Part shown: positions 1 through 64,000 of the stretch, piece by piece
Layout: every line of letters starts with the position of its first letter
Numbering within the stretch: the first letter of the stretch is position 1
Assembly (NCBI GenBank): GCA_028288765.1
Contig: JAQGHQ010000390.1
Span: 3,665-67,664, forward strand
DNA: 64,000 nucleotides
Source of the DNA: Gemmataceae bacterium
GTDB taxonomy: Bacteria; Planctomycetota; Planctomycetia; Gemmatales; Gemmataceae
Direction: 5' to 3'
The notes under the pieces: generated by a model
Databases searched by the model: none
Told to the model about the DNA's origin: nothing
Seen by the model: the letters and a program-made list of their open reading frames with translations, nothing else
Position numbers and translations under genes: made by a program

Positions 1-1
1 C

Positions 2-238
2 GCCCGGGTCGAGGCGACGTTCGACAAGGAAATGCTGGAGATCGCTCTCCTCCGGGCGAAGGAGCGGGTCGCCCCGAACACCTGGGAGGCGTTCCGACTG
101 GCCGCCCTCGACGGGCAGGCCCCGCAGGACGTGGCCGACCGGCTCGGCGTCCGGGTGTCCCAGGTGTACCTCGCCAAACACCGGGTCCAGAAGCTCGTCC
201 AGGAGGAGATCCGGGCGATGGAAAGTGCTGAGTGCTGA
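2..238 (+). CDS. ECF RNA polymerase sigma factor, C-terminal fragment (5' end outside window), planctomycete STK-associated type
   Basis: Open frame from base 2: ARVEATFDKEMLEIALLRAKERVAPNTWEAFRLAALDGQAPQDVADRLGVRVSQVYLAKHRVQKLVQEE, a sigma region 4 HTH pattern. Directly upstream of a Ser/Thr kinase. Confidence 0.8.
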   Translation, partial: ARVEATFDKEMLEIALLRAKERVAPNTWEAFRLAALDGQAPQDVADRLGVRVSQVYLAKHRVQKLVQEEIRAMESAEC

Positions 239-242
239 GTGC

Positions 243-296
243 TGTAGGGTGGGCACTGCCCACCGTTTGCCCGTGGTGGGCGATGCCCACCCTACA
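243..296. repeat. GTAG-type REP-like inverted doublet
   Basis: tgtagggtgggca ... tgcccaccctaca terminal inverted repeats with internal hairpins. Second copy at 8053-8112. Confidence 0.8.
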
Positions 297-323
297 AAAC
301 CGAGTACCCGGTCGACGGATTTC

Positions 324-392
324 AGCCTGAAGGGGTGAAGACCGAGGATTTCGACCAACCACCTGCATAGCCCCGGGCAACGCCCCCGGGTT
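324..392. repeat. Degenerate palindromic repeat (cctgaagggg ... agccccgggcaacgccccc family)
   Basis: Similar motifs at 59707-59750 (ccggaagggg ... agcccagggcatcgccccgg) and 45602 (ggccctgaagggcc). Confidence 0.4.
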
Positions 393-413
393 CTCCCGCC
401 GGAAGCGCACGAT

Positions 414-3400
414 ATGCCGGCCTGCCCGTCCGACACCGACCTGACCGGCTTCCTGAACGAGTCCCTCCCGCCCGACCGGGCCGGCCCCGTCTCCTCGCAC
501 GTCGACGACTGCCCCAGCTGCCAGTCCCGGCTCGACAAGCTGACCGAGGCCACCGAGGCGCCCCGGTATCGGGACCTGTCGACCCTCACCCGGAGCGGCG
601 GGCCCGTCGCGGAAGAACCGCCCCCGGACGCGGTCACCCGCATCCCCGGCCAGGCCCTTCAGAACATCCGGGGCGGCGGGGGACTGCCGGCCGTCCCGGG
701 GTTCGATGTGGTCGCCGAACTCGGCCGCGGCGGGATGGGGGTGGTGTACAAGGCCCGACACCGGCGCCTGAACCGGCTCGTCGCCCTGAAGATGATCCTC
801 GGCGGCGGGGCGGCCGACCCGAAGACCGTCCAGCGGTTCCTCCTGGAGGCGGAAGTCCTCGCCCGGGTCCGGCACCCACAGGTGGTTCAGGTGTACGAGG
901 TGGACACCTACGAGGGGCTGGGCGGGGTGCCGGTCCCGTACCTGGCAATGGAGCTGTTGGAAGGTGGAACGCTGGGCCGCCGGCTGAAGGACGGCCCGCT
1001 CCCGCCCCGGGAGGCGGCCGAGCTGATGGAGGGCCTCGCCCGGGCCGTCCACGCCGCCCACCTCCAGGGGGTCGTCCACCGCGACCTGAAACCGGGGAAC
1101 ATCCTGTTCCCGAGCGCGGAGCTCGGAACGGGGAGCGCGGAATTAAAGCCCGGCCCGGCAGACGGCTCCGCTCCTTCTAGTTCCGCGCTCCGCGCTCCGC
1201 ACTCCGCGCTCTCACCGAAGGTGAGCGACTTCGGCCTGGCGAAGTTCATGCAGGACACCGGGTCCGACCTGACCCACTCCGGGCAGATCGTCGGGACGCC
1301 GGCGTACATGGCCCCGGAGCAGGCGTCCGGGGCCCGGACGCTCGGCCCGGGGGCGGACGTGTACGCGCTCGGGGCGATCCTGTACGAATGCCTGACCGGC
1401 CGCCGGCCGTTCGAGGGCGCGGAGCCGATAAGCGTCCTCCTCCGGGTCGTGAACGAGCCCCCGGTGGACGTCCGGACGGTCCGCCCGGGCACCCCCCGGG
1501 ACGTGGCCGCGGTCGCGATGAAGTGCCTGGAGAAAGACCCGAAGCGGCGGTACGCGAGTGCCGGGGAACTGGCCGACGACCTCCACCGATTCCTGACCAA
1601 CCGGCCGACCATCGCCCGGCCGGCGACCGGGTGGGAGCGGGCCCGGCTGTGGGTCAAGCGGAACACGGCCGAGGCCATCCTGCTCGCGGCGCTGGCCGTG
1701 GTCGTCGCCACCGCGTTCGTCGCCGTTGCCGGGCAGTGGGCCCGGGCCGAGGACAGGGCGGCCGCCGAACACCGCGCGATGGAACAGGCCGAGGCGGCCC
1801 GGACCGAGGTCCAGACCGCGCACCAGGGCGCCATGGCCGCCCTGGCCGAGGCCGGACGGCAGAAGACGGTGGCGGAGCTGCGGGAGGCCCGGCTCGGGTT
1901 CGCCCACGCCCGCGACTGGTGCGAGCAGGGGCAGGTGGAGCACGGGCTCGGCCAGTTCGTCCGCGCCCTGGAGCTGGCGGAGGCGAACGGGGACGCCGAC
2001 CTCGCCCGGGTGATCCGGACGAACCTGGCCGCGTGGGCCGCCGAGCTGCCCCCGCCCCGCAGGGCATTCCCGCACAAGGCCGAGCCGCGGCTCGGGGTGT
2101 TCACCCCGGACGGGAAGCAGCTGGTCACCGCCGGGCGGGAGTGCGGCCTGCACCTGTGGGATCCGAACACCGGGGCCCTCCTCCGGACCTACGAGACCAG
2201 CCTCCTCCTGGTCCGCCCCCTGTTCCCGACGTTCACCTTCTGGACCGCGGCCGTCAGTCCGGACGGGAAGACGATCGCGGCCGGCGGGTCGGACGGGCAG
2301 GTCTGGGTGTGGGACGTCGACCGCCCGGCCCCCCGGGCCGCGTTCACGGCGGCGACCGGCGAGGGGAACGTCTACTGCGTCGCGTTCGCCCCGGACGGCA
2401 CCCTGTGGGCGGTCGACGGGGAGGCGGGGGTGAAGCGGTGGGACCTCGCCGCCCGGCGGGCCGTCACCGAGCTCATGGCGGGCGGGCCCGGCGGCACGGT
2501 CGTGCAGGTCCTGGTCGTCTCCGCGGACGGGGGGCGGGTGTACACCGGCGACCGGGGCGGGCGGGTGCGCGAGTGGGACGTGGGGGCGAAGGCGGTCGCC
2601 CGCGAGTGGGAACTGACCGGCTGGATCAACGACCTCGCCCTGGCGCCGGACGGGAAGGAGCTCGCGGCCACCGGGACCGACGGGCTGTGCCACGTGTTCG
2701 ACCTGGGCACGGGCAAGGAGGTGTACCAGCTCAACCACGCCGGGGCGTACGGGGACGGGGTCGCCTTCCTCCCGGACGGGTCGGCCCTGCTGACGTCCGA
2801 CGGGGACGGGACGGTCCGGGCGTGGAACCGGGCCACCCGCCAGCCGGTCGGGGTCGCCGCCCGGTTCCGGGGGGAGGTGAACCGGCTCCGGGCCCGGCCC
2901 GGGACCGACCAGGTCGCCGTCCCGGCCGGGGACACCGTGTACCTGTATCGGGCGCTCCACTACCCGGGCCTGCTTCTTAACCCCGGGAACACGAGCTGGG
3001 TCAGGGGGGTGGACGTCAGCCCGGACGGAGGGCGGACCGCGGTCGCGGCCGGCGACCGGCTGACTGTGTACCACACCCGGACCGGGGCAGTGGTGGCGGC
3101 GGTCCCGGTGCCGCGCGGGACGATCGCCGTCCGGTTCGACCCTGTCCGCCCCCGGGTCCTCCGCGGGACCCGCGACTCCCTTGAGGCGGTGAGCCTGCCC
3201 GGGGGGGAATACCTGGTGGGTGACCCGGCGACGGTCGGGCGGGTGGCGGATATCGTGGTCACCCCGGATGGGGCGACCGTCCTGACTTGCTCCCCGGGCA
3301 CGGTGAGCCGGTGGGACGCGGCCGGGCTGAGGCTGGCCCAAACCCGGTCGGCCGGGCTCGGGATCCCGCCCGGGCAGTCGATCACCACCCTGGCGCTCCG

Positions 3401-3923
3401 CCCGGACGGCGGGGAGGCCCTGATCGCGTTCGGCACCAGGCTGAAGTTCCTCAACCCGAGGACGATGGAGATCGCCCGCGACGGGTGGGACGCGGAAGAG
3501 CAAGTGCTGGACGCCCGCTACACCCCGGACGGGAAGCGGATCCTGGCCGGCCTGCGGGACAGTACCGCCGAGCTCCTCGATGCGGCCGACGGGCGGCCGG
3601 TCCTGCCGCCACTGCACCACGCCCGGGCGGTGTCGGTGGTCGGGGTGAGCCCGGACGGGGCGGTCCTTCTGACCGGGAGCCGGGACGGGACCGGGCGGTT
3701 CTGGGACGCGGCCACCGGGCTGGCCCTTGGCCCGCCGCTGCGGCATCCCGGGCCGCTTTCCGTCGCGGTCTACTCGCCGGCCGGCGACCGGGTGGCGACC
3801 GGCACGTCGACCGGCCAGGCGTTCACCTGGAAGACGCCGCCCCCGCCCCTGGGCGGGTCGCTGGACGAGGTCCGGGCGAAGGTCCGGGAATGGACCGGCG
3901 AGACGGGCGCGGGCCGGCCGTAG
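414..3923 (+). CDS. Ser/Thr protein kinase with N-terminal HxxxCxxC zinc-finger, central hydrophobic segment and C-terminal WD40 repeats
   Basis: HVDDCPSC; GRGGMGVVY, VALK, HRDLKPGN, DFG, GTPAYMAPE, DVYALG kinase motifs; hydrophobic AILLAALAVVVATAFVAV; many WD40-like blades (FTPDGK...LWD). Confidence 0.95.
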   Translation: MPACPSDTDLTGFLNESLPPDRAGPVSSHVDDCPSCQSRLDKLTEATEAPRYRDLSTLTRSGGPVAEEPPPDAVTRIPGQALQNIRGGGGLPAVPGFDVVAELGRGGMGVVYKARHRRLNRLVALKMILGGGAADPKTVQRFLLEAEVLARVRHPQVVQVYEVDTYEGLGGVPVPYLAMELLEGGTLGRRLKDGPLPPREAAELMEGLARAVHAAHLQGVVHRDLKPGNILFPSAELGTGSAELKPGPADGSAPSSSALRAPHSALSPKVSDFGLAKFMQDTGSDLTHSGQIVGTPAYMAPEQASGARTLGPGADVYALGAILYECLTGRRPFEGAEPISVLLRVVNEPPVDVRTVRPGTPRDVAAVAMKCLEKDPKRRYASAGELADDLHRFLTNRPTIARPATGWERARLWVKRNTAEAILLAALAVVVATAFVAVAGQWARAEDRAAAEHRAMEQAEAARTEVQTAHQGAMAALAEAGRQKTVAELREARLGFAHARDWCEQGQVEHGLGQFVRALELAEANGDADLARVIRTNLAAWAAELPPPRRAFPHKAEPRLGVFTPDGKQLVTAGRECGLHLWDPNTGALLRTYETSLLLVRPLFPTFTFWTAAVSPDGKTIAAGGSDGQVWVWDVDRPAPRAAFTAATGEGNVYCVAFAPDGTLWAVDGEAGVKRWDLAARRAVTELMAGGPGGTVVQVLVVSADGGRVYTGDRGGRVREWDVGAKAVAREWELTGWINDLALAPDGKELAATGTDGLCHVFDLGTGKEVYQLNHAGAYGDGVAFLPDGSALLTSDGDGTVRAWNRATRQPVGVAARFRGEVNRLRARPGTDQVAVPAGDTVYLYRALHYPGLLLNPGNTSWVRGVDVSPDGGRTAVAAGDRLTVYHTRTGAVVAAVPVPRGTIAVRFDPVRPRVLRGTRDSLEAVSLPGGEYLVGDPATVGRVADIVVTPDGATVLTCSPGTVSRWDAAGLRLAQTRSAGLGIPPGQSITTLALRPDGGEALIAFGTRLKFLNPRTMEIARDGWDAEEQVLDARYTPDGKRILAGLRDSTAELLDAADGRPVLPPLHHARAVSVVGVSPDGAVLLTGSRDGTGRFWDAATGLALGPPLRHPGPLSVAVYSPAGDRVATGTSTGQAFTWKTPPPPLGGSLDEVRAKVREWTGETGAGRP
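1112..1211. repeat. Heptamer-repeat palindrome inserted in frame in the kinase domain
   Basis: Left arm gagcgcggagctcggaacggggagcgcggaatt (1112-1144) pairs with right arm agttccgcgctccgcgctccgcactccgcgctc (1179-1211). It lies between HRDLKPGNIL and PKVSDFG. Confidence 0.75.
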
Positions 3924-4001
3924 GGGGGTGGGCAGACAACCGGGCGAACCCATGCCAGTAGTTCCCCGATGCACCTGATCGCAGCCAGGCCGCGATCGAA
4001 G

Positions 4002-4143
4002 AATCACCACAGAGTCACAGAGGGCACAGAGGAAAAATCAGCCGGATAAACGAATTATTTGACTCGATTTAATTAGTACGTCTCTTCCTCTGTGCCCTCT
4101 GTGCCCTCTGTGCCCTCTGTGCCCTCTGCGACTCTGTGGTTAA
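4002..4143. repeat. caccac-type long hairpin repeat, copy 1
   Basis: aatcaccacagagtcacagagggcacagagg ... (ctctgtgcc)x4 ctctgcgactctgtggttaa, with an AT-rich loop. Confidence 0.85.
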
Positions 4144-4161
4144 CCCCGACTTTGAGTCACC

Positions 4162-6402
4162 ATGCGCACTCCCCCGTTCGCCGTCGCGCTCGTCGCCCTC
4201 TCCTGCGTCGCCGCCGACTTCAAGGACGTCAACCCGGCCGTCTTCGCGCCGGACGACCCGCGGGCCAAGGAGCTGCCGAAGATGGTCTGGAACGACGCCC
4301 AGCGGCGGATGCGGGAGGCGAACCTGCGCGAGTCGAGGGCGTTCGCGGCGGTCCAGACCCGCGAACAGTGGGAGGCCTACCGCGACGTCCGCATCAAGGC
4401 GCTGAAGGAGTCGCTCGGCACGTTCCCCGAAGTGCCCAGGGACATGCGGATCGTCGTCACGAAGAAGCTCGACGGCGACGGCTACCAGATTCACAACCTC
4501 GTCTACGAGACCCGTCCCGGGCTGTGGGTGTCGGCGAACCTGTACCTGCCGGCGAGGCCCGTCGAGAAGATGCCCGGCATCCTGATTTCGCACAGCCACC
4601 ACACCCCGAAGACGCACGGCGAGCTCCAGGACATGGGGATGACGTGGGCCCGCTCCGGGGTCGCCGTGCTGGTCCCCGACCACCTCGGCCACGGCGAGCG
4701 CCGGCAGCACGACTTCCGCACCGAGAAGGACTACCCGAAGCCGTTCCGCGTCTCGCGCCAGGACTACTACTTCCGGTACAACTCGAACCTCCAGCTCTCG
4801 GCCGCCGGCGACTCGCTGATGGGCTGGATGGTGTGGGACCTGATGCGCGGGGTGGACGTGCTTCTGAAGCAGCCGGGGGTCGACAAGGACCGCGTCATCC
4901 TGCTCGGGGCGGTGGCCGGGGGCGGCGACCCGGCCGGGGTCGCGGCCGCGCTCGACCCGCGGATCGCGTGCGTGGTGCCGTTCAACTTCAGCGGCTGGCA
5001 GCCGGAATCGAACGCCCCCCCGGATCCCGACCGCGACTTCGCCTGGTTCGGCGACGGCTACTGGGAGAGCACGCGGGGTCTACGCGGCGGGGCGGCCGGC
5101 GGGTTCGCCCACTACGTGATCGTCGGGAGCATCGCCCCGCGACGGCTGATCTACGCCCACGAGTTCAAGTGGGACCCGAAGATCGACCCGGCGTGGCCGC
5201 GGATGCAAAAGATCTACGGCTTCTACGACGCCAAGGACCGGCTGGCGTTCGCCCGCGGGAGCGGCAGCGTGAAGGGCACGCCGCCGGAGAGTACGCACTG
5301 CACGCACATCGGGGCGGTCCACCGGAAAATGATCTACCCGGCCCTGAAGACGTGGTTCGACATGCCAGTACCGGAGGAGTACAGCAAGCGGCGGACGGTG
5401 GATGAACTAACGTGCTGGACGGAGGAAGCGAAGGCGGAGCTGAAGCCGACGGAGTTGTACGACGTGCTCCCAGATCTCGCGGAGAAACGGTTTAAGAAGC
5501 GAGGCGCACGACTGTTCGAAATGCCGGTCGCGGATCGGAAGGTGGCGATACGGAAGGAGTGGGCGACACTCCTCGGGAACATCGAGCCGGCAGCCAACCC
5601 GAAATTGATCGAAGGGAAAACCGAGGCCGTCCCCGAGGGGAAACTCGCCCGGTTTGCGCTCGAGACCGAACCGGGCATCGTGGTGCCGTTCGTCCTCATA
5701 AACCCCACGGCCGCGAAGGCGAAAGCGCCGGTCGTGGTAATGGTGGCCCAGGGCGGGAAGGCGGGGTTCCTGAGGGAACGGGGCGACGCGATCGCGACCT
5801 TCCTGAAGGCGGGTGTGGCGGTCTGCCTGGTCGACGTGCGGGGCACGGGCGAAACACAACCCGGGGACGGGCCCCCGAGCTGGCGGAGTGCCCGGACCTC
5901 GATCTCGCAGACCGAACTCATCCTCGGCCGGACGGTCCTCGGGAATCAGCTCCGGGACCTGCGAGCGGTCATCCGCTGGCTGCGGGCCCGGCCGGACCTG
6001 GACGGGAGGAGAATCGCAATGTGGGGCGATTCGTTCGCCGAACCGAACTCAAACGACATGACGCCGTACGTCCCGCTCGACGCTCCGGATCTTCCGAAAT
6101 ACGCGGAACCCGGAGGGGCAATGCTCGCGGAGCTGGCCGTGGTTTACGAGGACGGGATCGAGTGGCTATACACCCGCGGTGGACTTGAAAAATTTCAGGG
6201 TGCATTCTGGGGTTTGGCGTATCTGTACGTGCCCCACGAATCAGTCATGCCTCGGGGTTCGTACTTCTGGCTCCTGGGAGCCGCTGGTGACATTGGTCTG
6301 TGCCTTGAGGCTCCGGTCGATGTTTGGAATCGCCAGAGCAGGAAGCCACGACCGCCGACCGAGAACGCTAGCAAGCTCGCCGAGGTGATGAACAGGAAGT
6401 GA
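4162..6402 (+). CDS. Secreted protein with two tandem alpha/beta-hydrolase (acetylxylan esterase-like) domains
   Basis: Signal peptide MRTPPFAVALVALSCVAA; VSANLYLP..PGILISHSH, DHLGHGER, WDLMRGVDVL; second domain VCLVDVRGTGET...DLRAVIRWL...IAMWGDS. Confidence 0.8.
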   Translation: MRTPPFAVALVALSCVAADFKDVNPAVFAPDDPRAKELPKMVWNDAQRRMREANLRESRAFAAVQTREQWEAYRDVRIKALKESLGTFPEVPRDMRIVVTKKLDGDGYQIHNLVYETRPGLWVSANLYLPARPVEKMPGILISHSHHTPKTHGELQDMGMTWARSGVAVLVPDHLGHGERRQHDFRTEKDYPKPFRVSRQDYYFRYNSNLQLSAAGDSLMGWMVWDLMRGVDVLLKQPGVDKDRVILLGAVAGGGDPAGVAAALDPRIACVVPFNFSGWQPESNAPPDPDRDFAWFGDGYWESTRGLRGGAAGGFAHYVIVGSIAPRRLIYAHEFKWDPKIDPAWPRMQKIYGFYDAKDRLAFARGSGSVKGTPPESTHCTHIGAVHRKMIYPALKTWFDMPVPEEYSKRRTVDELTCWTEEAKAELKPTELYDVLPDLAEKRFKKRGARLFEMPVADRKVAIRKEWATLLGNIEPAANPKLIEGKTEAVPEGKLARFALETEPGIVVPFVLINPTAAKAKAPVVVMVAQGGKAGFLRERGDAIATFLKAGVAVCLVDVRGTGETQPGDGPPSWRSARTSISQTELILGRTVLGNQLRDLRAVIRWLRARPDLDGRRIAMWGDSFAEPNSNDMTPYVPLDAPDLPKYAEPGGAMLAELAVVYEDGIEWLYTRGGLEKFQGAFWGLAYLYVPHESVMPRGSYFWLLGAAGDIGLCLEAPVDVWNRQSRKPRPPTENASKLAEVMNRK

Positions 6403-6576
6403 CGCCGGAAATCCGCTGGATTGACTCCCGGCAGTCCCAACAGGTGATTGCCCCATGCGCCGGCTCCTGGGTCGTGGAATAGCTGATCGGGAAGTGACCG
6501 GCGTCCCGGGCGCCCCGCCCACCCGAGTCGGCACCGGCATCGATGTCCCGCGTCACGCGGGGCCCGCCCGTGTTGG

Positions 6577-7386
6577 TTACCCGGCGCGGGTGGCCAGGCC
6601 GAACCGTGCCGCGGGACGGGCGCGCGAGAGGTTGGGAACCAGCGCCTGGCGCGCGGCCTCAAACCTGTTCCAGTCGGCCGCGTCGGGCAGCGAGGGGATG
6701 GTGACGAGTTCGCCCGCCCTGTAGCCGGCAAGGGCGGCGTCGACCATGTCCTCGGCCGACATCACGATGCCTTCCGGCAGGTGCTTCACCGGCACGCCCG
6801 CCACGTCCCAGAAGTCCGTGGCCGTGGCGCCGGGCAGGACGGCCTGAATCCGAATGCCCTTGCCTCCCAGTTCGTGGTGCAGCGACAGAGAGAGAGCCAG
6901 GACGAAGGCCTTGGTGCCGCCGTACACGCCGTTGAGGGTCTCCGGCGAGACCGCCACGATCGAGGCGATGTTGATGATCGTACCGCGGCCGCGAGAAACG
7001 AACGCCGGAGCCGCGGCGTGAACGAGACGGGTCGGCGCGGTCACGTTGAGCGCGATCATCTCCTCCATCTTGTCGATGTCCGAATCCAGCAGCGGTGCGG
7101 TGGCGCCGAACCCGGCGTTGTTGACGAGGACGGTGATGCGGGGATCGGTTTTAAGCGTCGCCGCGACGCGGGCCAGATCGGCCTTGTCGGTGAGGTCGGC
7201 ACCCATCACCTCGACCGAGCGACCCGTCTCGATGTTGATACGATTGGCCAGTGCCTGCAGCCGCTCCCGGTTACGGGCGACGAGGATCAGATCGTGCCCG
7301 TCGCGTGCCAGGCGGTCGGCATAAACGGCGCCGATTCCCGAGGACGCTCCGGTGATGAGGGCCGTGCCTTCGAGTTTCTTCGACAT
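6577..7386 (-). CDS. Short-chain dehydrogenase/reductase (SDR)
   Basis: TGASSGIG, NNAGFG, YGGTK (YxxxK), PGAT. Confidence 0.95.
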   Translation of the reverse strand: MSKKLEGTALITGASSGIGAVYADRLARDGHDLILVARNRERLQALANRINIETGRSVEVMGADLTDKADLARVAATLKTDPRITVLVNNAGFGATAPLLDSDIDKMEEMIALNVTAPTRLVHAAAPAFVSRGRGTIINIASIVAVSPETLNGVYGGTKAFVLALSLSLHHELGGKGIRIQAVLPGATATDFWDVAGVPVKHLPEGIVMSAEDMVDAALAGYRAGELVTIPSLPDAADWNRFEAARQALVPNLSRARPAARFGLATRAG

Positions 7387-7407
7387 GACGTTCTCCCGGT
7401 TTTGACA

Positions 7408-7461
7408 GTTGCGAATTGCAACCGACGGGGTATACTGGAGGTGTGGTTGCGTCTTGCAACC
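7408..7461. promoter_or_regulatory. Two GTTGC-N5-GCAAC palindromes, putative operator of the HxlR regulator
   Basis: gttgc-gaatt-gcaac (7408-7422) and ggttgc-gtctt-gcaacc (7445-7461) in the divergent intergenic region. They flank a TATACT -10-like hexamer at 7431. Confidence 0.65.
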
Positions 7462-7508
7462 GAATTCAAAAAATCGGTCCCGCCTGCTCGTGAAGAGGGG
7501 TCAAGAGC

Positions 7509-7967
7509 ATGAAACGCAAGAGTTTGGAGAAAGACGAGTGCCCGATCGCCCGGTCCCTGGAAGCGGTCGGGGACGCCTGGTCCGTACTGATCGTGCGCCA
7601 GGCGTTCTTGGGCGAGCGGAGGTTCGGCGAGTTCCAGACGAGTCTTGGCGTCGCCAAGAACATCCTCACCGTCCGCCTGCGAAGGCTGGTCGCGCTCGGC
7701 GTACTCGAACAGATTCCTGCCACCGACGGGGGCCCGCATCACGAGTACGCGCTGACCGAGAAGGGCCGGGGCCTGTACTTGGTGCTGATGGCGCTCCGGC
7801 AGTGGGGGGAGGAGTGCGGCGGCGCCGCGGACCACGTGCTCGTGGATCGCCGGGACCGGAAGCCGGTCAAGCCGCTGACGTTTCACGCCCACGACGGGCG
7901 GGAGTTGGGTGCGGGGGACATGGAACTGGTCCCCGCGTCCGAAGTCGGAACGCGCCGCCGGTCCTGA
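7509..7967 (+). CDS. HxlR-family winged-helix transcriptional regulator
   Basis: CPIARSLEAVGDAWSVLIVR...RRFGEFQTSLGVAKNILTVRL...EYALTEKG. Confidence 0.93.
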   Translation: MKRKSLEKDECPIARSLEAVGDAWSVLIVRQAFLGERRFGEFQTSLGVAKNILTVRLRRLVALGVLEQIPATDGGPHHEYALTEKGRGLYLVLMALRQWGEECGGAADHVLVDRRDRKPVKPLTFHAHDGRELGAGDMELVPASEVGTRRRS

Positions 7968-8052
7968 TCGACTGGAGCGGCACGGACGCGTCTCCCTTCG
8001 GCCTGACCACAGGTCGGCCTTGGCTCAAGGTCCCGATTCCGGACGGTTCTTA

Positions 8053-8112
8053 TGTAGGGTGGGCACCGCCCACCTCTGGCCTCAGCTCTTGGCGGGCAGT
8101 GCCCACCCTACA
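8053..8112. repeat. GTAG-type REP-like inverted doublet, copy 2
   Basis: tgtagggtgggcaccgcccacc ... ggcgggcagtgcccaccctaca; same ends as 243-296. Confidence 0.8.
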
Positions 8113-8296
8113 AAGCTGCCCATCGTCTTTACACCCTGGCTCAAGGCCGCCAATCGAACGAGCGATCTCCGGGAAGTGATTGCTCCCCCCTTCGGGGTGT
8201 GGTACAAGCATAGTTGGCCCTCCTGCCTTATCACCGGGAACACCGAATCCCGGCTTGCCGAACCTGCCCGCCTGCCTGCCCCGCCGAGGACCGCCC

Positions 8297-10447
8297 GTGA
8301 CTCCGCGGTTCTGTCTCCCACTCCTGCTGCTTGCCGCGCCCGCTCCGGCGCTCGCCGCCGATTCGTTCCACTTCGAGAACGACATCCTTCCCATCCTCGG
8401 CCGGTACGGGTGTAACTCGTCCGGGTGCCACGGGAAGGCCGAGGGACAGGGCGGGTTCAAGCTCTCCGTCTTCGGGTCCGACCCGGACGCGGATGTCGCC
8501 GCGCTCACCAAGGAAGGCCGCGGGCGGCGGGTGTTCCCCGCCAGGCCCGAGGAAAGCCTCATCCTGCGGAAAGGCTCGGGCCGCACCGCCCACGGCGGCG
8601 GGACGAAGCTCGTCTACGGGTCCGAGGACTACCAGCTGGTCCGCGACTGGATCGCCGCCGGCACGCCGGTCGGCTCGCCCGACGCCCCGCGGGTGATCGG
8701 CCTGCGGGTCGAACCCGGCGAGCGGGTGATGGGCGTGAAGGCCGAGGTGCAGCTGCGCGTCGTCGCGCGGTACTCGGACGGCGTCGAGAAGGACGTGACC
8801 CACCACGCCCGGTTCCAGTCGAACAACGAGATGGTCGCAACCGTGACGGCGACCGGGCTGATCCGGTCGCTCGACGTCCCGGGCGAGGCCGCCGTCATGG
8901 CCGCCTATCTGGGCGAAGTGGGCCTGTTCCGGACGATCGTCCCGCGGCCCGGCCCGCCGGCCGTCGCTCAAAATCTCCCACAGTACAACTTTGTCGATCA
9001 GCTGGTCGACAACAAGCTCGCCAAGCTGAATGTGACCGCTTCCCCTGTGTGTGACGACGCCGAGTTCCTCCGGCGGGTGTACCTCGACCTGACCGGCACG
9101 CTTCCGCCCCCCGCCGCGGCCCGGAAGTTCCTCGCCGACCCGTCCAAAGACAAGCGGGTGAAGCTGGTCGAAGATCTCCTGAAGACGCCGGAGTTCGCCG
9201 ACCTGTGGGCGATGCGGTGGGCCGACCTGCTGCGGGTCGAGCGGGCCGCGCTCGGGCACGAGCGGGCCTACGGCTACTACAGTTGGGTCCGCAATTCGGT
9301 GGCGGGGAACAAGCCGTTCGACCAGTTCGCCCGGGAGCTGGTGACGGCCGAGGGACCGCTGGCCGAGATCGGGCCGGCGAACTTATACAAGGTGGTGACG
9401 AAACCGGGCGAGATGGCGGGGGCGATCTCCCAGGTGTTCCTCGGGGTGCGGATCGGCTGCGCCGAGTGCCACCACCACCCCTTCGACCGCTGGACGCAGG
9501 CCGATTATTACGGGATGGTCGGGTTCTTCGCCCCGGTTGCTGCCCGCGGGGGGAAGGACGCCGAGGCGGTGTTCGCCACCGGGGACCCGGCCACGAATCA
9601 CCCGCGGACCGGCAAGCCCGTCTTCGCCCACGCCCTCGGCGCGACCGCCCCGGACGCCAACCCAAAAGGCGACCGAAGGCTCGTACTCGCCGACTGGATG
9701 ACGAGGCCCGACAACCCGTACTTCGCCCGCAACCTCGCGAACCGCGTGTGGGGTTGGCTGCTCGGGACGGGACTGGTCGAGCCGGTGGACGACGCCCGGG
9801 CGACGAACCCGCCGAGCAACCCGGAACTGCTCGCCGCCCTGGCGAAGTACACCACCGAGAACAAGTACGACGTCCGGAAGCTCATCACGCTGATCACGGC
9901 GTCGCGGACGTACCAGACGTCGAGCCGGCCGAACGCGACCAACGAGAAAGACGAGCGAAACTTTTCCCGGGCGCAGTTCAAGCGGCCGGACGCCGAGGTG
10001 CTGCTCGACATCGTCTGCCAGGCGACCGGGGTGCCGGAGAGGTTCACCGGCTCGCCCGGGACCACGCGGGCGGTGCAGCTGTGGGACAGCAAGGTTCGCA
10101 GTGACTTCCTCAAGCTGTTCGGCCGGCCGAATCGGGTGACCGCGTGCGAGTGCGAGCGGACGCGGGAGCCGAGCGTCGCCCAGGTGCTGAACCTGCTCAA
10201 CTCGCCGGACGTGCAGGCGAAGCTGTCGCACGAGGCCGGCACGGTCGCCAGGCTGGTGAGGGAGCAGACGGACGACGGCAAGCTGGTCGAGGAACTGTAC
10301 CTGACGTTCTTCGCCCGCCTCCCGACCGCCGCCGAGAAAGACTTCGCCGTCGGCCACCTGAAGACTCACACCGCGAGCCGTCGGCAGGCCGTCGAGGATC
10401 TGGCGTGGGCGCTCTTGAACAGCACGGAGTTCCTGTTCAATCATTGA
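8297..10447 (+). CDS. DUF1549/DUF1553 (PSD1-type) planctomycete protein with N-terminal CxxxxCH motif and Ig-like domain
   Basis: GTG start at 8297 after gagga; signal peptide; FENDILPIL..GCNSSGCHG; D.EFLRRVYLDLTG; FLGVRIGCAECHHHP; FARNLANRVW; DLAWALLNSTEFLFNH. Confidence 0.9.
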   Translation: MTPRFCLPLLLLAAPAPALAADSFHFENDILPILGRYGCNSSGCHGKAEGQGGFKLSVFGSDPDADVAALTKEGRGRRVFPARPEESLILRKGSGRTAHGGGTKLVYGSEDYQLVRDWIAAGTPVGSPDAPRVIGLRVEPGERVMGVKAEVQLRVVARYSDGVEKDVTHHARFQSNNEMVATVTATGLIRSLDVPGEAAVMAAYLGEVGLFRTIVPRPGPPAVAQNLPQYNFVDQLVDNKLAKLNVTASPVCDDAEFLRRVYLDLTGTLPPPAAARKFLADPSKDKRVKLVEDLLKTPEFADLWAMRWADLLRVERAALGHERAYGYYSWVRNSVAGNKPFDQFARELVTAEGPLAEIGPANLYKVVTKPGEMAGAISQVFLGVRIGCAECHHHPFDRWTQADYYGMVGFFAPVAARGGKDAEAVFATGDPATNHPRTGKPVFAHALGATAPDANPKGDRRLVLADWMTRPDNPYFARNLANRVWGWLLGTGLVEPVDDARATNPPSNPELLAALAKYTTENKYDVRKLITLITASRTYQTSSRPNATNEKDERNFSRAQFKRPDAEVLLDIVCQATGVPERFTGSPGTTRAVQLWDSKVRSDFLKLFGRPNRVTACECERTREPSVAQVLNLLNSPDVQAKLSHEAGTVARLVREQTDDGKLVEELYLTFFARLPTAAEKDFAVGHLKTHTASRRQAVEDLAWALLNSTEFLFNH

Positions 10448-10460
10448 GAGAAGAGAAATG

Positions 10461-10577
10461 TTCACCACGAAGGCACAAAGATCACACAACGAACACCAAG
10501 AAAGGCATAATGAAACACTGGAGTTTCCCCTTTGATCTCTCTGTGTTCTTTGTGTGATCTTTGTGCCTTCGTGGTGA
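10461..10577. repeat. caccac-type long hairpin repeat, copy 2
   Basis: ttcaccacgaaggcacaaagatcacaca ... tgtgtgatctttgtgccttcgtggtga. Confidence 0.85.
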
Positions 10578-10620
10578 GCGCCTTGATTTGTGGTGAATGC
10601 CTTGATTCGGGATTCTTGAC

Positions 10621-11997
10621 ATGCTCCACCGCCGCGACGCAATGATTAAACTGGGCCAGCTCGGGGCCGGCGGGCTTGGCCTGCCGACGCTCCTCGCCGG
10701 CCGGGCCGCCGCGACGCCGGCGCGTCGCGGCACCGCCGACTCGTGCATCTACGTCTTTCTCTGGGGCGGCCCGCCCCAGCACGACACGTTCGACCTGAAG
10801 CCCGACGCCCCGGCCGAGTTCCGCGGCGAGTTCAGGCCGATCCCGACCGTCGTTCCGGGTATCCAGATCAGCGAGGGACTGCCGAGACTCGCCAGGCTGG
10901 CGGACAAGTTCGCGGTGGTCCGGTCGCTCTCTCACCCGAGTAACAACCACGAGCCGAGCGTCTACCACATGCTCACGGGGCGGCCCGGCGCCCCGAACCT
11001 CGCCGTCCCCACGAACCACCGGAAGCGGTCCGACTTCCCGAACGTCGGGTCGGTGGTGTCGTACTTCCGGCCGGCGGGCGATCTCCCGGCGGCGGTCACC
11101 GTCCCCCGGCCGGTCGGGCACAGCGGGGTGACCTACGCCGGCACACACGCCGGGTTCCTGGGCCCCCGGCACGACCCGCTGGAACGAGCCCCCGCCAAGG
11201 ACACCCGGGAGGCCGCGGTCCACGCGCTCGATCCGTTCCCGGACCTGCCGGAGGCCCGGCTCGCGGTCCGGTCCGGGCTGCTGAAGTCGCTGGAACGGCA
11301 GGACGCGGCCCTCCAGAAGGCCGGGGCCGCCGGCCCGGACCCGTTCCGCGACCAGGCGCTGCGGATGGTCGCGTCCCCGGCCGTCCGCCGGGCGTTCGAG
11401 CTGGACCGGGAGCCCCCCTGGGTCCGCGACCGGTACGGCCGGTCCGAGTACGGGGAGAGCTTCCTGCTCGCCCGCCGGCTGGTCGAGGCCGGGGTAGGGC
11501 TCGTCACCATCACCTGGATGTACGTGTTCCCGAACGGGATCGTGTCGAACGTGTGGGACAACCACGCCGGGTTCGGCATCCACGGGGCGAAGACCGGGTT
11601 CGACCTGCTCCGCAGTCCGGTCTGCCTGCCGCCTCTGGACCAGGGGCTGTCGGCCCTGCTGGAAGACCTGGACGACCGGGGCCTGTTGCCCCGCACCCTC
11701 GTGGCGGCGGCCGGGGAGTTCGGCCGGACCCCAAAGGTCAACAAGGACGGCGGTCGGGACCACTGGGGCGCGTGCCAGTCGGCCCTGTTCGCCGGGGGCG
11801 GGGTCCGGGGCGGGCAGGTGTACGGCCGGAGCGACAAGATTGCCGCCTACCCGGCCGACAAGCCGGTGTCGCCGGGCGACTTCCTGGCGACGATCTACCA
11901 CGCGATGGGCCTCGACCCGCACGCCGAGATCCGCGACCGCGAAGACCGCCCGCACCGGCTGGTCGACGGGGCACCAGTGACCGCACTGTTCGGATAA
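10621..11997 (+). CDS. DUF1501 domain-containing protein
   Basis: RRDAMIKLG Tat-like start; WGGPPQHDTFDLKP; DRYG; LLARRLVEAGV; WDNH; GEFGRTPKVN; GRDHW; GGGVRGG. Confidence 0.93.
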   Translation: MLHRRDAMIKLGQLGAGGLGLPTLLAGRAAATPARRGTADSCIYVFLWGGPPQHDTFDLKPDAPAEFRGEFRPIPTVVPGIQISEGLPRLARLADKFAVVRSLSHPSNNHEPSVYHMLTGRPGAPNLAVPTNHRKRSDFPNVGSVVSYFRPAGDLPAAVTVPRPVGHSGVTYAGTHAGFLGPRHDPLERAPAKDTREAAVHALDPFPDLPEARLAVRSGLLKSLERQDAALQKAGAAGPDPFRDQALRMVASPAVRRAFELDREPPWVRDRYGRSEYGESFLLARRLVEAGVGLVTITWMYVFPNGIVSNVWDNHAGFGIHGAKTGFDLLRSPVCLPPLDQGLSALLEDLDDRGLLPRTLVAAAGEFGRTPKVNKDGGRDHWGACQSALFAGGGVRGGQVYGRSDKIAAYPADKPVSPGDFLATIYHAMGLDPHAEIRDREDRPHRLVDGAPVTALFG

Positions 11998-12010
11998 GAC
12001 CTGGAAGAAG

Positions 12011-12130
12011 ATTTCACCACAAAGGCACGAAGATCGCACAAAGATCACGGAGAAAGCAAAGAAGAGTTTGACTTCAGACCTGCTCTAGCTTCGTGCCCTT
12101 TATGTGATCTTCGTGCCTTTGTGGTGAAAT
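12011..12130. repeat. caccac-type long hairpin repeat, copy 3
   Basis: atttcaccacaaaggcacgaagatc ... gatcttcgtgcctttgtggtgaaat. Confidence 0.85.
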
Positions 12131-12161
12131 CTTCGATTTGATTCCTGCCTGGGGATTTCCA

Positions 12162-13481
12162 ATGCCCTCTTCCTACTGCGACGGCCTGACCCGGCGGGAC
12201 GCCCTGCGCGTCGGCACCGCGGCCGTGTTCGGGTCGGCCCTCGGGCTGCCCCAGCTGCTCCGGGCGTCCGAGTCGGCGAAGCCCCCGAAGGACGTGTCGC
12301 TCATCTTCGTCTTCCTGCACGGCGGGCTGTCCACGATCGACACCCTCGACATGAAGCCGGACGCCCCGGCCGAGTTCCGCGGGGACTTCAACCCGGTCAA
12401 GTCAAAGGTGCCGGGGATGGATCTGTGTCACCTGCTCCCGAAGCTCGGGCAGCAGGCCGATAAGTTCTCCCTCGTGCGGTCGTTCCGGCACCACAACTCG
12501 GACCACGGCCCGGCCGACCACTACATCTTCACCGGGTACTTCCCCCAGGCCGGGTTCAACCCGAACCTGACCCCGAACAACCAGCGGCCGTGCGTCGGGT
12601 CGGTGGTCTCCCGCAAGCTCGGGCCGAAGGGGTCGGTCCCGGCCTACGTGGCGCTGCCGAAGATGCACCCGAGCGGCGGGCCGGCGTACCTCGGGGCGGC
12701 CCACGCCCCGTTCGTGATCGACGCCGACCCGAACGCCCCGACCTTCTCCGTCCCGGACCTGCTCCCCCCACCCGCGATCGCCGCCGACCGGCTCGACGAC
12801 CGCAAGCGGCTGCTCGAAACGGTGGACCGGTTCCACCGCGAGGCCGAGGCCCGGGCGAACCGGTCGGCCGGGGCGGTCGGGACGTTCCGGGACAAGGCGT
12901 TCGACCTGATGACCTCGCGGGCCGCGAAGCAGGCGTTCGACATCGCGGCCGAGCCGGACAAGCTCCGCGACGAGTACGGCCGCAATACGCTCGGCCAGAG
13001 CTGCCTGATGGCCCGCCGGCTGGTGGAGGCGGGCGTCCGGTGCGTGACCGTCGACCACAGCAACTACGACACCCACGACGGGAATTTCGCCACCCTGAAG
13101 AACACGCTCCTGCCGATGTTCGATGCCGGCATCACCACCCTGTTCCGCGACCTGTCCGCCCGCGGGCTTCTCGACTCGACCCTGGTGGTCGTGACCGGCG
13201 AGTTCGGGCGGACCCCGCGGATCAACAAGAACGCCGGCCGCGACCACTGGGGCCCGGCGTTCACCGTCCTGGTGGGCGGCGGCGGGCTGAAGGGCGGGGT
13301 GGTGGTGGGCAAGAGCGACGCCCGCGCCGAACGCCCGGCGACCGACCCCTACGGCCCGGAAGACCTGTTCTTCACGGTCTACTCCCAGCTCGGGATCAAC
13401 CCGAAGGACGAGGTCCACACCCCCGACGGCCGCCCGACGGCGCTGGTCAACAACGGGAAGCTGATCGCGGAGCTGGTCTAG
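12162..13481 (+). CDS. DUF1501 domain-containing protein
   Basis: ATG at 12162 (MPSSYCDGLTRRDAL); GGLSTIDTLDMKP; MARRLVEAGV; YDTH; GEFGRTPRIN; GRDHWG. Confidence 0.93.
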   Translation: MPSSYCDGLTRRDALRVGTAAVFGSALGLPQLLRASESAKPPKDVSLIFVFLHGGLSTIDTLDMKPDAPAEFRGDFNPVKSKVPGMDLCHLLPKLGQQADKFSLVRSFRHHNSDHGPADHYIFTGYFPQAGFNPNLTPNNQRPCVGSVVSRKLGPKGSVPAYVALPKMHPSGGPAYLGAAHAPFVIDADPNAPTFSVPDLLPPPAIAADRLDDRKRLLETVDRFHREAEARANRSAGAVGTFRDKAFDLMTSRAAKQAFDIAAEPDKLRDEYGRNTLGQSCLMARRLVEAGVRCVTVDHSNYDTHDGNFATLKNTLLPMFDAGITTLFRDLSARGLLDSTLVVVTGEFGRTPRINKNAGRDHWGPAFTVLVGGGGLKGGVVVGKSDARAERPATDPYGPEDLFFTVYSQLGINPKDEVHTPDGRPTALVNNGKLIAELV

Positions 13482-13484
13482 GAC

Positions 13485-13601
13485 TCACCACAAAGGCACG
13501 AAGTTTTCACAAAGGGACACAAAGAAGGCGGAAGAGAATCATGGTGAGCGTTACTCGCTTTCTTTGTGTCCCTTTGTGTCTCCTTTGTGTCTTCGTGGTA
13601 A
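13485..13601. repeat. caccac-type long hairpin repeat, copy 4, overlapping the start of the next gene
   Basis: tcaccacaaaggcacgaag..cacaaagggacacaaaga / tctttgtgtccctttgtgtc..cttcgtggta; ATG 13541 lies in the loop. Confidence 0.8.
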
Positions 13602-15799
13602 GTGCATCTGCGAACCCACCCATCGCGAGCTACGTCTACCCGGCCGGCGGGCAGCGCGGGACCACGGTGCCGGTCCGCGTCGGCGGGCTGTTCCTGCACG
13701 AGAAATGCCGGTTCGCCCTCGACGGCAAGGGGCTCGCCGCCTCGCCCGTGCTGACCCGAACGAAACCGATCTGGTTCGAAGGCCCGGTCCTTCCGCTCCC
13801 CGACTCGCAGCAGGCCGAGGACTACCCCGCCGACATGGCCGGGTCGGTGGCGATCGCCAAGGACGCCGCGCCCGACCCGCGCCGGGGGTGGGTATTCACC
13901 TCGCAGGGCGGGGCCGGCGGGCTGGTGTTCGTCGTCGGCGACCTACCCGAGGTCATTGAGAAGGAGGTCGACGGCGACTCGATCCCGGAACGGATCACGC
14001 TACCGGTCACCGCCAACGGCCGGATCTTCCCGCGCGACAACCTCGACCTCTGGGAGTTCGACGCGGACGCCGGACAAACAGTCACCGCCTCGCTGGTGGC
14101 GAAGTCGCTCAACTCGCCGCTCGCCCCAAGGCTCGAAATCCTCGACACCGCCGGCCACGTCCTCGCCGAGAACATGATCCACCCCGTGACCGGGGCCGAC
14201 GAGTCGGTCCGGCTCACCGCCCCGGCGAAGGGGAAGTACCGGGTGCGGGTCGGCGACGCCCGCGGGCAGGGCGGCCAGGCCCACATCTACCGGCTGACGG
14301 TGACCGCCGCCGCGGTGCCGGACTTCGCGTTTCCGCTCAAGGTCGCCCCCGACGGGCTGACGGACGTGGTCGCGAAGGCCGACGTGGTCCCCGCGCCCGC
14401 CGCCCTCAACGGGAAGCTCGTGAAGCCCGGCGCCGCCGACGAGTGGCGGGTGGGGCTGAAGAAGGGCGGCCGGTACACGCTCGACCTCCAGGCCCGGCGG
14501 GCCGATTCCCCGCTCTGCGGGGTGGTGACGGTCCTCGATGCCACCGGCAAGGAACTCGCCCGCGCGGAAGCCGCCGACCCGTCGGCCGACCCCACGCTCG
14601 CGTTCCAGCCGCCGGCCGACGGGGTGTACACGGTCCGCGTCGCCGAGCGGTTCCGCGGCCGGGGTGGCCCGAATTTCGCCTACCGCCTGCGGGTCACCGA
14701 CGGAACCGGTACCTCCCCGCCCGGGTTCCGACTCTCGGTCCAGTTCGACACCCGCCAGGGGCAGACGGACGCGGTGACGGTCCTCCGCGGCGGCACGGTC
14801 AAGGTGAAGGTGAACGTGGACCGCATGGGCGGGTTCGCCGGCCCGGTCGAGGTGAGCGCCGCCGACCTGCCGAAGGGCGTCGCGGCCAAGCCGGTGACGA
14901 TCGCGGCGAACCAAACGGCCGGGGAGCTGACCATCCAGGCCGACGCGACCGCAGCCGTGACCACCGTTCCCCTCGCGATCACCGGGACCGCCGCCGTCGG
15001 GCCGGTGCTACTTTCGGTCACCGGGGCCGCGGCCGTCGAGGTGAAGACCCTGCGGGTCCCGGCCGTGGTCCCCGGCACGCGGTTCCTCCCGGACACACGG
15101 GTGCTCCACCTCGCCGTCGGCGTCCCGACGCCGTTCAAGATCGTCGACGAATACGTGATGACCTCGGCCCCGCGCGGGGAGGTCTACCGCCGGAAGTACC
15201 GGGTCGAGCGGGAGACGGGGTTCGACGGGCCGATCGAGGTCCGGCTCGCCGACCGGCAGGCCCGGCATCTTCAGGGCGTCACCGGGCCGGTCCTCGTGGT
15301 CCCGGCCGCCGCGACCGACGTCGAGTACCCGGCGACGCTCCCGCCGTGGATGGAGCTCGGCCGCACCTGCCGGGTGTGCGTGATGGCGGTCGGGAAGGTG
15401 AAAGACGCGGACGGGACGGAGCACACGGTCAGCTTCAGCTCGACCGGGCAGAACCAGCAGATGATCGTGGTCGTCGGCCCCGGCCGGCTGGACCTGAGCC
15501 TGGACCGGCTGACGGTGCGGGCGGAGCCGGGCGGCGAGGTCCGGGTCTCGCTGAAAGTCGCCCGGGCCCGCGACCTAACGGGGCCGGTCAAGGTCGAGGT
15601 GCTCATCCCGGAGCACTGGAAGGGCGTGTCGGCCGACGTGGTGACGGTCCCGGCGGACACGCAGGCCGGGGAGTTGGTGGTGCGGTTCGCGGCCGGCGAG
15701 GCCGGGCCGTTCAACATGCCGCTCACCGTCCGGGCGACGCTGGCCACCCCCGCCTCGGCGGTCACCGCCGAGGCCAAACTGGAAGTCGTGGGCCGGTAG
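13541..15799 (+). CDS. Secreted PPC-domain (pre-peptidase C-terminal) planctomycete protein
   Basis: MVSVTRFLCVPLCLLCVFVVSASA then NPP..YVYPAGGQRGTTV; repeated D.W.F.A..GQ / G.Y.V.V PPC-like units. The upstream part of ORF 12590 is a shadow of the DUF1501 gene. Confidence 0.85.
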   Translation: MVSVTRFLCVPLCLLCVFVVSASANPPIASYVYPAGGQRGTTVPVRVGGLFLHEKCRFALDGKGLAASPVLTRTKPIWFEGPVLPLPDSQQAEDYPADMAGSVAIAKDAAPDPRRGWVFTSQGGAGGLVFVVGDLPEVIEKEVDGDSIPERITLPVTANGRIFPRDNLDLWEFDADAGQTVTASLVAKSLNSPLAPRLEILDTAGHVLAENMIHPVTGADESVRLTAPAKGKYRVRVGDARGQGGQAHIYRLTVTAAAVPDFAFPLKVAPDGLTDVVAKADVVPAPAALNGKLVKPGAADEWRVGLKKGGRYTLDLQARRADSPLCGVVTVLDATGKELARAEAADPSADPTLAFQPPADGVYTVRVAERFRGRGGPNFAYRLRVTDGTGTSPPGFRLSVQFDTRQGQTDAVTVLRGGTVKVKVNVDRMGGFAGPVEVSAADLPKGVAAKPVTIAANQTAGELTIQADATAAVTTVPLAITGTAAVGPVLLSVTGAAAVEVKTLRVPAVVPGTRFLPDTRVLHLAVGVPTPFKIVDEYVMTSAPRGEVYRRKYRVERETGFDGPIEVRLADRQARHLQGVTGPVLVVPAAATDVEYPATLPPWMELGRTCRVCVMAVGKVKDADGTEHTVSFSSTGQNQQMIVVVGPGRLDLSLDRLTVRAEPGGEVRVSLKVARARDLTGPVKVEVLIPEHWKGVSADVVTVPADTQAGELVVRFAAGEAGPFNMPLTVRATLATPASAVTAEAKLEVVGR

Positions 15800-16152
15800 G
15801 GCGGCACTCGGGTCCGCTACTCCTTTCCTACCCGGGCCGGTGGGGGCAACTGTATTACAGTCTTTTGCGTATTCTGAATGCTTGCCATTCCCAGGTAGAC
15901 TCCACAACCCAGCCTCGCGCCCGGGGCGGGAATACATTGTCCGCCCGACGGGCGAGGTCTACCCTCCCAAACCCGGTGCGCGGCTGCCCAGGCCTGTCTG
16001 CCCGATCTTCACTTCAGCTACAACAAAGCCAACGTACTCGACTGTCCGGTTCGAAACCCTCAAAGCGACTCGCCTTTTTACGTCGGTCGCGATTTTTTCG
16101 GCTTCGGGGTGGTTCGGGCGGTCCCGGCCGGTGTCTCTATCGGGAGCGGGGG

Positions 16153-16718
16153 ATGAGCGGCGAGGCGGACGACGGCGAACCGCTGGACGCGTACCGCGGG
16201 TACCTGCGCCTGCTGGCCCGGTGCCAGCTGGACCGGCGCCTCCGGGGCAAAGTCGACCCGTCGGACCTGGTGCAGATCACACTCCTGAAGGCCCACGAGG
16301 CCCGCGGCGAATTCCGCGGGACGACGGCGGCCGAACGGGCGGCGTGGCTGCGGCAGATCCTGGCGAACACGATGGCCAACGCCATCCGGGACTACACCCG
16401 CGGCAAGCGCGACGTCGGCCTGGAACGGTCGCTGGAGGCCGCCCTGCACGACTCGTCCGCCCGGCTGGAGCTGGGCTCGCGTCGGGCGACCCGCCCCCGG
16501 ACTGGGCCGCCGAGCGGAACGAGCTCCTCGTCCGCCTGTCCGCCGCCCTCGAGAACCTGCCGGACGTGCAGCAGGAGGTGGTCGTGTTGCGGCACTGTCA
16601 GGGGTGGCAATTGGCCGACATCGCCGCCCACGTCGGGCGGTCCCGGGCGGCCGTCGCGTCACTCCTGCGGCGGGGGCTCGACGCCCTCCGCGAACACTTC
16701 CCGCGGGAGGAGGGGTAG
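16153..16718 (+). pseudogene. Planctomycete-type ECF sigma factor with one frameshift near 16470 (pseudogene or sequencing error)
   Basis: First frame: YRGYLRLLARCQLDRRLRGKVDPSDLVQITLLKAH...WLRQILAN...KRDVGLERSL. The -1 frame continues: LASGDPPPDWAAERNELLVRLSAALENLPDVQQEVVVLRHCQGW..ADIA..VGRSRAAVASLLRRGL. Confidence 0.85.
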
Positions 16719-19684
16719 GTGTCACCCGGTCCCGCCACCACCGACCCGTCGCCCGGGTCGCTCGACGAGGTCATCGCCGACTATCTCGAGGCCGAGGACC
16801 GGGGCGGGTCGTCCGACCGCGGGGCGGTCCTGGCCCGGTACCCCGAGTGGGCCGGCGAGCTGGCGGCCTTCTTCGCCGCCCAGGACCGGTTCGGTGGACT
16901 GGTCGCCCCGCTCCGGGACATCGCCCCCCGGGCCGGGCCGGAGCCGGCGGCGGCCCCGGGACGCCGCGTCGGCGGGTACGAGATCCTCGGCGAGTTCGCC
17001 CGCGGCGGCATGGGCGTGATCTACACCGCCCGGCAGGTCCAGCTCGGCCGGGTGGTCGCGTTGAAGATGATCCTGACCGGGGCACACGCCCCGGCCGAGG
17101 ACCGGCAGCGGTTCCAGCTCGAGGCCGAGGCCGCCGCCCGGCTCGACCACCCGAACATCGTCCCCGTGTACGACGTCGGGGAGGCCGACGGCCGGCCGTT
17201 CTACAGCATGAAGCTGGTCGCCGGCCGGAACCTCGCCGACCACCTCGGCGGGCGGCCGCTCCCGGCGGCCGAGGCCACCGGCCTCGTGGCCGCCGTGCCC
17301 GGGCCGTCGGGTACGCGCACGACCGCGGGGTCCTGCACCGCGACCTGAAGCCGGCGAACGTCCTGATCGAGGACGGGACCGGGACCCCGTACGTGACCGA
17401 CTTCGGCCTCGCCCGCCGGCTGGCCGATGATTCCCGGCTGACCCCGCCGGGGTACGCTCTCGGGACGCCCGCCTGCCTCGCCCCGGAACTGCTGCAGCCG
17501 GCCGCCGACCGGCCCGTCCAGCCGACCGTCGCCGGGGACGTGTACGCCCTCGGGGCGATCCTGTACGAGTGCCTGACCGGCCGGCCCCCGTTCCGGGCGG
17601 ACTCGCCTATCGGCACCCTGCTGGCAGTCCTCCGGACCAGCCCCCCGCGCCCCCGGGCCGTGGCCCCCGGGGTGCCGACGGACCTCGAAACCGTTTGCCT
17701 GAAGTGTCTCGACCGGGACCCAGCCCGGCGATACCCCCGCGCCGCGGACCTGGCGGACGAGCTGGACCGCTGGCGGCGGGGGGAGCCGGTGGTCGCGCGG
17801 CCGATCGGCTCGCTAGCCCGGTTCGGCCGGTGGTGCCGGCGGCAGCTCATCATCGCCGGTCTGGCGGGCGGGTTGGCGGTGTCGGTGGGGGTCGGACTGG
17901 CCGTCTCATACCGAGAGTGGCGCCGGGCGGAGGAGAATTACCAGACGGCCGAAGGGAACTACCAGACGGCCGAGCAGCACCGGCGGACGGCCGAGACGCG
18001 CGAGACGGAGGCGGAAGCGAACTTCTGGCTGGCGCACGACGCCGTGTGCCGGTTCTACGACGAGTTCGACGAGCGACACCTGAAGGACGTCCCGGGGTTG
18101 AAGGCCGCCCGGCGGGCGGCGCTGAAGGACGCCCGCGGGTACTTCGAGCGGTTCGTGGCCCAGGGGGGCCAGGACCCGAAGCTGCGGCGGGAGCTGGCTG
18201 CCGCTCACTTCCGGATCGCCGAGATCGACCACACCACCGGCGCGATCGCCGACGCTCTGGCCGGGTACGGGCGGGCGCTGGCGGTGTACGAAGTGCTAGC
18301 CGTCGAGACCCCGGACGACCCGAAGGTGCGGCGGAATCTGCCGCGGACGCTCCAGCGGATCGCGACCGTTCAAGCGTCGTTTCGGCCGTCGGCCGAGACC
18401 CTGCCGGTCGGCCTGCGGGCGCGGGCGCTGTTCGAAGAGCTCGCCCGACAAGAGCCGGACGACCCGGACCACCTGGTCGACCTGGCCGCGGTGCTGAACA
18501 CCCTGGGCAACGAGTACCGCAGGGTCGGCCGGGTCCGCGAGGCCGGACAGTGTTTCGAGGCCAAGATCGAGGTCTGTGGGACCCTTTTGCGGCGGTGGCC
18601 GGACCACCCTGACGGGCCGGCGCCACTGGCCCGCGGGTTCCAGAACCTCGCCTACATCGCGTCCGCCCTTGGCGCCCCGGAGATGTACGTGTGTTGGTCC
18701 CTGGCGGGGATTGGGGTGCTCGACGACCACCTGCGGCACCGTCCGGGGCACAACCCGACGCGCAAGGCCCTGGCCCGGTCCTTGCGGGACCTGGCCAGCT
18801 ACCACTGTTCCCGGAAACAGCCGGCCGAGGCGCTCGCGGTGCTGGCCCGGGCCCGGGCGCTTCTGACCGCACTGGCGACGGCCGACCCGGAGGACGTGGA
18901 CGTCCAGACCGAACTCTCGGCCCACCACCGGCAGATCGGCCACGCCCAGCTGATCGCCGGCGATGCGGCCGCGGCCGGGGCGGCGTACGACCGGGCCCGC
19001 CAGGTCGCGGAGCAGTTGACGGCCCGGCACGGCGACGTGCCCGAGTACCAGGACGAAGTCGCGAACTGCTACTTCGACCTCGGCGTTGCCCACGCGCGGC
19101 GGAACGACTGGGACGCGTCGGTCCGGGCGTTCCGGCAGGCGGCCGACATCCGCACCCGCTTGTGCGCGACCGACCCGGGGCGGGCCGCGATCCAGCATAA
19201 ACTCGGGCGGACGCTCCGGAATCTCGCCGGCCTGTACGCCCAGCGGCAGCGGCGGGACGAGGCGGCCGAGATCTACGGCCGGGCCGCAGCGGCGGACGAG
19301 GCGGCCGTCCGCGCCGCCCCGGAGTCAGCGGACAACCGCCGCGGTCTCGCTGATTGCTATGCCGGCTGGGCGACGGTCGAGCGCGAGCGGGGACGGTTCG
19401 CAGCTGCGGCGGCCGTCACGGGGCGGCGCCGCGACCTGTTCCCGGCCGAGGCCGCGGAGTTGACGGCGGCGGCCCGCGAGTTCGCCCGGATCGCCGACCG
19501 GGACACGACTCCCCTACCGCCGGCCGAAGCCGAAGCCTGTCGCCGAGCCGCCGACGCGGCCGTGGCCGCCCTCCGGGCCGCCGCCGCCCGCGACGCGGCC
19601 GGCTACGCCCGCGTCCGCCAGGAACCGGTCTTCGCCAGGCTCCGCGACCGCTTACCCGTTCTCCCTCCTTCCCCCGGAAAGTAG
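16719..19684 (+). pseudogene. Ser/Thr protein kinase with TPR repeats, one frameshift near 17297 (pseudogene or sequencing error)
   Basis: GTG abuts the sigma stop; LDEVIADYLEA N-terminus; ARGGMGVIY, VALK, HPNIV in one frame; ARAVGYAH..HRDLKPAN, DFG, GTPACLAPE, a hydrophobic segment and TPR helices in the -1 frame. Confidence 0.85.
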
Positions 19685-19688
19685 TCTC

Positions 19689-20786
19689 ATGCCGATCGCC
19701 GTCGTGTGTCAGGCGTGTCAGGCCCGGCTGAAGGCCCCGTCCGGGGCCGCCGGCAAGGCTGTCAAATGCCCTCAGTGTGGGGAGGTCATCCGCATCCCCG
19801 TCGGCCAGGCGACCGCGGTCGGTCCGAAGCCGGCGCCTCGACCCCGGCGGCTGTACGACCGGCCCCCCCCGCCCCCGTCGAAGAACTCCCGGAGGACGAC
19901 TACGAGGAACCGGCCCCGTCCCCAGGCGGTCTCGGTCCGAGGCGAACCGGACCGGCCCGGCGCGGCGCGGACGACCCGAAGAGGACGAGGACGACCGCCC
20001 GAAGAAACGCCGCCGGGACGACGACGAAGCACCGCGCCGGCAAGACAAGGCTGACCTCGGGGCGTCCATCTTGTTCGGCGAATCGCAGTGGCGGCTCAGG
20101 AAGAAAAGACCCAGCATCTTCTTCCGCGTGAAGGGCCCGTACCACTGTGACTTCTTCGGGCCCGACGGGGAGACGAAGTGGGGCTCGTCAAGGAACGATG
20201 CAACCGCTGGCTCAAGATGTTGTTCGGGGGTATTCCGGTCATCCAGCCGCTTCTGAACGTCGACCTCGAGGTGCGTGACAGCGAGGCCGATCCGGTGCTG
20301 TTCACCGTCCGCGTCCCGGGCATCCGGTTCAAATTCAACCTGCTCGCCCTCCTGGGGATCAAGGAACGACGGGTCGAAGTCGTCGCCGCCGACGGCGAGC
20401 TGATCGGGTCGTTCGTCATGAAACTGTTGACCCTGACCCCGAGTTGCCACGTCTACGACGGCCACGATGAAAAAATCGCCGACTTCAAGTTCAAGACATT
20501 AGAACTGAAAAACGGCCTTACGGCGCGGATGGTCATGCAATCGATGGACGGCAAACAGTGGGGGACCGTGACGGGCACCCAGCAAATCGATCTGACGAAG
20601 AAGATCAACGCGGGGAAGAAGGTGATCGTGACGGGCGGGTTCTTGCCGAAAGAACCCGACCTGGTGATTTCCGTCGACCCCGGCGCGGCCGATCAAGCGG
20701 CCACCAAGTTACTGCTGATGGCGGCCGGCGTCGCCATGCGCCTGTTCAACCTGCACACAATCTTCGACGACACCAAGCGGGTATGA
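19689..20786 (+). pseudogene. Zinc-ribbon + charged linker + scramblase/LURP-like protein split by three -1 frameshifts
   Basis: CQAC...CPQC; then PVEELPEDDYEE (next frame); then EEDEDDRPKKRRRDDDE...YHCDFFGPDGET (next frame); then VGLVKER...PVLFTVR...DGELIGSF...QWGTV (original frame). Confidence 0.6.
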
Positions 20787-20934
20787 AATGTCCGGCGTAA
20801 AAACGGACCCGGGTCCGCACGTGTCCCTACCCTCGGCGGGGGACGGAGCCCCACCCGGCCGGGCGCGGCCGGGTTGGTCCTGCGAAAACTTGGGGCAGCC
20901 GCAACACGGATTTCCCACTCAAGAGACACTTCTC

Positions 20935-21766
20935 ATGCGCGCGCTCGTCGCCGTCGTGGCCGCCCTCGCCCCGGCCTTGATGGCCGCCGGCTGTGGGGCC
21001 AAGCCGGCCGACCCGCCGCCGGCCGCGAACCCGGTCGAGGGACCGACCAGGTCCGCGGCCAAGCCCCCGCCGGCCGCCGGGTCCGAACCCCCCCGCACCG
21101 GCGGACCAGCCCGCTCCGGACGGCAAGCCGAAAAAGACCAAGGACAAATCCGCGGCCGCCGGGGCTGACCCGAAACCCGTTCCGGACCCGCTCGACAAGG
21201 ACATCAAGTTGATCGTCAGCGGGGAGGGCCCGGCGCGGCATTACGCCCTCAAGCGCATCAGCAACTACCCGGCCCCGGTGCCCGAGCGGCAGGCCGAGGT
21301 CGCGGCGGCACTGATGGGGCACATCGAGAAGAACGGGGACGGGTACGACGAGATGCGGGCCCTGGCGATCTGGGCCACGCCGACCGAACTGGAGAAGGTC
21401 CCGAAGTACCTCAGCCGGGGAGCCCTGACCAAGGCGGCCATCTACGTCCTCTGTAAGAAGAAGGTGGCGGGCGCGGCGAAGAAGGTGGCGGCCTTTCTGG
21501 CCGACGGCGGCGGCGACGGCAAGGCTCTCGTCCAGGCCCTGATCGAGATCGGGCCTCCGTGCGAGGAGTACGTCCTCCCGTTCCTGACCGAGGAAAACCG
21601 GGGGGCGACCCACAGGGCCCTTCAGGTGTTGGCCGAGGTCGGCGGCGAGAAAAGCCTGGAGCCGGTGCGGGCGCTGACCACGTCCAAGAAGGCCGACCTT
21701 ATTATGCCGGCCAAGATCACCCTCGCGCGGATCGAGGAGCGGCTGAACGAAGGAAAGGCGAAGTAA
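20935..21766 (+). pseudogene. Lipoprotein with Pro-rich linker and HEAT-like repeats, frameshift at the C7 run 21088-21094
   Basis: MRALVAVVAALAPALMAAGC lipobox; continues in the +1 frame as PAPADQPAPDGKPKK...ALIEIG...ALQVLAEVGGEKSL. Confidence 0.65.
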
Positions 21767-21898
21767 GCGCGATCAAGGGGAACAAAGAGTGTCGACGGGA
21801 TAACAGGATCAAGCAGGATGATTCCGAGGAACGAACCACAGAGAACACGGAGTCTGGACACACCGAGTGTTCGTTTCAAGTATTCTCGTTTATACTGT

Positions 21899-22717
21899 CT
21901 AATTCTTCTGAGCATAACGCCGGAACGACTCGATCGTCTGCTTCGCCGCGGCGAGTGAATCGGGCAGCGGCAGCACCTCGGCCGACAGGTAACCCGTGTA
22001 ACCGATCTCCCGCAGGGCCGCGACGACCGGGCCGAAGTCGGTGTGGCCCATCCCGGCCGCCCGGCGGTTCGAGTCGGCGAAGTGGACGTGCCCGACGGCC
22101 CCGCCCGCCGCGCGGATCGCGGCCGGCAGGTTCGCCTCCTCGATATTCATGTGGTACAGGTCGGCCAGGAGCTTCACGTTCGACGTGCCCAGCCCCTTTA
22201 GCAGCTCCACCCCGTCTTCCAGCCGGTTGATCAGGTTCGTCTCGTACCGGTTGAGCGGCTCGTACAGCAGCGGCAGGCCGTACTTCGCGGCGTACAGGCC
22301 GAGGTTCAGGAGCGCCTGCGACAGGTACCCGAGGGCCGCCTCGCGCGTGGTCCCGTCGGTCCACCGGCCCTGCATCGAGCCGATGATCACCGGGGCGTCG
22401 AACACGGCCGCGAAGTCGATCATCGACTCCACGAACTCCATCGCCTTCCCGTGGACGTCGGCGTCCGGGCTGGCGAGGGTGAGCTTGTGCTTCACCCACC
22501 CGGCCCCGGTGCCCACCGCCGCGACCGCCAGCCCGTTGTCGGCCAGGAGCTTCCGCAGCTCGACCGTGTCGACCGCGTCCGGGCCGGGCGGGAACACCTC
22601 GACCGCGTCGAACCCGAGCGCCTTCGCCTGCCGACATCCGGCCGCTAGGTCGTCCCAGAACACGAACGGCCCGCCCCGGGCCTCGGGGACCAGCGAGATG
22701 GTGACGGCGGATTTCAT
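21899..22717 (-). CDS. Sugar phosphate isomerase/epimerase (xylose isomerase-like TIM barrel)
   Basis: GFDAVE, EPLNRYE, DLYHM, HVHFAD.RR..G.G, SAE metal-binding pattern; start MKSAVTISL. Confidence 0.9.
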   Translation of the reverse strand: MKSAVTISLVPEARGGPFVFWDDLAAGCRQAKALGFDAVEVFPPGPDAVDTVELRKLLADNGLAVAAVGTGAGWVKHKLTLASPDADVHGKAMEFVESMIDFAAVFDAPVIIGSMQGRWTDGTTREAALGYLSQALLNLGLYAAKYGLPLLYEPLNRYETNLINRLEDGVELLKGLGTSNVKLLADLYHMNIEEANLPAAIRAAGGAVGHVHFADSNRRAAGMGHTDFGPVVAALREIGYTGYLSAEVLPLPDSLAAAKQTIESFRRYAQKN

Positions 22718-22719
22718 GA

Positions 22720-22881
22720 TTTGGTGTTTGGTGTTTGGTGTTTGGTGTTTGGTGTTTGGTGTTTGGTGTTTGGTCGTCCGATCCATATTCAGGGAACTAA
22801 ACACCGATCCGTGCTGTTGCCACTGGACTGACTCGACCGCCGGACAAGACACAAAGGGCTAAACACGAAACACCAAACACG
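22720..22881. repeat. Heptamer tandem repeat (tttggtg) x7-8 with an opposing aaacac(g/c) x3 arm
   Basis: 22720-22774 tandem tttggtg; 22861-22881 aaacacgaaacaccaaacacg is the near reverse complement. Confidence 0.85.
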
Positions 22882-23742
22882 TCAGCTCCGCACCACCGCC
22901 GCGTAATCCGCCTGGAGCTGCTGGGTGACCGGCCCGACCGGGTACTCGCGGGCGTCGATCGCGCCGACCGGCTGGACCTCCACCGCCGTCCCGGTCAGGA
23001 ACACCTCGGTCGCCTTCGCCAGCTCGTCCGGCCAGATCTCCCGCTCGACCACCTTGATCCCGCGCTTCCGGGCCAGCCCCATCACCGTCTGCCGGGTGAT
23101 CCCGTTCAGGATGCACTCGATGGTCGGGGTGTGGAGCTCGCCGTTGATGAGGAGGAACAGGTTCGCCCCGGTCGCCTCCGAGAGCCGGCCCTTGTAGTCG
23201 TGCATCAGGGCGTCCTGGTACCCGGCGGCCAGGGCCTCGTCCTTCGCCAGGGTGCAGATGATGTACAGCCCCGCGGCCTTGCTCCCGGCCGGGGCCGATT
23301 CCGGGCTCGGCCGCTTCCACCGGCTCGTCGTCAGCTTGATCGCCTTCTGCTCGTAGTACGCCCCCCACGGGAACGCGGTGATCGCGACGTGGACGTGCGT
23401 CCCCTTCGCCGACACCCCGATCACCTCCGGCCCCCGCCACGCGATCGGCCGGACGTACCCGGACTCGAGCCGGTTTTCCGCCACCACCGCCTTCGTGGCG
23501 GCGTCGATCTCCTCCGCCGAGTAGGGCAGGTCGTAGGCGAGCATTTTGGCCGACTTGATCAGCCGGGCGGAGTGCTCGGTCAGTTTGAACACCTTCCCGC
23601 CGTAGACCCGGGCGCCCTCGAACACCGCGTTCCCGTAGTGCAGGCTGTGCGTCAGGACGTGGACCCTGGCGTCCCGCCACGGGACCAGCTTGCCGTTGAA
23701 CCAGATCACGCCGTCGCGGTCGTCGAGGGGGGGACTACTCAC
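22882..23742 (-). CDS. ilvE: Branched-chain amino acid aminotransferase
   Basis: GTG start with aaggag RBS; WFNG...HSLHYGNAVFEG.R; KAAGLY; EATGANLF; ILNGITR; FLTGTAVE. Confidence 0.95.
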   Translation of the reverse strand: MSSPPLDDRDGVIWFNGKLVPWRDARVHVLTHSLHYGNAVFEGARVYGGKVFKLTEHSARLIKSAKMLAYDLPYSAEEIDAATKAVVAENRLESGYVRPIAWRGPEVIGVSAKGTHVHVAITAFPWGAYYEQKAIKLTTSRWKRPSPESAPAGSKAAGLYIICTLAKDEALAAGYQDALMHDYKGRLSEATGANLFLLINGELHTPTIECILNGITRQTVMGLARKRGIKVVEREIWPDELAKATEVFLTGTAVEVQPVGAIDAREYPVGPVTQQLQADYAAVVRS

Positions 23743-23899
23743 GGGACACTCCTTCGGATGCCACCGGGCGGGGGAGGGCTGGCGCGGGCTTGACCGGCGG
23801 GACTGTTTTTCATGATAGCACCGGCGGAACGGGCCGACACCCGCCGGCCCGGTAACTGCGTGCAGTCCGCCCGGCGGGTTGATACACTGTTCCACATAA

Positions 23900-23978
23900 C
23901 CCCTCCCCCAACCCCTCCCGCCCGACCGGGAGGGGCACGACCCCGACCCCCTTCCTTCCCCAGGAAGGAGTCTGGGAG
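23900..23978. repeat. cccctcccccaacccctccc-type palindromic repeat, intergenic
   Basis: cccctcccccaacccctccc gcccgacc gggagggg; related to the in-frame elements at 25858 and 47814. Confidence 0.55.
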
Positions 23979-24007
23979 ACAGGCTTCCCACCCGCCGGAG
24001 TTCCCCC

Positions 24008-25069
24008 GTGCTCGTCTTCGACTCCCACCTCGACCTCGGCCTGAACGCGGTCGACTGGAACCGCGACCTGCGGATGACCATCGCCGACATCCGCGTCCAG
24101 GAAACCGTGCTCGGAATGACCGACCCGGGCCGGCGGACGAACACCGTGAGCTTCCCGGAGCTGCGGGCGGGGAAGGTCGGGGTCGGGGTGGCGACCGTCC
24201 TGGCCCGGCAGGAGCGGCCGATCAACCACCCACTCGGATGTACCACCGCCGAGGCGTGCTACGCGGTGGCGATGAGCCACCTGTACTACTACCGGGCGAT
24301 GGAACGGGCCGGGTACATGCGGCCGATCCGGACCAGGCGGGACCTCCAGCAACACGTCGCGGACTGGAAGGCCGACCCGGCCGACACCCCGTTCGGGTAC
24401 ATCATCAGCATGGAGTGCGCCGACCCGGTCCTCGACCCGGACAACATCCGGGAGTGGCACGAGCACGGGCTGCGGGCGATCGGGATCACCCACTACGGGC
24501 CGAACCGGTACGGCGGCGGCACCCAGTGCGAGGTCGGGCTCGCGGTCGACGCCATCCCGCTCCTGCGGAACATCGAGGAGCTCGGGATCGCCCTCGACAT
24601 GACCCACCTGTCCGACAAGGCGTTCTGGCAGGTCGCCGACCGGTTCGGCGGGCGGGTCCTGGCGAGCCACCAGAACGCCCGGAAGTTCTGCGACTGGCAG
24701 CGGCAGTTCTCCGACGACCAGCTGAAGTACGTCATCAAGCGGGACGGGGTGATCGGGGTGGCGTTCGACGCGATCATGCTCCAGCCGGGGTGGGTCCGCG
24801 GGGTGAGCAAGCCGGAGGTCACGATCGAGCGGGCGGTCGAGAACATCGACCACGTCTGCCAGCTCGCGGGAAATTGCCGCAACGCCGGGATCGGGAGCGA
24901 CCTCGACGGCGGGTACGGGAAGGAACAGACGCCCGCCGACCTCGACACGATCGCCGACCTTCAGAAGATCCCCGATCTCCTCTCCAAACGCGGGTACAAA
25001 CAGGCCGACATCGAAGGCGTGATGCACGGCAACTGGGTCCGGTTCTTCTCCGAAGTGCTGCCGAGCTGA
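24008..25069 (+). CDS. Membrane dipeptidase (peptidase M19 family)
   Basis: DSHLD, SMECAD, THY, DMTHL, ASH.N, GIGSDLDGG. Confidence 0.92.
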   Translation: MLVFDSHLDLGLNAVDWNRDLRMTIADIRVQETVLGMTDPGRRTNTVSFPELRAGKVGVGVATVLARQERPINHPLGCTTAEACYAVAMSHLYYYRAMERAGYMRPIRTRRDLQQHVADWKADPADTPFGYIISMECADPVLDPDNIREWHEHGLRAIGITHYGPNRYGGGTQCEVGLAVDAIPLLRNIEELGIALDMTHLSDKAFWQVADRFGGRVLASHQNARKFCDWQRQFSDDQLKYVIKRDGVIGVAFDAIMLQPGWVRGVSKPEVTIERAVENIDHVCQLAGNCRNAGIGSDLDGGYGKEQTPADLDTIADLQKIPDLLSKRGYKQADIEGVMHGNWVRFFSEVLPS

Positions 25070-25079
25070 GCCAGGAATA

Positions 25080-25173
25080 CTCACCACAAAGGCACGAAGA
25101 TCACACAAAGGCCACAAAGTGATCGTCCCGTTTCTTTGTGGCCTTTGTGTGATCTTCGTGCCTTTGTGGTGAG
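25080..25173. repeat. caccac-type long hairpin repeat, copy 5 (perfect 40-bp stem, 14-nt loop)
   Basis: ctcaccacaaaggcacgaagatcacacaaaggccacaaag / exact reverse complement. Confidence 0.92.
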
Positions 25174-25183
25174 ACTGTTCCCC

Positions 25184-26602
25184 ATGCCCCAGCGCTACCT
25201 CGTCGTCGGGATCACCGCCGTCGCCGCCCTGTGGATGTACATCGACCGGGTGTGCTTCTCCACCCTCGCCGGCCCGGTCCAGACTGATCTCGGGCTGACC
25301 GACCGGGAGAAGGCCCGCATCCTCGGCGCGTTCTTCTTCTCCTACGCCCTGTTCCAGATCCCGATGGGCACCCTGGCCGACCGGTTCGGGGCCCGACTGA
25401 TTCTGACCGTGTCCATCGCCGCGTGGTCCGCGGTGACCGCCCTGACCGGGTTCGCGTGGTCGTTCGCCTCCCTGTTCGCGATCCGGCTGCTGCTCGGGGT
25501 GACCGAGGCCGGGGCGTACCCGGCGGCGGCCGGGCTGGTCAAGCGGTGGGCCCGGCCGCAAGAGCGCGGGCGGTTCAGCTCGGTGGTCGCCCTCGGCGGG
25601 CGGGTCGGCGGGGCGGTCGCCCCGTGGATGACCGGGAAGCTGTCCTTGCTCCTCGCCGGGGTCGGACTGGCCGTCTGGCTGACCGACAACCCGTCCGGCG
25701 TGAACTGGCGGGGCGTGCTCACCCTGTACGGGCTGTGCGGCATCCTGGTCGCCGGCCTGTTCTGGGTGATGGTCCGCGACCACCCGCCGGGCCAGGACTG
25801 GCTCTCTCCGGCCGAGAAGAAGGACGTTACGGTCGTCGGCGGGGATCCGGATCCGTCCCCTTCACCCCCGACCCCTCTCCCTCACCAGAAGCGGGAGGAA
25901 GACCCGGCCGACGAGTGGCACGCGATGCCGGCCGGGCCGGGCCCGCTGGCCGACGCCCCGGGCCCGGCCCGGCCGCTCACCTTCTTCCAGCGGATGCGGG
26001 CGATCACGTCCAGCCGGAACATGTGGCTCTTCGGCGGGCTCCAGTTCTGCAACAACATCCCCTGGGCCGTCCTCATCACCTTGCTGCCGGAGTACCTGGG
26101 GGTCCGCGGGGTCCCGTTCGACCAGGTCGGCGAGGTCCAGTCACTCATCCTGTTTGTCGGGTGCGGCGGGATGGTGGTGGGCGGATTCGTGACGGACGGC
26201 CTGTACCGGTGGTTCGGCCCGCGGTGGGGGCGGTCGCTGCCGATCGCGTTCAACATGTCCATGTGCGGGGTGATGTACGCCGTCCTATCCTCGTCGCCTG
26301 TTTTGTGGGTGGTGATCGCCGCGTTCGCCCTCGTGGCCCTCTTCCAGGATCTCGGCATTCCGTCCGTGTGGGCGGTCGCCCAGGACGTCGGCGGACGGAA
26401 CGTCGGGGCCGCCCTCGGGTGGGGGAACATGCTCGGCAACCTAGGGGCCGCCCTGTCCCCGATTCTGATCACCGAGGTCCGCCTGGCCGGCGGGTGGACC
26501 GCCGCGTTCGTTGTGTGCGCCGCCTGCTACTTCGCTTCCGCCGCGTCCGGGTTCCTGCTCGACGCGACCAAGCCCGTCGAAGAAGACGGGCCGCAGAGGT
26601 AA
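25184..26602 (+). CDS. MFS transporter (anion:cation symporter-like)
   Basis: MYIDRVCFS, FFFSYALFQIP.G.LADRFG.R, GVTEAGAYP, ERG, WRG, GWGNMLGNLG; about 12 hydrophobic segments. Confidence 0.92.
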   Translation: MPQRYLVVGITAVAALWMYIDRVCFSTLAGPVQTDLGLTDREKARILGAFFFSYALFQIPMGTLADRFGARLILTVSIAAWSAVTALTGFAWSFASLFAIRLLLGVTEAGAYPAAAGLVKRWARPQERGRFSSVVALGGRVGGAVAPWMTGKLSLLLAGVGLAVWLTDNPSGVNWRGVLTLYGLCGILVAGLFWVMVRDHPPGQDWLSPAEKKDVTVVGGDPDPSPSPPTPLPHQKREEDPADEWHAMPAGPGPLADAPGPARPLTFFQRMRAITSSRNMWLFGGLQFCNNIPWAVLITLLPEYLGVRGVPFDQVGEVQSLILFVGCGGMVVGGFVTDGLYRWFGPRWGRSLPIAFNMSMCGVMYAVLSSSPVLWVVIAAFALVALFQDLGIPSVWAVAQDVGGRNVGAALGWGNMLGNLGAALSPILITEVRLAGGWTAAFVVCAACYFASAASGFLLDATKPVEEDGPQR

Positions 26603-26611
26603 CCGCCCCCG

Positions 26612-27949
26612 TCACCGGAGTTGCAGCACCGCCGGGATGCCGTACAGCGGCAGGAGCGTGATCTGCGGGTTCACGTCGATCACGGCATCGTCCGTCAGGG
26701 TGAACCGGTACCGCTGGCCGACCGCGGCCAGGATGAGCGTCGCCTCCATCAGGGCGAACGTGTTCCCGATGCACACCCGCGGGCCGCCGCCGAACGGGTA
26801 GTACGCGTACTTCGGCAGCCGCTTCGCCAGCCCGTCCGTCCACCGCTCGGGGCGGAACTCCTCCGGGTCCGGGAAGTACCGCGGGTCGCGGTGGCTCACC
26901 CACTGGCTCATGAAGATCGTGTACCCCTTCTTCACCCGGTACCCGCCGAGCTCCAGATCGGTCGTCGCCTCCCGGCCGATCAGGTACACCGGCGGGTACA
27001 CCCGCATCGCCTCGGTGATCACGGCCTCCGTGTACGGCAGGTGCGGGAAGTCGTCCGGGGTCGGGGCCCGGCCGCCGAGGACCCGCCGCCACTCCGCCAC
27101 GAGCTTCTCTTCCACCCGCGGGTGCCGGGCCAGGAGTACCCAGCTCCACGACAGCGTCAGGGCCGTCGTCTCGTGCCCGGCGAGGTAGAGCGTCATCGCC
27201 TCGTCGCGCAGCTGCCGGTCGGTCATCCGCGTCCCGTCCTCGTCCTGGGCCGCGACCAGACGGGAGAGCAGGTCGTCGCCGGGCTCCTTCCGGGCCCGGC
27301 CGGCGGCGATGAACCCGTCGACCACCCGGTTCAGGGACGCGACCGCCCGCTTCAGCCGGAGGTTCCTCGGGGTCGGCAGCCAGGACGGGAGCCGGATCAG
27401 GGACCGGAACCGGGCGCTCATCAGGTCGAACGCCTGGCGGAGGGTGTTGACGAACGTCTCGCGGTCTTCCTGGTCGTCGAGGCCGAACAGGGTCTTCAGC
27501 GCGATCGCGCTGGTCAGCCCGCTGAACTCGAAGTGGACGTCGACCAGCTCCCCCGGCCGCCAGCCGGCGAGCATCCGGCGGGTGAGCTCGCCCATCACCG
27601 GGGCGTAGGAGAGGACGCGGCTCTTGAGGAACGCCGGCTGGGCCAGCCGCCGCTGGCGGAGCCAGAAGTCGCCCTCGCTGGTGACCAGCCCGTTTCCGAG
27701 GACCGGCTTGTACATCCGGGCCCCGAAGTGCTTGATGTAGTGTTTGGCGTCCGTGACCAGGACCTGTTCGATCAGGTCCGGGTGGCTCGCGAGGAACATC
27801 CGCCGGGGGCCGAACCGGAAGCTCGCGAGGTCGCCGTGGGTGCGGGCGACGTCGAGGAAGAAGCCGAGCCGGCGGGTCATGAACTGGCGGAGGTTCCCGC
27901 CGATGAGCGTGCCCTTCGGGCCGGGCGGGAGCGCGTTCGACGGCGGCAT
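26612..27949 (-). CDS. Cytochrome P450
   Basis: LAGHETT (I helix), EAMR (ExxR), F.PERW, FGGGPRVCIG heme ligand. Confidence 0.96.
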   Translation of the reverse strand: MPPSNALPPGPKGTLIGGNLRQFMTRRLGFFLDVARTHGDLASFRFGPRRMFLASHPDLIEQVLVTDAKHYIKHFGARMYKPVLGNGLVTSEGDFWLRQRRLAQPAFLKSRVLSYAPVMGELTRRMLAGWRPGELVDVHFEFSGLTSAIALKTLFGLDDQEDRETFVNTLRQAFDLMSARFRSLIRLPSWLPTPRNLRLKRAVASLNRVVDGFIAAGRARKEPGDDLLSRLVAAQDEDGTRMTDRQLRDEAMTLYLAGHETTALTLSWSWVLLARHPRVEEKLVAEWRRVLGGRAPTPDDFPHLPYTEAVITEAMRVYPPVYLIGREATTDLELGGYRVKKGYTIFMSQWVSHRDPRYFPDPEEFRPERWTDGLAKRLPKYAYYPFGGGPRVCIGNTFALMEATLILAAVGQRYRFTLTDDAVIDVNPQITLLPLYGIPAVLQLR

Positions 27950-28127
27950 GCGGCGGCGTCCTGCGGGCGGTGACGGGGCAGCTCTCAGTCTAGCAGCCTC
28001 CCCGCAACCCGGCGCGGCCGGCCGGTCCGGCCGCCTTCCCCGGCCGAACCCACCCCCGTTGCTCTCGTGCCCTGTATTGTCCTACACTGGAAGGACACAG
28101 CTGCGCCGCACCCGAGGGTTCCCCGCC

Positions 28128-28811
28128 GTGTCCACCCCGTTGCTGCTCGAGTTGTACGACCGCCTCCCCCCGCTTCACCCCGGTGACGACGAGGAACTGT
28201 GGGCGGCCGGGGCCCGCGACGCCATGCGCGATTTCCGGACCGCGATGAAGGAGCGGTACACGGAGGGCACCCTCGCCCGGCTGCTGCGGGCGCAGAACGA
28301 GCGGACCCGCCGGGCCGCCGTCCTGGCCCTCGGGCTGGTCGGCACGATGCAGTCGAACGCGGCCGTCGCCGGGATGCTCCGGGACGAGGACCCGCTCGTC
28401 CAGCGGTTCGCGTCCGACGCCCTCTGGGAGATCTGGTTCCGGGGCGGCACCACCGACCAGAACTGGAGCCTGCAGCAGGCGGTCCGCAAGGACGACCGGG
28501 CCGCCCTCGACGACCTGATCGCCCGCGCGCCGGAGTTCGCCGAGGTGTACAACCAACGGGCGATCTGGTTCTTCAAGCGGGGCGAGTTCTCCCGGGCGGT
28601 CGCGGACTGCGAGGTGGCCCTGCGGCTCAACCCGTTCCACTTCGGGGCGGCGGCCGGGCTCGGCCAGTGCTACCTGAAGATGAAGAAGACGCGGTCGGCC
28701 CTGCGGGCGTTCCGCCAGGCGGTCGAGATCAACCCGACCTTCGACCACCTCAACGACACCATCCGGGCGCTCGAAGAGGCCCTCGACAACGGCTCCCGGG
28801 ACGGCGAGTAG
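28128..28811 (+). CDS. HEAT/TPR repeat protein
   Basis: GTG start; RAAVLALGLVG, ALWEIW, PEFAEVYNQRA, NPFHFGAAAGLGQCY, AFRQAVEINP. Confidence 0.8.
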   Translation: MSTPLLLELYDRLPPLHPGDDEELWAAGARDAMRDFRTAMKERYTEGTLARLLRAQNERTRRAAVLALGLVGTMQSNAAVAGMLRDEDPLVQRFASDALWEIWFRGGTTDQNWSLQQAVRKDDRAALDDLIARAPEFAEVYNQRAIWFFKRGEFSRAVADCEVALRLNPFHFGAAAGLGQCYLKMKKTRSALRAFRQAVEINPTFDHLNDTIRALEEALDNGSRDGE

Positions 28812-28930
28812 GCGAGAAGGGAGAAGGGATCGAGGCAACCCCCCGCCCCCCCGTGGATTTCGTGCCCGATGTGCTTCGTCTTTTGATCTCTTCTCTACCC
28901 CCTCGGCCCCTCTCCCCTATCCCCTACTCC
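28812..28930. repeat. Degenerate heptamer palindrome (gggagaa / ccctctc)
   Basis: gcgagaagggagaagggatcgagg ... cctcggcccctctcccctatcccctact. Confidence 0.5.
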
Positions 28931-28989
28931 AGACCGCCCCGCTAGCATGAACCCGTGCCACTGGGGTTCCTGCGGGTCGGGGTCACTGC

Positions 28990-30393
28990 ATGCCGCTCCT
29001 TGCCGTCGATTTCGCCACCGTCGGCGCAGCCGTCGCCCTGGCCCTCCTCGGGCTGATCACCGCCGGGGTGGTGGTCAGCTACTTTTCCGGGGTCGTCCCG
29101 ACCGTCAACCGGCATCTCGGGCGGCCGTGGAACCGGGCCACCGTCCTCACCCGCCCGGTGTTGAACTGGGAACGGGTGAACCTGTTTCTCGCGCTCGAAG
29201 CCCTGCGGGCCGAGACCCCGGACGCCCGCCCGGTGATCGGGCTGGGGTACTTCAATGAGCTGACCCCGGCCCTGTCGGCGAATGCGTCCCGCAACACGCC
29301 CCTGGAATTCACCGTCCGCCCGACGTCGCTCCTCGGAACCACCAAGGTCGTGGCCGCCGGGCTGTACCTGCTCCGCCCGCCGGGCCTGCCGCCGTTCGGG
29401 GCCATGCTCTCCCGGACCGCGCTCGACGTGATCGCCCCGACCGCCGAGGAGGCCCAGCGGGCCCTCGACCGGGTGCTCGCCGAGGCCCGGGCGCGGAACG
29501 TCTTCCGCGGGCAGGTGTTGGTGGTCGAGCAGGCCGGGTTCGCCGGGCCGAACGCCGAGCCCGACTTCCAGATCCACTTCCACGACCTGCCGAAGGTGGG
29601 CCGCGAACAGATCATCCTCCCGGACGAGGTGTTGAAGGTCGTCGAGCGGAACGTGATCGGGCTGCTTACCCACGCCGAGACGCTCCGCAAGGCCGGCCGG
29701 AGCACCCGCCACGGGGTCCTGTTCCACGGCCCCCCGGGGGTCGGCAAGACGCTGGTGACCAAGTACCTCGCCCGGGCGTGCCCGGACTACACGGTCATCC
29801 TGCTCACCGGCCGCCAGCTCAAGCTGGTCCGCGAGTCGTGCGTGCTGGCCCGGCTGCTCCAGCCGGCGCTCGTGGTGATCGAGGACGTGGACCTGATCGC
29901 CGTCGACCGCGAACAGAGCCTCGACACCACGCTGCTGCACGACCTGATGGACGAGATGGACGGGCTCGGGACGAAGGCGAACGTGATCTTCCTGTTGACC
30001 ACGAACCGCCCCCGGATGCTGGAAAAAGCGCTCGCCGCCCGGCCGGGCCGGGTGGACCAGGCGGTGTACTTCCCGCTCCCGGACCGCGACTGCCGCCGCC
30101 GGCTGTTCGAACACTTCACGCGCGGCCTCGACCTGTCCGGGGTGGACGCCGACCCGCTCCTGGACCGGACCGAAGGGGCGAGCCCGGCGTTCATCGAGGA
30201 GCTGTTCCGGAAGGCCGCCCTGATGGCCGCGGAGCGGGGCGAACGCACCGACCCCCTGAAGCTCACGACGGCCGACTTCGAGGCGGCGGTGCGGGAATTG
30301 GTGGAGTTCGGCGGGGCACTGACCCAGCACCTGCTCGGGTACCGGAACGACCCGGACGCGGGTAGCCGCGGGATGGGGTTCGACCCGGGGTGA
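28990..30393 (+). CDS. AAA+ ATPase with N-terminal membrane anchor
   Basis: GPPGVGKT Walker A, VIEDVD Walker B, TTNRP...RPGRVD second region of homology; hydrophobic N-terminus. Confidence 0.9.
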   Translation: MPLLAVDFATVGAAVALALLGLITAGVVVSYFSGVVPTVNRHLGRPWNRATVLTRPVLNWERVNLFLALEALRAETPDARPVIGLGYFNELTPALSANASRNTPLEFTVRPTSLLGTTKVVAAGLYLLRPPGLPPFGAMLSRTALDVIAPTAEEAQRALDRVLAEARARNVFRGQVLVVEQAGFAGPNAEPDFQIHFHDLPKVGREQIILPDEVLKVVERNVIGLLTHAETLRKAGRSTRHGVLFHGPPGVGKTLVTKYLARACPDYTVILLTGRQLKLVRESCVLARLLQPALVVIEDVDLIAVDREQSLDTTLLHDLMDEMDGLGTKANVIFLLTTNRPRMLEKALAARPGRVDQAVYFPLPDRDCRRRLFEHFTRGLDLSGVDADPLLDRTEGASPAFIEELFRKAALMAAERGERTDPLKLTTADFEAAVRELVEFGGALTQHLLGYRNDPDAGSRGMGFDPG

Positions 30394-30550
30394 CCTTCCG
30401 CCCGCCCGCCCGGCGCGGCGGGCATCGATCCGGACGCGGTGTAGCAGCCGGGAGGCTCGTCGCGGGGCAGCCGCGACCCGCGCTGGTCGAGGCCCGGACC
30501 GCCTCCTATTGGTGAAACAAGGACTCCTCGACTCGCGCCCGAGACGCCCG

Positions 30551-31643
30551 ATGGGCTCACCGACCGCACCCGCGGCCGACCCGGCTTCCGCGCCCACGTT
30601 CCGGATCATCACCGCCCTGTCGCACGGTTACGGCGGCGCCGTCGGGGTCCGGCTGTGGACCGGCGAGACCACGGCGCTCGGCATCTCGTCCCCCCCGTTC
30701 ACACTCGTCCTGAAGCACCCGGGCGCCCTCCGGGCGATGTTCTGGCCGTTCGACCGGGTCGGGCTCGGAGAGGCGTACGTCTTCGACGATTTCGACATCG
30801 AAGGCGACATGTTCGCCTTCACCGACTGGCTCCGTCACATCGTACTCGCGGAGAAGCGGGGCCTGGTCGACAAGCTCCGCCTGCTCTGGGCGCTGAAAAA
30901 GCTCCCGAACCGGAAGAACCCGCGGGACGTGTCGAAGGCCGGCCGACCGACCGGGGGCGACCACAGTTAAGGCCCGCGACCGCGAGGTGGTCGCGTACAC
31001 CTGCGACCTGCCAGGCGGGTTCTACCACCTGTTCCTCGACAAGAACCTGCAGTACACCTGCGGGTACTTCGCCCGCCCGGACGAGGACTTCGACGCCGCC
31101 CAGGGGCGGAAGATGGACGACATCTGCCGGAAGCTCCGGCTGAAGCCGGGCGACCGGTTTGTGGATTTCGGGTGCGGATGGGGCGGGCTCCTCGTCTATG
31201 CGGCAAAACACTATGGGGTCGAGGCGGTGGGCGTTACCCTCTCCGGCGCGCAGGCGAAGAGGGCCGAACGGACGGTCGCGGAGGCGGGGCTCGCGGGCCG
31301 GGCGCGAATCGTCCTGAGCGACTACCGGGACTTCCGCGCGCAGGAGGCGTTCGACGCTGGTGCAGGAGAGCGCGGCCCTGGCCGGGCTGGAAATCCGGGA
31401 CGTGGAGAACCTGCGGGAACACTACGTCCTCACGCTGGAGAACTGGGCGCGGCGGCTGGAAGCGAACCGCGACCGGGTGTTGTCTCTGGTCGGCGAGGTG
31501 AGCTACCGCGTCTTCCGCATCTACATGCGGGCGCGACCCTCGGATTCCGGTACGGGACCTACGGGCTGAACCAGTGCCTGGTGGTGAGACCCGACGGCGG
31601 CCGGGCCGGGTTACCGCTGACCCGGGCGGACTGGTACCGGTGA
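30551..31643 (+). pseudogene. cfa: Cyclopropane-fatty-acyl-phospholipid synthase family methyltransferase, degraded
   Basis: LGEAYVFDDFDIEGD; +1 shift at about 30968; FY.LFLD..LQYTCGYF, KMDDICRKL.LKPG..DFGCGWGG; junction FDA to LVQESAALAG at about 31355 lacks the SVGMFEH/FPGG segment; REHYVLTLENW..RL; further shift at about 31535. Confidence 0.88.
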
Positions 31644-31845
31644 GCACCGGCCGAAACGGCGCCCGGTCGGGAATCCGGGGCCGGCGAAATCGGTATTACT
31701 AAAATTCGTGTGAGCCACCCGACCGCTCGCCCCTCAGGGCCCCGGATCGTACCCGCCGCGTGAGCGGGATGGGGCCGCCGGCACGATGATCGTGTCACCC
31801 GGCAAAGGGGACGGACGCCCCGCCCACCCCGAGCTAAATCTACCC

Positions 31846-32667
31846 ATGTCCGCAACCGTGCCCGACGGCCCCGCGCTCAACAAAGAGATCTGGAAGATTT
31901 ACCGCGAGTTCTTCGACCTCGCCGAGCGCCGCCGGCGGTGGTCGCTCGAGCGCGACATCCCCTGGGACCAGTGCAACCCGAACACGTCCCGGGCGGTCGC
32001 CGACGTCGTCGAGTCGTTCTGCGCGGTCGAGCTGTTCCTGCCCGACTACGTCGGGAAAGCCCTGCCGATGACCCGGGGCATCCGGGGCCGGGCGTGGTTC
32101 CTGGCCAACTGGGGGTACGAGGAGTCGAAGCACTCGCTCGTCCTGCAGGAATGGCTGGTCCGGTCCGGTGCCCGGACCGAAGCCCAGATCGAGGAGATCT
32201 CGAACTGGGCGGTGGTCGGCGAGTGGCACCTCCCGGCCGACGACGTCCGCGGGATGACGTGCTACACGATGTGCCAGGAGCTGGCCACCTGGCTGCACTA
32301 CCGGAACCTCCGCCGGATCGTCGGGGAGACCGACCCGGCCCTGAACAAGATCCTGGCGCTGGTGAGCATTGATGAGCGGGCCCACTACGACTTCTACTTG
32401 AAGGTGATGAAGCTGCACCTGGAGGACGACCGGGCCGGGACGCTCGAACAGCTCAAGCGGGTGCTGAACGGGTTCTCGATGCCGGCCACCCACCTGCTCG
32501 CCGACAGCGCGAAGCGGGCGGCGGCGGTGCGGAGCCTGAACATCTTCAACGAGAACCTGTTCTACGCGGACGTGCTGGTGCCGATCATGGACGCCCTCGG
32601 GATCGAAAAGGCCGAGCTTCGCAACCGGGCGATGCAGAAGAAAAGCCTGCCCGCCCCGACTCCGTGA
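31846..32667 (+). CDS. Acyl-ACP desaturase (ferritin-like diiron)
   Basis: W.YEESKH, QELAT...YRN, IDERAH. Confidence 0.9.
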   Translation: MSATVPDGPALNKEIWKIYREFFDLAERRRRWSLERDIPWDQCNPNTSRAVADVVESFCAVELFLPDYVGKALPMTRGIRGRAWFLANWGYEESKHSLVLQEWLVRSGARTEAQIEEISNWAVVGEWHLPADDVRGMTCYTMCQELATWLHYRNLRRIVGETDPALNKILALVSIDERAHYDFYLKVMKLHLEDDRAGTLEQLKRVLNGFSMPATHLLADSAKRAAAVRSLNIFNENLFYADVLVPIMDALGIEKAELRNRAMQKKSLPAPTP

Positions 32668-32795
32668 CCCGATGACGATCGTGTTGGACCCGTGAGCGGG
32701 GGCCTGTGCCCCCGCTCGCGTTTTTGGGGTCGCGGTTGAAACCGGAAGGCGTTTTCGGTTGCCCCCTGGGAATAGTTCGTCCCGGGGGTCGTGCG

Positions 32796-33752
32796 ATGAA
32801 GGTGGTTATTCCCGGCGGGAGCGGGCAGGTCGGGGCGATCGTCGCCCGCCACTTCCACGCCGGCGGGCACGAGGTCGTCGTCCTCAGCCGGTCGCCGGCT
32901 TCGGCCGCGTGGCGGGTCGTGCCGTGGGACGCGGTGACCGTCGGCCCGTGGGCGGCGGAACTCGACGGCGCCGACGTCGTCATCAACCTCGCCGGGCGGA
33001 GCGTGAACTGCCGGTACACCGCCGCCAACCGCCGGGCGATCCTCGACTCCCGCGTCGAGTCCACCCGGGCCGTCGGCCGGGCGATCGTCCGCGCCGCCCG
33101 CCCGCCGCGGGTGTGGCTCCAGGCGGGTACCGCGACCATCTACGCCCACTCGCTCGACGCGCCCAATGACGAGGACACCGGCGCCGTCGGGGGCTCGGAG
33201 CCCGACGCGCCGGACACCTGGAAATTCAGTATCGACGTGGCAACGGCGTGGGAACGGGCTCTGGCCGAAGCCGAAACGCCGGGCACACGAAAGGTGTCGC
33301 TGCGGGCGGCGATGACGATGAGCCCGGGTCACGGCGGGGTGTTCGACGTCCTGCTCCGGCTGGTCCGGTGGGGGCTCGGCGGGCGGGCCGGCGACGGCCG
33401 GCAGTACGTCTCCTGGGTCCACGACCGCGACTTCGTCCGCGCGGTGTCGTGGCTGATCGACCACGCGGACCTGGCCGGCCCCGTAAACATCTGCGCCCCG
33501 AACCCGCTCCCGAACGCGGAGTTCATGCGGGCCTTGCGGGGCGCGTGGGGCGTCCGGTTCGGGCTCCCGGCGGCGCGGTGGATGCTCGAACCCGGGACCT
33601 GGGCGCTGCGGACGGAGACGGAACTCGTCCTGAAGAGCCGGCGGGTGGTGCCGGGCCGGCTGTTGCGAAGCGGGTTCGCCTTCGACTTCCCGACGTGGCC
33701 CGAGGCCGCCGGCGACCTGTGCCGCCGGTGGCGCGACCGCCGGGCCGAGTAA
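32796..33752 (+). CDS. TIGR01777-like NAD-dependent epimerase/oxidoreductase
   Basis: VVIPGGSGQVG, VINLAGRS, SRVEST, GDGRQYVSWVH, GPVN..APNP..N.EF, LVLKSRRVVP.RLL..GF.F. Confidence 0.92.
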   Translation: MKVVIPGGSGQVGAIVARHFHAGGHEVVVLSRSPASAAWRVVPWDAVTVGPWAAELDGADVVINLAGRSVNCRYTAANRRAILDSRVESTRAVGRAIVRAARPPRVWLQAGTATIYAHSLDAPNDEDTGAVGGSEPDAPDTWKFSIDVATAWERALAEAETPGTRKVSLRAAMTMSPGHGGVFDVLLRLVRWGLGGRAGDGRQYVSWVHDRDFVRAVSWLIDHADLAGPVNICAPNPLPNAEFMRALRGAWGVRFGLPAARWMLEPGTWALRTETELVLKSRRVVPGRLLRSGFAFDFPTWPEAAGDLCRRWRDRRAE

Positions 33753-33938
33753 CACCGCCACCGAGGGACGGGCAGGGCCTGCCCGTGTTCGGGCGGCCGA
33801 CGGCCGGACTCACCGGGAACGAAGCCCCGACCACCCACGCCTGTCCCCTCCGCCGCCCCCGGTTCCGGTATATCTTCTTGCGGATTCCGTCAGGGTGGCG
33901 GACAATCACTCCGCCCACCCCCTGGTGTAGAAACCTCA

Positions 33939-36614
33939 ATGCCCTCATCCGTTCGCACGCATCTCGGTCGGACCGCCCCCCTCCTACTGCTCGTCGTGGC
34001 CGCCACGGGTGTGCCCGAAGCGAAGTCGTTCCGGGTCGCCCCGACGGACGATCCGGCGCTGGTCCCGTGGCCGCGGACCGTCACGGTCGGCGGGGGTGAG
34101 ATGCCGCTCACCGCCGGGAGCCGGGTCGTCGCCGGGGACGCCAAGCTGATCCCGCTGGCCCGGATCCTCGCGGGCGAGATCGAGCGGGCCACCGGACTGC
34201 CACTGGTCCCGGCGGGCGGACCGGCTGCCGACGGCGACATCGAACTCGCGTTCGACCCCGCCCTGACGGGCGAAGCGTACTCGCTGACCGTGGCCGCCCG
34301 CGCGGCCGTCCGGGGCGGGGATTATGACGCGGTCGCGCAGGGCACCGTCACCCTTCTGCAAGCTCTCCGGAACGTGGACGGCCGGGTGCACCTCCCCCGG
34401 CTGAAGGTCGAGGACCGGCCGACCTTCACCTACCGCGGGGCCATGCTCGACGTGGCCCGCAAACCGCACTCGATCGCCACCCTCAAACAGTGCGTCGAGG
34501 TTTGCCGGTTCTACAAGATTCGCTACCTCCAGCTCCACATGACCGACGAGAACGCCTGGACCTTCCCGTCGACCGCGTTCCCGAAGCTCGGGTCCGAGAA
34601 CTTCGCCTGGGCCGGGGGGGAGAAACCCACCGTCTACAAGCTCGACGAGCTGAGGGAGCTGGTCGCCTACGCCGACGCCCGGGGGGTGACACTGGTCCCC
34701 GAACTGGAAGTGCCCGGCCACAGCGGCCACCTCCGGGGCACGCTGCCGGAGGTGTTCGGATATACCGACGCCGCCGGCAAGACGGTCACCCTGGGCGTCG
34801 TGAACATCGTCCGGGAGGAAGCCTTCCAGGCCCTCGACACGCTGGCCGGTGAGGCGGCCGCGATCTTCCGGTCGTCGCCGTTCATCCATTTCGGGTGCGA
34901 CGAGGCGTCGCTCGGCGGGGTGGCGGAGATGCCCGAGGTCAAGGCGTTCATGGCCCGGCACAAGCTCGACTCGGCGGACGCGGTGTTCAACGCGTTCGTG
35001 AACCGGCTGCACGCGATCGGGAAGAAGCACGGGAAGCGGGTGATCGTCTGGGAGGGCGCGCCGCTTCACCCGGCCGCCCCGCCGAAGGACCTCGTCGTGA
35101 TGCCGTGGGTGGGCGGCAGTACCCTCGCCGAGAGATTGGTGAAGGACGGGTACGGGGTGGTGAACGCCCCGTGGGGGGTGAAGGGGCCGCAGTTCGACCC
35201 GTTCCTCGTGAACGGCGCGCGGGTCCTACCCGGGGAGCCGGCCCTCCTCGGGGCGACGCTCCTCCTCTGGCAACAGCCGCAGGACGCGGCGGTCCCGTTC
35301 CTCCGCCAGATCGGGGGCCTCCGGGCCGAGCCGACGTACAACCCCGACACCGGCCGGGGTCTGCCGGACCTCGTCCGGAGACTCCGGGCGACCGACCCTC
35401 TCCTCGACCGCCTCCTCGCCGGGTGTACCGTCCGCACGGCCGGGGCGTTCGAGTCGGCGGACGCGGCCCGGCTGGACGTGCGGTTCACCGACCCCGTCCG
35501 GGCGACCCTGGACACCGCCCTCCGAGCCGGGGCCGTGCGCTACACCCTCGACGGGGGCGAGCCGACCGCGACCTCCCGGGCGTATACCGCCCCCATCCCG
35601 TTCACCCGCTCGGCCACCCTGAAGGCCCGCTGGTTTTCCGCGGCCGGCGTCCCCGGGCCGTTCCCCCTGGTGCGGGAGGTCCGCCGGCTGCCGACCGTCC
35701 GGCACGCCGCCGTCGGGGCGGCGGTCACGTTCACTCCCACCCAGCCCGGCTACTACGGCCCCGGCCCGAAGGGGCTGACCGACGGCCTGCACGCCGAGGG
35801 GGACGAGGCGGCGTCGGCCGGGTGGGTCGGGTGGGAACGGGGCGGCGAGCCGGTCCGGGTCGTGGTCGACCTCGGGCAAGCGGTGAAGGTCCGGAGCCTC
35901 GCCGGGCACTTCCTGCGGGCCGGGGGCGGGATCGACGTGCCGGACACGGTGAGCTTCGAACTCTCGGCAGACGGGAAGGAGTACACGCCGGCGGGCCGGG
36001 TGGGGCACAAGACCGGCCTGCTCCGGGGGGGCTGGTTCGTCGCGGACGTCCCGGACACGTCCGCCCGGTTCGTCCGGCTGACCGCGACCGCGGGCGGGGA
36101 CTGGACGTTCCTCGACGAGGTGGCAGTGAACCCGGTCTTTCCCGGCCCGGACCTCAGGCACGCGGCCCTCGGCCGACCGGTCGTGCTCGCGCACCCGCCG
36201 GCGGACGTTTATTCCGCGCCGGGGGTCGGCGGGCTGACGGACGGGGTGGTCGGGCGGTCGCCGGACTTCCTCAACCCACAGTGGCTCGGGGTCGAGGGGA
36301 AGAACATCGACGCCACGATCGACCTGGGCCGGGTGATCGAGGTGCGGGAGGTGGGGGCGAACTTTCTCCAATACGTCGGGGCGGGGATCCAGATCCCGGG
36401 GGTGGTGGACGTGTTCGTGTCCGAAGACGGGAAGGCGTTCGCCCGGGCGGGTACGATCAAGCACGCCGCGAACAACCGGGCGGCGTACATCGAGACCCTC
36501 CGGCTCGACCTCGCCGGGGTCAAGGCCCGGTTCGTCCGGGTGGTCGCCCACACGAACGGGCAGTGGTTGTTCGCGGACGAACTGTTCGTGAACCGGGACA
36601 GGTCCGGAGAGTAA
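33939..36614 (+). CDS. Secreted GH20 beta-N-acetylhexosaminidase with chitobiase/FN3-like and two F5/8-type (discoidin-like) domains
   Basis: Signal peptide; YRGAMLDVARK, LHMTD, VPELEVPGHS, HFGCDE; RYTLDGGEPT..S..YTAPI; GLTDG...W.G...VDLG twice. Confidence 0.9.
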   Translation: MPSSVRTHLGRTAPLLLLVVAATGVPEAKSFRVAPTDDPALVPWPRTVTVGGGEMPLTAGSRVVAGDAKLIPLARILAGEIERATGLPLVPAGGPAADGDIELAFDPALTGEAYSLTVAARAAVRGGDYDAVAQGTVTLLQALRNVDGRVHLPRLKVEDRPTFTYRGAMLDVARKPHSIATLKQCVEVCRFYKIRYLQLHMTDENAWTFPSTAFPKLGSENFAWAGGEKPTVYKLDELRELVAYADARGVTLVPELEVPGHSGHLRGTLPEVFGYTDAAGKTVTLGVVNIVREEAFQALDTLAGEAAAIFRSSPFIHFGCDEASLGGVAEMPEVKAFMARHKLDSADAVFNAFVNRLHAIGKKHGKRVIVWEGAPLHPAAPPKDLVVMPWVGGSTLAERLVKDGYGVVNAPWGVKGPQFDPFLVNGARVLPGEPALLGATLLLWQQPQDAAVPFLRQIGGLRAEPTYNPDTGRGLPDLVRRLRATDPLLDRLLAGCTVRTAGAFESADAARLDVRFTDPVRATLDTALRAGAVRYTLDGGEPTATSRAYTAPIPFTRSATLKARWFSAAGVPGPFPLVREVRRLPTVRHAAVGAAVTFTPTQPGYYGPGPKGLTDGLHAEGDEAASAGWVGWERGGEPVRVVVDLGQAVKVRSLAGHFLRAGGGIDVPDTVSFELSADGKEYTPAGRVGHKTGLLRGGWFVADVPDTSARFVRLTATAGGDWTFLDEVAVNPVFPGPDLRHAALGRPVVLAHPPADVYSAPGVGGLTDGVVGRSPDFLNPQWLGVEGKNIDATIDLGRVIEVREVGANFLQYVGAGIQIPGVVDVFVSEDGKAFARAGTIKHAANNRAAYIETLRLDLAGVKARFVRVVAHTNGQWLFADELFVNRDRSGE

Positions 36615-36804
36615 GGACGGCCGGCCCCCGGGCCGGATTTGCGAGGGGGCGAGTGACGGCCCGCGGACGCCCGGAGACCCGCCGGATTCCCCCCGATTTG
36701 CTTGACTATTCGCGGAGGCCCGAGCGCAAGAAGTGTCACCCCGAGCGCTTCCCTTATAAAACCCGAAGCACCTCGGGATCGCCCTTCGCCTTCGAAGTCG
36801 CACC

Positions 36805-38475
36805 ATGAGTCGATTATTCAGCAGGACCGCGGCGCTTTCTTTTGCGGCCGCCCTGACCGCCGGTCCGATGCCTGCCGCCCAGGACACTCCACCCGCGCCC
36901 CCGGACGGCGCTTCCGTCCAGGCCCGGGGACCGGTTCATGAAGCGTTCGCCCGGCCGGCCGACGGGCCGGCCCGCGGGCCTATCGTGACCACGGAGCCGC
37001 CCGCCCCCATCAAGGAAGTGCCCCCGGACCAGCGGCCCGACGTCGAAGGAGTGCAGTGGATCCCCGGGTACTGGGCGTGGGACGACGAGGGGAAGGACTA
37101 CCTGTGGGTCAGCGGCTGCTGGCGGGTGCCGCCGCCGGGCCGTCAGTGGGTTGCCGGGAACTGGGGCCGCGTCGACGGCGGCTGGCGGTGGATGACCGGC
37201 TTCTGGTCCGCCGCCGGGGTGAACGCCCCACAGCCCGTCGCCGACACCCCGCCCGCCTCTCTGGAAGCCGGGCCCTCGACGCCCCCGCCGGACGACGACG
37301 GCTACTACATCCCCGGTCAGTGGCTCTTCCGGAACGGCGAATGGGTCTGGCAACCCGGGTCGTGGGTCCAGAACCAGGCCGACATGGTGTACGTCCCGCC
37401 GACCTACCTGCCGGCCCAGACCGGGTCGCTGTACGTCCCCGGCTACTGGGATTACCCGCTCCAGAACCGCGGGCTGCTGTTCGCGCCGGTCGGCTTCGGC
37501 GGCACGCCCTGGCTCGGCAACCCCGGGTGGGCGTACCGGCCGGGGTACACGGTCGGGCTCGGCGGCCTGCTCGGCTCGCTGTTCGCCCGGCCGGGGTATG
37601 GCAGCTACTACTTCGGGAATTATTTCGGTCGGCCGTACCAGGGGCTCGGGTATCTCCCGTGGACGGCCTACGGCCGCCGCGGGTACGACCCGCTGCTCAA
37701 TTACTACCGGTGGGCGAACCGCGGTAACCCGGGGTGGTACGGCGGCCTGGCCGGGCTGTACACCGGCCGGTTGAACGGCTCACTCCCGGTCCCGGCGGTC
37801 GCGTTCTCCCATCACGCCCCGGCGGTCCCCGCGCTTGCCCCGACCCTGATCGCCCAGCACACGGTACCCTTCGGCCGAGGGATGAGCGTGACCCCGGTAA
37901 ACTCGCTGCGGACGGTCCACCCGCTGACCCAGACAAATCACGTCCGTCTCACGGGCGTGAACCCGGGCGAGCTGGCCGGTCGGCCGGCGTTCCAGACCCG
38001 GCAGTCGTTCGCGAGCCCGGGTGGTGGGGGTCCGGTCGCCGGGGCGGTCCTACCGGGGCCGGGCCGGGTCGGGCCGAGTGTGGGCGTGGGTTCCTCCTTC
38101 CCGGCCGCGGTCTCACCGGGCGGAGGTATGCGGTTGGTCTCGCCGGCGCCGCTCGCTTCGGGGTATGGGGGATCGCTCCCGGGGTCGGCCTGGCGGCCCT
38201 CGACCCCGGGGACCGTTGCACCGGCGATCCATTACGCACCTGCGGGACACAGCGGCTATCCGTACCACGCCACCCCCGGGTACCACGGAGGGTACGTTCA
38301 TCCGGTCGGGCCGGTCTATCACCCGGGCCCGGTCCATCATGCCGCTCCGGTCCACTACTCCAGTCCGGTCCATCATGCCGGTCCGTCCTTCCACGGCGGA
38401 GGCGGACACGGTGGAGGCATGCATGGAGGAGGCGGACACGGCGGAGGCGGGCACGGCGGCGGGCGCCACCGCTGA
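36805..38475 (+). CDS. Secreted YXWGXW/WXXGXW-repeat protein with His/Gly-rich tail
   Basis: Signal peptide; RGPVHEAFA; WIPGYWAWD..YLWVSGCW..WVAGNW..WMTGFW; second repeat block; tail HGGGGHGGGMHGGGGHGGGGHGGGRHR. Confidence 0.88.
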   Translation: MSRLFSRTAALSFAAALTAGPMPAAQDTPPAPPDGASVQARGPVHEAFARPADGPARGPIVTTEPPAPIKEVPPDQRPDVEGVQWIPGYWAWDDEGKDYLWVSGCWRVPPPGRQWVAGNWGRVDGGWRWMTGFWSAAGVNAPQPVADTPPASLEAGPSTPPPDDDGYYIPGQWLFRNGEWVWQPGSWVQNQADMVYVPPTYLPAQTGSLYVPGYWDYPLQNRGLLFAPVGFGGTPWLGNPGWAYRPGYTVGLGGLLGSLFARPGYGSYYFGNYFGRPYQGLGYLPWTAYGRRGYDPLLNYYRWANRGNPGWYGGLAGLYTGRLNGSLPVPAVAFSHHAPAVPALAPTLIAQHTVPFGRGMSVTPVNSLRTVHPLTQTNHVRLTGVNPGELAGRPAFQTRQSFASPGGGGPVAGAVLPGPGRVGPSVGVGSSFPAAVSPGGGMRLVSPAPLASGYGGSLPGSAWRPSTPGTVAPAIHYAPAGHSGYPYHATPGYHGGYVHPVGPVYHPGPVHHAAPVHYSSPVHHAGPSFHGGGGHGGGMHGGGGHGGGGHGGGRHR

Positions 38476-38707
38476 GTCTGAACGGCTTCGCCTGTTGAAC
38501 CGTCGATCCCTGTTGACACTATTGCGGCACCTCGACCGACCGGCCCGGAGACCCCCGGGCCGGTTCCGTTTATGTCAACCGTGCGATCCTCCCGGGCCGC
38601 GCGCCGGCGCGGGTTCTCGCCCGGTCGTGCCCGAACCCGTGTGCGGAAGGACGTGTCCAGAGAGGAGTAGGTCGAGGACGCCGCAGCCCCGAGCGACAGG
38701 TGTGGGA

Positions 38708-38962
38708 ATGGCCAAGCAAGTGTTTTACCGGCAGTGCCGTCTGGTCAAGCGGACCGCGACCGGGGAAGTGCAACAGGTGTCGTGGATCCCCGACCGGTAC
38801 GCGGTGGCCGGGAAGGTGGTGAAGCTCCGCGACGACGACGGGGTCTGGGACGACGGCTGGGTCGTGCGGTCCGCCGGGACGAACCGGCTGGCCGCCGACC
38901 AGCTCCCCGATTTCCACCAGATGAGCAAGGCCCACTTGCGGGCCAGCGGAGACTTGGAGTAA
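38708..38962 (+). CDS. Small hypothetical protein (84 aa)
   Basis: MAKQVFYRQCRLVKR...SWIPDRYAVAGKVVKLRDDDGVWDDGWVV; non-repetitive, globular-looking composition with coding-like codon use. Confidence 0.7.
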   Translation: MAKQVFYRQCRLVKRTATGEVQQVSWIPDRYAVAGKVVKLRDDDGVWDDGWVVRSAGTNRLAADQLPDFHQMSKAHLRASGDLE

Positions 38963-39049
38963 TGCGGTGTGCGGAATTCAGGATAGGGACCCGACGGAAA
39001 CGCCACCTCGCGACGGCCGGTTTTCATTCCGCAATCCGAGTTCCGCATT
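38961..39049. repeat. Heptamer palindrome (tgcggaa / ttccgca)
   Basis: aatgcggtgtgcggaatt ... attccgcaatccgagttccgcatt, between convergent genes. Confidence 0.65.
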
Positions 39050-39058
39050 TCTTCGACG

Positions 39059-40576
39059 TTACCCCGCCGGCTTCAGGTCCGAGGTCGCCGGCCCGTGCAT
39101 CAATTTACCCTCGGCGGAGTAACGCGACCCGTGGCACGGGCAGTCCCACGTCTGCTCGCCCGGGTTCCACCGCACGAGACACCCCATGTGCCGGCACACC
39201 GCCGAGAGCGTGTGCGTCTTCCCCCTGTTGTCCTTGTACACGGCCAGCTTCGTGAGCCCACTCCGGACCACCGCCCCGTGCCCCGGCGGGATCTGGTCGG
39301 CCGACTTCACGTCCCCGCCGGTCAGCCAGTCGGCATACTGGGCGGCCAGGTTCAGGTTCTCCTGGAATAGGGTTGCCGCCGCCCCGGGCATCCACCGCGA
39401 TGGGGAATAAAGTCCGGCGAGGGGGTTCGGCCGGTGCTGGACGAGGTCGGCCACCAACCTGGCCCCGAGCGTCCCGTGCGTCATCCCCATCCCGGAGTCA
39501 CCGGTGATGACGTAGACGTTATCCCCGCCCCCCGGGGCCAGCCCGATCAGCCCGAGCCCGTCCGGGGTTTCGAACACCTGCCCGGACCACCGGTACGGGA
39601 TCTTCCCGAGCCCCGGGACCCGCTCCTTCGCCCACGCTTCGAGCCGCCCCCACCGCGCGTCCGTGTCGGCCGCCTGTCCCGTCTTGTGGTCCTCCCCGCC
39701 GACGATCAGGTAGTCGAACGAGGCGTCCGGGCCGCCCGGCTGGAGCCGGACGTAGTGGTACGGGTCTTCCGTGTCCCAGTAGAGGGCGTACGGCAGCGTG
39801 CCCCTGGGGACCTCGGCCGCGAGCGCGTAGGTGAGGTACGCGGCGACCTTGGCGTGGAGCGTCGTCCCGACCGCAAATGGGGCGTTGGTCGCGACCACGA
39901 CGGCCCCGGCCGCGACCACGTTCCGGGCCTTCGTTTCGACCTCGCACGGCGACCCGCCGCGGACCTTCGTGACGAGCGTGTCGGTGTGGATCACCCCGCC
40001 CAGCTTGCGGATCCGCCCGGCGATCTCGGTCAGGTACTTGAGCGGGTGGAACTGCCCCTGGTCGGGGAACCGGAGGGCCGGCCCGGGGGCCCGACGCGGG
40101 AATGGGACCCGGTCCACCTTTTCGAAGGGGAGGCCGAGCCGGCAGAGGGCGTCTTCTTCCTTGGCGAGCGTGTCCGGGCCGTCGGCCCCGGGGAACAGGT
40201 AGCCGTCCACCCGCTTGTAGTCGCAGTCGATCCCCTCGCGCCGGACGATCTCACCGATCAGGTCGACGGCCGCCCGGTGACTGGCCGCCGCGGCCCGTGC
40301 CGCGTCGGCCCCGCGGACCGACTCGACGTGCGCGAACCGGTCGTCGATCACCCACGCCAGGTGGGCGGTGGTGGCCGCGGTCTCGGCCCCGGCGACCGCC
40401 GGCTTAGACTCCAACACGACGACGGATTTCCCCTCCCGGGCCAGCAGGTAAGCGGTGGTCAGGCCGGCGATCCCGCCGCCGACCACGCACACGTCGTAAC
40501 GGCTGTTCCCGGCGAGCGGGGTGGCGGACCGGGTCGGGTCCGGGTACTCCCAGACGGAGGTGGTGCTGTGTGTCAC
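39059..40576 (-). CDS. FAD-dependent oxidoreductase with C-terminal Rieske [2Fe-2S] domain (YhfW-like)
   Basis: GTG start; VVGGGIAGLTTAY, GGEDHKTG, WSGQ; CRHMGC...WDCPCHGSRY. Confidence 0.93.
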   Translation of the reverse strand: MTHSTTSVWEYPDPTRSATPLAGNSRYDVCVVGGGIAGLTTAYLLAREGKSVVVLESKPAVAGAETAATTAHLAWVIDDRFAHVESVRGADAARAAAASHRAAVDLIGEIVRREGIDCDYKRVDGYLFPGADGPDTLAKEEDALCRLGLPFEKVDRVPFPRRAPGPALRFPDQGQFHPLKYLTEIAGRIRKLGGVIHTDTLVTKVRGGSPCEVETKARNVVAAGAVVVATNAPFAVGTTLHAKVAAYLTYALAAEVPRGTLPYALYWDTEDPYHYVRLQPGGPDASFDYLIVGGEDHKTGQAADTDARWGRLEAWAKERVPGLGKIPYRWSGQVFETPDGLGLIGLAPGGGDNVYVITGDSGMGMTHGTLGARLVADLVQHRPNPLAGLYSPSRWMPGAAATLFQENLNLAAQYADWLTGGDVKSADQIPPGHGAVVRSGLTKLAVYKDNRGKTHTLSAVCRHMGCLVRWNPGEQTWDCPCHGSRYSAEGKLMHGPATSDLKPAG

Positions 40577-40638
40577 GTGTGGGTCTCGGTGCGGGGAACG
40601 AAACCGGCCGCCGGGTCGGCCCGGCGGCCGGAATGTGG

Positions 40639-40654
40639 AGCATCTCGTGTGCCG
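40639..40654 (-). promoter_or_regulatory. Putative sigma-54 -24/-12 promoter
   Basis: CGGCACACGAGATGCT (GG-N10-GC), 63 bp upstream of the FAD-Rieske gene. Confidence 0.55.
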
Positions 40655-40694
40655 TAAGCCCGGTGTGTCGCCGCCCGATGGGCCCGGGCGGCCG

Positions 40695-41192
40695 TCACGA
40701 ACCCGAGCCCTTTCGCAAGATCCCACTGTCCCCGCCGCCGTTCCCGTCCGGGGGCAGTTCCACGATCTCCAGCCAGTACCTGCCGAGGGCCTTGATCACC
40801 TCGACCATCCGATCGAAGGTGACGGGCTTGGTGATGTAGCTGGCGGCGGACAGGTCGTAGCTCCGGACCACGTCCTCCTCGGCCTTGCTGGTGGTCATGA
40901 CCACCACCCGGATGCCCCGGAATCGTGGGTCCGCCCGGATCTCCCGGAGGGCCTCCCGGCCGTCCATCCGGGGCATGTTCAGGTCGAGCAGGATGACCCC
41001 CGGCCACGGGCTGGTGGCCGGGTCGGTGTACTTCCCCCGGCGGTGCAGGTAGTCGAGCAGTTCTTCCCCGTCCTCCACGAACCGGAGGTCGTTCGCCAGC
41101 CGGCTCTCGGCGAACGCCTCGGCCGTCAGGGCCCGGTCGTCCGGGTCGTCGTCCGCCATCAGGATCGTGATCGGTTTTCCTTCCTTTGCCAT
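40695..41192 (-). CDS. Single-domain response regulator (Rcp1/CheY-like)
   Basis: ILMADDD, LLDLNMPRMDG, VMTTS, YITKP; start 5 bp after the HK stop. Confidence 0.93.
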   Translation of the reverse strand: MAKEGKPITILMADDDPDDRALTAEAFAESRLANDLRFVEDGEELLDYLHRRGKYTDPATSPWPGVILLDLNMPRMDGREALREIRADPRFRGIRVVVMTTSKAEEDVVRSYDLSAASYITKPVTFDRMVEVIKALGRYWLEIVELPPDGNGGGDSGILRKGSGS

Positions 41193-41196
41193 GACT

Positions 41197-44100
41197 TCAC
41201 CCGGGGTCCGTGGTGTCGTTGGTCGCGCCCGCGGGCGCGACGTGGCGGGCGGGCAGCAGGAGTATGAATTCGGCCCCGCGCCCCGGTTCACTCCGGGCAG
41301 TAATCGTGCCGCCGTGGCGGTCGGCGATTTTCTTGCAGATGGCGAGCCCGACCCCGGTCCCCTCGTACTCGCCCCGCCCGTGCAGCCGCTGGAACACCTG
41401 GAAAATGCGGTCCAGGTATTTCTCGTCGAACCCGATCCCGTTGTCCGCCACCGTCACCCGGCAGACCGGCGACCCGGGCAGCCCGTCGGGCCCGCCGTCG
41501 CCGTCGAACAGCTCGCCCCGTACCCGGATGACGGGCTGCACGTCCGGGCGGGCGAACTTCAACGCATTCCCGATGAGGTTCTGGAACAGCTGCCGCATCT
41601 GGGTCGGGTCCGCGTCGATGACCGGGAGCGGGCCGACCGCCACGTCCGCCCCGGCCCGCTCGATGCGGACGGCGAGGTCGTCGATCACGTCCGCCAGGAC
41701 GGCGGTCAGGTCGGTGCGGGCGAACGGCCGGGCCTGGGTAATCACCCGGCTGAACGTGAGCAGGTCGTCGATCAACTTACTCATCCGGCCGGCGGACGAC
41801 AGCATCCGGTCCAGGTATTCCCGCCCCTGGTCGGGCAGCTGGTCCCGGCACCGGTCCCGGAGGCGGTCGCCGAAGGCCTGGATTTTCCGCAGCGGCTCCT
41901 GCAGGTCGTGGCTGGCGATGTAGGCGAACTGTTCGAGTTCCTGGTTGCTCCGGCGGAGCTCGGCGGTCCGCTCGCGGACCAGATGTTCCAGGGTCTGGGC
42001 CTCCCGCTTCTGGGCGTCAATGTCGGTGTTCGTCCCGACCCATTTGAACACCGCCCCGTCCGCCCCGCGGGCCGGGACCGCCCGGGTCTTGAACCACCGG
42101 TACACCCCGTCCGCCCCGCGGATGCGGAACTCGCTATCGAAGTCGGCCCCGGCCGCCACGGCCTTCGCCCAGTCGGCGGCCAGCCCGTCCCGGTCGTCCG
42201 GGTGGACGGACACGGTCCACCGCGTCCCGAGCTGGTCCGCGGCCGGCACCCCGGTGTACTCGGCCCACTGCCGGCTCAGGTAGTCGCACGCCCCGGCCGG
42301 GGTGCACGTCCAGACCAGCTGGGGGATGGTCTCGGCCAGGGTCCGGAACCGCTCCTCGCTCTCCCGGACGGCGGCGACCGCCCGCTGGTGGCTGATCCAG
42401 TGGGCGATCCCGGACGCCAGGGGGGCGAGGTCGGTGAGCACCGCGTCCGTCAGGGGGTGGCGGGCGAACACCGCCAGGACGCCGACCACCCGGCCCTCGG
42501 CCGACAGCGGGTATCCGGCGAAGGCGACTATCCCCTCCCGCCGGGCCCACCCGGGGTCGCTCACGCCCGGGTCGGTCTGCACGTCGTTGGTCAGGTAGAG
42601 CTGGCGGGTGGCGGCGATCCGGCCGATTTTGAATTCGCCCACCTTCACCCGGGCGTGGGGGCCGTTGAGGTGGGTATACAGCCCGGCACTGGCCTGGAGT
42701 TCCAGCTCCGCCCCCGAGTCGGCGAGTGTCCAGACCCGGGCGAACGCCACGCCCAGATGTCGGACCAGGAGTTCCACGCACTCCTGCAACACCACCCGGA
42801 CCGGCTCCGCGGTGGCGAAGCGGGCGGTGATGTCGGCCCGGAGGGCCGCGAGCCGGACCCGTTCGGCGAGCCCCTCCTCCGCCCTCCGCCGGTCGGTGAT
42901 GTCCCGGAGATAACTGGTGAACGTCACCCGCCCGCCGGTGCGGATCGGGGTGATGGCGACCTCGGCGGGGAACTCGGTCCCGTCCCGGCGGACGGCCGTC
43001 AGTTCGACCCGCCGGTTTAGCACCTGCCCTTCGCCGGTGACCAGGTACTGGGTCAGCCCCCGGCGGTGGTCGGCTCGCATCGCGGGGGGGACGATCAGGG
43101 CGGCCATCTCCCGGCCGAGCACTTCTTCCCGGGCGTACCCGAACGTCTGTTCGGCCGCCGGGTTAAACTCGATCACCCGGCCCTGCTCGTCGATCGTAAC
43201 GACGCAGTCCAGGGCCGTCTCGAACATCGCCGTCTTACGGGCCTCGCTCTCCTTCAGGCCCTCTACGGCTTCCTTCCGGTCGGAGATGTCTATGCACAGG
43301 CCGCTGAACCCGGCGATCTCCCCGCCCTCGGCGAACCGTGGGGTCCCCCGGGCCAGGACCCAGCGGTAGGCCCCGTCGTGGCGGCGGAGGCGGTATTCCA
43401 GCTCGAACGGCCGGCGGCCCTCGAACGCGGCCGTGTACGCCGCCCGGTACGTGTCGCGGTCGTCGGGGTGGACGCACGCCGCCCACTCGTCTCCCGGCTG
43501 GTCCTCCAGCGGCCGGCCGGTGAACTCCAGCCAGGTCCGGTTGAAGTACGTCCGCCCGCGGTCCGCGCCGGACACCCAGATCATCACCGGGACCGAATCG
43601 GCCATGCTCCGGAACCGCCCCTCACTCTCCCGCAGGGCGTGCTCGACCTTCTCCCGGCGGGCGATCTCGGCCTCCAGTTCGGCCTGCCGGCCGCGGGCCT
43701 CGGCCAGCGCCCGTTTGGCCCGGTCGGCGGCGGCCCACTGGGCCCCTCCGAGCAGGGCGCAGGCCAACCCGATGAACACGAACAGGCCGAACCCGACCTG
43801 GTTCGACAGGCCCTCGACCGCCCACTCCCCCCGGGGCTGGACGAACCAGTACCGGGTGGCCACTGCCAGGACCCCCGCGGCAAGGACGGCCGGTCCGAAC
43901 CCGGCCTCCCAGGCGACGAAAATGATCGCGAGCAGGGGGACGACGTACGGGTGGTCGTTCCCCAGGATCGGGTCGAGGAGCCGGCGGACGAGGACCGCCA
44001 GGACGATCGCCAGGACCGCCACCATGTACCCCCGGATCTCCGCCGGCGGCCGGTCGGCGAGCTGCCGCCGGGTTGAGGGGGGATCCGCCGCCCGGCCCGC

Positions 44101-44475
44101 CGGGGCTATCAGTTCGAGGATCTTCGGGACGGCCGGGACGAGGGCCAAGACGGTCACCCAGGAGACCACGGCGGCCACCAGCTTGACCATCCCGGACAGG
44201 TTGTGGAACGGGTGGTAGTAGGTCAGGACGGCGAGGAAGTGGGTGAACCCGCACGCCAGGACGGACGCCGCGAGCAGCACGAACAGCCGCGAGAACGGCA
44301 GATCCTGCCGCCGCCGGACGAAGTACAGGAGGACGAGCGGGATGGACAGGAATGCGAGCCAGATGAACAGATCCGACCCGACGTGCAGCCAGACCAGCCC
44401 GGGTGTCCACTCCCCGCAGTCCTTCTGCGCGACGAACCCCCCCGTGCTGGTCAACCAGCCGAAAAACTCATTCAT
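41197..44475 (-). CDS. Sensor histidine kinase: ETR1-like ethylene-binding-type TM domain, DUF4118-like TM domain, PAS, PAS, GAF, PAS, HisKA, HATPase
   Basis: SDLFIWLAFLSIP..LYF...CGFTH...VK..AVVS; LAVLVR..LDP...LAIIFVAW..GFGPA; FR.MADS.PVMIW..HPDD; ASHDLQEPLRK; QLFQNLIGNALKF; DNGIG; GTGVGLAICKKI. Confidence 0.92.
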   Translation of the reverse strand: MNEFFGWLTSTGGFVAQKDCGEWTPGLVWLHVGSDLFIWLAFLSIPLVLLYFVRRRQDLPFSRLFVLLAASVLACGFTHFLAVLTYYHPFHNLSGMVKLVAAVVSWVTVLALVPAVPKILELIAPAGRAADPPSTRRQLADRPPAEIRGYMVAVLAIVLAVLVRRLLDPILGNDHPYVVPLLAIIFVAWEAGFGPAVLAAGVLAVATRYWFVQPRGEWAVEGLSNQVGFGLFVFIGLACALLGGAQWAAADRAKRALAEARGRQAELEAEIARREKVEHALRESEGRFRSMADSVPVMIWVSGADRGRTYFNRTWLEFTGRPLEDQPGDEWAACVHPDDRDTYRAAYTAAFEGRRPFELEYRLRRHDGAYRWVLARGTPRFAEGGEIAGFSGLCIDISDRKEAVEGLKESEARKTAMFETALDCVVTIDEQGRVIEFNPAAEQTFGYAREEVLGREMAALIVPPAMRADHRRGLTQYLVTGEGQVLNRRVELTAVRRDGTEFPAEVAITPIRTGGRVTFTSYLRDITDRRRAEEGLAERVRLAALRADITARFATAEPVRVVLQECVELLVRHLGVAFARVWTLADSGAELELQASAGLYTHLNGPHARVKVGEFKIGRIAATRQLYLTNDVQTDPGVSDPGWARREGIVAFAGYPLSAEGRVVGVLAVFARHPLTDAVLTDLAPLASGIAHWISHQRAVAAVRESEERFRTLAETIPQLVWTCTPAGACDYLSRQWAEYTGVPAADQLGTRWTVSVHPDDRDGLAADWAKAVAAGADFDSEFRIRGADGVYRWFKTRAVPARGADGAVFKWVGTNTDIDAQKREAQTLEHLVRERTAELRRSNQELEQFAYIASHDLQEPLRKIQAFGDRLRDRCRDQLPDQGREYLDRMLSSAGRMSKLIDDLLTFSRVITQARPFARTDLTAVLADVIDDLAVRIERAGADVAVGPLPVIDADPTQMRQLFQNLIGNALKFARPDVQPVIRVRGELFDGDGGPDGLPGSPVCRVTVADNGIGFDEKYLDRIFQVFQRLHGRGEYEGTGVGLAICKKIADRHGGTITARSEPGRGAEFILLLPARHVAPAGATNDTTDPG

Positions 44476-44617
44476 GTGCTCCCGCCCGGCGCACCCGTCT
44501 CGGTGTGGACCCGTGCCGGACCGTCCGGGCGGGTCTCCCGCCCTTGATTATGACGCATACCCGGCCGCGGGAAAATGGAGGGAGGAAATGACGGCCGGGC
44601 TCGCCCCGTCCCGGGCC

Positions 44618-45322
44618 TCACCGGGCGATGAGGATCTCCCCCCCACGGGCGGGCACGACCGGGAACACCCGGAACGACGGCCCGCACCCGACGACCGCCC
44701 CGCCGACCGCCGCGCCGATCGAGAGGAGCATGGCCACGAGCCCGCCCCAGGCCACGGCGACGGCCGCGTGCTCGGCCCGCCGCCGGGCCTCCGGGTCGTT
44801 GGCCGCGGCCCGAGCCCGGTCCGGGTTGAGCCCCTGCTTCGCGGCGTCGATCCGGTCCTGCGTCACCCCGGCCGCCCGGGCCATGTCTTCCCACGACCGC
44901 TGCTGGGCGACCGGCCCGTTCTGGGCGACGAGCGTCCCGCCGACCAGGGCGAAGTACCCGGCCTTGATGTTCATCCCGACCATCGCCAGGGAGGCCGCGG
45001 TCACCGTGGCCCAGGTCAGGACGCCGTAGAGCACCGCCTCCTGTCGGGTCTCCCCGGCGGTCAGCTGGGTCGTCACCCACCCGCCGAGGAACAGCGAGAC
45101 GACAATCGTGACGACGGCGGCGGCGATCGCCCCGATCCCGAGCGCGTCCCCCCGGAGATCGGCCTCGGTCAAGGACAGCCCGACGGCCGCGAAGAAGAAC
45201 GTGAGCACCAGGGAGCAGGCGAGGGCGATCACGGTCCCCCCGAGTAGCGCCCCCCAGCTCACCCGGCTGCGAACCCCCGCCACGTCCTCGACATGAACCG
45301 GTTGGGTCGTTTCGTGTGCCAT
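44618..45322 (-). CDS. Multi-pass membrane protein (YrzE/DUF3792-like stress-associated type)
   Basis: RVSWGALLGG..IAL..., FLGGWVT.QL..GE...LYG.LTWA; about 5 hydrophobic segments. Confidence 0.75.
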   Translation of the reverse strand: MAHETTQPVHVEDVAGVRSRVSWGALLGGTVIALACSLVLTFFFAAVGLSLTEADLRGDALGIGAIAAAVVTIVVSLFLGGWVTTQLTAGETRQEAVLYGVLTWATVTAASLAMVGMNIKAGYFALVGGTLVAQNGPVAQQRSWEDMARAAGVTQDRIDAAKQGLNPDRARAAANDPEARRRAEHAAVAVAWGGLVAMLLSIGAAVGGAVVGCGPSFRVFPVVPARGGEILIAR

Positions 45323-45436
45323 GCCGTACCTCCTGTCGGGTGGACCTCCGGCCGCCACCCGCCGGTGTGACATTCCCGCCGCCGCAGCCGCCCGAAGCGC
45401 CGGACCGGAGACGGGTTGCCGGACTCCCCTCGTATT

Positions 45437-45452
45437 CGCACGCGGCGTGCCA
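45437..45452 (-). promoter_or_regulatory. Putative sigma-54 -24/-12 promoter
   Basis: TGGCACGCCGCGTGCG, 115 bp upstream of the membrane protein start. Confidence 0.6.
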
Positions 45453-45531
45453 CTCGAACCCGGGCAGGGCCGCCGGGCGAAGGTGCCCGGCCCCTCGACA
45501 ACGACTGCGGGCGGGTGGGACGGCACGTCTC

Positions 45532-45820
45532 CTCGCTCCCACGCTCGGCGCTATGCATTACCCACAACGTCACGTCGTGACGGGTATCTTTGGGTTTTTC
45601 CGGCCCTGAAGGGCCGGTTTGCTCGTGGCCCAGGTCTCCAGACCTGTGCTGGTACCCCTTCTGCTCCGAGGCCGGCGTCTTTCTCTCCTCGCCACGGTTC
45701 CCGACCGGGGTGCCTGCACAGGTCTCCAGACCTGTGCCACGGGGAGTCGGTCCCTTCGGACCTGTAAGAACAAGGGGCAGATCGTCCTGGGTCATGCGTA
45801 GCCCAGAGCGTGGGAACGAG
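45532..45820. repeat. Nested composite palindromic element
   Basis: Outer 33-bp IR (45532-45564 / 45788-45820, 5 mismatches) enclosing a gtggc(c/a)caggtctccagacctgtgc doublet (45625-45740) and ggccctgaagggcc (45602-45615). Confidence 0.75.
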
Positions 45821-45883
45821 GAAGAAAACGACTGCGGGGGCCAGATGGCCCCCGCGGTCCGCACCCGCCACCCGGAACGGGTG

Positions 45884-46063
45884 CTAAATTGGATCGACGG
45901 TTCTGCCGCGGAAAGCGTCCGCGATGAACGAGATCACGGCCAGGACCAGGAACACGAAGAACAGGATTTTGGCGGCGTCGAACGAGAAGTCGGCGATCAG
46001 ACCGAACCCGAACAAGGCCGCGATCATTGCCACGATCAGGAACACGATGGCCAGGCGAAGCAT
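45884..46063 (-). CDS. DUF1328 (UPF0391) small membrane protein, 59 aa, absent from the ORF track
   Basis: MLRLAIVFLIVAMIAALFGFGLIADFSFDAAKILFFVFLVLAVISFIADAFRGRTVDPI; ggagg RBS. Confidence 0.92.
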   Translation of the reverse strand: MLRLAIVFLIVAMIAALFGFGLIADFSFDAAKILFFVFLVLAVISFIADAFRGRTVDPI

Positions 46064-46259
46064 GGTTGTTACCTCCGGTTTGTTCTCACGGTCGCGGGCG
46101 GTGGTTGGGGGTTGTTAGCCGCACGGCCGGTCCATCGCCGGCTGGACTCGCCATCCCCCTGGGGAGGACGTCGAGCCCGTGCGCTCCCGATATCCGGGCC
46201 GTATCGAACTGGGACGGCCCGCCACCCGGCAAACTGCCGCCGGGGCCTGATGTCTGAGG

Positions 46260-46275
46260 AGCAATGGCTGTGCCG
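46260..46275 (-). promoter_or_regulatory. Putative sigma-54 -24/-12 promoter
   Basis: CGGCACAGCCATTGCT, 197 bp upstream of DUF1328. Confidence 0.65.
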
Positions 46276-46394
46276 ATGTCGAAAACATCCGGGAACGGGG
46301 TTCCTCAATGGGCAGGAGTCGTCCCATCCCGGCACCCCGCTGCCCGGCGGTGAGAGTCGATGTTCCGTCCCGGCCGTCCGCCGCTCCCTCCAAT

Positions 46395-46410
46395 TGGAAC
46401 GGGGGATGCA
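46395..46410 (+). promoter_or_regulatory. Putative sigma-54 -24/-12 promoter
   Basis: TGGAACGGGGGATGCA, 42 bp upstream of the AsmA-like gene. Confidence 0.55.
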
Positions 46411-46451
46411 TATTACGGCGGGTTGGGTCTCACGGTCGAGGAGGGCGGACC

Positions 46452-49400
46452 ATGGCTTCGGTACGACGGATCGGGCGGTGGGTGCTGGTCGGCCTCGCCG
46501 CGGTCGGAGCGGGGGTCTTGCTCCTGCGGGTCGGGGCCGGCGTCTACCTTCACACGTCCGGCGGCCGGGAGGCGGTGGCCCAGCGGCTCGGGTCGATGAT
46601 CGGCCTCCCGGTCGAGGTGACGGACGTGGATCTCGGGTCGCGGACCTCGTCGATCAAATTCCGGGTCCTCGACCCGGCCCTCGGGACCAGCCCGAACGCG
46701 GAGATCCTGTCGGTCGACTCCGCCACCGCGGACGTGTCGTTCGCCGACATCATCACCGGGCGGGCGAACCCGAAGGAAGTACACCTCCGCGGGATCAGCG
46801 CGAGCGTCCGGCTGGACGCGACCGGCAAGATCCTCACCACCCTACCGACCCACACGACCGGCACCGGCAAGGGGGAGATCCCGGCGATCACCCTGGACGG
46901 GGGGCGGGTCACGGTCCGGCAGGAGGGGCGACCCGAATTCCACCTGTCCGGGCTGAGTCTGAAGGCCGACCCGGCGGGCGACAAGCTGGTCCTCAGCGGC
47001 GCGGCGGACGACCCCTCGTGGGGCAAATGGCAGCTGTCCGGCGAGGTCGAGAAGACCGGAAAGACGGGGTGGGTCGACGTCGCGACCGACGACGCCGCGG
47101 TGACCCCCGAGCGGCTCAAGTCAATCCCCTACATCCCCCTGTCGGTGTGGGAGAACGTTCTTACGGAAGGACGGGTGAAGGCGGCCTGCCACTTCGCGCT
47201 CGGAACGGACGGAGACCTGAAGTACGACGTCCGGGTGCAGACGAAGGGGATCGCGGTCGGCGTCCCGGCGGCCGAGATCACGGTGACCGAGGTGATCGGC
47301 CTGGTCCGGGTCCACGACGGGGTGGTCGAGGTGTCCGGGGCCGGCGGGAAACCCGCGGCGGTCGGAAAACTGGCCGGGGGAACGATCACCCTGAGCGGGA
47401 AGTGGGACTACGGCAAGGACCCCGCCGTCGGCGACCCCATCGTGGTGACCGCCGATCACCTGGCCGTGAAAGACCTGCCGGCCAAGTGGGGGCTCAAGAA
47501 CGTCGGCGGCTTGAACACGGACGGCGGTTTCCTCTCCGGGAGCGCGAGGATCAAGCTCGTCGCCTACAAGGACGGGCGGGTCGAGACGTACGGCGGGGGC
47601 AAGGGGGACCTGGAGTTGCCCCACATCCTGGGCGGGCAGGGAAAGATTGAAGTGACGCTCGGCGGAAACGGGCAGCGGCTGAACTTCAACCTCGGCGGGG
47701 CCGCGGCCCCGCCGCCCGCACCCGTGCCGGCGAAGAAGCCGGGGGCGACGCGGCGGGCCCGGCTCGGGCCGACGGTCGCGATCAATACACCGGGACCGGA
47801 CGCGCCGGATTTTCTCCCCTCTCCCCTTGAGGGAGAGGGGCCGGGGGTGAGGGGAAAGGATACCCTCCGCGTCGAGATCACCACCGAGCGGGAACTCCTC
47901 GCGCTCGTGGCATTCCTCGCGGTCCAGCCGAAGGCCGACCCGGCGCGGACCGACCAGACCGGCCTCAACGCGACCATCACCCTCCGTGACATCGACGTCG
48001 CCCAGTTCATCGAACAGCTGCAACTGAAGCTCCCGTACAAGATTGCGGGCCGGGTTACCGTGCAGGCGAAGCTCGGGGTCCCGCTCGGGCAGGCCACGAC
48101 CCGGTCCGCATACCGACTCACCGGCACCCTCACGTCGCCGGAGCTCCGGTTCGAGGGACTCACCGTCCGCGACGTCACGACCGAGGTGAGCTACCAGAAC
48201 GGGACGCTCACCCTCACTACGCTCCGTGGGAAGATCCCGCAGCCCGGCGACGACAAGGCCCAGCCCGGCGAGTTCACCGGGTCCGCGTCCGCCGCGACCG
48301 ACCCGCCCGGGGACGTGACGGCGACCCTCACCCTCGCCCGCATCCCGCTCGCCCAGGTGGTCGCGGCCGTCCCCGGGCTCAAGCTCCAGGCCGCGGGGCT
48401 CGTGTCGGGCAAGGCGGAGTTCAAGGCCCCGTTCGACAAGGTGTCCGACCCGACCACCTGGGCCGCGTCCGCCGCGGTCCACAGCGACGAGATGACGATC
48501 GCCGGGCGGACCGCGAAGGCCGTGTCGCTCACCGCCGTCGCCGCCAAGGGCACGGTCACCCTCAAGGACACCGCCGCGACCATTGAGGGCATCCCGCTCA
48601 CCGCCGCCGGCACGCTCGTCCTGACCGGGAAATACCCGTTCGACGCCACGGTGAAGACGACCGGGACGAGCGTCGCCGACCTCCGCAAGCTCGTCCCCGA
48701 GGCGCAGCTGCCGGTCCCGGTCGAGGGCGTGCTGGAGACCGAATCGAAAGTCGTCGGCACCCTCTCCCCGCTGTCGTTCACCGCGTCCGGCCGCGTCACG
48801 GCGTCGAAGCTCACCCTGGACAAGGCGGCCGCGAACCACCTGGACGTGAAATGGGAGCTGACGCAAGACCGGCTCAAGTTGACTGACCTGGACGCCGGCC
48901 TGTTCGGCGGCACCCTGACCGGGTCGCTCGACTACCCGCTCCGGCCGGACAAGACCGGCGCGTTCGCCCTCTCGTTCAAGGACGTGGACGCCGCCGCGGC
49001 GGCCGCGTTCGTGCCCGACTTCCCGGTCCGGATCACCGGCGCGGTGTCCGGCAAGGTGACCGGGACGATCCCGGCGGCGAACGAGGGGCACGGCCGGGTC
49101 GGGGCCATCGACCTCGACCTGACCGCCCCGAAACTGACCGTCCAGAACATCCCGGCCGAACGACTGGTCGGGAAGATGGTGGTCAAGAACGGCGCGATCG
49201 ACTACTCGCTCGAAGGGAAGACCCTGGGCGGGTCGTTCGAGATCAAGGGCCGTTACCCCGGCCCCGGGAAAAAGGACCCCGCGCCGAAACCCGAGCGCGG
49301 GTCGCTGCGGATCACCGACGTCGACCTGGCGCAGCTGGCGGGCGCGTTGAAGACCGACTCGCTAAAACCGCTCCGCGGGCGGGTGGACGTAACATTCGAC

Positions 49401-50612
49401 TTCGAGAACGACCTGTCGAGCGGGGCCGGGCGGGTGGCCGTCCGCGGGCTCGGGTGGGGGGACGAGTCCGCCGGCCAGGAACTCACCGGCGTGATCCTCC
49501 TCGGGGACGGGATGCTGGAACTCCGCGACCTCACCGGGTCGATCGCCCGTGGGTACCTCCGGGCCCGGGGCCGGGTCCGACTCGATCACCCGGCCCGGAA
49601 CTTCCTCTCCGTCTCGATCGACCGGGCCGACGCCGCCCGGCTGCTCGCGCCGGTCCCGGGGTTCGCCGGGGTGGTCACCGGCGAGGTCAGCGTTGTCATC
49701 CGGGGGACCGTCGGCCGCGAGATGCACGGGTCGGGGTCGGTCACCATTGCCCGCGGGACACTCGGCGGAGTCGAGGTGGCGGAACTGCACGTCCCGTTCG
49801 ACTATTCAACCGCCCCGGGCGGGTACGGCCGGATCGCCGTCCGGGAGGCGAGCACCCGGGCCGGGACGGGCCGGGCCACGGCCGACCTCACGGTCGAGTG
49901 GGGGGTGGGGATGCGGGTAGGCGGACAGGTCCGGTTCATCGATGTCCCGGTCCGGGCGCTGTCGCGGAGCCTGGCGGAGAACAGTTTCATCGGGACCGGA
50001 CGGCTCACCGGGCGGGTCGACCTGTCCGGGACGAACGTCCAGTCGGCGGACGACCTGACCGGGTCGCTCGTCGCCTCCCTTCGCGGCACCTCGGTGCGGG
50101 AAATCCCGCTACTCCAAACCGCGGTCCCGTATCTCAACCCGCTCGGGGTGACGAAGCCGTTCCAGACCGGAGACGTCCGGGGGACGCTCTCCCGCGGCGT
50201 GTTCCGGGTGCAGCGGCTGGCGCTGGCAAACCCATCGGCCCAGCTGTTCGCCGACGGGTCGATCACGGTGAAGAACGGCCGGCTCGACCTGGGCGTGGTG
50301 GCCCACACCGGGCCGGTCGGCCCACAGGCGGCCGGGTTCCGGCTGCTCGCGCTCCGGCTCCCGCCGATGATCGGTCCGATCCCGGTCGGCCTGATCCGGG
50401 ACGTGAGTACCTTTGTCTCGAACCGGACGATCAGGCTGACCATCACCGGGACGGTCGCCAACCCGGTGGTCCAGGTGAACACCGCCGCACTCTTGAGCGA
50501 GGAGGCGGTCCGGTTCTTCCTGACGCGATACGGTGTCCCGGCGGACGTGGGCGCCGCACTCGGACTCGGAGGCGCGGGGGTGCTCGGAGGTACGGCGATG
50601 CCGCGGCGGTGA
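46452..50612 (+). CDS. Large AsmA/TamB-like envelope protein
   Basis: N-terminal TM (RWVLVGLAAVGAGVLLL); long repetitive beta-strand content (LDAGLFGGTLTGSLD, GSLVASLRG..V..IP, G.ITVKNGRLDL, LTITGTVANPVV). Confidence 0.78.
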   Translation: MASVRRIGRWVLVGLAAVGAGVLLLRVGAGVYLHTSGGREAVAQRLGSMIGLPVEVTDVDLGSRTSSIKFRVLDPALGTSPNAEILSVDSATADVSFADIITGRANPKEVHLRGISASVRLDATGKILTTLPTHTTGTGKGEIPAITLDGGRVTVRQEGRPEFHLSGLSLKADPAGDKLVLSGAADDPSWGKWQLSGEVEKTGKTGWVDVATDDAAVTPERLKSIPYIPLSVWENVLTEGRVKAACHFALGTDGDLKYDVRVQTKGIAVGVPAAEITVTEVIGLVRVHDGVVEVSGAGGKPAAVGKLAGGTITLSGKWDYGKDPAVGDPIVVTADHLAVKDLPAKWGLKNVGGLNTDGGFLSGSARIKLVAYKDGRVETYGGGKGDLELPHILGGQGKIEVTLGGNGQRLNFNLGGAAAPPPAPVPAKKPGATRRARLGPTVAINTPGPDAPDFLPSPLEGEGPGVRGKDTLRVEITTERELLALVAFLAVQPKADPARTDQTGLNATITLRDIDVAQFIEQLQLKLPYKIAGRVTVQAKLGVPLGQATTRSAYRLTGTLTSPELRFEGLTVRDVTTEVSYQNGTLTLTTLRGKIPQPGDDKAQPGEFTGSASAATDPPGDVTATLTLARIPLAQVVAAVPGLKLQAAGLVSGKAEFKAPFDKVSDPTTWAASAAVHSDEMTIAGRTAKAVSLTAVAAKGTVTLKDTAATIEGIPLTAAGTLVLTGKYPFDATVKTTGTSVADLRKLVPEAQLPVPVEGVLETESKVVGTLSPLSFTASGRVTASKLTLDKAAANHLDVKWELTQDRLKLTDLDAGLFGGTLTGSLDYPLRPDKTGAFALSFKDVDAAAAAAFVPDFPVRITGAVSGKVTGTIPAANEGHGRVGAIDLDLTAPKLTVQNIPAERLVGKMVVKNGAIDYSLEGKTLGGSFEIKGRYPGPGKKDPAPKPERGSLRITDVDLAQLAGALKTDSLKPLRGRVDVTFDFENDLSSGAGRVAVRGLGWGDESAGQELTGVILLGDGMLELRDLTGSIARGYLRARGRVRLDHPARNFLSVSIDRADAARLLAPVPGFAGVVTGEVSVVIRGTVGREMHGSGSVTIARGTLGGVEVAELHVPFDYSTAPGGYGRIAVREASTRAGTGRATADLTVEWGVGMRVGGQVRFIDVPVRALSRSLAENSFIGTGRLTGRVDLSGTNVQSADDLTGSLVASLRGTSVREIPLLQTAVPYLNPLGVTKPFQTGDVRGTLSRGVFRVQRLALANPSAQLFADGSITVKNGRLDLGVVAHTGPVGPQAAGFRLLALRLPPMIGPIPVGLIRDVSTFVSNRTIRLTITGTVANPVVQVNTAALLSEEAVRFFLTRYGVPADVGAALGLGGAGVLGGTAMPRR
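47814..47854. repeat. Palindromic element in frame within the AsmA-like gene (encodes PSPLEGEGPGVRG)
   Basis: ctcccctctccccttgagggagaggggccgggggtgagggg; its reverse complement matches 25858-25898 inside the MFS gene. Confidence 0.7.
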
Positions 50613-50775
50613 CAGCGCCATCGTCGACGGCTCCTCAGAATCACCGTCGGCGGGTTTCTTCCGACCGTGCGAAACGGCAGAACAGGACCCGCCGGCAGAA
50701 TCACTTCAAGCGGCCGCGCGTGTCAGTCCGATAACTCCGGCAGCCAGATCTCTCTGTGTGCAAGGAGTGGGTGTC

Positions 50776-51738
50776 ATGCGCTCGCCCATCCGGTTTCTTG
50801 GCGTGTTCGGGGTGTGGGCTCTGACCTTCGCGGTGGTCGGGTGCGAGACGCTCGGCATCTCTCCCCCGGCGAACCAGCTGCTGCCTGATACGAAGGCGAT
50901 CCGGGACTCGGCCCCGGTCCCTGCGCCGGTGCCCCGCGAACTCGCCAAGGAACTGCACCCGCCGTTCGTGATCGAGCCGGGCGACACGCTGCTCGTCCAG
51001 CCGGTCGAGCTCGACGCCCCGCTCCGCCTCCCGCCCGACCAGACCGTCTTCGCCGACGGGACGATCGACCTCGGGACCTACGGCCATCTGGTCGTCGCGG
51101 GGAAGACGCAAGACCAGATCGTGACCGAGGTCCAACAGCTGATCAACGCCAAAGAGAAGGGAAAGGACGCGATCCGGGTCACCGTCCGGATCATCGGCCG
51201 CAACAGCAAGGTGTATTACGTCCTCGGCGACGTGAACGCCCCGGGCGCGTTCCCGATCAATGGACGGGAGACGGTCCTCGACGGGATCATCGCCGCGGGC
51301 GGCCTCACCCGGAAGGCATCGGAGCAGAACATCGTTTTGAGCCGGCCGACCCCGCCAGATGGGTGCCGGGTCGTTCTCCCGGTGTGCTACACGAATATCG
51401 TCCAGCTCGGCGACACGAGCACGAACTATCAGCTCCAGCCGGGCGACCGGATCTACGTGCCGGGTAAGGGGTTGCTCGAAGGCCTGCGGCCGGCTCGGTG
51501 CCAGCGGGGCGGGCCGTGCAATCGCCCGCAAGTGGGGTGCTGGAACGGGGGGTGCGGGGTTATGGGCGGTGGGTCTGTCTCCAGCCCGGGCTTCCACCTG
51601 ACTCTCCCGACTGTCCCGACTCTGCCGGCTCCCGCGACCGCGCCGCCCTCGATCCCGGTACCGATCGCTCCGAGCCCAGCCTCGTTACCACCCGCTCTGC
51701 CCACCATGATCGGCCTGCCCGGACCGCTCAACCAGTAA
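50776..51738 (+). CDS. Polysaccharide biosynthesis/export family (Wza-like, SLBB) lipoprotein
   Basis: Lipobox AVVGC; IEPGDTLLV, V..DGTIDL..YG.L.VAGKT, YYVLGDVNAPG.F..G.ETVLD.I..AGGLT, NYQLQPGDRIYVP. Confidence 0.88.
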   Translation: MRSPIRFLGVFGVWALTFAVVGCETLGISPPANQLLPDTKAIRDSAPVPAPVPRELAKELHPPFVIEPGDTLLVQPVELDAPLRLPPDQTVFADGTIDLGTYGHLVVAGKTQDQIVTEVQQLINAKEKGKDAIRVTVRIIGRNSKVYYVLGDVNAPGAFPINGRETVLDGIIAAGGLTRKASEQNIVLSRPTPPDGCRVVLPVCYTNIVQLGDTSTNYQLQPGDRIYVPGKGLLEGLRPARCQRGGPCNRPQVGCWNGGCGVMGGGSVSSPGFHLTLPTVPTLPAPATAPPSIPVPIAPSPASLPPALPTMIGLPGPLNQ

Positions 51739-51969
51739 GATTGGCGGCCGGTTGGAGACATCCGGGGGGCATCGGAGAAACTGGGTTTCTCACGCCGGCC
51801 GCTTTATTCCAGTCAGTTCGGACGCGGTCCAGAGTCAAACTCCGGGCCGTATCTTCTCCCTGGCACATCTTTTCCGTGAGCTGCGCATTTCGGTGCGCAA
51901 TCTGGGCAAACCGGCTTTTCCTACCATTCGCCCGGGGCGGGTTCGTCCGATATCCCGGCGCCTCACGTT

Positions 51970-51985
51970 CGGTATAGAATTCGCA
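51970..51985 (+). promoter_or_regulatory. Putative sigma-54 -24/-12 promoter
   Basis: CGGTATAGAATTCGCA, 109 bp upstream of glgX. Confidence 0.5.
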
Positions 51986-52093
51986 CAAACTGATTTAACG
52001 GGCGACACGGGGCTGTCTTGCGACATACTGGCGGGACCGCCGGGGCGACAGACGACCCGCGCCGCCCGTGGCGTTTCTCAGGAGACCGAGGTT

Positions 52094-54307
52094 ATGCGAG
52101 TCTGGCCGGGCCGCCCGTATCCTCTCGGTGCGACGTGGGACGGGGTGGGCGTGAACTTCGCCCTGTTCAGCGAGAACGCGGCGAAGGCCGAACTCTGCCT
52201 GTTCGACCACCCGGACGCGGCCCAGCCGAGCCAGGTCATTCCACTCAAGGAGAGGACCGATCAGGTCTTCCACACCTACCTGCCGGACGTCCTCCCCGGC
52301 CAACTCTACGGGTATCGGGTGTACGGCCCGTACGCGCCGAGCGAGGGCCACCGGTTCAACCACCACAAAGTCCTGTTCGACCCCTACGCGAAGGCCGTCG
52401 GCCGCGAGTCGCGGTGGGACCACGCGATGTTCGGGTACGAGATCGGGCACGCCGACGGGGACCTGTCGTTCGATGTGCGGGACAGCGCGCCATTCGCCCC
52501 GCTCGCGGCGGTCAACGACCCGGCCTTTACCTGGGGCGACGACCGGTCCCCGCGGATCCCGTGGCACGAGACGTTGATCTACGAACTCCACGTGAAGGGG
52601 TTCACGAAGAAGATGCCCGGCGTCCCGGACCGGCTCAGGGGAACCTACGCCGGGGTCGGGTGCGAGACCGCGGTCCGGCACCTGAAGGAGCTGAACGTCA
52701 CCGCGGTCGAGCTCCTCCCGGTCCATTACCGGCTCGACGACCACTACCTCGTGGAAAAAGGGCTGACGAACTACTGGGGGTACAACACCCTCGGGTTCTT
52801 CGCCCCGGACCCCCGGCTCTCGGCCGACCCGAAGAACCCGGCGGCGGCGGTGTGGGAGTTCAAAACGATGGTCCGGACCCTCCACGCGGCCGGGATCGAG
52901 GTCATCCTCGACGTCGTGTACAACCACACCGCCGAGGGGAACCAGAACGGCCCGACGCTCTCGTTCCGGGGGATCGACAACGCCAGCTACTACCACCTCT
53001 CGCCGGAGGACAGGCGCTACTACATGGACTTCACCGGGTGCGGGAACACCCCGAGCCTGCGGCACCCCCGGGTTCTCCAGCTGATCATGGACTCGCTCCG
53101 GTACTGGGTGCTGGAGATGCGGGTGGACGGGTTCCGGTTCGACCTGGCCACGGCCCTCGCCCGGGAGCTGTTCGAGGTGGACAAGCTCAGCACGTTCTTC
53201 GACGTGATCCACCAGGACCCGGTCCTGTCGCAGGTCAAGCTGATCGCCGAGCCGTGGGACGTCGGCCCGGGCGGGTACATGGTCGGGAACTTCCCGGTCG
53301 GGTGGACCGAGTGGAACGGCGAATACCGGGACGCGATCCGGAAGTTCTGGGCCGGGCGGGACGTGCCGGCGGATAAGCTGGCCGCCCGGCTGACCGGGTC
53401 CGGCGACCTGTACGAGCAGACCGGCCGGCGGCCGTACGCGAGCATCAACTTCATCACCTGCCACGACGGGTTCACCCTCCACGACCTGGTGAGCTACGAC
53501 CAAAAGCATAACGAGGCGAACAAGGAGGACAACCGGGACGGGTCGAACGACAACCACTCGTGGAACTGCGGGGCGGAGGGCCCGACCGACGACCCGGCGG
53601 TCAACACCCTCCGGGCCCGGCAGAAGCGGAATATGTTCGCCACCCTCATGCTCTCCCAGGGCGTCCCAATGGTGCTCGGCGGGGACGAACTGGGCCACAC
53701 CCAGAAGGGGAACAACAACACCTACTGCCACGACGACGACCTGACCTGGCTCGACTGGAAACTGACCCCGGACCAGAATGCATTCCTCGGGTTCGTGAGA
53801 CGGGCGACGGCCCTGTGGCGGGACCAGCCGGTGCTCCAGCGGCGGACGTTCTTCGAGGGCCGGCCGATCCGCGGGAGCGGGGTGGCGGACGTGTCGTGGT
53901 TCACACCGGCAGGAGCGGAACTGGCGAACGACGACTGGGAAAAGCCGGCGAAGTGCCTGGGCTGCCGGCTGGCCGGCGACCTGATCGACGAGACGGACAG
54001 CCGGGGCGAGCCGATCGTCGGGGACACGCTCCTGTTCCTCCTGAACGCCCAGGCGGACCCGGTCGACTTCACCCTTCCGGACACGAACCCGGGCCAGCGG
54101 TGGGAGCTCGTGTTCGACACGGCCGACGACGCCCGCCCGCCGATGTCGTTCCCCGGGAAGTATCGGTACCTGCTCCGGGACTGGTCGGTCGCCGTGTTCC
54201 GGACCCGCCGGGACGGCGCGCCCGAGCCGGCTGCGCCCCCGCCCCGGGCGAAGGCGGCCGCCCGGGCGGGTGCCCGTCCCCGGACCCGCCCGCCCCACGC
54301 CCCGTGA
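52094..54307 (+). CDS. glgX: Glycogen debranching enzyme (GH13, GlgX/TreX)
   Basis: PYPLGATWDG.GVNFALFS, IYELHVKG, NYWGYN, DVVYNHTAEG, DGFRFDLA, AEPWD, NFITCHDGFTL.D.VSY. Confidence 0.96.
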   Translation: MRVWPGRPYPLGATWDGVGVNFALFSENAAKAELCLFDHPDAAQPSQVIPLKERTDQVFHTYLPDVLPGQLYGYRVYGPYAPSEGHRFNHHKVLFDPYAKAVGRESRWDHAMFGYEIGHADGDLSFDVRDSAPFAPLAAVNDPAFTWGDDRSPRIPWHETLIYELHVKGFTKKMPGVPDRLRGTYAGVGCETAVRHLKELNVTAVELLPVHYRLDDHYLVEKGLTNYWGYNTLGFFAPDPRLSADPKNPAAAVWEFKTMVRTLHAAGIEVILDVVYNHTAEGNQNGPTLSFRGIDNASYYHLSPEDRRYYMDFTGCGNTPSLRHPRVLQLIMDSLRYWVLEMRVDGFRFDLATALARELFEVDKLSTFFDVIHQDPVLSQVKLIAEPWDVGPGGYMVGNFPVGWTEWNGEYRDAIRKFWAGRDVPADKLAARLTGSGDLYEQTGRRPYASINFITCHDGFTLHDLVSYDQKHNEANKEDNRDGSNDNHSWNCGAEGPTDDPAVNTLRARQKRNMFATLMLSQGVPMVLGGDELGHTQKGNNNTYCHDDDLTWLDWKLTPDQNAFLGFVRRATALWRDQPVLQRRTFFEGRPIRGSGVADVSWFTPAGAELANDDWEKPAKCLGCRLAGDLIDETDSRGEPIVGDTLLFLLNAQADPVDFTLPDTNPGQRWELVFDTADDARPPMSFPGKYRYLLRDWSVAVFRTRRDGAPEPAAPPPRAKAAARAGARPRTRPPHAP

Positions 54308-54398
54308 CCGCACTGACATTCCGCCCGCGGACCGGGCGGCCCACACTGAGAGGCCGCCCGGCCCGCACGCCGGCCCCAACCTTCGCCCCCGGTGCGTC

Positions 54399-57300
54399 AT
54401 GACCGCCGACGAACCGATCCCCGAGCCCTTGTCGGGCACGGCCGGCTTCGACCGCCTCGCCGCCGCCGCGGTCCGGCGGGCGGCCGCCCGCCGCCGCACC
54501 CCCGGGGCCACGTACCGGTTCCAGTTCCACAAGGAGTTCACCCTCCGCCACGCCACCCAGCTCGTCCCGTACCTGCACGCCCTCGGGGTCACCCACATCT
54601 ACGCCTCGCCGATCCTGAAAGCCAGGCCCGGGAGCCACCACGGGTACGACGTGGTGGACCACGGCCGCCTGAACCCCGAGGTGGGCACCGAGGAAGACCT
54701 CGCCGACCTGGCGGCGGCCCTCGCGGCCCGGGAGATGGGGCTGATCCTCGACGCGGTCCCGAACCACATGTGCATCGGGGGCGATAACCCGTGGTGGACG
54801 GACGTCCTGGAACACGGCCCGTCGTCGCCGTACAGCGAGTCGTTCGACATCGCCTGGTTCGACTCCCCCCGGCCGGGGATGACCGGCCGGCTCCTCTACC
54901 CGGTCCTGGGCGACCCGTACGGGACGGTGCTGGAAGGGGGGCAGTTGAAACCGGTATTCGAGCACGGCCAGTTCTCGGTCTGGTACTACGACACCCGGCT
55001 CCCGATCGACCCGCGGACGTATGACCGGATCCTCGCCCCGGCGGCCGGGGAGCTGATGGCCCGGCTCGGGCCGGAAGAACCGGACACGATCGAGCTCCTG
55101 AGCATCCTGAACGCCATCAGCCACCTCCCCCCGCGGATCGAAACGGACCCCGGGCGGGTGGCCCTGGGACGGGTCGAGATCGCGTCCCTCAAGCGGCGCC
55201 TGTCGGACCTGGGCGAGCGGTTCCCGGCGGCGGCCGAGGCGGTCGCGGGCGGGGTCCTGAAGCTCGCCGGGGTCCCGGGCGACCCGGCCAGTTTCGCCCC
55301 GCTCGACGATCTGCTCGAGGCCCAGGCTTACCGCCTGTGCTTCTGGCGGGTGGCGTCGGACGAGATCAACTACCGCCGGTTCTTCGACGTGAACGAACTG
55401 GCCGCGGTCGCGACCGAGCGGGAGGACGTGTTCCGGGCGGTCCACCGGAAGCTCCTCGAGTGGCTGGCCGCCGGCCGGGCGGAGGGCCTTCGGATCGACC
55501 ACCCGGACGGGCTGTACGACCCGAAACAGTACCTCGACCGGCTCCAGGCTCACTACCTGCTCGCCCTGGCGAGGGAGCTGTGGGTGGGGACCCCGGACGA
55601 CTACCCGGGGGTCGACTGGGACCGCGACGAGCCGGCCCTGCTGGAGCGGCTGAACTCCCAGTTGGGCGGGGGGCATGAGCCCCCCGCGGGCGCCGAGACG
55701 GGATCGGACTCCTCGGCCCAGTTCGGGGGGCTCATACCCCCCGCCCGCCGGGGCCTGCCCCTGTACGTCGTCGTGGAAAAAATCCTCGGGGACAACGAGC
55801 CGTTGCCGCCCGACTGGGCGTGCGACGGGACGACCGGGTACGAGTTCCTGACCGCGATCAACAACCTGTTCGTCGACCCGGCGGGCGAGTCCCGGCTGAC
55901 CCGGCTGTACCACGAGTTCACCGGCCTTACCGACCCGTTCCCCCAGGTGGTGTACGAGAGGAAGGGCCAGATCATGGCGTCGTCCCTGGCGAGCGAGCTG
56001 ACCGCCCTCGCCTACCAGCTCGACCGGCTCGCCCGGCTCGACCGGCGGTCCCGGGACTTCACCCTGTACGGGCTCAAGCGGGCGTTGCGGGAGGTGATCG
56101 CCTGCTTCCCGGTGTACCGGTCGTACGTGAACGGCGGGGTCCACGACTCCGACAAGGCGGTGATCGGGCGGGCCGTGTCCCGCGCCCGGCGGCGGAACCC
56201 GATGCTCGGGACGGCGATCTTCGACTTCATCCGCGACACCATTCTCCTGAAGGACCGGCCGTCCGGGCCGGCGTCGGAGGAGTACCGCGCCCTCCAGCGG
56301 CGGTTCGCCGGGAAGTTCCAGCAGCTAACCTCCCCGGTCACCGCCAAGGGGATCGAGGACACCGCGTTCTACGTGTACAACCGGTTCGTCTCGCTCAACG
56401 AGGTGGGCGGGGAGCCGGGCCGGTTCGGGTGGCCGCCGGACCGGGTCCACAGGTTCCTCGCCGACCGGGCGGCGACGTTCCCGGGCGGGCTGTCCCCGCT
56501 CTCGACCCACGACACCAAGCGGAGCGAGGACGGCCGGGCCCGGCTGAACGTGCTGTCGGAGCTGCCCGGGGAGTGGGCCGACCGGGTCGGCCGGTGGGCG
56601 CACCTGAACGGCCGGCACAAGACGGACCTGGAAGACGGGGCGACGGCCCCCGACGCGAACGAGGAATACCTGATTTACCAGACGCTCGTCGGCATCTGGC
56701 CACCGGACCGGAGGCCGGACGGGCTCAAGGACCGCGTCCAGGCGTACGTCAAGAAGGCGCTGTGCGAGGCGAAGGTCCACAGCAGCTGGATCAACCCGGA
56801 CCGCGACTACGAGGCGGCGGTCGCGAAGTTCGTGGACGGGATACTGGACCCGGCCGGGTCGGCGGAGTTCCTGACCGACCTGCAACACTTCGTCGACCGG
56901 GTGGCGGTCTTCGGGCGGGTGAACGCGCTCGCCCAGACCGTCCTCCGCTGCACCGCCCCGGGCGTGCCGGACACCTACCAGGGGACCGAAGCCTGGGACT
57001 TCAGCCTGGTCGACCCGGACAACCGCCGGCCGGTCGACTACGCCGCCCGCGAAGAGTGGCTGCGGGACGTGACCGCCGCGCCGGCCGGCGACGCCCAGAC
57101 CCTCGGCCGGCTGGCCCGGAACCTGGCGGACCCGCGGGCGAAGGTGTTCACCGTGGCCCGGGCGCTGCGGTGCCGGCGCGAGCACCCGGCGCTGTTCGAG
57201 GAAGGGGCGTATACCCCCGTGACCGCCGAAGGGGAGAAGGCGGACCACGTGTTCGGGTTCCTCCGCCACCGGACCGGGGAGGCCGCGCTGGTCCTCGTCC

Positions 57301-57521
57301 CGCGCCTGCCGGTCGGGCTCGTCCCGGCCGCGGACCGCCCGCCGGTCGGCCGGGAGACCTGGGGTGACACGGCCGTTCGCCTGCCGGACGAGTTCCGCGG
57401 CGGCCGGTGGGCGAACGTGTTCACCGGCGCGGCGGTCACCGCCACCGGCGGCGTGCTCCCGGTCGCCGACGTCCTCGGGGTGTTCCCGGTCGCGGTGCTG
57501 ATCCGGCGGCGGGGTGATTAG
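54399..57521 (+). CDS. treY: Malto-oligosyltrehalose synthase
   Basis: P.ATYRFQF, YL.ALGVTHIYASPI, HGYDVVD, D.VPNHM, EINYRRFFDVN, GLRIDHPDGL.DP, VEKIL, STHDTKRSED.RAR, PGVPDTYQG.E. Confidence 0.96.
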   Translation: MTADEPIPEPLSGTAGFDRLAAAAVRRAAARRRTPGATYRFQFHKEFTLRHATQLVPYLHALGVTHIYASPILKARPGSHHGYDVVDHGRLNPEVGTEEDLADLAAALAAREMGLILDAVPNHMCIGGDNPWWTDVLEHGPSSPYSESFDIAWFDSPRPGMTGRLLYPVLGDPYGTVLEGGQLKPVFEHGQFSVWYYDTRLPIDPRTYDRILAPAAGELMARLGPEEPDTIELLSILNAISHLPPRIETDPGRVALGRVEIASLKRRLSDLGERFPAAAEAVAGGVLKLAGVPGDPASFAPLDDLLEAQAYRLCFWRVASDEINYRRFFDVNELAAVATEREDVFRAVHRKLLEWLAAGRAEGLRIDHPDGLYDPKQYLDRLQAHYLLALARELWVGTPDDYPGVDWDRDEPALLERLNSQLGGGHEPPAGAETGSDSSAQFGGLIPPARRGLPLYVVVEKILGDNEPLPPDWACDGTTGYEFLTAINNLFVDPAGESRLTRLYHEFTGLTDPFPQVVYERKGQIMASSLASELTALAYQLDRLARLDRRSRDFTLYGLKRALREVIACFPVYRSYVNGGVHDSDKAVIGRAVSRARRRNPMLGTAIFDFIRDTILLKDRPSGPASEEYRALQRRFAGKFQQLTSPVTAKGIEDTAFYVYNRFVSLNEVGGEPGRFGWPPDRVHRFLADRAATFPGGLSPLSTHDTKRSEDGRARLNVLSELPGEWADRVGRWAHLNGRHKTDLEDGATAPDANEEYLIYQTLVGIWPPDRRPDGLKDRVQAYVKKALCEAKVHSSWINPDRDYEAAVAKFVDGILDPAGSAEFLTDLQHFVDRVAVFGRVNALAQTVLRCTAPGVPDTYQGTEAWDFSLVDPDNRRPVDYAAREEWLRDVTAAPAGDAQTLGRLARNLADPRAKVFTVARALRCRREHPALFEEGAYTPVTAEGEKADHVFGFLRHRTGEAALVLVPRLPVGLVPAADRPPVGRETWGDTAVRLPDEFRGGRWANVFTGAAVTATGGVLPVADVLGVFPVAVLIRRRGD
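55664..55746. repeat. REP-like inverted doublet in frame within treY
   Basis: gggcggggggcatgagccccccg (55664-55686) and cggggggctcataccccccgccc (55724-55746); one mismatch; each arm is itself a hairpin. Confidence 0.75.
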
Positions 57522-57527
57522 GCAAGC

Positions 57528-57675
57528 CCCGGGTGGCATGTCCACGGCTTTGCGTGGACATGGGGAGCCGGTGGACGGGGGGCTGATCCCGACCACAGAT
57601 TCGGTCGAGCCGGCGGTCATCCGGGATCATCGAAGCCCCCCATGTCCACGCAAAGCCGTGGACATGCCACCCGGG
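57528..57675. repeat. REP-like doublet, perfect 38-bp inverted repeat between treY and treZ
   Basis: cccgggtggcatgtccacggctttgcgtggacatgggg and its exact reverse complement at 57638-57675; each has an internal 10-bp stem. Confidence 0.9.
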
Positions 57676-57729
57676 CCAGAACCTCGCGGGCCGCATATTC
57701 TCCTGTCCAACGTCAAACCTGGATTCGCG

Positions 57730-59616
57730 ATGTCCGAGCCCGCACCACTGCCGCCCGCCTTCGCCCGCCGCCTCCCGGTCGGGGCAGACATCGTCCCCGG
57801 TCGCGGAGTTCACTTCCGGGTCTGGGCGCCGATCCGCAAGACGGTCGAGGTGGTGGTCGAAGGCGGGCCGACGGTCCCGCTCGCGGCCGAGCCCGGCGGG
57901 TACTTTTCCGGGCTGGTCGAAGGGATCGGCGCCGGCGCACGGTACAAGTTCCGGCTCGACGGCGGCGACTACCTGTTCCCGGACCTCGCGTCCCGGTTCC
58001 AGCCGGCCGGGCCACACGGGCCGTCCCAGGTCGTCGACCCGACGACGTTCCGGTGGACCGACCACGCCTGGGGTGGGGTGCCGGAGACGGGGCAGGTGCT
58101 CTACGAGATGCACATCGGCACGTTCACCCCGGCCGGGACGTGGGCGGCCGCGGCCGCCCGGCTCCCGGACCTCGTCGACCTCGGGATCACCGCCCTCGAG
58201 GTGATGCCGGCCGCCGAGTTCCCGGGGAGGTTCGGGTGGGGCTACGACGGGGTCCAGCTCTTCGCCCCGACCCGCCTCTACGGCGCCCCGGACGACATGC
58301 GGGCCTTCGTGGACCGCGCCCACGCGCTCGGGCTCGGGGTGATCCTCGACGTGGTCTACAACCACTTCGGCCCGGACGGGAACTACGTCGGCGCGTTCGC
58401 CCCGCAGTTCCACAGCAAGACCCACAAGACCGAGTGGGGCGAGCCGATCAACTTCGACGGCCCGGGCAGCGGCCCGGTGCGCGAGTTCTTCGTGGCGAAC
58501 GCGGGCTACTGGGTCGACGAGTTCCACGTCGACGGGCTCCGGCTCGACGCCGTCCACGCGATCGTCGACGATTCCCCCGAGCCCATCGTGACCGCGGTCG
58601 CCCGCCGGGTGCGGGAAGCGGCGAAGGGCCGGCTGACTTATGTGATGGCCGAGAATGAGGCGCAGGACTCGAACCTGGTGCGGCCCGTGGACGAGGGCGG
58701 GAGCGGGCTGAATGCCGTGTGGAACGACGACCTGCACCACGCCGCCCGGGTCGCCCTGACCGGGAAGAACGAGGGGTACTTCTCCGATTACCTCGGCGCC
58801 CCGCAGGAGTTCGTCAGCGCGGCGAAGTGGGGCTTCCTATACCAGGGGCAGCAGTACCGGTGGCACCACCGCCGCCGGGGCAAGCCGGCGTTCGACATCC
58901 CCCGGCACCGGTTCGTCACGTTCATCGAGAACCACGACCAGATCGCCAACTCCGGCCGCGGGCATCGCGTCCACCAGCTCGCCAGCCCGGCGAAGTGCCG
59001 GGCGGTCACCGCGTACTTGCTGCTCGGCCCGGGCACCCCGATGCTCTTCCAGGGCCAGGAATACGCCAGCACCAAGCCGTTCCTCTACTTCGCCGACCAC
59101 GCCCCGGACCTGGCAAAGCTCGTCCACGAGGGGCGGAAGAAGGAACTGGCGCGGTTCCGGAGCCAGTCGGCCCCGGACGTGCTGGCCGTCCTGGTCGGGG
59201 ACCCGGCCGACCCGGCGACGTTCGGGCGGTGCAAGCTGGACCCCGCCGAGCGGGCGGCGCGCGGGGAGTGGCTCGCGCTGCACAAGGACCTCATCGCCCT
59301 GCGGAAATCGGACCCCGCATTCCGGCCGGGGCTCGTCGTCGACGGGGCGGTCCTCGACGCCACCGCGTTCGTGCTTCGGTACTTCGTCCCGGACGAGCAC
59401 GACCGGCTGCTCGTAGTGAACCTGGGCCGCGACCTCCGGCTGGAGCCGGCCCCGGAGCCGTTACTCGCCCCGCCCGAGAGCGGATTGGTCTGGACCCCGA
59501 TCTGGTCGAGCGAGAACCCCAAATACGGCGGGCTCGGGACCGCCCCGCTCGACACCGACCAGAACTGGGAGGTCCCCGGCGAGGCCGCGGTGTTGCTCGC
59601 CCCGGCCCCGCGCTGA
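57730..59616 (+). CDS. treZ: Malto-oligosyltrehalose trehalohydrolase
   Basis: FRVWAP, PDLASRFQP.GPHGPS, YEMHIGTFT, WGYDGV, DVVYNHFGPDGN, DGLRLDAVH, WNDD.HH, ENHDQIAN, PMLFQGQE. Confidence 0.95.
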   Translation: MSEPAPLPPAFARRLPVGADIVPGRGVHFRVWAPIRKTVEVVVEGGPTVPLAAEPGGYFSGLVEGIGAGARYKFRLDGGDYLFPDLASRFQPAGPHGPSQVVDPTTFRWTDHAWGGVPETGQVLYEMHIGTFTPAGTWAAAAARLPDLVDLGITALEVMPAAEFPGRFGWGYDGVQLFAPTRLYGAPDDMRAFVDRAHALGLGVILDVVYNHFGPDGNYVGAFAPQFHSKTHKTEWGEPINFDGPGSGPVREFFVANAGYWVDEFHVDGLRLDAVHAIVDDSPEPIVTAVARRVREAAKGRLTYVMAENEAQDSNLVRPVDEGGSGLNAVWNDDLHHAARVALTGKNEGYFSDYLGAPQEFVSAAKWGFLYQGQQYRWHHRRRGKPAFDIPRHRFVTFIENHDQIANSGRGHRVHQLASPAKCRAVTAYLLLGPGTPMLFQGQEYASTKPFLYFADHAPDLAKLVHEGRKKELARFRSQSAPDVLAVLVGDPADPATFGRCKLDPAERAARGEWLALHKDLIALRKSDPAFRPGLVVDGAVLDATAFVLRYFVPDEHDRLLVVNLGRDLRLEPAPEPLLAPPESGLVWTPIWSSENPKYGGLGTAPLDTDQNWEVPGEAAVLLAPAPR

Positions 59617-59813
59617 CCGCACCTACCCGAGTGTCCCGAGCACAGGTCTCGGGGTGCGCACCCCGTTCGGATAAGCACCCGACCGCGGTACGGGTCCAGG
59701 ATTTACACCCGGAAGGGGGGACGGCCCTGAGCCCAGGGCATCGCCCCGGCCGGGCTCGCCGCGGCGCACATCCGTAACATACCCGTATGACCCCATGACC
59801 CCGAGGCCCGCAC

Positions 59814-61157
59814 GTGTTCCGGCTCAAGCCCGGCCCGGCCCCGACCCGGTGGGACCTCGACGCCGAAGCGGTCGCGGTCAAAATCCGCTGGTTCGGGCTC
59901 GTGGTCGGCTACCTGTACGCCAACTTCGGCCCGGCCGCCGACCCGACCCCGCTCAACGTCATCCTCGCGCTCGGGTTCGCGTTCACCGCCCTCGACACCT
60001 ACCTGTCGTGGCGGGGCCGGGTGGTCCTCGGCGCGTTCCCGCTCGTCGTGTCGTGCATGGAAGCCCTGTTCATCGGCCTCCTGTGCTACACCGACGGGGG
60101 GCTCGAGAGCCCGTTCCGATACTACTACATCCTCTCGCTCGTCTGCGCCGGCATCCGGTACTCCCCGGCCGTCACCGGCGTGACCTTCGGGCTCGATTGC
60201 CTGAGCTACGTCGTCCTGTTCCTCACCCTCCCGGCCGACCGCCGGGGCGGGGCCTCGCTCGTCCTCGGCCTGATCGTCCTCGGCTGGGTGACCTGGGCGG
60301 CGGTCGCCCTGGCCCGGCTCCTCCGGCGGGTCGGCGACCAGCTCTCCGGGCTGAACCACCAGCTCCGCGAGAACCAGGCTCTCCTTGAGGAACGGATGGC
60401 CGAACGGACCCGGGAGCTGCAGGAGTCGCAGGCCCAGGTGCTCCACCAGGAGAAGATGGCCGCGTTCGGCCTGCTCGCCGCGGGGATCGCGCACGAGGTC
60501 GGGAACCCGCTCACCTCGATCAGCACGCTCGTCCAGATGCTCGAACGCCGCGACCCGGACGACTACACCCGCGAACGGCTCGGGCTGGTCACCACCCAGC
60601 TCACCCGCATCCAGGCGATCCTCCGGGAGCTCGTCACCTTCAGCCGGCCGGCGAGCGACACCCGGGTCCGGGTCTGCCTGAAGACGATCATCGACGAGGC
60701 GCTCGGGATCGCGAAGTACTACAAGGGGGTGAAGGGCCGCGAGGTCCGGGCCGACATCCCCGCCGGCCTGCCCCCCCTCGTCGGCGTCCGCGACCAGCTC
60801 GTCCAGGTGTTCTTCAACCTCGTGCTAAACGCGATCGACGCGACCGGGAAGGGCGGGAAGGTGGTGATTTCCGCCCGCGCGACCGGCGGGACCCTGGTCG
60901 CGACCGTGGCGGACGACGGGCACGGGATCGACCCGAAGCACCGGGAGCGGCTGTTCCGCCCGTACTTCACCACCAAGCGGCACGGCACCGGGCTGGGCCT
61001 CTTCGTCACCCAGAAACTGGTCCACGCCCACGGCGGGACGGTCGGGTGCGAGTCCCACCCGGGGGAAGGCACCACGTTCCGGCTGGTGTTCCCACTCGCC
61101 CCGCCCCCCGCCGCGCCGGCGGACCTGACCGGTGGAAGTCTCTCCCATGCCACCTAA
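59814..61157 (+). CDS. Membrane sensor histidine kinase (NtrB-like)
   Basis: About 5-6 TM helices; EKMAAFGLLAAGIAHEVGNPL; QVFFNLVLNA.DA; D.G.G; YFTTK..GTGLGL. Confidence 0.93.
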   Translation: MFRLKPGPAPTRWDLDAEAVAVKIRWFGLVVGYLYANFGPAADPTPLNVILALGFAFTALDTYLSWRGRVVLGAFPLVVSCMEALFIGLLCYTDGGLESPFRYYYILSLVCAGIRYSPAVTGVTFGLDCLSYVVLFLTLPADRRGGASLVLGLIVLGWVTWAAVALARLLRRVGDQLSGLNHQLRENQALLEERMAERTRELQESQAQVLHQEKMAAFGLLAAGIAHEVGNPLTSISTLVQMLERRDPDDYTRERLGLVTTQLTRIQAILRELVTFSRPASDTRVRVCLKTIIDEALGIAKYYKGVKGREVRADIPAGLPPLVGVRDQLVQVFFNLVLNAIDATGKGGKVVISARATGGTLVATVADDGHGIDPKHRERLFRPYFTTKRHGTGLGLFVTQKLVHAHGGTVGCESHPGEGTTFRLVFPLAPPPAAPADLTGGSLSHAT

Positions 61158-62535
61158 ACCCGTTGCCCCGGCCTCCGTCCTCGTCGTGGACGACGAGCCG
61201 ATCATCCGCGCGAACCTGGCCGAGTTCCTCCAGCAGGAGGGGTTCGCCGTCCAGACCGCCGCGACCGGCGAGGCGGCGGTCGCCCTCGTGGCCAAACACA
61301 AGTTCGACGCGATCCTGTGCGACGTGAACCTCCCGGGCCTCGACGGGATCGAGGTGCTGGAGCGGGTGGCGACGCTCAGCCCGGAGACGTTCGTCCTGCT
61401 GATCACCGCGTACGCGACGGTCGAGTCGGCGGTCGACGCGCTTCACAAGGGGGCGCAAGACTACCTGATGAAGCCGATCCTCCTCCGCGAGGTCGAGCGG
61501 AAGCTCCGCCGGCTGCTGCAGCAGCGCGCCCTGTTCCACGAGAACCAGTGGCTCCGGCGGGAGCTGAGCCGGGCGGCGGACCCCGGGGAGATGGTGGTCG
61601 GCCGCGGCCCGGCGATGAAGCAGATCTACGCGATGGCCCGGAAGGTCGCGCCGACCCCGTCCACGGTGCTGATCACGGGCGAGAGCGGGACCGGCAAGGA
61701 ACTCCTGGCCCGGGCGGTCCACGAGTTCTCCCAGGCGGCGAAACCGACCGCCGGCCGGTTCGTGGCGGTGAACTGCGCCGCCATCCCGCACGACCTGATC
61801 GAGAACCAGCTGTTCGGGCACCGCAAGGGGGCGTTCACCGGGGCCGACAGCGACGTCCCCGGGGTGTTCGCCCACGCGGCGGCCGGGACCGTCTTCCTCG
61901 ACGAGATCGGCGAGCTCCCGCCGGCCACGCAGGCCAAACTGCTGCGGGTAATCGAGCAGAAGGAAGTGATGCCGGTCGGGGCGAGCGAGCCGGTCCGGGT
62001 CGAGGCGCGGATCGTGGCGGCGACGAACAAGGACCTGGCCAAGGAGGCCGAGGCCGGGCGGTTCCGGGAGGACCTGTTCTACCGGCTGAACGTGGTGGTG
62101 CTGAAACTGCCCCCGCTCCGCGACCGCCGCGAGGACATCCCGGAGCTGGTGGACCATCTACTCGCGAAACACGCCCGCGCGATGGGGAAGAAGGTGAGCG
62201 GGGTGACGCACGAGGCGATGCAGTTGCTCCAGGTGTGCCCCTGGAAAGGAAACATCCGGGAGCTGGACAACGCGCTCCAGCGGGCGGTGATCCTGGGTGA
62301 CGGCCCGCTCGTGACCCCGGCCGACCTGCCCCCGGACCTCTCCCCCCGGGCCGACGACCCGTCGGCGGTGGACGAGCTCGGGAAGGCGGTGGAGCGGTTC
62401 GAGAAACTGCACATCGAGCGCATTCTGCGGCAGACGGCGGATAAGCGCGAGGCCGCCCGCCGGCTCGACATCGGGCTGAGCTCGCTCTACCGCAAGATCG
62501 AGCAGTACGGGATCGCGGGCGAGCGGCCGGTGTGA
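61147..62535 (+). CDS. Sigma-54-dependent response regulator (NtrC family enhancer-binding protein)
   Basis: LVVDDE, CDVNLPG.DG, GESGTGKE, NCAAI, GAFTGA, FLDEIG, FREDLFYRLNV, WKGNIREL, Fis-type HTH; overlaps the HK stop. Confidence 0.96.
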   Translation: MPPKPVAPASVLVVDDEPIIRANLAEFLQQEGFAVQTAATGEAAVALVAKHKFDAILCDVNLPGLDGIEVLERVATLSPETFVLLITAYATVESAVDALHKGAQDYLMKPILLREVERKLRRLLQQRALFHENQWLRRELSRAADPGEMVVGRGPAMKQIYAMARKVAPTPSTVLITGESGTGKELLARAVHEFSQAAKPTAGRFVAVNCAAIPHDLIENQLFGHRKGAFTGADSDVPGVFAHAAAGTVFLDEIGELPPATQAKLLRVIEQKEVMPVGASEPVRVEARIVAATNKDLAKEAEAGRFREDLFYRLNVVVLKLPPLRDRREDIPELVDHLLAKHARAMGKKVSGVTHEAMQLLQVCPWKGNIRELDNALQRAVILGDGPLVTPADLPPDLSPRADDPSAVDELGKAVERFEKLHIERILRQTADKREAARRLDIGLSSLYRKIEQYGIAGERPV

Positions 62536-62570
62536 GACGAGCGGGCGCGGGGTGTGGGGATTCGTCTTTC

Positions 62571-63959
62571 TCAGCCCAATTCGTCGATCGGCTTGCCGAA
62601 GGGCAGCACCGAGATCGGCCGGCCGCTGCCGTTTAGGTACTGGGCGTTGATGTCGACCCCGAGGTGCTGGTACACGGTCGCGAGCACGTCCTGCGGGCTC
62701 TTCGGGTTCGCCTTCGGGAACGCCCCCTTGGAGTCCGACTCGCCGACCACCCGGCCGCCCTTGACCGGGCCGCCGGCCAGGGCCGCGCTGAACACGTTCG
62801 GGTAGTGGTCCCGGCCGGCGTCGTTGTTCACCCGCGGGGTCCGGCCGAACTCGCCCCAGGCCAGCACCAGCGTCGTCTCCAGCAGGCCGCGGGACTCGAG
62901 GTCCTCGATCAGGGCGGTGTACGCCCGGTCCCACCGCGGCAGGAACCCCAGCTTGAGCGACTCGAACCCCTTCACGTGCGTGTCCCACCACCGCAGGTCG
63001 ACCGTGACCAGCCGGACCCCGGCCTCGACCAGCCGGCGGGCCAGGAGGATCCGCTGGGCCCAGTTCGGGGCCCCGCACCGGTTGGACGCCTTCGGGTCGA
63101 ACGCCGGCATGAGCCCGTACCGCTCCCGGACCTTCTCCGGCTCCCGGTCGAGGTCGAACGCGTCCCGGGCGGCGGGCGAGGTCAGGGTCTCCCAGGCCCG
63201 GGCCTGAAACCGGTCCATCGCGTCGAGCTGGCCCGACGTCTCCAGGTCGCGGCGGACCCGGTCGAAGTCCTTGAGCAGCACCTTTCGGTCGCCGATCTGT
63301 TCGGTCGTGATCCCGGTGGCGAGGGAGAAGTTCGGCACCTTGAACGGGCCCGGCTGGGCCGGGTCGGCCTGGGTCTCGAACCCTTTGTGCGCGACCCCGA
63401 GGTACGCCGACCCGGCCCCGGGTACCTGCCGGGGGATCATCACGTACGCCGGCATGGACGGGGTGAGGTGGCCGAGCTGTTTGGAGACGATCGAGCCGAC
63501 CGACGGGTGGACGTTCTCGTCCGGCATCGGGCCGCTGTTGTACCCGGTGAAGCAGATCTGGTCGCCGGTGCTGTGCCCCGCGTCGTGGTGGTTGAGGCTC
63601 CGGACGATCGACCACTTGTCCATCATCTTCGCGGACATCGGGAGCAGGTCGCCGAGCCGGACGCCGGGCACGTTGGTGCCCACCGTCCCGAACTCGCCGC
63701 GGTACTCCGCCGGGGCGTCGGGCTTGGGGTCCCACATGTCGATGTGGCTGGGCCCGCCCCGCATCCAGAGGAGGATGACGGAGGTCATCCGGCCGGAGGG
63801 CGAACCGGGCTTCGCGCGGGTCTCTTCCGCCCGGAGTAGGTCGCCCAACCCGAGGCCGGCGGCCCCGAGCAGGCCGGCCTTCACGAAGCTGCGGCGGTCG
63901 GGGCGGAGCGAGCGACGGAACTCGGCACAACCGATGCGGTCGGCGGTCGGAGCGGGCAT
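62571..63959 (-). CDS. DUF1501 domain-containing protein
   Basis: RRSFVKAG, GGPSHIDMWDPKP, LLARRLVEAGV, WDTH, GEFGRTPRVN, GRDHYP. Confidence 0.93.
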   Translation of the reverse strand: MPAPTADRIGCAEFRRSLRPDRRSFVKAGLLGAAGLGLGDLLRAEETRAKPGSPSGRMTSVILLWMRGGPSHIDMWDPKPDAPAEYRGEFGTVGTNVPGVRLGDLLPMSAKMMDKWSIVRSLNHHDAGHSTGDQICFTGYNSGPMPDENVHPSVGSIVSKQLGHLTPSMPAYVMIPRQVPGAGSAYLGVAHKGFETQADPAQPGPFKVPNFSLATGITTEQIGDRKVLLKDFDRVRRDLETSGQLDAMDRFQARAWETLTSPAARDAFDLDREPEKVRERYGLMPAFDPKASNRCGAPNWAQRILLARRLVEAGVRLVTVDLRWWDTHVKGFESLKLGFLPRWDRAYTALIEDLESRGLLETTLVLAWGEFGRTPRVNNDAGRDHYPNVFSAALAGGPVKGGRVVGESDSKGAFPKANPKSPQDVLATVYQHLGVDINAQYLNGSGRPISVLPFGKPIDELG

Positions 63960-64000
63960 GAAAGGAACTCCGGCAGCGGGACGGGCAGGTTGGCGGGAAG

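Follow-up and report, generated by a model that had tools for sequence, protein, structure and literature searches.

Hairpin and predicted signal peptide at the start of the PPC gene

The window, that is, the whole stretch of 64,000 nt that was analysed, comes from a soil planctomycete of the family Gemmataceae and is part of a MAG contig of about 71 kb, and the sequence runs carrying the locus are exclusively DNA from soil metagenomes. A gene coding for a 752-aa PPC-domain protein that is predicted to be secreted (13541–15799, forward strand; PF04151 at aa 169–237, E = 4.5e-10) is preceded on the same strand by a DUF1501 gene (12162–13481; PF07394, E = 8e-99) with a Tat-like N-terminus (MPSSYCDGLTRRDALRVG). 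The TAG stop codon of the latter (13479–13481) lies 1 nt ahead of a palindrome, in which a repeat search identified two arms of 48 nt each (13483–13530 and 13556–13603, both described here on the forward strand) that are 81% complementary and have 25 nt between them. The minimum free energy (MFE) of the RNA from 13480 to 13625 was −70.1 kcal/mol, compared with −37.7 ± 4.0 kcal/mol for 200 dinucleotide shuffles (z = −8.1), none of which was equally stable (0/200). The perfect 17-mer CACAAAGGGACACAAAG is present in one copy per strand, with 0.04 matches expected.

The left arm (13483–13530) is composed of CACAAAG and CACGAAG units, is non-coding here and is hydrophilic in all three frames. The loop (13531–13555) contains the motif GAATCATG, the ATG at 13541–13543, which forms the apex of the loop in the MFE structure, and the n-region codons (MVSVT), and a Shine-Dalgarno(SD)-like purine run (GGAAGAG, 13530–13536) falls in the loop region. 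The right arm (13556–13603) reads R6-FLCVPLCLLCVFVV-S21 in the frame of the gene, corresponding to residues 6–21 of MVSVTRFLCVPLCLLCVFVVSASA|NPP. The sequence-only reading had placed the ATG in the loop of a caccac-type hairpin and had equated the right arm with the entire hydrophobic core of the signal peptide; the first claim agrees with the repeat search and the MFE fold, and the second with the frame translation, the whole h-region (13559–13600) lying inside the arm.

The tripartite features of a Sec/SPase I signal peptide of 24 aa (13541–13612, forward strand) could be read from the sequence: an n-region (MVSVTR), an h-region (FLCVPLCLLCVFVV) and a c-region (SASA), with predicted cleavage after A24, so that the mature protein would begin at N25 (13613). 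The n-region carries its positive charge at Arg6, with K or R in the same region of the orthologues, the h-region is an uninterrupted stretch of 14 residues (mean Kyte-Doolittle value 3.1; Sec h-regions have about 7–15), and the junction A-S-A|N follows the −3/−1 small-residue (AXA) rule. Three or four Cys residues and a Pro within the h-region are atypical for a Sec signal; a lipoprotein signal was considered and rejected on inspection, as no lipobox ([LVI][ASTVI][GAS]C) fits the Cys positions.

Homology searches yielded 1365 homologues of the PPC protein, the closest of which are from Gemmataceae. The mature N-terminus (A|NPPxASYxFPAGGQRG) is invariant among the orthologues and begins 9 nt past the right arm, and translation must therefore start inside or upstream of this arm. 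P26, P27, Y31, P34, G36, Q38 and G40 do not vary among 30 orthologues, the Ala at −1 and the downstream NPPxASY are conserved, and the A|NPP junction is kept in about 100 orthologues. No in-frame ATG, GTG or TTG occurs from the DUF1501 stop codon to 13541, and the next in-frame start after the arm is a GTG at 13667, within the invariant mature domain. The scan for in-frame starts and the orthologue alignment thus agree with the earlier claim that no other ATG or hydrophobic stretch precedes the mature N-terminus, and a true start downstream of the repeat, which would have refuted that reading, is strongly disfavoured, given that the mature N-terminus follows the arm after 9 nt and that all orthologues need a signal peptide at this place. 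We infer from these comparisons that translation initiates at 13541 and that the peptide is exported and cleaved.

A dispersed, mostly non-coding repeat family

The palindrome belongs to a genuine repeat family with the consensus TCACCAC(A/G)AAG…CTT(T/C)GTGGTGA, as the label caccac-type had implied: the window contains five clear copies and one odd variant found by the repeat search (22720–22880). Only the copy at 13483–13603 overlaps a gene start, and the other four clear copies are non-coding: one of the CACAGAG subtype (4006–4140) ending 21 nt upstream of an alpha/beta-hydrolase gene (ATG at 4162) with its own signal peptide, one (10462–10577) between a PSCyt2/PSD1 gene (ending at 10447) and the first DUF1501 gene (ATG at 10621), one (12007–12134) in the spacer of two DUF1501 genes, ending 27 nt before the ATG at 12162, and one with perfect 40-nt arms (25080–25173) ending 10 nt upstream of a gene for an MFS transporter (ATG at 25184). 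The local GC content at the copies is 0.57–0.59, compared with a window mean of 0.70. With a length of 90–135 bp and an inverted repeat spanning the whole element, the copies fall within the size and terminal inverted repeat range of MITEs (70–300 bp), and no consistent direct repeats were seen by eye in the sequence flanking the window copies.

The copies also resemble REPs in being dispersed, mostly extragenic palindromes whose inverted doublets give a long hairpin. REPs and REPINs are high-copy extragenic palindromes, often inverted doublets, that are GTAG/CGTC-tagged and RAYT-associated; they lie mainly just after stop codons, where the neighbouring genes are co-directional or convergent, and a role as RNA stabilisers or terminators is attributed to them (Di Nocera et al. 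2013, PMC3733652). The placement of the window copies matches this pattern. In contrast to REPs, the Gemmataceae repeat has no GTAG/CGTC tag at its ends, which read TCACCAC... and ...GTGGTGA, and its arms are short tandem arrays of 7-nt cores spaced 9–11 nt apart. We know of no link between the TCACCAC...GTGGTGA repeat and RAYTs. GTAG-tagged palindromes at 244–295 and 8054–8111 belong to a different, classical family in the same window. Rfam gave no match at gathering thresholds over the whole window, and the sub-threshold matches were to generic miRNA-precursor hairpins, which are meaningless here.

In metagenomes, a 19-mer of the arm was found at more than 120 loci in very diverse contexts, and a partner arm was present for 76 of 132 metagenome arms. 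Most copies are ordinary intergenic hairpins beside unrelated genes, and the great majority contain an unrelated loop and lack both a start codon and a downstream in-frame ORF. The repeat is plausibly selfish, its copies being dispersed and mostly non-coding, but no transposase is known to be linked to them. Outside the PPC family and the hydrolase family described below, clear exaptation is rare (one of 132 arms sampled by DNA pattern). A motif census of the ±10-kb flanks of the PPC loci and of 120 metagenome loci had identified only one exapted copy outside the PPC family (L148, a hydrolase gene), but the peculiarity to the PPC gene that this first suggested was dropped, as the hydrolase family shows the same pattern. 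Protein searches with the signal peptide were uninformative: a 51-aa concatenation of two variants gave three word-sharing candidates and no match in a collection of 5.8 billion proteins, and the sole phmmer match of a 30-aa query (RRRKRI plus signal peptide) among 1.84 billion representatives, P0121, is a repetitive protein matched via the artificial RRKRI part and was discarded, short hydrophobic queries being unusable at the latter database size.

Signal peptides of the orthologues and of a second secreted family

Among 120 N-termini of PPC orthologues, 59 were repeat-like, 39 were ordinary and 22 had been called short; a repeat-type h-region is present in about 55–60% of the close Gemmataceae orthologues. 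The repeat-like N-termini use the 'VVx' frame (27), the 'CGE' frame (24) or another (8), and the two main frames are interleaved in the tree, so that neither simple vertical inheritance nor the number of independent captures is established. The DUF1501–PPC gene order is kept in most related loci. At ten loci the palindrome is complete and its loop contains the start codon (L004, L008, L014, L016, L017, L018, L022, L026, L053 and L054; MFE −49 to −81 kcal/mol). A relative at about 89% nucleotide identity likewise keeps the hairpin (−76 kcal/mol), and its changes in the arm leave the peptide hydrophobic (MMSVSRLLCAPWCLLCVFVVNASG|NPP).

The two arms are retained asymmetrically. The right arm alone is kept at L001/L006, L009, L012, L019, L021, L028 and L059, and at none of the orthologue loci examined did an isolated left arm accompany an ordinary signal peptide. 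In at least ten lineages with the gene and the right arm, the left arm has been lost, swapped for unrelated GC-rich palindromes or moved away by about 0.8 kb. At L013, L020 and L023 the palindrome is split, with the left arm adjoining the DUF1501 stop codon, an ORF of 235–242 aa in the loop and the right arm forming the signal peptide. Repeat-free orthologues have different, ordinary signals (e.g. MTFRLAALAALILAGRAAA|NPP), and in distant homologues ordinary signal peptides adjoin the upstream DUF1501 gene. The end of DUF1501 and the mature N-terminus are 53–83 nt apart at several repeat-free loci versus 133–178 nt at palindrome loci, and at L072 a palindrome lies upstream of the gene's own signal peptide, as would be expected of a 'pre-capture' state. 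The sequence-only reading would have been refuted had repeat-free orthologues carried the same signal; they carry ordinary ones, and the similar signal of L001/L006 (FLCGPLCLLGVFVG) is encoded by a decayed right arm still visible in the DNA, the left arm alone having disappeared at these loci along with the upstream synteny.

These data also bear on the idea that the signal is an artefact of gene calling, the repeat being an untranslated 5' leader and the true start lying at the GTG at the arm end (GTG GTA/GTG) or downstream, without any repeat-derived signal. Many REPs at predicted ORF N-termini may indeed be extragenic, with translation starting downstream (Di Nocera et al. 2013, PMC3733652), several of the 22 short calls begin with 'VVN...' or 'VVS...', and two of the three frames of the right arm are open by composition alone. 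However, a start at GTG 13595 would give MVSASA-NPP, which has no h-region, whereas the repeat-free orthologues all have classical signals ending at A|NPP; all full-length orthologues have kept an ATG and a K/R-containing n-region ahead of the arm; and at L001 the right arm and its peptide were conserved after the loss of the left arm and a rise in GC. We consider such an artefact highly improbable.

An unrelated family of alpha/beta-hydrolases of about 750 aa displays the same layout: the DUF1501 stop codon is followed by the left arm, by a loop that contains the start codon, and by the right arm as h-region. The hydrolases of L148 and L205–L209 have only the signal peptide in common with the PPC protein, and in all six the palindrome is complete and encloses the start codon in its loop. 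The hydrolase arms are read in three frames (LCVxLC, SAFSAVK and VSLWL), and 52 of 90 hydrolase orthologues were repeat-like according to a peptide-motif heuristic. The orthologue L210 is repeat-free, with an ordinary signal peptide and no DUF1501 neighbour, distant homologues have unrelated, ordinary signal peptides, and one example of the family, L209, is present in the complete genome of Frigoriglobus tundricola, with the hydrolase gene at about 2,052,872 of CP053452.2. The hydrolase of L148 was considered as an orthologue of the window hydrolase (4162–6399) and rejected (24% over 174 aa only). Genes of the PPC and hydrolase families have a loop-plus-arm 'cassette' with homologous loop sequences in common, and the loop at 13531–13555 is homologous to the loops heading genes of both families in other genomes.

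A cassette in unrelated genes indicates that copies bearing a start codon do spread or recombine, as they would if the signal-peptide coding sequence had come first, the left arm had arisen as a local inverted duplication and the dispersed copies descended from such signal-peptide hairpins. This reverse direction is nevertheless extremely improbable: the great majority of copies lack a start codon and an in-frame downstream ORF and have an unrelated loop, the repeat family occurs in very diverse metagenome contexts, and the ordinary signals of distant homologues are unrelated in both protein families.

Probable repeat capture, the possible role of the stem and known parallels

The most probable explanation, to which we attach good though not full confidence, is that a repeat arm has been co-opted as the Sec signal h-region of the PPC protein; the exaptation of a dispersed palindromic repeat proposed in the sequence-only reading thus finds support in the orthologue comparison, through the forced start and the ordinary signals of repeat-free orthologues. 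The element would be a REP/MITE-like palindrome at the junction of the DUF1501 and PPC genes, made up of two 40–48-nt arms of CAC(A/G)(A/G)AG-type heptamer units around a 15–40-nt spacer, and translation of the PPC gene would start at the spacer ATG and continue through the right arm. The right arm is CT(T/C)TGTG-rich, so that T stands at second codon positions and the arm encodes Leu, Cys, Val and Phe, and the encoded stretch would serve as the h-region of a Sec signal peptide cut at ASA|N. As for the direction of evolution, we infer from the distant homologues an ancestral state with an ordinary signal peptide adjoining the DUF1501 stop codon; in Gemmataceae the repeat would later have colonised the junction and its right arm replaced the h-region. 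Afterwards the right arm would have been held by protein-level selection, and no such constraint would have kept the left arm from decaying, being displaced or becoming separated. The same capture would have taken place at the second DUF1501-linked secreted family, a capture-competent version (ATG and GAATCATG in the loop) being common to both.

The start codon lies in the apical loop rather than in the stem, whose purine-rich top pairs with the first codons of the h-region, and SD-like purines (GAGGAAG, GGAGGAAG or GGAAGAG) are found at the stem top or in the loop, 5–12 nt before the start. No sigma-70-type promoter was detected inside the element by a scan that covers planctomycete promoters poorly. 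A 45-bp stem around the start codon should hinder initiation and be a substrate of RNase III, and efficient expression would be hard to reconcile with this if the left arm is on the transcript and the stem stays closed. The stem is not essential, since many lineages have retained the gene despite the loss or disruption of the left arm. The most likely role of the hairpin is that of other REP-type stem-loops between cistrons, which would shield the mRNA upstream and/or dampen initiation downstream. The stem may also exert translational control, as raised in the sequence-only reading; this possibility is suggested by the geometry, the start codon lying in the apical loop and SD-like purines at the top of the stem.

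If the hairpin were primarily a conserved regulatory RNA module of junctions between DUF1501 and secreted-protein genes, serving translational control or coupling, mRNA processing or localisation, its 3' arm would be coding of necessity, by its position, and its family likeness would reflect selection and concerted evolution instead of selfish spread. This would fit with the same architecture at orthologous junctions in many genomes and two gene families, with the SD-like purines just before the start, with the homology of the loops between the two families, with the repeat-free L210 having no DUF1501 neighbour, and with near-perfect pairing in spite of different arm types (CACAAAG, CACAGAG, CGCAGAG and CGCGGAG). 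Double compensatory changes affect 9 of 20 consensus pairs in 13 elements, but this count is confounded by genome-specific repeat variants, and such covariation between genomes is equally expected from local replacement by each genome's own variant. In the comparison with the relative at about 89% identity, the arms have diverged at about the same rate as the coding DNA around them, and there is only a single compensatory pair. The frequent loss, replacement or displacement of the left arm and the preponderance of plain intergenic hairpins near unrelated genes among the family copies likewise speak against a primarily regulatory module, which we regard as unlikely. A further, doubtful possibility is a portable bifunctional module of about 120 nt in Gemmataceae secretion genes that would combine a post-DUF1501 RNA hairpin, a loop with an RBS and the start codon, and a 3' arm encoding a signal peptide. 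Such a module may have spread by transposition, or through gene conversion between the 3' ends of paralogous DUF1501 genes, with a stem co-evolving with the signal peptide and gating translation or localisation.

Stem-loops at 5' ends or between cistrons that occlude the SD sequence and the start codon are known as translational coupling hairpins and RNA thermometers, and malE-malF-type REPs act as stabilisers. The Gemmataceae hairpin is similar in that its stem encloses the start codon and SD-like purines directly after the stop codon of the upstream cistron. Compared with regulatory hairpins capable of opening under physiological conditions, it is far longer and more stable (45–50 bp, −50 to −80 kcal/mol), and half of its stem is signal-peptide coding sequence.

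Co-option of a repeat arm as an h-region has a precedent in Yersinia, where the YPAL/RU-2 MITE, from which the signal peptide of YPO1552 is derived (Delihas 2007, reviewed in PMC2229807), is a 168-bp palindromic, dispersed and mostly intergenic repeat of Enterobacteria with a hydrophobic frame. Fused in frame at the 5' end of a gene, it makes up all or part of a predicted signal peptide, and the fusion was proposed to have given rise to a new small exported ORF that is conserved only in Y. pestis and Y. pseudotuberculosis. A repeat-derived signal peptide has thus already been proposed, and the Gemmataceae case is a variant of that kind: in both, the hydrophobic frame of a dispersed palindrome supplies the predicted signal peptide. 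In contrast to YPAL, to which the element is unrelated, the arm replaces the h-region of old, conserved secreted proteins of about 750 aa, and the case recurs across a bacterial family and two protein families, in all three frames and with the start codon in the loop. Rickettsia palindromic elements (RPEs; Ogata et al. 2000, cited in PMC2229807 and PMC3733652) are selfish-looking palindromes lying in frame within protein genes, and resemble the present case in being palindromic repeats translated in functional proteins. Unlike the Gemmataceae arm, they contribute internal surface loops to proteins and have not been reported to supply targeting signals; they come from another phylum and have no sequence relationship to it. 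As in in-frame co-option of the RPE or YPAL type, the right arm lies between a conserved start and n-region and an invariant mature N-terminus. A related palindrome is inserted, RPE-like, inside a Ser/Thr kinase gene of the window (1112–1211), a second case of in-frame translation.

The locus provides a strong case of junk-like repeats serving as coding sequence and indicates that a targeting signal can arise from non-coding repeat-derived DNA: the hydrophobic frame is a by-product of the base composition of the repeat, and a start codon in the spacer would be enough to make the arm an export signal. The comparison of orthologues suggests that the capture was repeated and long retained in two families of large secreted proteins. 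Owing to the example in the complete genome of the named species F. tundricola, signal-peptide turnover and repeat domestication are directly testable, and the locus is a natural system whose RNA structure and signal peptide occupy the same nucleotides. Many database entries of both families appear to have mis-called starts, being truncated at a GTG in the arm or lacking the signal, which would affect secretome predictions for Planctomycetota.

A repeat arm in the predicted signal peptide of the PPC protein

The gene at 13541..15799 (+) encodes a 752-aa predicted secreted protein that contains a PPC domain and has more than 1300 homologues; the gene starts within a copy of a dispersed inverted repeat, TCACCAC(A/G)AAG…CTT(T/C)GTGGTGA. 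The left arm (13483-13530) and right arm (13556-13603) of this copy are 48 nt each and 81% complementary across a 25-nt spacer, and GC content, 70% for the window, falls to 0.57-0.59 at 13483-13603. Folded as RNA, 13480-13625 has an MFE of -70.1 kcal/mol, compared with -37.7 +/- 4.0 in dinucleotide shuffles (z = -8.1); not one of the 200 was as stable. The stop codon of the DUF1501 gene (13479-13481) lies upstream of the hairpin and ATG 13541 at its apex; no in-frame start codon was found between the two. Read in the frame of the PPC gene, the right arm gives R-FLCVPLCLLCVFVV-S and encodes the whole h-region of MVSVTR-FLCVPLCLLCVFVV-SASA|NPP. The sequence-only reading, which had placed the ATG inside the hairpin loop, identified the right arm with the entire hydrophobic core and seen no other ATG or hydrophobic stretch before the mature N-terminus, was correct in every detail of its description.

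An alignment of 30 orthologues showed P26, P27, Y31, P34, G36, Q38 and G40 to be invariant, and the junction A|NPP(V/T)ASY(I/V)FPAGGQRG is common to about 100 N-termini. When N-termini with and without the repeat were compared, as the sequence-only reading had proposed, repeat-free orthologues were found to carry a textbook signal peptide immediately before the A|NPP junction (e.g. MTFRLAALAALILAGRAAA|NPP); one of these, L003, has no palindrome in its DNA. In the window, the right arm is the only candidate h-region for the PPC protein, and starting at the in-frame TTG 13574 or GTG 13595 would cut it short or leave it out. In the judgement of Di Nocera et al. (PMC3733652), many of the REPs found at the N-termini of ORFs may lie outside the coding sequence, the ribosome starting further on. 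A start downstream of the repeat had been named beforehand as one outcome that would speak against an arm-encoded signal; the first in-frame start after the right arm is GTG 13667, which falls within the invariant domain. With these codons unfit, the predicted translation start must be the loop ATG 13541 or the adjacent GTG 13544. Database entries of the PPC family (P0058, P0062, P0074, P0077, P0078, P0085, P0089 and P0091, the last from Urbifossiella limnaea) and of the hydrolase family described below (P0189, P0225, P0233) have predicted N-termini without a signal peptide. They start at or just past the GTG GTG pair with which the arm ends (VVNPVFAN..., VVSSSS..., MNPAFLRAS...), and their starts have probably been mis-called owing to the repeat.

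The right-arm strand is rich in CT(T/C)TG(T/C)G, which places T at second codon positions. The mean hydropathy of the window copy's right arm is +2.4 in the frame used and +1.3 and +0.9 in the other two, one of which terminates at the TGA of GTGGTGA; every frame of the left arm is hydrophilic (-1.5 to -2.0). Since the right-arm frames are hydrophobic, a start codon in the spacer suffices for an N-terminal hydrophobic segment, and opportunities for capture are frequent because the repeats habitually lie 10-45 nt before start codons. Capture is rare per copy, with one clear case in 132 sampled arms among the metagenome matches listed.

Probable capture of the repeat in two protein families

Among the best 120 PPC orthologues, 59 had repeat-type h-regions (27 ending in ...(F/S)VV(S/N/K), 24 in ...LCGE and 8 in other ways), 39 had ordinary signals and 22 were truncated gene calls, several of which start at the two GTG codons that close the arm. 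The DNA of PPC loci was drawn from 80 species-level genomes and contig look-ups. The full palindrome, whose loop contains the start codon and whose right arm codes for the h-region, was present at L004, L008, L014, L016, L017, L018, L022, L026, L053 and L054 (MFE -49 to -81 kcal/mol), and the arm subtype (CACAAAG, CACAGAG or CGCAGAG) varied between genomes. At L001/L006, L009, L012, L019, L021, L028 and L059 only the right arm was found, still coding, the left being missing or swapped for unrelated GC-rich palindromes; no PPC locus examined had a left arm alone beside an ordinary signal peptide. The arm DNA of L001 (72% protein identity) has shifted to higher GC with the peptide kept (FLCGPLCLLGVFVG). 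In L013, L020 and L023 the palindrome is split: its left arm has stayed next to the DUF1501 stop, its loop holds an ORF of 235-242 aa (L013 9264-9971, L023 9217-9945, equivalent region in L020) with no Pfam match, and its right arm, now 0.8 kb further downstream, continues to encode the signal peptide. A soil-metagenome relative of ~89% nucleotide identity retains the hairpin (-76 kcal/mol) with 5 substitutions in the left arm and 7 in the right, and its peptide, MMSVSRLLCAPWCLLCVFVVNASG|NPP, is still hydrophobic.

The DUF1501-PPC synteny is old. The distance from the DUF1501 end to the mature N-terminus is 53-83 nt in distant homologues with ordinary signals and 133-178 nt where the palindrome is present; the latter is shorter than a palindrome plus an intact signal peptide, which argues that the arm replaced the old h-region and was not added to it. 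At L072 this distance is 221 nt and the palindrome precedes the gene's own signal peptide, a layout that shows a putative additive 'pre-capture' state. The DUF1501-PPC spacers of L009, L012, L015, L028 and L059 hold further GC-rich palindromic repeats whose sequences are unrelated, and the spacer seems to serve palindromic elements generally as a landing site.

One of the repeat copies sampled by DNA pattern, L148, heads a long, high-GC3 ORF for a 757-aa dienelactone-hydrolase-like alpha/beta hydrolase, whose similarity to the PPC protein is confined to residues 1-28. A junction, A|(E/D)PLPNTKPLTE, is conserved among the hydrolase orthologues, and repeat-like h-regions were assigned to 52 of 90 of them by a peptide-motif heuristic. 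All five further repeat-type members examined, L205-L209 (L209 belongs to the complete Frigoriglobus tundricola genome), have the order DUF1501 stop, left arm, loop with SD-like purines and start codon, right arm; L210, a repeat-free orthologue, carries an ordinary signal peptide and is not next to a DUF1501 gene. The right arm is used in all three reading frames in this family, the arm peptides being LLCVPLCLLCVFVV (L205, near-identical to the window's), SAFSAFSAVK (L206), LCVSVSLWLV (L207) and FFFVFFVTIVVK (L208); the L207 frame is possible because that subtype ends in GTGGTTAG, not GTGGTGA. When two PPC genes and two hydrolase genes, drawn from four genomes, are aligned, the whole cassette, with the loop G(A/G)NGAGCNGA(A/G)TCATG, has a mean identity of 73%; the loops of non-coding copies are unrelated. 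Thus, a start-codon-bearing version of the element is common to the junctions, for which transposition, conversion between paralogous DUF1501 3' ends and block duplication are candidate routes of sharing.

Hairpin function and the repeat family

As had been proposed from the sequence, the stem encloses the start codon and SD-like purines (GGAAGAG in the window; GAGGAAG and GGAGGAAG in L206, L208 and L209). Double compensatory changes occur at 9 of 20 consensus pairs (13 elements), a count confounded by the fact that every genome has its own repeat subtype; the left arm has been lost, displaced or replaced in at least 10 lineages with the gene retained, and no promoter-like site was found within the element. 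On these grounds the further proposal of translational control by the stem is possible but unsupported, and a REP-like intercistronic stem-loop is the default expectation.

Four non-coding copies in the window, at 10462-10577, 12007-12134 and 25080-25173 (shared ends and heptamer build) and at 4006-4140 (CACAGAG subtype), end 10-44 nt short of the start codon of the co-directional gene that follows; every one of these genes has an N-terminus of its own. The common ends are TCACCAC(A/G)AAGGCAC...GTGCCTT(T/C)GTGGTGA, with 7-nt cores at 9-11 nt spacing, and three of the five window copies punctuate the cluster PSCyt2/PSD1 - DUF1501 - DUF1501 - PPC. The presence of PSCyt2/PSD1, DUF1501 and PPC genes, together with the closest homologues, suggests a soil-dwelling planctomycete of the Gemmataceae. 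A 19-nt arm pattern matched at least 120 loci in the metagenome collection, and 76 of 132 arms among the matches listed had a partner arm within 300 nt. Downstream GC varies from 0.41 to 0.71 in metagenome contigs with the exact 19-nt motif (L085-L204), and L116 and L163 hold nested or compound copies of ~230 nt. The family is widespread, beyond a single high-GC lineage. No Rfam family matched the element, and the GTAG/CGTC tag of classical REPs is absent from it; a distinct, classical GTAG-tagged REP family is found in the same genome as inverted doublets of GTAGGGTGGGCAnnGCCCACC at 244-295 and 8054-8111 (5 matches to GTAGGGTGGGCAnnGCCCACC versus 0.05 expected). At 22720-22775 lies a tandem array (GTGTTTG)n, opposed at 22843-22880 by a complementary but degenerate arm (…CACAAAGGGCTAAACACGAAACACCAAACAC); the element at 22720-22880 seems to be an unusual relative of the repeat with a different heptamer as its unit. 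Long inverted repeats of unrelated sequence lie at 57528-57675 (GC-rich 41-nt arms, 98% complementary, 66-nt spacer) and 45594-45771 (65-nt arms, 74% complementary).

Relation to known coding repeats

Rickettsia RPEs are known examples of palindromic repeats that are translated in frame (Ogata et al. 2000, cited in PMC2229807 and PMC3733652). The window holds an RPE-like internal insertion of a related repeat: a CGCGGAG-type palindrome at 1112-1211 (34-nt arms, 85% complementary; MFE -83.6 kcal/mol for 1095-1230) interrupts a Ser/Thr protein kinase gene (ORF 339-3923, +) without breaking its reading frame. The ~35 residues that it contributes (PSAELGTGSAELKPGPADGSAPSSSALRAPHSALSP) follow the HRDLKPGN catalytic loop and precede the DFG motif, and GC3 falls to 0.78 there.

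The literature searched yielded no account of this repeat, nor of signals derived from repeats in Planctomycetota. Repeat-free orthologues, asymmetric decay and the second family support the earlier suggestion of exaptation, and we consider it likely from these comparisons that the repeat arm was exapted as a signal peptide h-region. A MITE-derived signal peptide has been proposed for Yersinia YPAL/RU-2 at YPO1552 (PMC2229807). In contrast to that case, the Gemmataceae start codon sits in the hairpin loop, and the arm, recurring in two families and all three frames, would replace the signal in large secreted proteins that are old and conserved and would be kept under protein-level selection once the palindrome decays.

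Follow-up and report, generated by a model that had tools for sequence, protein, structure and literature searches.

The analysed stretch of Gemmataceae DNA (64,000 nucleotides; the window) carries genes for an FAD-dependent oxidoreductase with a Rieske domain (FAD-Rieske), a single-domain response regulator, the sensor kinase HK1, a 234-aa membrane protein, a DUF1328 protein, AsmA/TamB-like and Wza-like proteins, GlgX-TreY-TreZ, and the sensor kinase HK2 with an NtrC-type enhancer-binding protein (EBP), together with five sigma-54-type motifs, m1–m5 (Table 1). Gene starts were re-derived using GC3, Shine-Dalgarno sites and orthologue lengths; that of FAD-Rieske was set by an orthologue length of 502–504 aa, and the true start of the Wza-like gene is probably near 50740. 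Of note, longest-ORF coordinates are misleading in that four of the five motifs would fall inside genes.

Table 1 Features of the locus in window coordinates
Feature	Position	Strand	Description	Basis
FAD-Rieske	39059..40576	-	FAD-dependent oxidoreductase, C-terminal Rieske domain, 505 aa, GTG start	Pfam DAO E=2e-49, Rieske E=1e-13
Hairpin	40604..40631	-	12-bp GC hairpin, then TTTCGTT, directly downstream of m1	Terminator scan and sequence
m1	40639..40654	-	Sigma-54-type -24/-12 motif CGGCACACGAGATGCT	Exact match to quoted 16-mer
Response regulator	40695..41192	-	Single domain (receiver only)	Pfam/NCBIfam receiver matches
HK1	41197..44475	-	Sensor kinase (ETR1_N, DUF4118, PAS x3, GAF, HisKA, HATPase)	Pfam
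Possible sixth motif	41296..41311	-	Sigma-54-type, CGGCACGATTACTGCC, ~100 nt upstream of response-regulator ATG, within HK1 3' end	
Membrane protein	44618..45322	-	234 aa, four predicted TM helices	'PhnA-like' in UniRef
m2	45437..45452	-	Sigma-54-type motif TGGCACGCCGCGTGCG	Exact match to quoted 16-mer
Hairpin	45834..45855	-	Terminator-like, 3' of DUF1328, divides it from membrane-protein unit	
DUF1328	45884..46063	-	YtjA-like membrane protein, 59 aa	NCBIfam PRK13682 family E=3e-17; Pfam DUF1328 in orthologues
m3	46260..46275	-	Sigma-54-type motif CGGCACAGCCATTGCT	Exact match to quoted 16-mer
m4	46395..46410	+	Sigma-54-type motif TGGAACGGGGGATGCA	Exact match to quoted 16-mer
AsmA-like	46452..50612	+	AsmA/TamB-like large envelope protein, 1386 aa	Weak Pfam AsmA/DUF748 matches; homologues named AsmA-like or TamB
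Wza-like	50533..51738	+	Polysaccharide export protein (Poly_export and SLBB)	Pfam, NCBIfam
m5	51970..51985	+	Sigma-54-type motif CGGTATAGAATTCGCA, unusual TTCGC -12 element	Exact match to quoted 16-mer
glgX-treY-treZ	52094..59616	+	Glycogen debranching enzyme, malto-oligosyltrehalose synthase, trehalohydrolase	NCBIfam equivalogs
HK2	59814..61157	+	Sensor kinase (membrane-embedded N-terminus, HisKA, HATPase; AtoS/ZraS-like core)	Pfam, NCBIfam
EBP	61147..62535	+	NtrC-type (REC, AAA+ with GAFTGA, HTH_8)	Pfam Sigma54_activat E=4e-65

GlgX, TreY and TreZ all exceed their NCBIfam equivalog cut-offs (TIGR02100, 996 bits; TIGR02401, 942 bits; TIGR02402, 599 bits). The 234-aa membrane protein has no Pfam or NCBIfam match, its AlphaFold model (pLDDT 70) has no fold match in the PDB, and its 357 homologues are mostly from Gemmataceae. 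The response-regulator ATG lies 4 nt past the HK1 stop; in the related locus L006 an 84% identical orthologue of the regulator adjoins FAD-Rieske, and HK1, with orthologues in L002, L003 and L007, is a conserved neighbour of the module. The hairpin between the response-regulator and FAD-Rieske genes, which has a counterpart at the equivalent relative place in L006, probably either terminates transcription of the response-regulator gene or forms a stem-loop at the 5' end of the sigma-54 transcript. We also observed that m1 is trailed so closely by this strong hairpin that its own transcript could be terminated there.

Sigma-54-type motifs in the window

All five 16-mers quoted in the preliminary description were found exactly. 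With the re-derived starts, each is intergenic and, as had been claimed, lies upstream of its gene and is aimed at it; the distances span 42–197 nt, being 63 nt for m1 (FAD-Rieske GTG at 40576), 115 nt for m2 (membrane-protein ATG at 45322), 197 nt for m3 (DUF1328 ATG at 46063), 42 nt for m4 (AsmA-like ATG at 46452) and 109 nt for m5 (glgX ATG at 52094). The assignment of m4 to an AsmA-like/Wza-like unit holds for the AsmA-like gene but not for the Wza-like gene on its own account; seven out of seven loci lack a sigma-54 motif directly ahead of the latter, which is probably co-transcribed with the former. The response-regulator gene is possibly preceded by a sixth sigma-54 site, a suggestion supported at two loci only, the second being L006, where CGGCACGCCGGGAGCA lies 75 nt ahead of the orthologous gene.

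The motifs taken alone are not beyond chance because their counts in the window are close to the shuffled expectation: 51 observed versus 36.6 expected for the loose pattern YGGHAY-N7-GC, 17 versus 12 for TGGCAC-N5-TTGCW with at most two mismatches, and 10 versus 6.4 in a consensus search that held GG and GC constant and required 9 or more matching positions out of 11. A motif frequency above background, one of the signs by which the motifs were to be judged, is thus not evident from the window alone. A tighter pattern has 11 matches in the window, of which only four claimed sites are both intergenic and correctly oriented, m2 failing by its final base. Its matches in the left 39 kb are intragenic or in hairpin repeats, with none that is intergenic and correctly oriented, in keeping with the earlier remark that a non-exhaustive reading of intergenic regions there gave no comparable motifs. 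m1 is the best-scoring window match of a PWM built from relatives only. What decides the case for these predicted promoters is not window statistics but the conservation of the motifs ahead of orthologues in related genomes.

Conservation at orthologous genes

At ~30 related loci in Gemmataceae and Isosphaeraceae, a GG-N10-GC sigma-54-type motif occupies the orthologous position. By a strict pattern, it precedes the AsmA-like gene in 8/8 loci (YGG[AT]ACG-N4-[AG]TGCW), the lipoprotein/DUF1328 operon in 6/6 (seven sites when L001 is counted, where no gene is called downstream), the 234-aa membrane-protein gene in 10/13, and glgX in 14 of the 17 Gemmatales/Isosphaerales loci (YGGYAY-N4-TTCGCW); for FAD-Rieske the motif is present in all five loci (2/2 in the strict-pattern count plus L012, L020 and L091). 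Three near-variants are one base off the strict pattern, i.e. m2 in the window, the membrane-protein motif of L007 and the glgX motif of L009. Equivalents of m1 precede FAD-Rieske orthologues or paralogues in L006, L012, L020 and L091, those of m2 read CGGCACG-N4-[AG]TGCA (L002, L003, L004, L007, L011-L014, L018, L020, L029 and L091), and those of m3 read CGGCACACYCGTTGCW (L001-L004, L006 and L007).

Measured in related DNA totalling ~500 kb, the chance rate for an oriented window of 200 nt is 0.022; because the loci are mutually related, binomial p-values overstate their independence. Among glgX loci outside Gemmatales/Isosphaerales, a control set that included high-GC actinobacteria, only 6/55 have any match (Fisher p = 6e-8), and the upstream regions of HK1 have none in four loci. 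In alignment A1, a MAFFT alignment of the AsmA/lipoprotein divergent region built without reference to the motif (mean column identity 46%), the invariant columns fall within both motifs and the start codon, apart from a few isolated ones elsewhere; they include the -24 columns of m3 (TGCC on the + strand) and the GG, ACG and TGC columns of m4. Motif positions outside the search demands hold 1.5–2.0 bits of information versus 0.2–0.7 bits in the 40-nt flanks. Across 48 sites the consensus reads YGGCAC[GA]-N4-[TA]TGC[AT], which corresponds to the classical TGGCACG-N4-TTGCW. Both the spacer and the form of the -12 element are specific to the gene class: asmA has ATGCA, the lipoprotein TTGCW, the membrane protein GTGCA and glgX TTCGCW. 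The -12 element of m5 and its orthologues is of an uncommon kind, with C in place of T at -14. Conservation upstream of orthologues had been set as a check on the motifs; position, orientation and GG-N10-GC spacing are indeed kept while the flanks have diverged, so that the motifs behave as genuine -24/-12 promoters would, supporting the proposed sigma-54-type control.

The comparison modifies the reading of m3. As described, it is upstream of and oriented for DUF1328, but in relatives it has the promoter position of a lipoprotein-DUF1328 operon, and ancestrally m3 would have driven a lipoprotein gene (135 aa) that was lost in this genome. Long hairpins lie at the place equivalent to the terminator-like hairpin 3' of DUF1328 in L002, L003, L006 and L007.

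The candidate activator

The EBP and kinase at the end of the island are intact as described, the EBP having REC, AAA+ and HTH_8 domains and GAFTGA at residue 233. HK2 best matches AtoS/ZraS (E = 3e-61) and the EBP AtoC/NtrC/ZraR (E = 3e-126), and the pair has the same architecture as AtoSC/ZraSR-type systems; because its scores are far under every equivalog cut-off, it is not orthologous to any characterised system, and the N-terminal sensor of HK2 differs in being membrane-embedded and unassigned. More than 100 EBP orthologues have 70–85% identity and occur in the same families as the promoters. HK2 and the EBP are also paired in L088 and L089, and orthologues of the EBP at 75–85% identity lie in unrelated neighbourhoods (L088, L089 and L090), the neighbours differing in every locus examined. 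HK2-EBP is a predicted two-component system conserved in Gemmataceae. The clade has sigma-54 machinery, as shown by the intact GAFTGA EBP with its many strongly conserved orthologues and by Rhodopirellula baltica, which carries rpoN and translates it (PMC2754498); rpoN is not within the window. The only RNA-like runs consist of sparse contigs from a relative and are uninformative.

The claim that the island has its "own" NtrC-type activator is not supported. Neither an EBP nor a homologue of HK2 is encoded within 10 kb of the AsmA or glgX modules at any of 24 related loci (GlgX identity being ~80% at some of them), HK2-EBP has no sigma-54 motif upstream, and no upstream activator sequence or dyad is shared ahead of the five promoters. 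The homologue search returned at least 8000 EBP candidates, nearly all below E = 1e-60; Gemmataceae encode many EBPs, and the pair adjoining treZ is only one, tentative candidate for the activator of the five promoters.

Discussion

Retention of the motifs at corresponding genes in related planctomycetes makes it very probable that they are real. Random matching in a genome of 70% G+C would agree with the window-only counts near shuffled expectation, but as many as 15 loci per class conserve the motif at its specific position where the background rate is 2%. Together with the diverged flanks and the clean negative controls, this makes random matching scarcely credible, and a chance origin is effectively refuted by the comparative data. 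It is very improbable that the element is bound by a factor other than sigma-54, such as an ECF sigma factor or a transcription factor. m4 and its orthologues do read GGAAC, resembling an ECF -35 box, L001 has an ECF sigma fragment adjoining the AsmA gene, and ECF sigma factors are numerous in planctomycetes; however, the eight AsmA loci have no conserved -10-like CGT 16–17 nt past GGAAC, the invariant columns are GG and TGC at the exact sigma-54 spacing, and GG-N10-GC is common to all five classes, position 5 being A in all 48 sites and position 6 being C in 44 of them. We conclude that the five motifs are probably genuine sigma-54 (RpoN) -24/-12 promoters in a set kept across Gemmataceae into Isosphaeraceae.

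How these promoters are activated is a separate matter. That the island is one desiccation/general-stress regulon in which HK2-EBP (59814-62535) binds enhancers upstream of all five promoters would agree with the intact EBP, the presence of its orthologues in the same families as the promoters, and the position of the pair directly 3' of treZ, where the 197-nt spacer has no recognisable terminator and, therefore, read-through from the glgX promoter is possible. We consider it unlikely, given that adjacency to treZ is unique to this genome and given the 24 loci, the missing motif and dyad, and the many other EBPs described above. Real sigma-54 promoters in which each unit has a separate EBP and signal, with clustering reflecting function, would account for the class-specific spacers and -12 flavours and for the lack of a detected common activator sequence; yet such spacers are expected from orthology alone, and repeated re-assembly in different orders, often as divergent pairs, is most simply explained by shared control, making separate activators a rather doubtful explanation. 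Specifically, the membrane-protein gene and glgX stand divergently with FAD-Rieske in Gemmata, Frigoriglobus and Isosphaera, the Wza-like gene precedes glgX in Urbifossiella-like MAGs, and AsmA-Wza lies near glgX-treY in L016; this re-association in several orders fits one functional or regulatory set. Divergent promoter pairs in the clustered genes are often 30–120 nt apart, and those of the membrane-protein gene and glgX in Gemmata are arranged back to back, the ~28–40 nt that separate their -24 boxes being too short to accommodate a classical enhancer.

Barrios et al. 1999 reportedly gave TGGCACG-N4-TTGCW as the classical sigma-54 consensus. As in classical sigma-54 promoters (reviewed in PMC7057263 and PMC4987338), GG and GC are invariant and 10 nt apart, CAC follows GG, the -12 element is TGC[AT], the sites are 40–200 nt ahead of start codons, and the genome encodes a GAFTGA EBP. 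Unlike them, the sites prefer C over T at the first position, the glgX class has TTCGC with C at -14, no enhancer was found in the upstream comparison, and some pairs are back to back at ~30 nt. Envelope genes (AsmA/TamB-like, Wza-like, lipoprotein and small membrane proteins) behind predicted sigma-54 promoters are in line with the view that 'Sigma-54 controls the bacterial exterior' (Francke et al. 2011, PMC3162934), the main text of which has no mention of planctomycete, trehalose or glycogen. The present set differs in adding a cytoplasmic compatible-solute pathway, GlgX-TreY-TreZ, and the FAD-Rieske oxidoreductase.

To our knowledge, no spores are known for Gemmataceae. In Myxococcus xanthus, sporulation requires sigma-54 and Nla EBPs, and the resting-cell programme involves induction of treY, treS and otsAB, trehalose accumulation and the need for a Wza-like exporter (exo); no sigma-54 promoter is reported at treY in that study, and the likeness is thematic only (PMC2875238). 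The gene content also overlaps with the RpoS, SigB and EcfG general stress regulons. In enterobacteria, trehalose synthesis (otsBA) is RpoS-dependent. In Salmonella, the DUF1328 protein YtjA is listed with sigma-S-controlled small proteins (PMC5437024). Those regulons depend on sigma availability or partner switching, whereas sigma-54 forms a closed complex that needs an ATP-driven activator. Both the desiccation/general-stress label and the proposal that sigma-54 acts here in place of RpoS, SigB or an ECF stress sigma are suggestions drawn from gene content.

This conserved sigma-54 gene set is previously undescribed. It would comprise glgX-treY-treZ, for trehalose from glycogen, the AsmA/TamB-like gene, usually then the Wza-like exporter, the small lipoprotein-DUF1328 operon, the 234-aa membrane protein and the FAD-Rieske oxidoreductase, possibly with its response regulator. 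From the general action of sigma-54, its RNA polymerase would sit on each GG-N10-GC as a closed complex and start ~12 nt downstream of GC only upon ATP hydrolysis by an AAA+ EBP. Because the same genes adjoin in several orders across genomes, the units would most likely respond to one signal via one EBP or a few; the annotated gene content suggests that this signal may be water or osmotic stress, or may belong to a resting state in which the envelope is remodelled.

Positions of the five motifs and their resemblance to sigma-54 elements

Because the window has a G+C content of 70.3%, coordinates based on the longest open reading frames (ORFs) are misleading, and gene starts were re-derived via third-position GC, Shine-Dalgarno sites and orthologue lengths. 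All five 16-mers quoted in the preliminary description as candidate -24/-12 elements of sigma-54 promoters (m1-m5) were found, and with the corrected starts each of them is non-coding and aimed at a start codon 42-197 nt away; for orthologous sites, this distance is 36-146 nt. GG at -24/-25 and GC at -12/-13 are spaced by exactly 10 nt in all five window sites and in all 48 orthologous sites collected. At the 11 specified positions of TGGCACG-N4-TTGCW, m3 matches 10, m1, m2 and m4 match nine, and m5 matches seven, so that m5, as a predicted promoter, is weak by itself and is rescued only by its conservation.

Features in the window and in loci of relatives (L numbers) with their coordinates
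Feature	Locus	Position	Strand	Context
m1	window	40639-40654	-	63 nt 5' of GTG start of 505-aa FAD-Rieske oxidoreductase
m2	window	45437-45452	-	115 nt 5' of 234-aa membrane protein
m3	window	46260-46275	-	197 nt 5' of 59-aa DUF1328 protein
m4	window	46395-46410	+	42 nt 5' of 1386-aa AsmA/TamB-like protein
m5	window	51970-51985	+	109 nt 5' of glgX
GC hairpin	window	40604-40631	-	begins ~8 nt past m1
Possible sixth site	window	41296-41311		before single-domain response regulator
HK1, sensor kinase	window	41197-44475	-	
HK2, sensor kinase	window	59814-61157	+	
EBP, NtrC-type	window	61147-62535	+	
TCCGGGCCGTATC	window	46193-46206		~200 nt 5' of m4, in DUF1328 leader
TCCGGGCCGTATC	window	51843-51855		~129 nt 5' of m5
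CACAGGTCTCCAGACCTGTGC palindrome	window	45632-45645		DUF1328-to-membrane-protein spacer
CACAGGTCTCCAGACCTGTGC palindrome	window	45720-45733		DUF1328-to-membrane-protein spacer
TGGTACCCCTTCTGCT	window	45650	+	between the CACAGGTCTCCAGACCTGTGC copies, antisense to DUF1328
83-aa ORF (MAKQVFYRQCRLVKRT...)	window	38711-38962	+	580-nt gap between convergent genes
Hairpin repeats	window	~12005-12120		3' of DUF1501 gene
Hairpin repeats	window	~13485-13600		3' of DUF1501 gene
Hairpin repeats	L002	~9060-9180		
Hairpin repeats	L007	~9060-9165		
Back-to-back pair	L012	9900-9958		membrane protein and glgX
Back-to-back pair	L020	9887-9946		membrane protein and glgX
Back-to-back pair	L029	7088-7153		membrane protein and glgX
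Back-to-back pair	L091	9865-9928		membrane protein and glgX
CGGCACCCGGATTGCA	L088	18559-18574	-	59 nt 5' of 77-aa ORF, next to two HSP20 genes
CGGCACGCGCGGTGCA	L091	13823-13838	-	54 nt 5' of Gfo/Idh/MocA oxidoreductase

Counts in the window alone are not separable from chance, and it is conservation at orthologous genes that distinguishes the sites. The loose pattern of the preliminary description has 51 matches (36.6 expected). The classical consensus has 17 when two mismatches at most are tolerated (12 expected) and 10 when GG and GC must be exact and no fewer than nine of 11 positions agree (6.4 expected); a position weight matrix (PWM) built from relatives only gives 12 matches at 11 bits (5.2 expected), and in its ranking m1 is top, m5 15th and m2 17th. 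A tighter pattern has 11 matches in the window, of which just four are both intergenic and in the right orientation: these are m1, m3, m4 and m5, with m2 failing by one base.

The preliminary description, from a non-exhaustive reading, had found no comparable motifs in intergenic regions of the left 39 kb; this was borne out, matches there being intragenic or located in arms of hairpin repeats. Further candidate sites were rejected for their positions: between or within convergent genes (39031(-) and 38715(-)), in arms of hairpin repeats (12023(+) and 13494(+)), within the gene at 13541-15799 (13695(-) and 13986(+)), within the non-conserved tail of the Wza-like gene (51541(+)), and within a DUF1501 gene at the window edge (63923(+)). 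The in-frame stops that suggested a pseudogene at 13.8-15.8 kb arose because the antisense frame had been read. The hairpin repeats, AT-richer and built on CACAAAGGCACGAAG / CTTCGTGCC, occur in L002 and L007 as well, and kindred TTCGAAGCACGAA hairpins lie 3' of DUF1328 in relatives; together they resemble an intergenic repeat family of the REP type and account for false near-matches to the sigma-54 consensus (AGGCACGAAG...). The plausible 83-aa ORF listed in the table has no family match and was called by neither the ORF-length nor the GC3 screen.

The motifs are conserved upstream of orthologous genes

An initial genome scan with the AsmA-like protein gave no match, and relatives were reached via protein homologues and their contigs. 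The AsmA-like orthologues form a graded series of 42-70% identity, named Gemmataceae or Urbifossiella, for which seven contigs were compared; the GlgX query provided 80 loci from species-representative genomes, ~17 of them from Gemmataceae/Isosphaeraceae and the remainder serving as outgroups. The AsmA-like gene is preceded by YGG[AT]ACG-N4-[AG]TGCW at all eight loci, and the lipoprotein/DUF1328 genes by CGGCACACYCGTTGCW at all seven (six of six in the orthologue count, L001 having no called gene downstream). For the membrane protein, CGGCACG-N4-[AG]TGCA is strictly matched at 10 of 13 loci, with two near-variants besides (m2 and L007), and this set takes in Gemmata, Frigoriglobus and Isosphaera loci in which the gene is divergent from glgX. 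The FAD-Rieske motif is present at five of five loci (window, L006, L012, L020 and L091), and YGGYAY-N4-TTCGCW precedes glgX at 14 of 17. The background of the strict search pattern, measured in ~500 kb of related DNA, is 0.022 per 200-nt oriented window. Conservation upstream of Gemmataceae orthologues is seen for all five classes. As a control, any match upstream of glgX was found in only 6 of 55 loci outside Gemmatales/Isosphaerales, high-GC actinobacteria included (Fisher p = 6e-8), and no sigma-54 motif was found upstream of HK1 (four loci) or the Wza-like gene (seven loci).

In a motif-blind MAFFT alignment of the AsmA/lipoprotein divergent region, mean column identity is 46%, and the invariant columns fall in the two motifs of sigma-54 type and in the start codon, apart from a few single columns scattered elsewhere. 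When sites were anchored on the motif, positions not required by the search carry 1.5-2.0 bits and the 40-nt flanks 0.2-0.7 bits, and the 48-site consensus, YGGCAC[GA]-N4-[TA]TGC[AT], is the classical sigma-54 element. It is important to note that binomial p-values overstate independence because the loci are kin; the weight of this sequence-based argument is on the diverged flanks and the controls. We also considered that GGAAC in m4 might be the -35 box of an ECF sigma factor promoter, and rejected this reading, since the sequence 16-17 nt downstream shows no conserved -10-like element and GG and TGC are instead invariant at sigma-54 spacing. From these comparisons, we conclude that m1-m5 are predicted to be genuine sigma-54 promoters.

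Several further features were observed around these sites. The 12-bp all-GC hairpin past m1 is followed by TTTCGTT, and because of its position a sigma-54 transcript from m1 would start at this hairpin or within it. A hairpin occupies the equivalent place in L006, and in Gemmata loci the hairpin precedes the promoter. The possible sixth sigma-54-type site before a single-domain response regulator is also present in L006. Rfam detected no known RNA family within 38400-62600. Among RNA runs, none contains the window, and contigs matching Gemmata sp. IIL30 are sparse and lack usable ends.

Composition of the gene set

In five of seven AsmA loci, the core arrangement is membrane protein <- DUF1328 <- 135-aa lipoprotein, and the AsmA-like gene runs divergently from this block. 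Five relatives have the conserved lipoprotein gene (133-135 aa, lipobox AACN) in the gap from DUF1328 to the AsmA-like gene; in the window it is absent at 46064-46451, with no remnant in comparison with L002 9391-9798. Its loss leaves DUF1328 with a 197-nt leader, and m3 is ancestrally the predicted promoter of a lipoprotein-DUF1328 operon; the motif assigned to DUF1328 is upstream as described, its ancestral target being this operon and not DUF1328 alone. The DUF1328-to-membrane-protein spacer, which holds the two CACAGGTCTCCAGACCTGTGC palindromes and the sigma-54-like match TGGTACCCCTTCTGCT, is ~560 nt long in the window and 100-230 nt in relatives.

The gene order is FAD-Rieske <- membrane protein <-> glgX in Gemmata, one 9.2-Mb genome included, and Wza -> glgX-treY-treZ in Urbifossiella-like MAGs, while in L016 AsmA-Wza adjoins glgX-treY. 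Such repeated re-clustering of independently promoted units is as expected of a co-regulated set.

The glgX-treY-treZ assignment stands, all three proteins scoring above their NCBIfam equivalog cut-offs (GlgX, TIGR02100, 996 bits, cut-off 641; TreY, TIGR02401, 942 bits, cut-off 499; TreZ, TIGR02402, 599 bits, cut-off 539). AsmA/TamB-like and Wza-like proteins act at the cell envelope. TreY/TreZ with GlgX are an established route to trehalose from glycogen, inferred likewise for Geobacter (PMC2700814), and DUF1328/YtjA is among the sigma-S-controlled small proteins listed for Salmonella (PMC5437024). A water-stress or resting-state programme is, from this gene content, a reasonable prediction. 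No function emerged for the 234-aa membrane protein from Pfam and NCBIfam, from an AlphaFold model (pLDDT 70) or from a PDB fold search.

Two sigma-54-type sites in relatives, CGGCACCCGGATTGCA in L088 and CGGCACGCGCGGTGCA in L091, may mark further members of the set. Separately, HK1 begins with a domain like that of plant ethylene receptors (Pfam ETR1_N, E = 4e-34); DUF4118, three PAS domains, a GAF domain and the kinase core come after it. HK1 orthologues adjoin the membrane-protein/DUF1328/AsmA module in L002, L003 and L007.

The linked activator and the search for an enhancer

The island ends, as described, with a histidine kinase (HK2) and an intact NtrC-type enhancer-binding protein (EBP), the latter with Pfam domains Response_reg, Sigma54_activat (E = 4e-65), AAA_lid_14 and HTH_8 and with GAFTGA at residue 233. 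That this EBP is the set's own, dedicated activator was not upheld. Orthologues of the HK2-EBP pair number more than 100, at 70-85% identity, and the pair is better conserved than the AsmA-like protein; in L088, L089 and L090, however, the EBP orthologues have unrelated neighbours that differ at each locus. In 24 related loci, some with ~80% GlgX identity, the 10 kb to either side of the module contain no EBP and no HK2 homologue. No sigma-54 motif precedes HK2; the treZ-HK2 gap has no recognisable terminator, so that read-through would be possible. We regard the pair as a candidate activator only, and a rather unlikely one.

For a shared enhancer, we searched for 9-mers common to the five window promoters and for dyads, scored 8-mer enrichment over 43 promoter regions, and inspected alignments. 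Only GC-rich words emerged, attributable to common orthologous blocks and composition; a short or degenerate site would escape these searches. An identical 13-nt TCCGGGCCGTATC and, near it, CCGATATCC are common to the regions 5' of m4 and m5, and a TGCGCA-N6-TGCGCA repeat lies ~80 nt 5' of m5; none of the three recurs in relatives. In Gemmata-type loci, the membrane-protein and glgX motifs stand back to back with ~28-40 nt between their -24 boxes, a geometry that is unusual for enhancer-dependent promoters and in which any enhancer must lie outside the promoter pair.

Discussion

Of the interpretation in the preliminary description, a desiccation/general-stress sigma-54 regulon with its own activator, the predicted promoters and the gene set hold, the dedicated activator does not, and the stress role is a prediction from gene content. 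No rpoN lies within the window; indirect support for its presence in the genome comes from the GAFTGA EBPs conserved in the family and, among planctomycetes, from Rhodopirellula baltica, which has an rpoN (RB6491) that is translated (PMC2754498). The envelope genes of the set agree with the view of sigma-54 as a controller of the bacterial exterior, put forward in a study whose main text is silent on planctomycetes and on trehalose (PMC3162934). Thematically, sporulation in Myxococcus comes closest; there, sigma-54 EBPs and a Wza-like exporter are needed and treY is induced (PMC2875238). Our literature searches turned up neither sigma-54 promoters at treYZ/glgX nor a described sigma-54 regulon for Gemmataceae.

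A bolder reading is that in Gemmatales/Isosphaerales sigma-54 and one dedicated EBP would be the master switch that turns on a programme for desiccation, osmotic challenge or a resting state, working from compact back-to-back promoter pairs with non-classical enhancer geometry; we advance this tentatively and think it rather unlikely. To our knowledge, planctomycete gene regulation has hardly been studied, and we know of no master stress regulator in this phylum. If the master-switch reading were true, the programme would turn glycogen into trehalose and remodel the envelope, filling the role of RpoS, SigB or EcfG in other phyla, and the unusually compact sigma-54 pairs would imply a non-classical enhancer geometry. 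Independently of this reading, about six transcription units have predicted sigma-54 promoters conserved over at least two orders of the phylum, in a set that would tie the glycogen-to-trehalose pathway to proteins of the envelope and to two uncharacterised membrane proteins, and that provides a predicted regulatory context for three protein families whose function is unknown: the 234-aa membrane protein, the 135-aa lipoprotein and the FAD-Rieske enzyme.

Follow-up and report, generated by a model that had tools for sequence, protein, structure and literature searches.

How the surroundings of the copper site give ethylene receptors their sub-ppb affinity and selectivity is still debated on the strength of models and alanine scanning. 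The locus described here, in a window comprising the whole 64,000-nucleotide stretch of DNA analysed, raises a related question: what would a histidine kinase sense whose ETR1-type domain keeps the copper-binding residues while six near-invariant neighbours have been replaced? This combination makes the protein a natural test case for the determinants of ligand affinity and specificity. We give a rough probability of 0.55 to the reading that the kinase and the receiver gene beside it form a two-gene unit of soil Gemmataceae, a putative Cu(I)-dependent small-alkene sensor that has an enlarged pocket and either binds ethylene with altered affinity or prefers a larger ligand.

The kinase gene and the regions it encodes are as follows.

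41197..44475, minus strand: sensor histidine kinase gene, 1092 aa (open reading frame list, GC3, Pfam, N-terminus alignment)
44110..44397, minus strand: ETR1_N ethylene-binding-type domain, aa 27-122 (Pfam PF25487, hydropathy, AF2, AzoEtr1 alignment)
43711..44028, minus strand: DUF4118 four-helix membrane module, aa 150-255 (Pfam, 2ksf, AF2)
42016..43623, minus strand: cytoplasmic sensor array of PAS1 (~285-400), PAS2 (413-535), GAF (558-691) and PAS3 (~705-820), the boundaries of PAS1 and PAS3 being approximate (Pfam)
41245..41937, minus strand: transmitter, HisKA (847-911) and HATPase_c (956-1077) (Pfam, motif positions)
41908-41910, minus strand: codon of the predicted phospho-His H856 in HisKA (motif position)

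The open reading frame starts with ATG, has a GC3 of 0.93, and its N-terminus lines up with Met1 in relatives. The initial annotation had placed the kinase at exactly these coordinates, and its quoted peptide and residue numbers (D35, F42, C75, H79 and K98, with 40 residues from D to C and a CxxxH motif) are right; the second DUF4118-like module, the PAS-PAS-GAF-PAS series and the kinase core that it described are all recovered by Pfam. Its central assignment, an ETR1-family ethylene-binding domain, is borne out by the profile search that it had proposed, which returned a match far over threshold (ETR1_N, PF25487; aa 27-122, covering profile positions 2-97 of 97, with 117.1 bits at a cutoff of 27 and E 4.2e-34). 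Hydropathy peaks and the AF2 model (pLDDT ~90-96) place three transmembrane helices at ~25-55, 62-87 and 91-123, with the Asp in helix I, the CxxxH motif in helix II and the Lys in helix III. This large family counts 9,940 representatives and occurs commonly in Planctomycetota, and the mere presence of the domain is therefore not surprising. Ethylene-binding domains lack an experimental structure (PMC6586836), and our searches of the PDB agree, as a sequence search with the N-terminal 264 aa found nothing for the ETR1-type domain and a Foldseek search with the AF2 model gave no significant match (best E 0.4).

AzoEtr1 from Azospirillum brasilense, for which ethylene binding has been demonstrated (PMC11819568), aligns to the domain without gaps and in identical register (D35, C75, H79 and K98 in both proteins), with 40% identity over 113 residues and E 3e-26. 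K98 can be taken as the equivalent of ETR1 Lys91, as first proposed for this protein, because K98 of AzoEtr1 is stated to align with ETR1 K91 (PMC11819568). AzoEtr1 also has a PAS domain and a histidine kinase, with the stand-alone receiver AzoRR(etr1), which has no output domain, encoded directly 3', but it comprises 525 aa, has a single PAS and lacks both DUF4118 and GAF, and its receiver is of a different subtype (34% identity over 96 residues, gapped, to the receiver found here). Similarly, SynEtr1 (Slr1212/UirS) of Synechocystis PCC 6803 couples an ETR1-type domain and other sensor domains through a histidine kinase to a response regulator; it binds ethylene, is also a photoreceptor, and its regulator activates a small RNA (PMC11819568), whereas the partner here is a receiver-only protein.

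In Arabidopsis ETR1 terms, the equivalents of Asp25, Ile35, Pro36, Cys65, Thr68, His69 and Lys91 are all present, but Tyr32, Phe58, Phe61, Ile62 and Thr94 are F, L, S, V and A. The comparison uses what we take to be the N-terminal sequence of ETR1, whose register agrees with AzoEtr1 and with the residue numbering of PMC8879215, against which it was checked. Seven ETR1 residues (D25, Y32, I35, P36, I62, C65 and H69) serve in the field as a criterion for a predicted ethylene binder; five of the seven are identical here, and the two mismatches, Phe42 for Y32 and Val72 for I62, are both conservative. Part of this list of residues required for ETR1 ethylene binding reportedly goes back to Wang et al. 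in 2006. The remainder comes from PMC8879215 and PMC6586836, and the seven residues are cited as a criterion in PMC11819568. The plant receptor also differs in having its GAF domain directly after the ethylene-binding domain, where the present kinase has DUF4118 and PAS first, and in signalling mainly via Ser/Thr kinase activity, independently of His-kinase activity (PMC11819568).

The conserved and deviant residues of the domain map to these positions.

44371..44373, minus strand: D35 codon, ETR1 Asp25 position, copper-site and signalling residue, conserved (D in 159/159 relatives)
44350..44352, minus strand: F42 codon TTC, ETR1 Tyr32 position, deviant (Tyr 153/159, Phe 5/159)
44272..44274, minus strand: L68 codon, ETR1 Phe58 position, deviant (Phe 97%, Leu 0/159)
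44260..44265, minus strand: S71-V72 codons TCC GTC, ETR1 Phe61-Ile62 positions, deviant (Ser 0/159, Val 1/159)
44239..44253, minus strand: C75-G-F-T-H79, ETR1 Cys65/His69, Cu(I)-ligand motif, conserved (C 157/159, H 159/159)
44203..44205, minus strand: H91 codon where TM3 begins on the periplasmic side, deviant (Tyr 99%)
44173..44184, minus strand: K98 (conserved) to A101 (ETR1 Thr94 position, deviant; Thr 156/156 at 101)

Cys65 and His69 are Cu(I) ligands in ETR1 (PMC10266040, PMC11819568), where Asp25 has a role at the copper site and in signalling (PMC10266040). In addition to their equivalents, the domain keeps T78, I45 (present in 159/159 relatives), P46 (153/159) and K98 (156/159), the statistics being taken from an exhaustive profile search that gave an unbiased sample of 159 relatives. 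Among the 25 columns of the family that are each at least 95% conserved, however, this protein deviates at six (Y42F, F68L, F71S, I72V, Y91H and T101A), positions at which AzoEtr1 has the canonical Y42, F68, F71, I72, Y91 and T101. It is the most deviant of the 160 sequences compared (this protein and the 159 relatives), 109 of which have zero deviations. The variant helix-II motif was absent from the 241 million metagenome records scanned. The invariance of F-I in 80 genome loci was dropped as evidence, since the search pattern itself demanded F-I.

Descriptions of the ligand pocket are model-based because no ethylene-binding domain has been solved. In computational models of ETR1, the ethylene pocket has a hydrophobic floor formed by Y32, F61 and I62, and alanine mutants at these residues lose ethylene binding (PMC8879215), while T94 is described as a site-lining residue that takes part in signal transmission (PMC6586836). 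Three of the six deviations (42, 71 and 72) fall on this modelled floor, and positions 68, 71 and 72 precede C75 by seven, four and three residues (i-7, i-4 and i-3) on a helix that AF2 models with confidence. Five membrane-embedded near-invariant residues (ETR1 Tyr32, Phe58, Phe61, Ile62 and Thr94) have become smaller or hydroxyl-free, and the sixth change is found where helix 3 begins. Taken with the intact copper site, these five replacements suggest a pocket that is enlarged, on the basis of helix periodicity and textbook side-chain volumes, and an affinity or ligand preference that is changed. The initial annotation had correctly read F42 at the Tyr32 position and raised the idea of altered ligand specificity, but it had spotted only one of the six deviations; because six near-invariant positions are changed, and not Tyr32 only, the idea appears stronger than when it was put forward. 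A more specific proposal, that the fold has been naturally retuned and, with its Cu(I) site intact, senses a larger or different copper-binding volatile (such as propene, isoprene or some other alkene, or a soft sulfur ligand) in a pocket ~180 cubic angstroms larger, as estimated from textbook side-chain volumes, we put forward as speculative and consider unlikely. If true, it would make this the first natural specificity variant in the ethylene-receptor family, with its signal read out via a seven-helix EBD-DUF4118 input.

The same residues could also belong to an ordinary high-affinity ethylene receptor kinase, similar to AzoEtr1 or SynEtr1, in which the six substitutions arose by neutral drift. 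All of the copper-coordination and D-K relay residues are intact, Y to F and I to V are conservative changes, one of them polymorphic in nature, and Phe stands at the Tyr32 position in five of the 159 relatives as well, so that it may be tolerated there. The source environment is soil, where ethylene from plants and microbes is present. Nevertheless, six deviations in 25 near-invariant columns represent the extreme of 160 sequences, F71S and T101A are without precedent in 159 and 156 relatives, respectively, and F61A and I62A reduce ethylene binding by ETR1 (PMC8879215), and we regard drift as a somewhat improbable account of the whole set.

Soil metagenomes provide an independent view of the variant residues. 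F42 and L68 are unchanged in three independent soil contigs (X1, X2 and X3), and S71 and V72 recur in X1 and X2, while X3, an RNA contig, has Ile72; the contigs support these four residues, and codons 91 and 101 (H91 and A101) lie outside their coverage. Judging from the V72I polymorphism in the RNA contig, Val and Ile may be exchangeable at position 72. Over codons 1-125, the soil contigs differ at six synonymous and two non-synonymous sites. The recurrence of the residues and the mostly synonymous differences argue that the variant residues are neither decay nor error, and, within this small sample of 8 variable sites, that the variant protein is under purifying selection in soil populations.

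These population data also bear on whether the ETR1-type domain still senses anything, or has become a membrane anchor and dimerisation module in a kinase whose real inputs are the PAS and GAF domains or DUF4118. Of the seven residues reportedly needed for ethylene binding, two are changed, as is Phe61, and the kinase carries four extra cytoplasmic sensor domains. Two of these are largely lineage-specific additions: in BLAST comparisons with five relatives (L001, L002, L003, L008 and L021; L005 was left out), the GAF domain found no counterpart and PAS2 found a weak match in L021 only. Loss of sensing is nonetheless very unlikely in our estimation, given that D35, C75, H79, K98, T78, I45 and P46 are all retained, that most population-level differences in the domain are synonymous, and that a mere anchor would have no need for buried polar residues. 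Moreover, overall conservation of the ETR1-type domain against the relatives compared (54-65% identity) matches that of the kinase core, and by sequence identity the domain ranks among the best-conserved parts of the protein.

For the preferred reading, a sensor with an enlarged pocket, the route from the membrane to the output is suggested by the rest of the protein and by its neighbour. The DUF4118 module (PF13493; aa 150-255, E 2.8e-15, 56.5 bits against a cutoff of 28.4) is modelled by AF2 as helices at 145-171, 178-191, 193-210 and 223-279, with a long signalling helix running on to ~aa 279. Its likeness to KdpD is the four-helix transmembrane domain (PDB 2ksf), weakly matched here in a PDB sequence search (E 0.027); in KdpD, however, the module comes after cytoplasmic N-terminal domains, whereas here it comes after a three-helix ethylene-binding-type domain. 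ETR1_N and DUF4118 together form a seven-helix input that is shared with a Gemmataceae clade and is not described in the searchable literature. At the other end of the kinase, HisKA and HATPase_c both score above the Pfam threshold, with an intact H-box and all of the N, G1 and G2 boxes. The best solved relatives of this transmitter in the PDB are 8f71 and the bacteriophytochromes 8sgk and 8avv, although no bilin-binding photosensory module was identified in the kinase at the level of Pfam architecture.

The partner gene follows directly on the same strand.

40695..41192, minus strand: stand-alone receiver, 165 aa, phytochrome-associated type (Pfam Response_reg only, PDB)
41193..41196, minus strand: 4-nt spacer agtc between the kinase TGA (41199-41197) and the receiver ATG (41192) (sequence)
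40604..40631, minus strand: strong terminator-like hairpin with 12 G-C pairs and a T-rich tail, ~64 nt past the receiver stop (consensus scan)

The receiver has D14/D15, the predicted phospho-acceptor D70, T100 and K122, and its description as Rcp1-like agrees with its best solved relatives, the phytochrome-associated RphyB, RcpB, RcpA and Rcp1 (5te9 at 7e-38; 4zyl, 1k66, 1k68 and 1i3c at E 2e-33 to 4e-27). The Rcp1 family is associated with phytochromes, whereas the neighbour of the receiver here is an ethylene-binding-type kinase. Bacteriophytochrome kinases with Rcp1/RcpA/RcpB/RphyB receivers are thus the nearest solved class for both the transmitter core and the receiver, but their input is a bilin photosensory core, in contrast to the predicted membrane copper domain of this kinase. 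The two genes had been called translationally coupled, which does not hold in the strict overlapping sense; they are adjacent without overlap, because the receiver ATG comes 4 nt past the kinase TGA. By its pattern match, the hairpin is likely the end of a bicistronic operon. We do not count a DAO-Rieske gene lying downstream as a member of the unit, as it is not kept beside the relatives and the hairpin lies in between. No sigma-70-like promoter was found by consensus scan, a result that is uninformative for planctomycetes.

We propose that the three-helix ETR1-type domain and the four-helix DUF4118 module would anchor the kinase in the membrane and that, by homology, each monomer would bind one Cu(I) through Cys75 and His79, helped by Asp35. 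A small unsaturated or otherwise copper-binding volatile could then bind Cu(I) within the membrane, and the change may pass through an Asp35-Lys98 bridge to helix 3, DUF4118 and the long signalling helix, and from there through the PAS-PAS-GAF-PAS array to the phytochrome-type HisKA/HATPase core, where His856 is predicted to phosphorylate Asp70 of the adjoining stand-alone receiver. On the model of ETR1 and SynEtr1, kinase activity would most likely fall when the ligand binds. A functional analogy is offered by MOR244-3, a murine olfactory receptor (PMC10266040), which detects a volatile ligand at a membrane Cys/His Cu(I) site with an Asp relay, but it has an unrelated GPCR fold and an organosulfur ligand and shares no homology with the kinase.

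The planctomycete origin initially assigned to this DNA finds support in its best relatives, which are Gemmataceae, and in synteny to an Urbifossiella MAG. An exact-match search returned no entry for the protein, and the species is absent from the GTDB representatives, among which the best identity of the ethylene-binding domain is 66%. Six Gemmataceae EBD-DUF4118 kinases (L001, L002, L003, L005, L008 and L021) share the same ETR1_N, DUF4118, PAS(n), HisKA and HATPase_c plan, with a varying number of PAS domains and a receiver 3' in five of the six, and, unlike this protein, all have canonical pocket residues. Receiver orthologues with 68-78% identity are found directly 3' of an EBD kinase in six Gemmataceae loci, L002, L003, L005, L008, L021 and L049. 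L001 is the positional orthologue by upstream synteny; it is canonical at all six deviant sites and has no adjacent receiver. The locus therefore offers a natural multi-site variant at modelled pocket-floor residues, with its metal site kept and a canonical close orthologue for comparison, and this pair makes it testable with established assays whether these residues set affinity or ligand size. As copper or alkene sensing in Planctomycetota is not described in the searchable literature, the putative sensor would extend both to this phylum.

The surrounding genes bear on one further possibility, that Cu(I) occupancy of the Cys/His/Asp site is itself the signal and the protein reports copper status rather than a gas ligand. 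Its metal site is the best preserved part while the ligand pocket is altered, and a His/Gly-rich protein is encoded 2.7 kb from the kinase. We know of no member of the ETR1-type family that acts as a copper-status sensor, and among the neighbours scanned there are no P-type ATPases, CopZ, CusRS-type or other copper-homeostasis genes. The copper affinity of ETR1, ~1e-15 M (PMC6586836), implies a constitutively occupied site, and copper-status sensing seems to us extremely improbable. The stress island in which the kinase had been said to sit is likewise unsupported, because the neighbouring genes are a metabolic mix (P450, MFS, M19 peptidase, aminotransferase, AAA ATPase, desaturase-like protein, epimerase, GH20 and AsmA-like protein). 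At a distance of 7 kb, the opposite strand carries a GlgX/TreY/TreZ-like cluster.

The initial annotation placed an ETR1-like histidine kinase in this planctomycete DNA, and both the reading frame and the family were identified correctly: a profile search for ETR1_N, on whose outcome that annotation had made the assignment depend, returned a significant match (117.1 bits; gathering score 27), and membership of the window kinase in the ETR1_N family is near certain. The third-position GC of the ORF, 0.93, is what real genes show in this DNA of ~70% GC. The gene and its Pfam domains are:

41197-44475, minus strand: kinase ORF, ATG start, 1092 aa
aa 27-122: ETR1_N (PF25487), E 4.2e-34, profile positions 2-97 of 97
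aa 150-255: DUF4118, E 2.8e-15
three PAS domains
aa 558-691: GAF
aa 847-911: HisKA
aa 956-1077: HATPase_c

Hydropathy indicates hydrophobic segments in one set of three and another of four. Modelled with AlphaFold2 (mean pLDDT 89.8, pTM 0.55), aa 1-280 have ethylene-binding domain (EBD) helices at 25-55, 62-87 and 91-123, followed by a low-confidence linker and then by helices at 145-171, 178-191 and 193-210 and a long one at 223-279. This EBD is the only one, with no second found anywhere in the window.

To fix the register of the domain, aa 10-122 were aligned with AzoEtr1, the Azospirillum brasilense receptor, whose sequence comes from the PMC11819568 supplement, with one T in CGTTH restored by that paper's C75/H79 numbering; the alignment has zero gaps and 40% identity (E 3e-26). 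AzoEtr1 binds 14C-ethylene and loses its function when mutated to D35A or C75A; its D35, C75, H79 and K98 correspond to ETR1 D25, C65, H69 and K91 (PMC11819568). The window kinase shares all four residues, number for number, and K98 is therefore the Lys91 equivalent, as had been guessed; the annotated peptide and its numbering (D35, F42, C75, H79, K98, also I45 and P46) hold as well. Cys20 (codon 44416-44418) lies ~15 residues ahead of Asp35 in the short periplasmic N-terminus. In alignment A1 of EBD relatives, a cysteine of this type is conserved in planctomycete (xCGxWT), cyanobacterial (HGHCYLW) and Azospirillum (HGVCLFW) domains, and it could act as the dimer-forming N-terminal cysteines of ETR1 do, or in copper delivery.

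EBD positions of the window kinase compared with relatives (159 sequences, collected without a motif filter)
D35: kept; present in 159/159
I45: kept; present in 159/159
P46: kept; present in 153/159
C75: kept; present in 157/159
H79: kept; present in 159/159
K98: kept; present in 156/159
Y42F, ETR1 Tyr32 position: Phe in 5/159
F68L, ETR1 Phe58 position: Leu in 0/159
F71S, ETR1 Phe61 position: Ser in 0/159
I72V, ETR1 Ile62 position: Val in 1/159, that one also without the Cys
Y91H, loop position in ETR1: His in 0/158
T101A, ETR1 Thr94 position: Ala in 0/156

The window kinase differs at six of the 25 columns that are ≥95% conserved, including the Phe at the Tyr32 position that the initial annotation had rightly pointed out. 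It ranks highest for deviation among 160 sequences (the next have four and three changes, and 109 have zero), and AzoEtr1 and the positional orthologue in an Urbifossiella MAG (L001), unlike the window kinase, have canonical residues at all six positions. By the field's stricter rule for ethylene binders, under which seven required residues must all be identical, it matches five of seven. In ETR1, the ethylene pocket is described as having Y32, F61 and I62 for its large hydrophobic floor, and Ala mutants of these weaken binding (PMC8879215); position 58 is core-facing, and T94 lines the site and is needed for signal transmission (PMC6586836); the Tyr32 hydroxyl is a proposed extra Cu(I) ligand (per a QM/MM preprint). 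Within the helices of the model, residues 68, 71 and 72 lie at i-7, i-4 and i-3 from Cys75, F42 at i+7 from Asp35 and A101 at i+3 from Lys98, a periodicity that would put these five sites on the same helix faces as the functional residues and nearer the cytoplasm than the copper site. Each of the five membrane changes brings a smaller side chain or the loss of a hydroxyl, and by standard residue volumes they sum to ~180 cubic angstroms. We consider that the remodelled pocket probably alters affinity or ligand size, at a probability of roughly 0.55.

A single nucleotide change separates every deviant codon from its canonical counterpart. Contigs from two independent soil metagenomes, covering codons 27-86, differ from the window only synonymously and preserve F42, L68, S71, V72, D35 and C75. 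A contig from a soil metatranscriptome, which gives a weak hint of transcription, keeps F42, L68 and S71 and has Ile72, G13E and four synonymous changes. Since the canonical Ile72 occurs here alongside F42, L68 and S71, codon 72 (44260-44262) is polymorphic for Val and Ile in nature; the pocket changes other than position 72 are fixed. Read support from the soil contigs reaches F42, L68, S71 and V72, while H91 and A101 are without independent read support, and a scan of the metagenome contig collection did not turn up the variant helix-II motif. Variable sites in codons 1-125 comprise six synonymous and two non-synonymous, and as non-synonymous changes should make up ~72% of random ones (binomial p ~0.008, our calculation), this argues for purifying selection on the region. 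Identity to relatives is 54-65% in the EBD, 58-80% in the kinase core and 43-48% in DUF4118; by this measure the EBD appears as conserved as the core and more so than DUF4118, and is therefore not fast-evolving in general. A receptor of the canonical ethylene type, its changes being neutral, would agree with the retained D35, C75, H79 and K98; set against the top deviation rank, we regard it as unlikely, if still the foremost alternative to an altered pocket.

For the PAS2 and GAF region (aa 413-691, window 42403-43239), comparison with five relatives gave no counterpart of GAF, and for PAS2 a weak match in one alone (L021, Gemmataceae). The cytoplasmic sensor array is reshuffled among close relatives, with membrane input and transmitter constant. 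That the membrane domain is a ligand-blind anchor and sensing falls to PAS and GAF would suit the presence of these added modules; given the constancy and conservation of the EBD, we judge it improbable.

The transmitter has H856 within an ASHDLQEPL H-box together with N, G1 and G2 boxes, and the closest solved structures to the kinase core are 8f71 and then bacteriophytochrome kinases. The receiver gene, also on the minus strand, starts 4 nt past the kinase stop (tga agtc atg) and encodes 165 aa with key residues D14, D15, D70, T100 and K122. It is receiver-only and, among solved structures, most like 5te9, RphyB, RcpB, RcpA and Rcp1, in agreement with its annotation as an adjacent Rcp1-like protein. 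A 12-bp G-C hairpin with a T-rich tail, terminator-like, lies 3' of it, and kinase and receiver most likely form a bicistronic operon. Receiver orthologues (68-78% identity) directly follow the EBD kinase at six Gemmataceae loci, often with an overlap of 4-11 nt. In L001, no receiver adjoins the kinase; small membrane ORFs come next, with a multi-haem (CxxCH-rich) cytochrome-like ORF (L001 8751-10166), so not every kinase of the clade is linked to a receiver.

The window kinase is best read as a membrane sensor that depends on Cu(I) and responds to a small alkene or a related volatile. The signal would pass from an Asp35-Lys98 relay through DUF4118 and the signalling helix to the PAS/GAF array, and from there through the phytochrome-type transmitter to the stand-alone receiver. 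By analogy with ETR1 and with SynEtr1 (Slr1212 of Synechocystis), ligand binding probably lowers kinase activity, the evidence for SynEtr1 being indirect (cited in PMC11819568).

To assess how widespread such domains are, an EBD profile was searched against 1.84 billion proteins, which yielded 9,940 cluster representatives (clustering at 50% identity) at E ≤ 0.001, of which 3,014 reach E ≤ 1e-30; GTDB species representatives contain at least 592 stretches coding for an EBD. Many of the 80 loci listed belong to Planctomycetota (Gemmataceae, Pirellulales, Isosphaeraceae, Phycisphaerae, Planctomycetaceae), along with Cyanobacteria, Chthoniobacteraceae, Abditibacteriaceae and some Proteobacteria, so ETR1-type domains are no rarity among planctomycete sequences. 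Reviews give the range as cyanobacteria, proteobacteria and "other bacterial phyla", and no mention of a planctomycete ETR1-type domain was found in the searchable literature. Among the GTDB loci listed, the nearest EBD is that of L001 (66% identity), whose kinase is a positional orthologue because the same membrane protein (65%) and AsmA-like gene (53%) lie upstream. The plan ETR1_N, DUF4118, PAS(n), HisKA, HATPase_c is common to six Gemmataceae loci (L001, L002, L003, L005, L008 and L021) and absent from the more distant EBD kinases L004, L006 and L009; the EBD-DUF4118 tandem occurs in 24 of 163 collected relatives. Several metagenomes and one metatranscriptome, all from soil, contain near-identical DNA, and the habitat is therefore soil. 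By family the window kinase is one of thousands; two things set it apart, membership of a Gemmataceae clade whose input is a seven-helix EBD-DUF4118 unit, and a uniquely remodelled pocket beneath an intact copper site. It is most useful as a natural experiment on how tightly and how selectively receptors of the ethylene family bind their ligands.

The "stress island" in which the initial annotation set the kinase was not borne out, as the neighbours are of mixed, largely metabolic kinds. They encode a TIM-barrel isomerase-like protein, class IV aminotransferase, M19 dipeptidase, MFS transporter, P450, TPR/HEAT protein, AAA ATPase, desaturase-like protein, epimerase, GH20 hexosaminidase and a membrane protein, besides the following:

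36805-38475, plus strand: Pro/Gly/His-rich protein, 556 aa, no Pfam match, His/Gly-rich tail HGGGGHGGGMHGGGGHGGGGHGGGRHR
39059-40576, minus strand: FAD-dependent oxidoreductase (DAO) with C-terminal Rieske 2Fe-2S domain, just downstream of the receiver
46308-50612, plus strand: 1434-aa protein with faint AsmA, DUF748 and T2SS-N matches
51752-59616, plus strand: three consecutive alpha-amylase-family genes (isoamylase/GlgX-like with CBM48; 1083 aa; 700 aa with DUF3459)
59814-61157, plus strand: second, smaller histidine kinase (HisKA and HATPase_c, 447 aa), far end of window

The alpha-amylase trio resembles a GlgX-TreY-TreZ trehalose synthesis cluster and was probably the source of the supposed stress context; it lies 7 kb from the kinase on the other strand. 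The DAO-Rieske gene is not conserved next to related kinases, and the terminator-like hairpin separates it from the receiver. No copper-handling genes were seen among the neighbours scanned; a copper-status sensor would make use of the intact copper site, and we consider it very improbable. The 1434-aa protein, which has 53% identity and synteny in the Urbifossiella MAG (L001 2-3817), is likely a large AsmA-like envelope protein. The His/Gly-rich tail HGGGGHGGGMHGGGGHGGGGHGGGRHR is a possible metal-binding sequence, 2.7 kb from the putative copper-dependent sensor.
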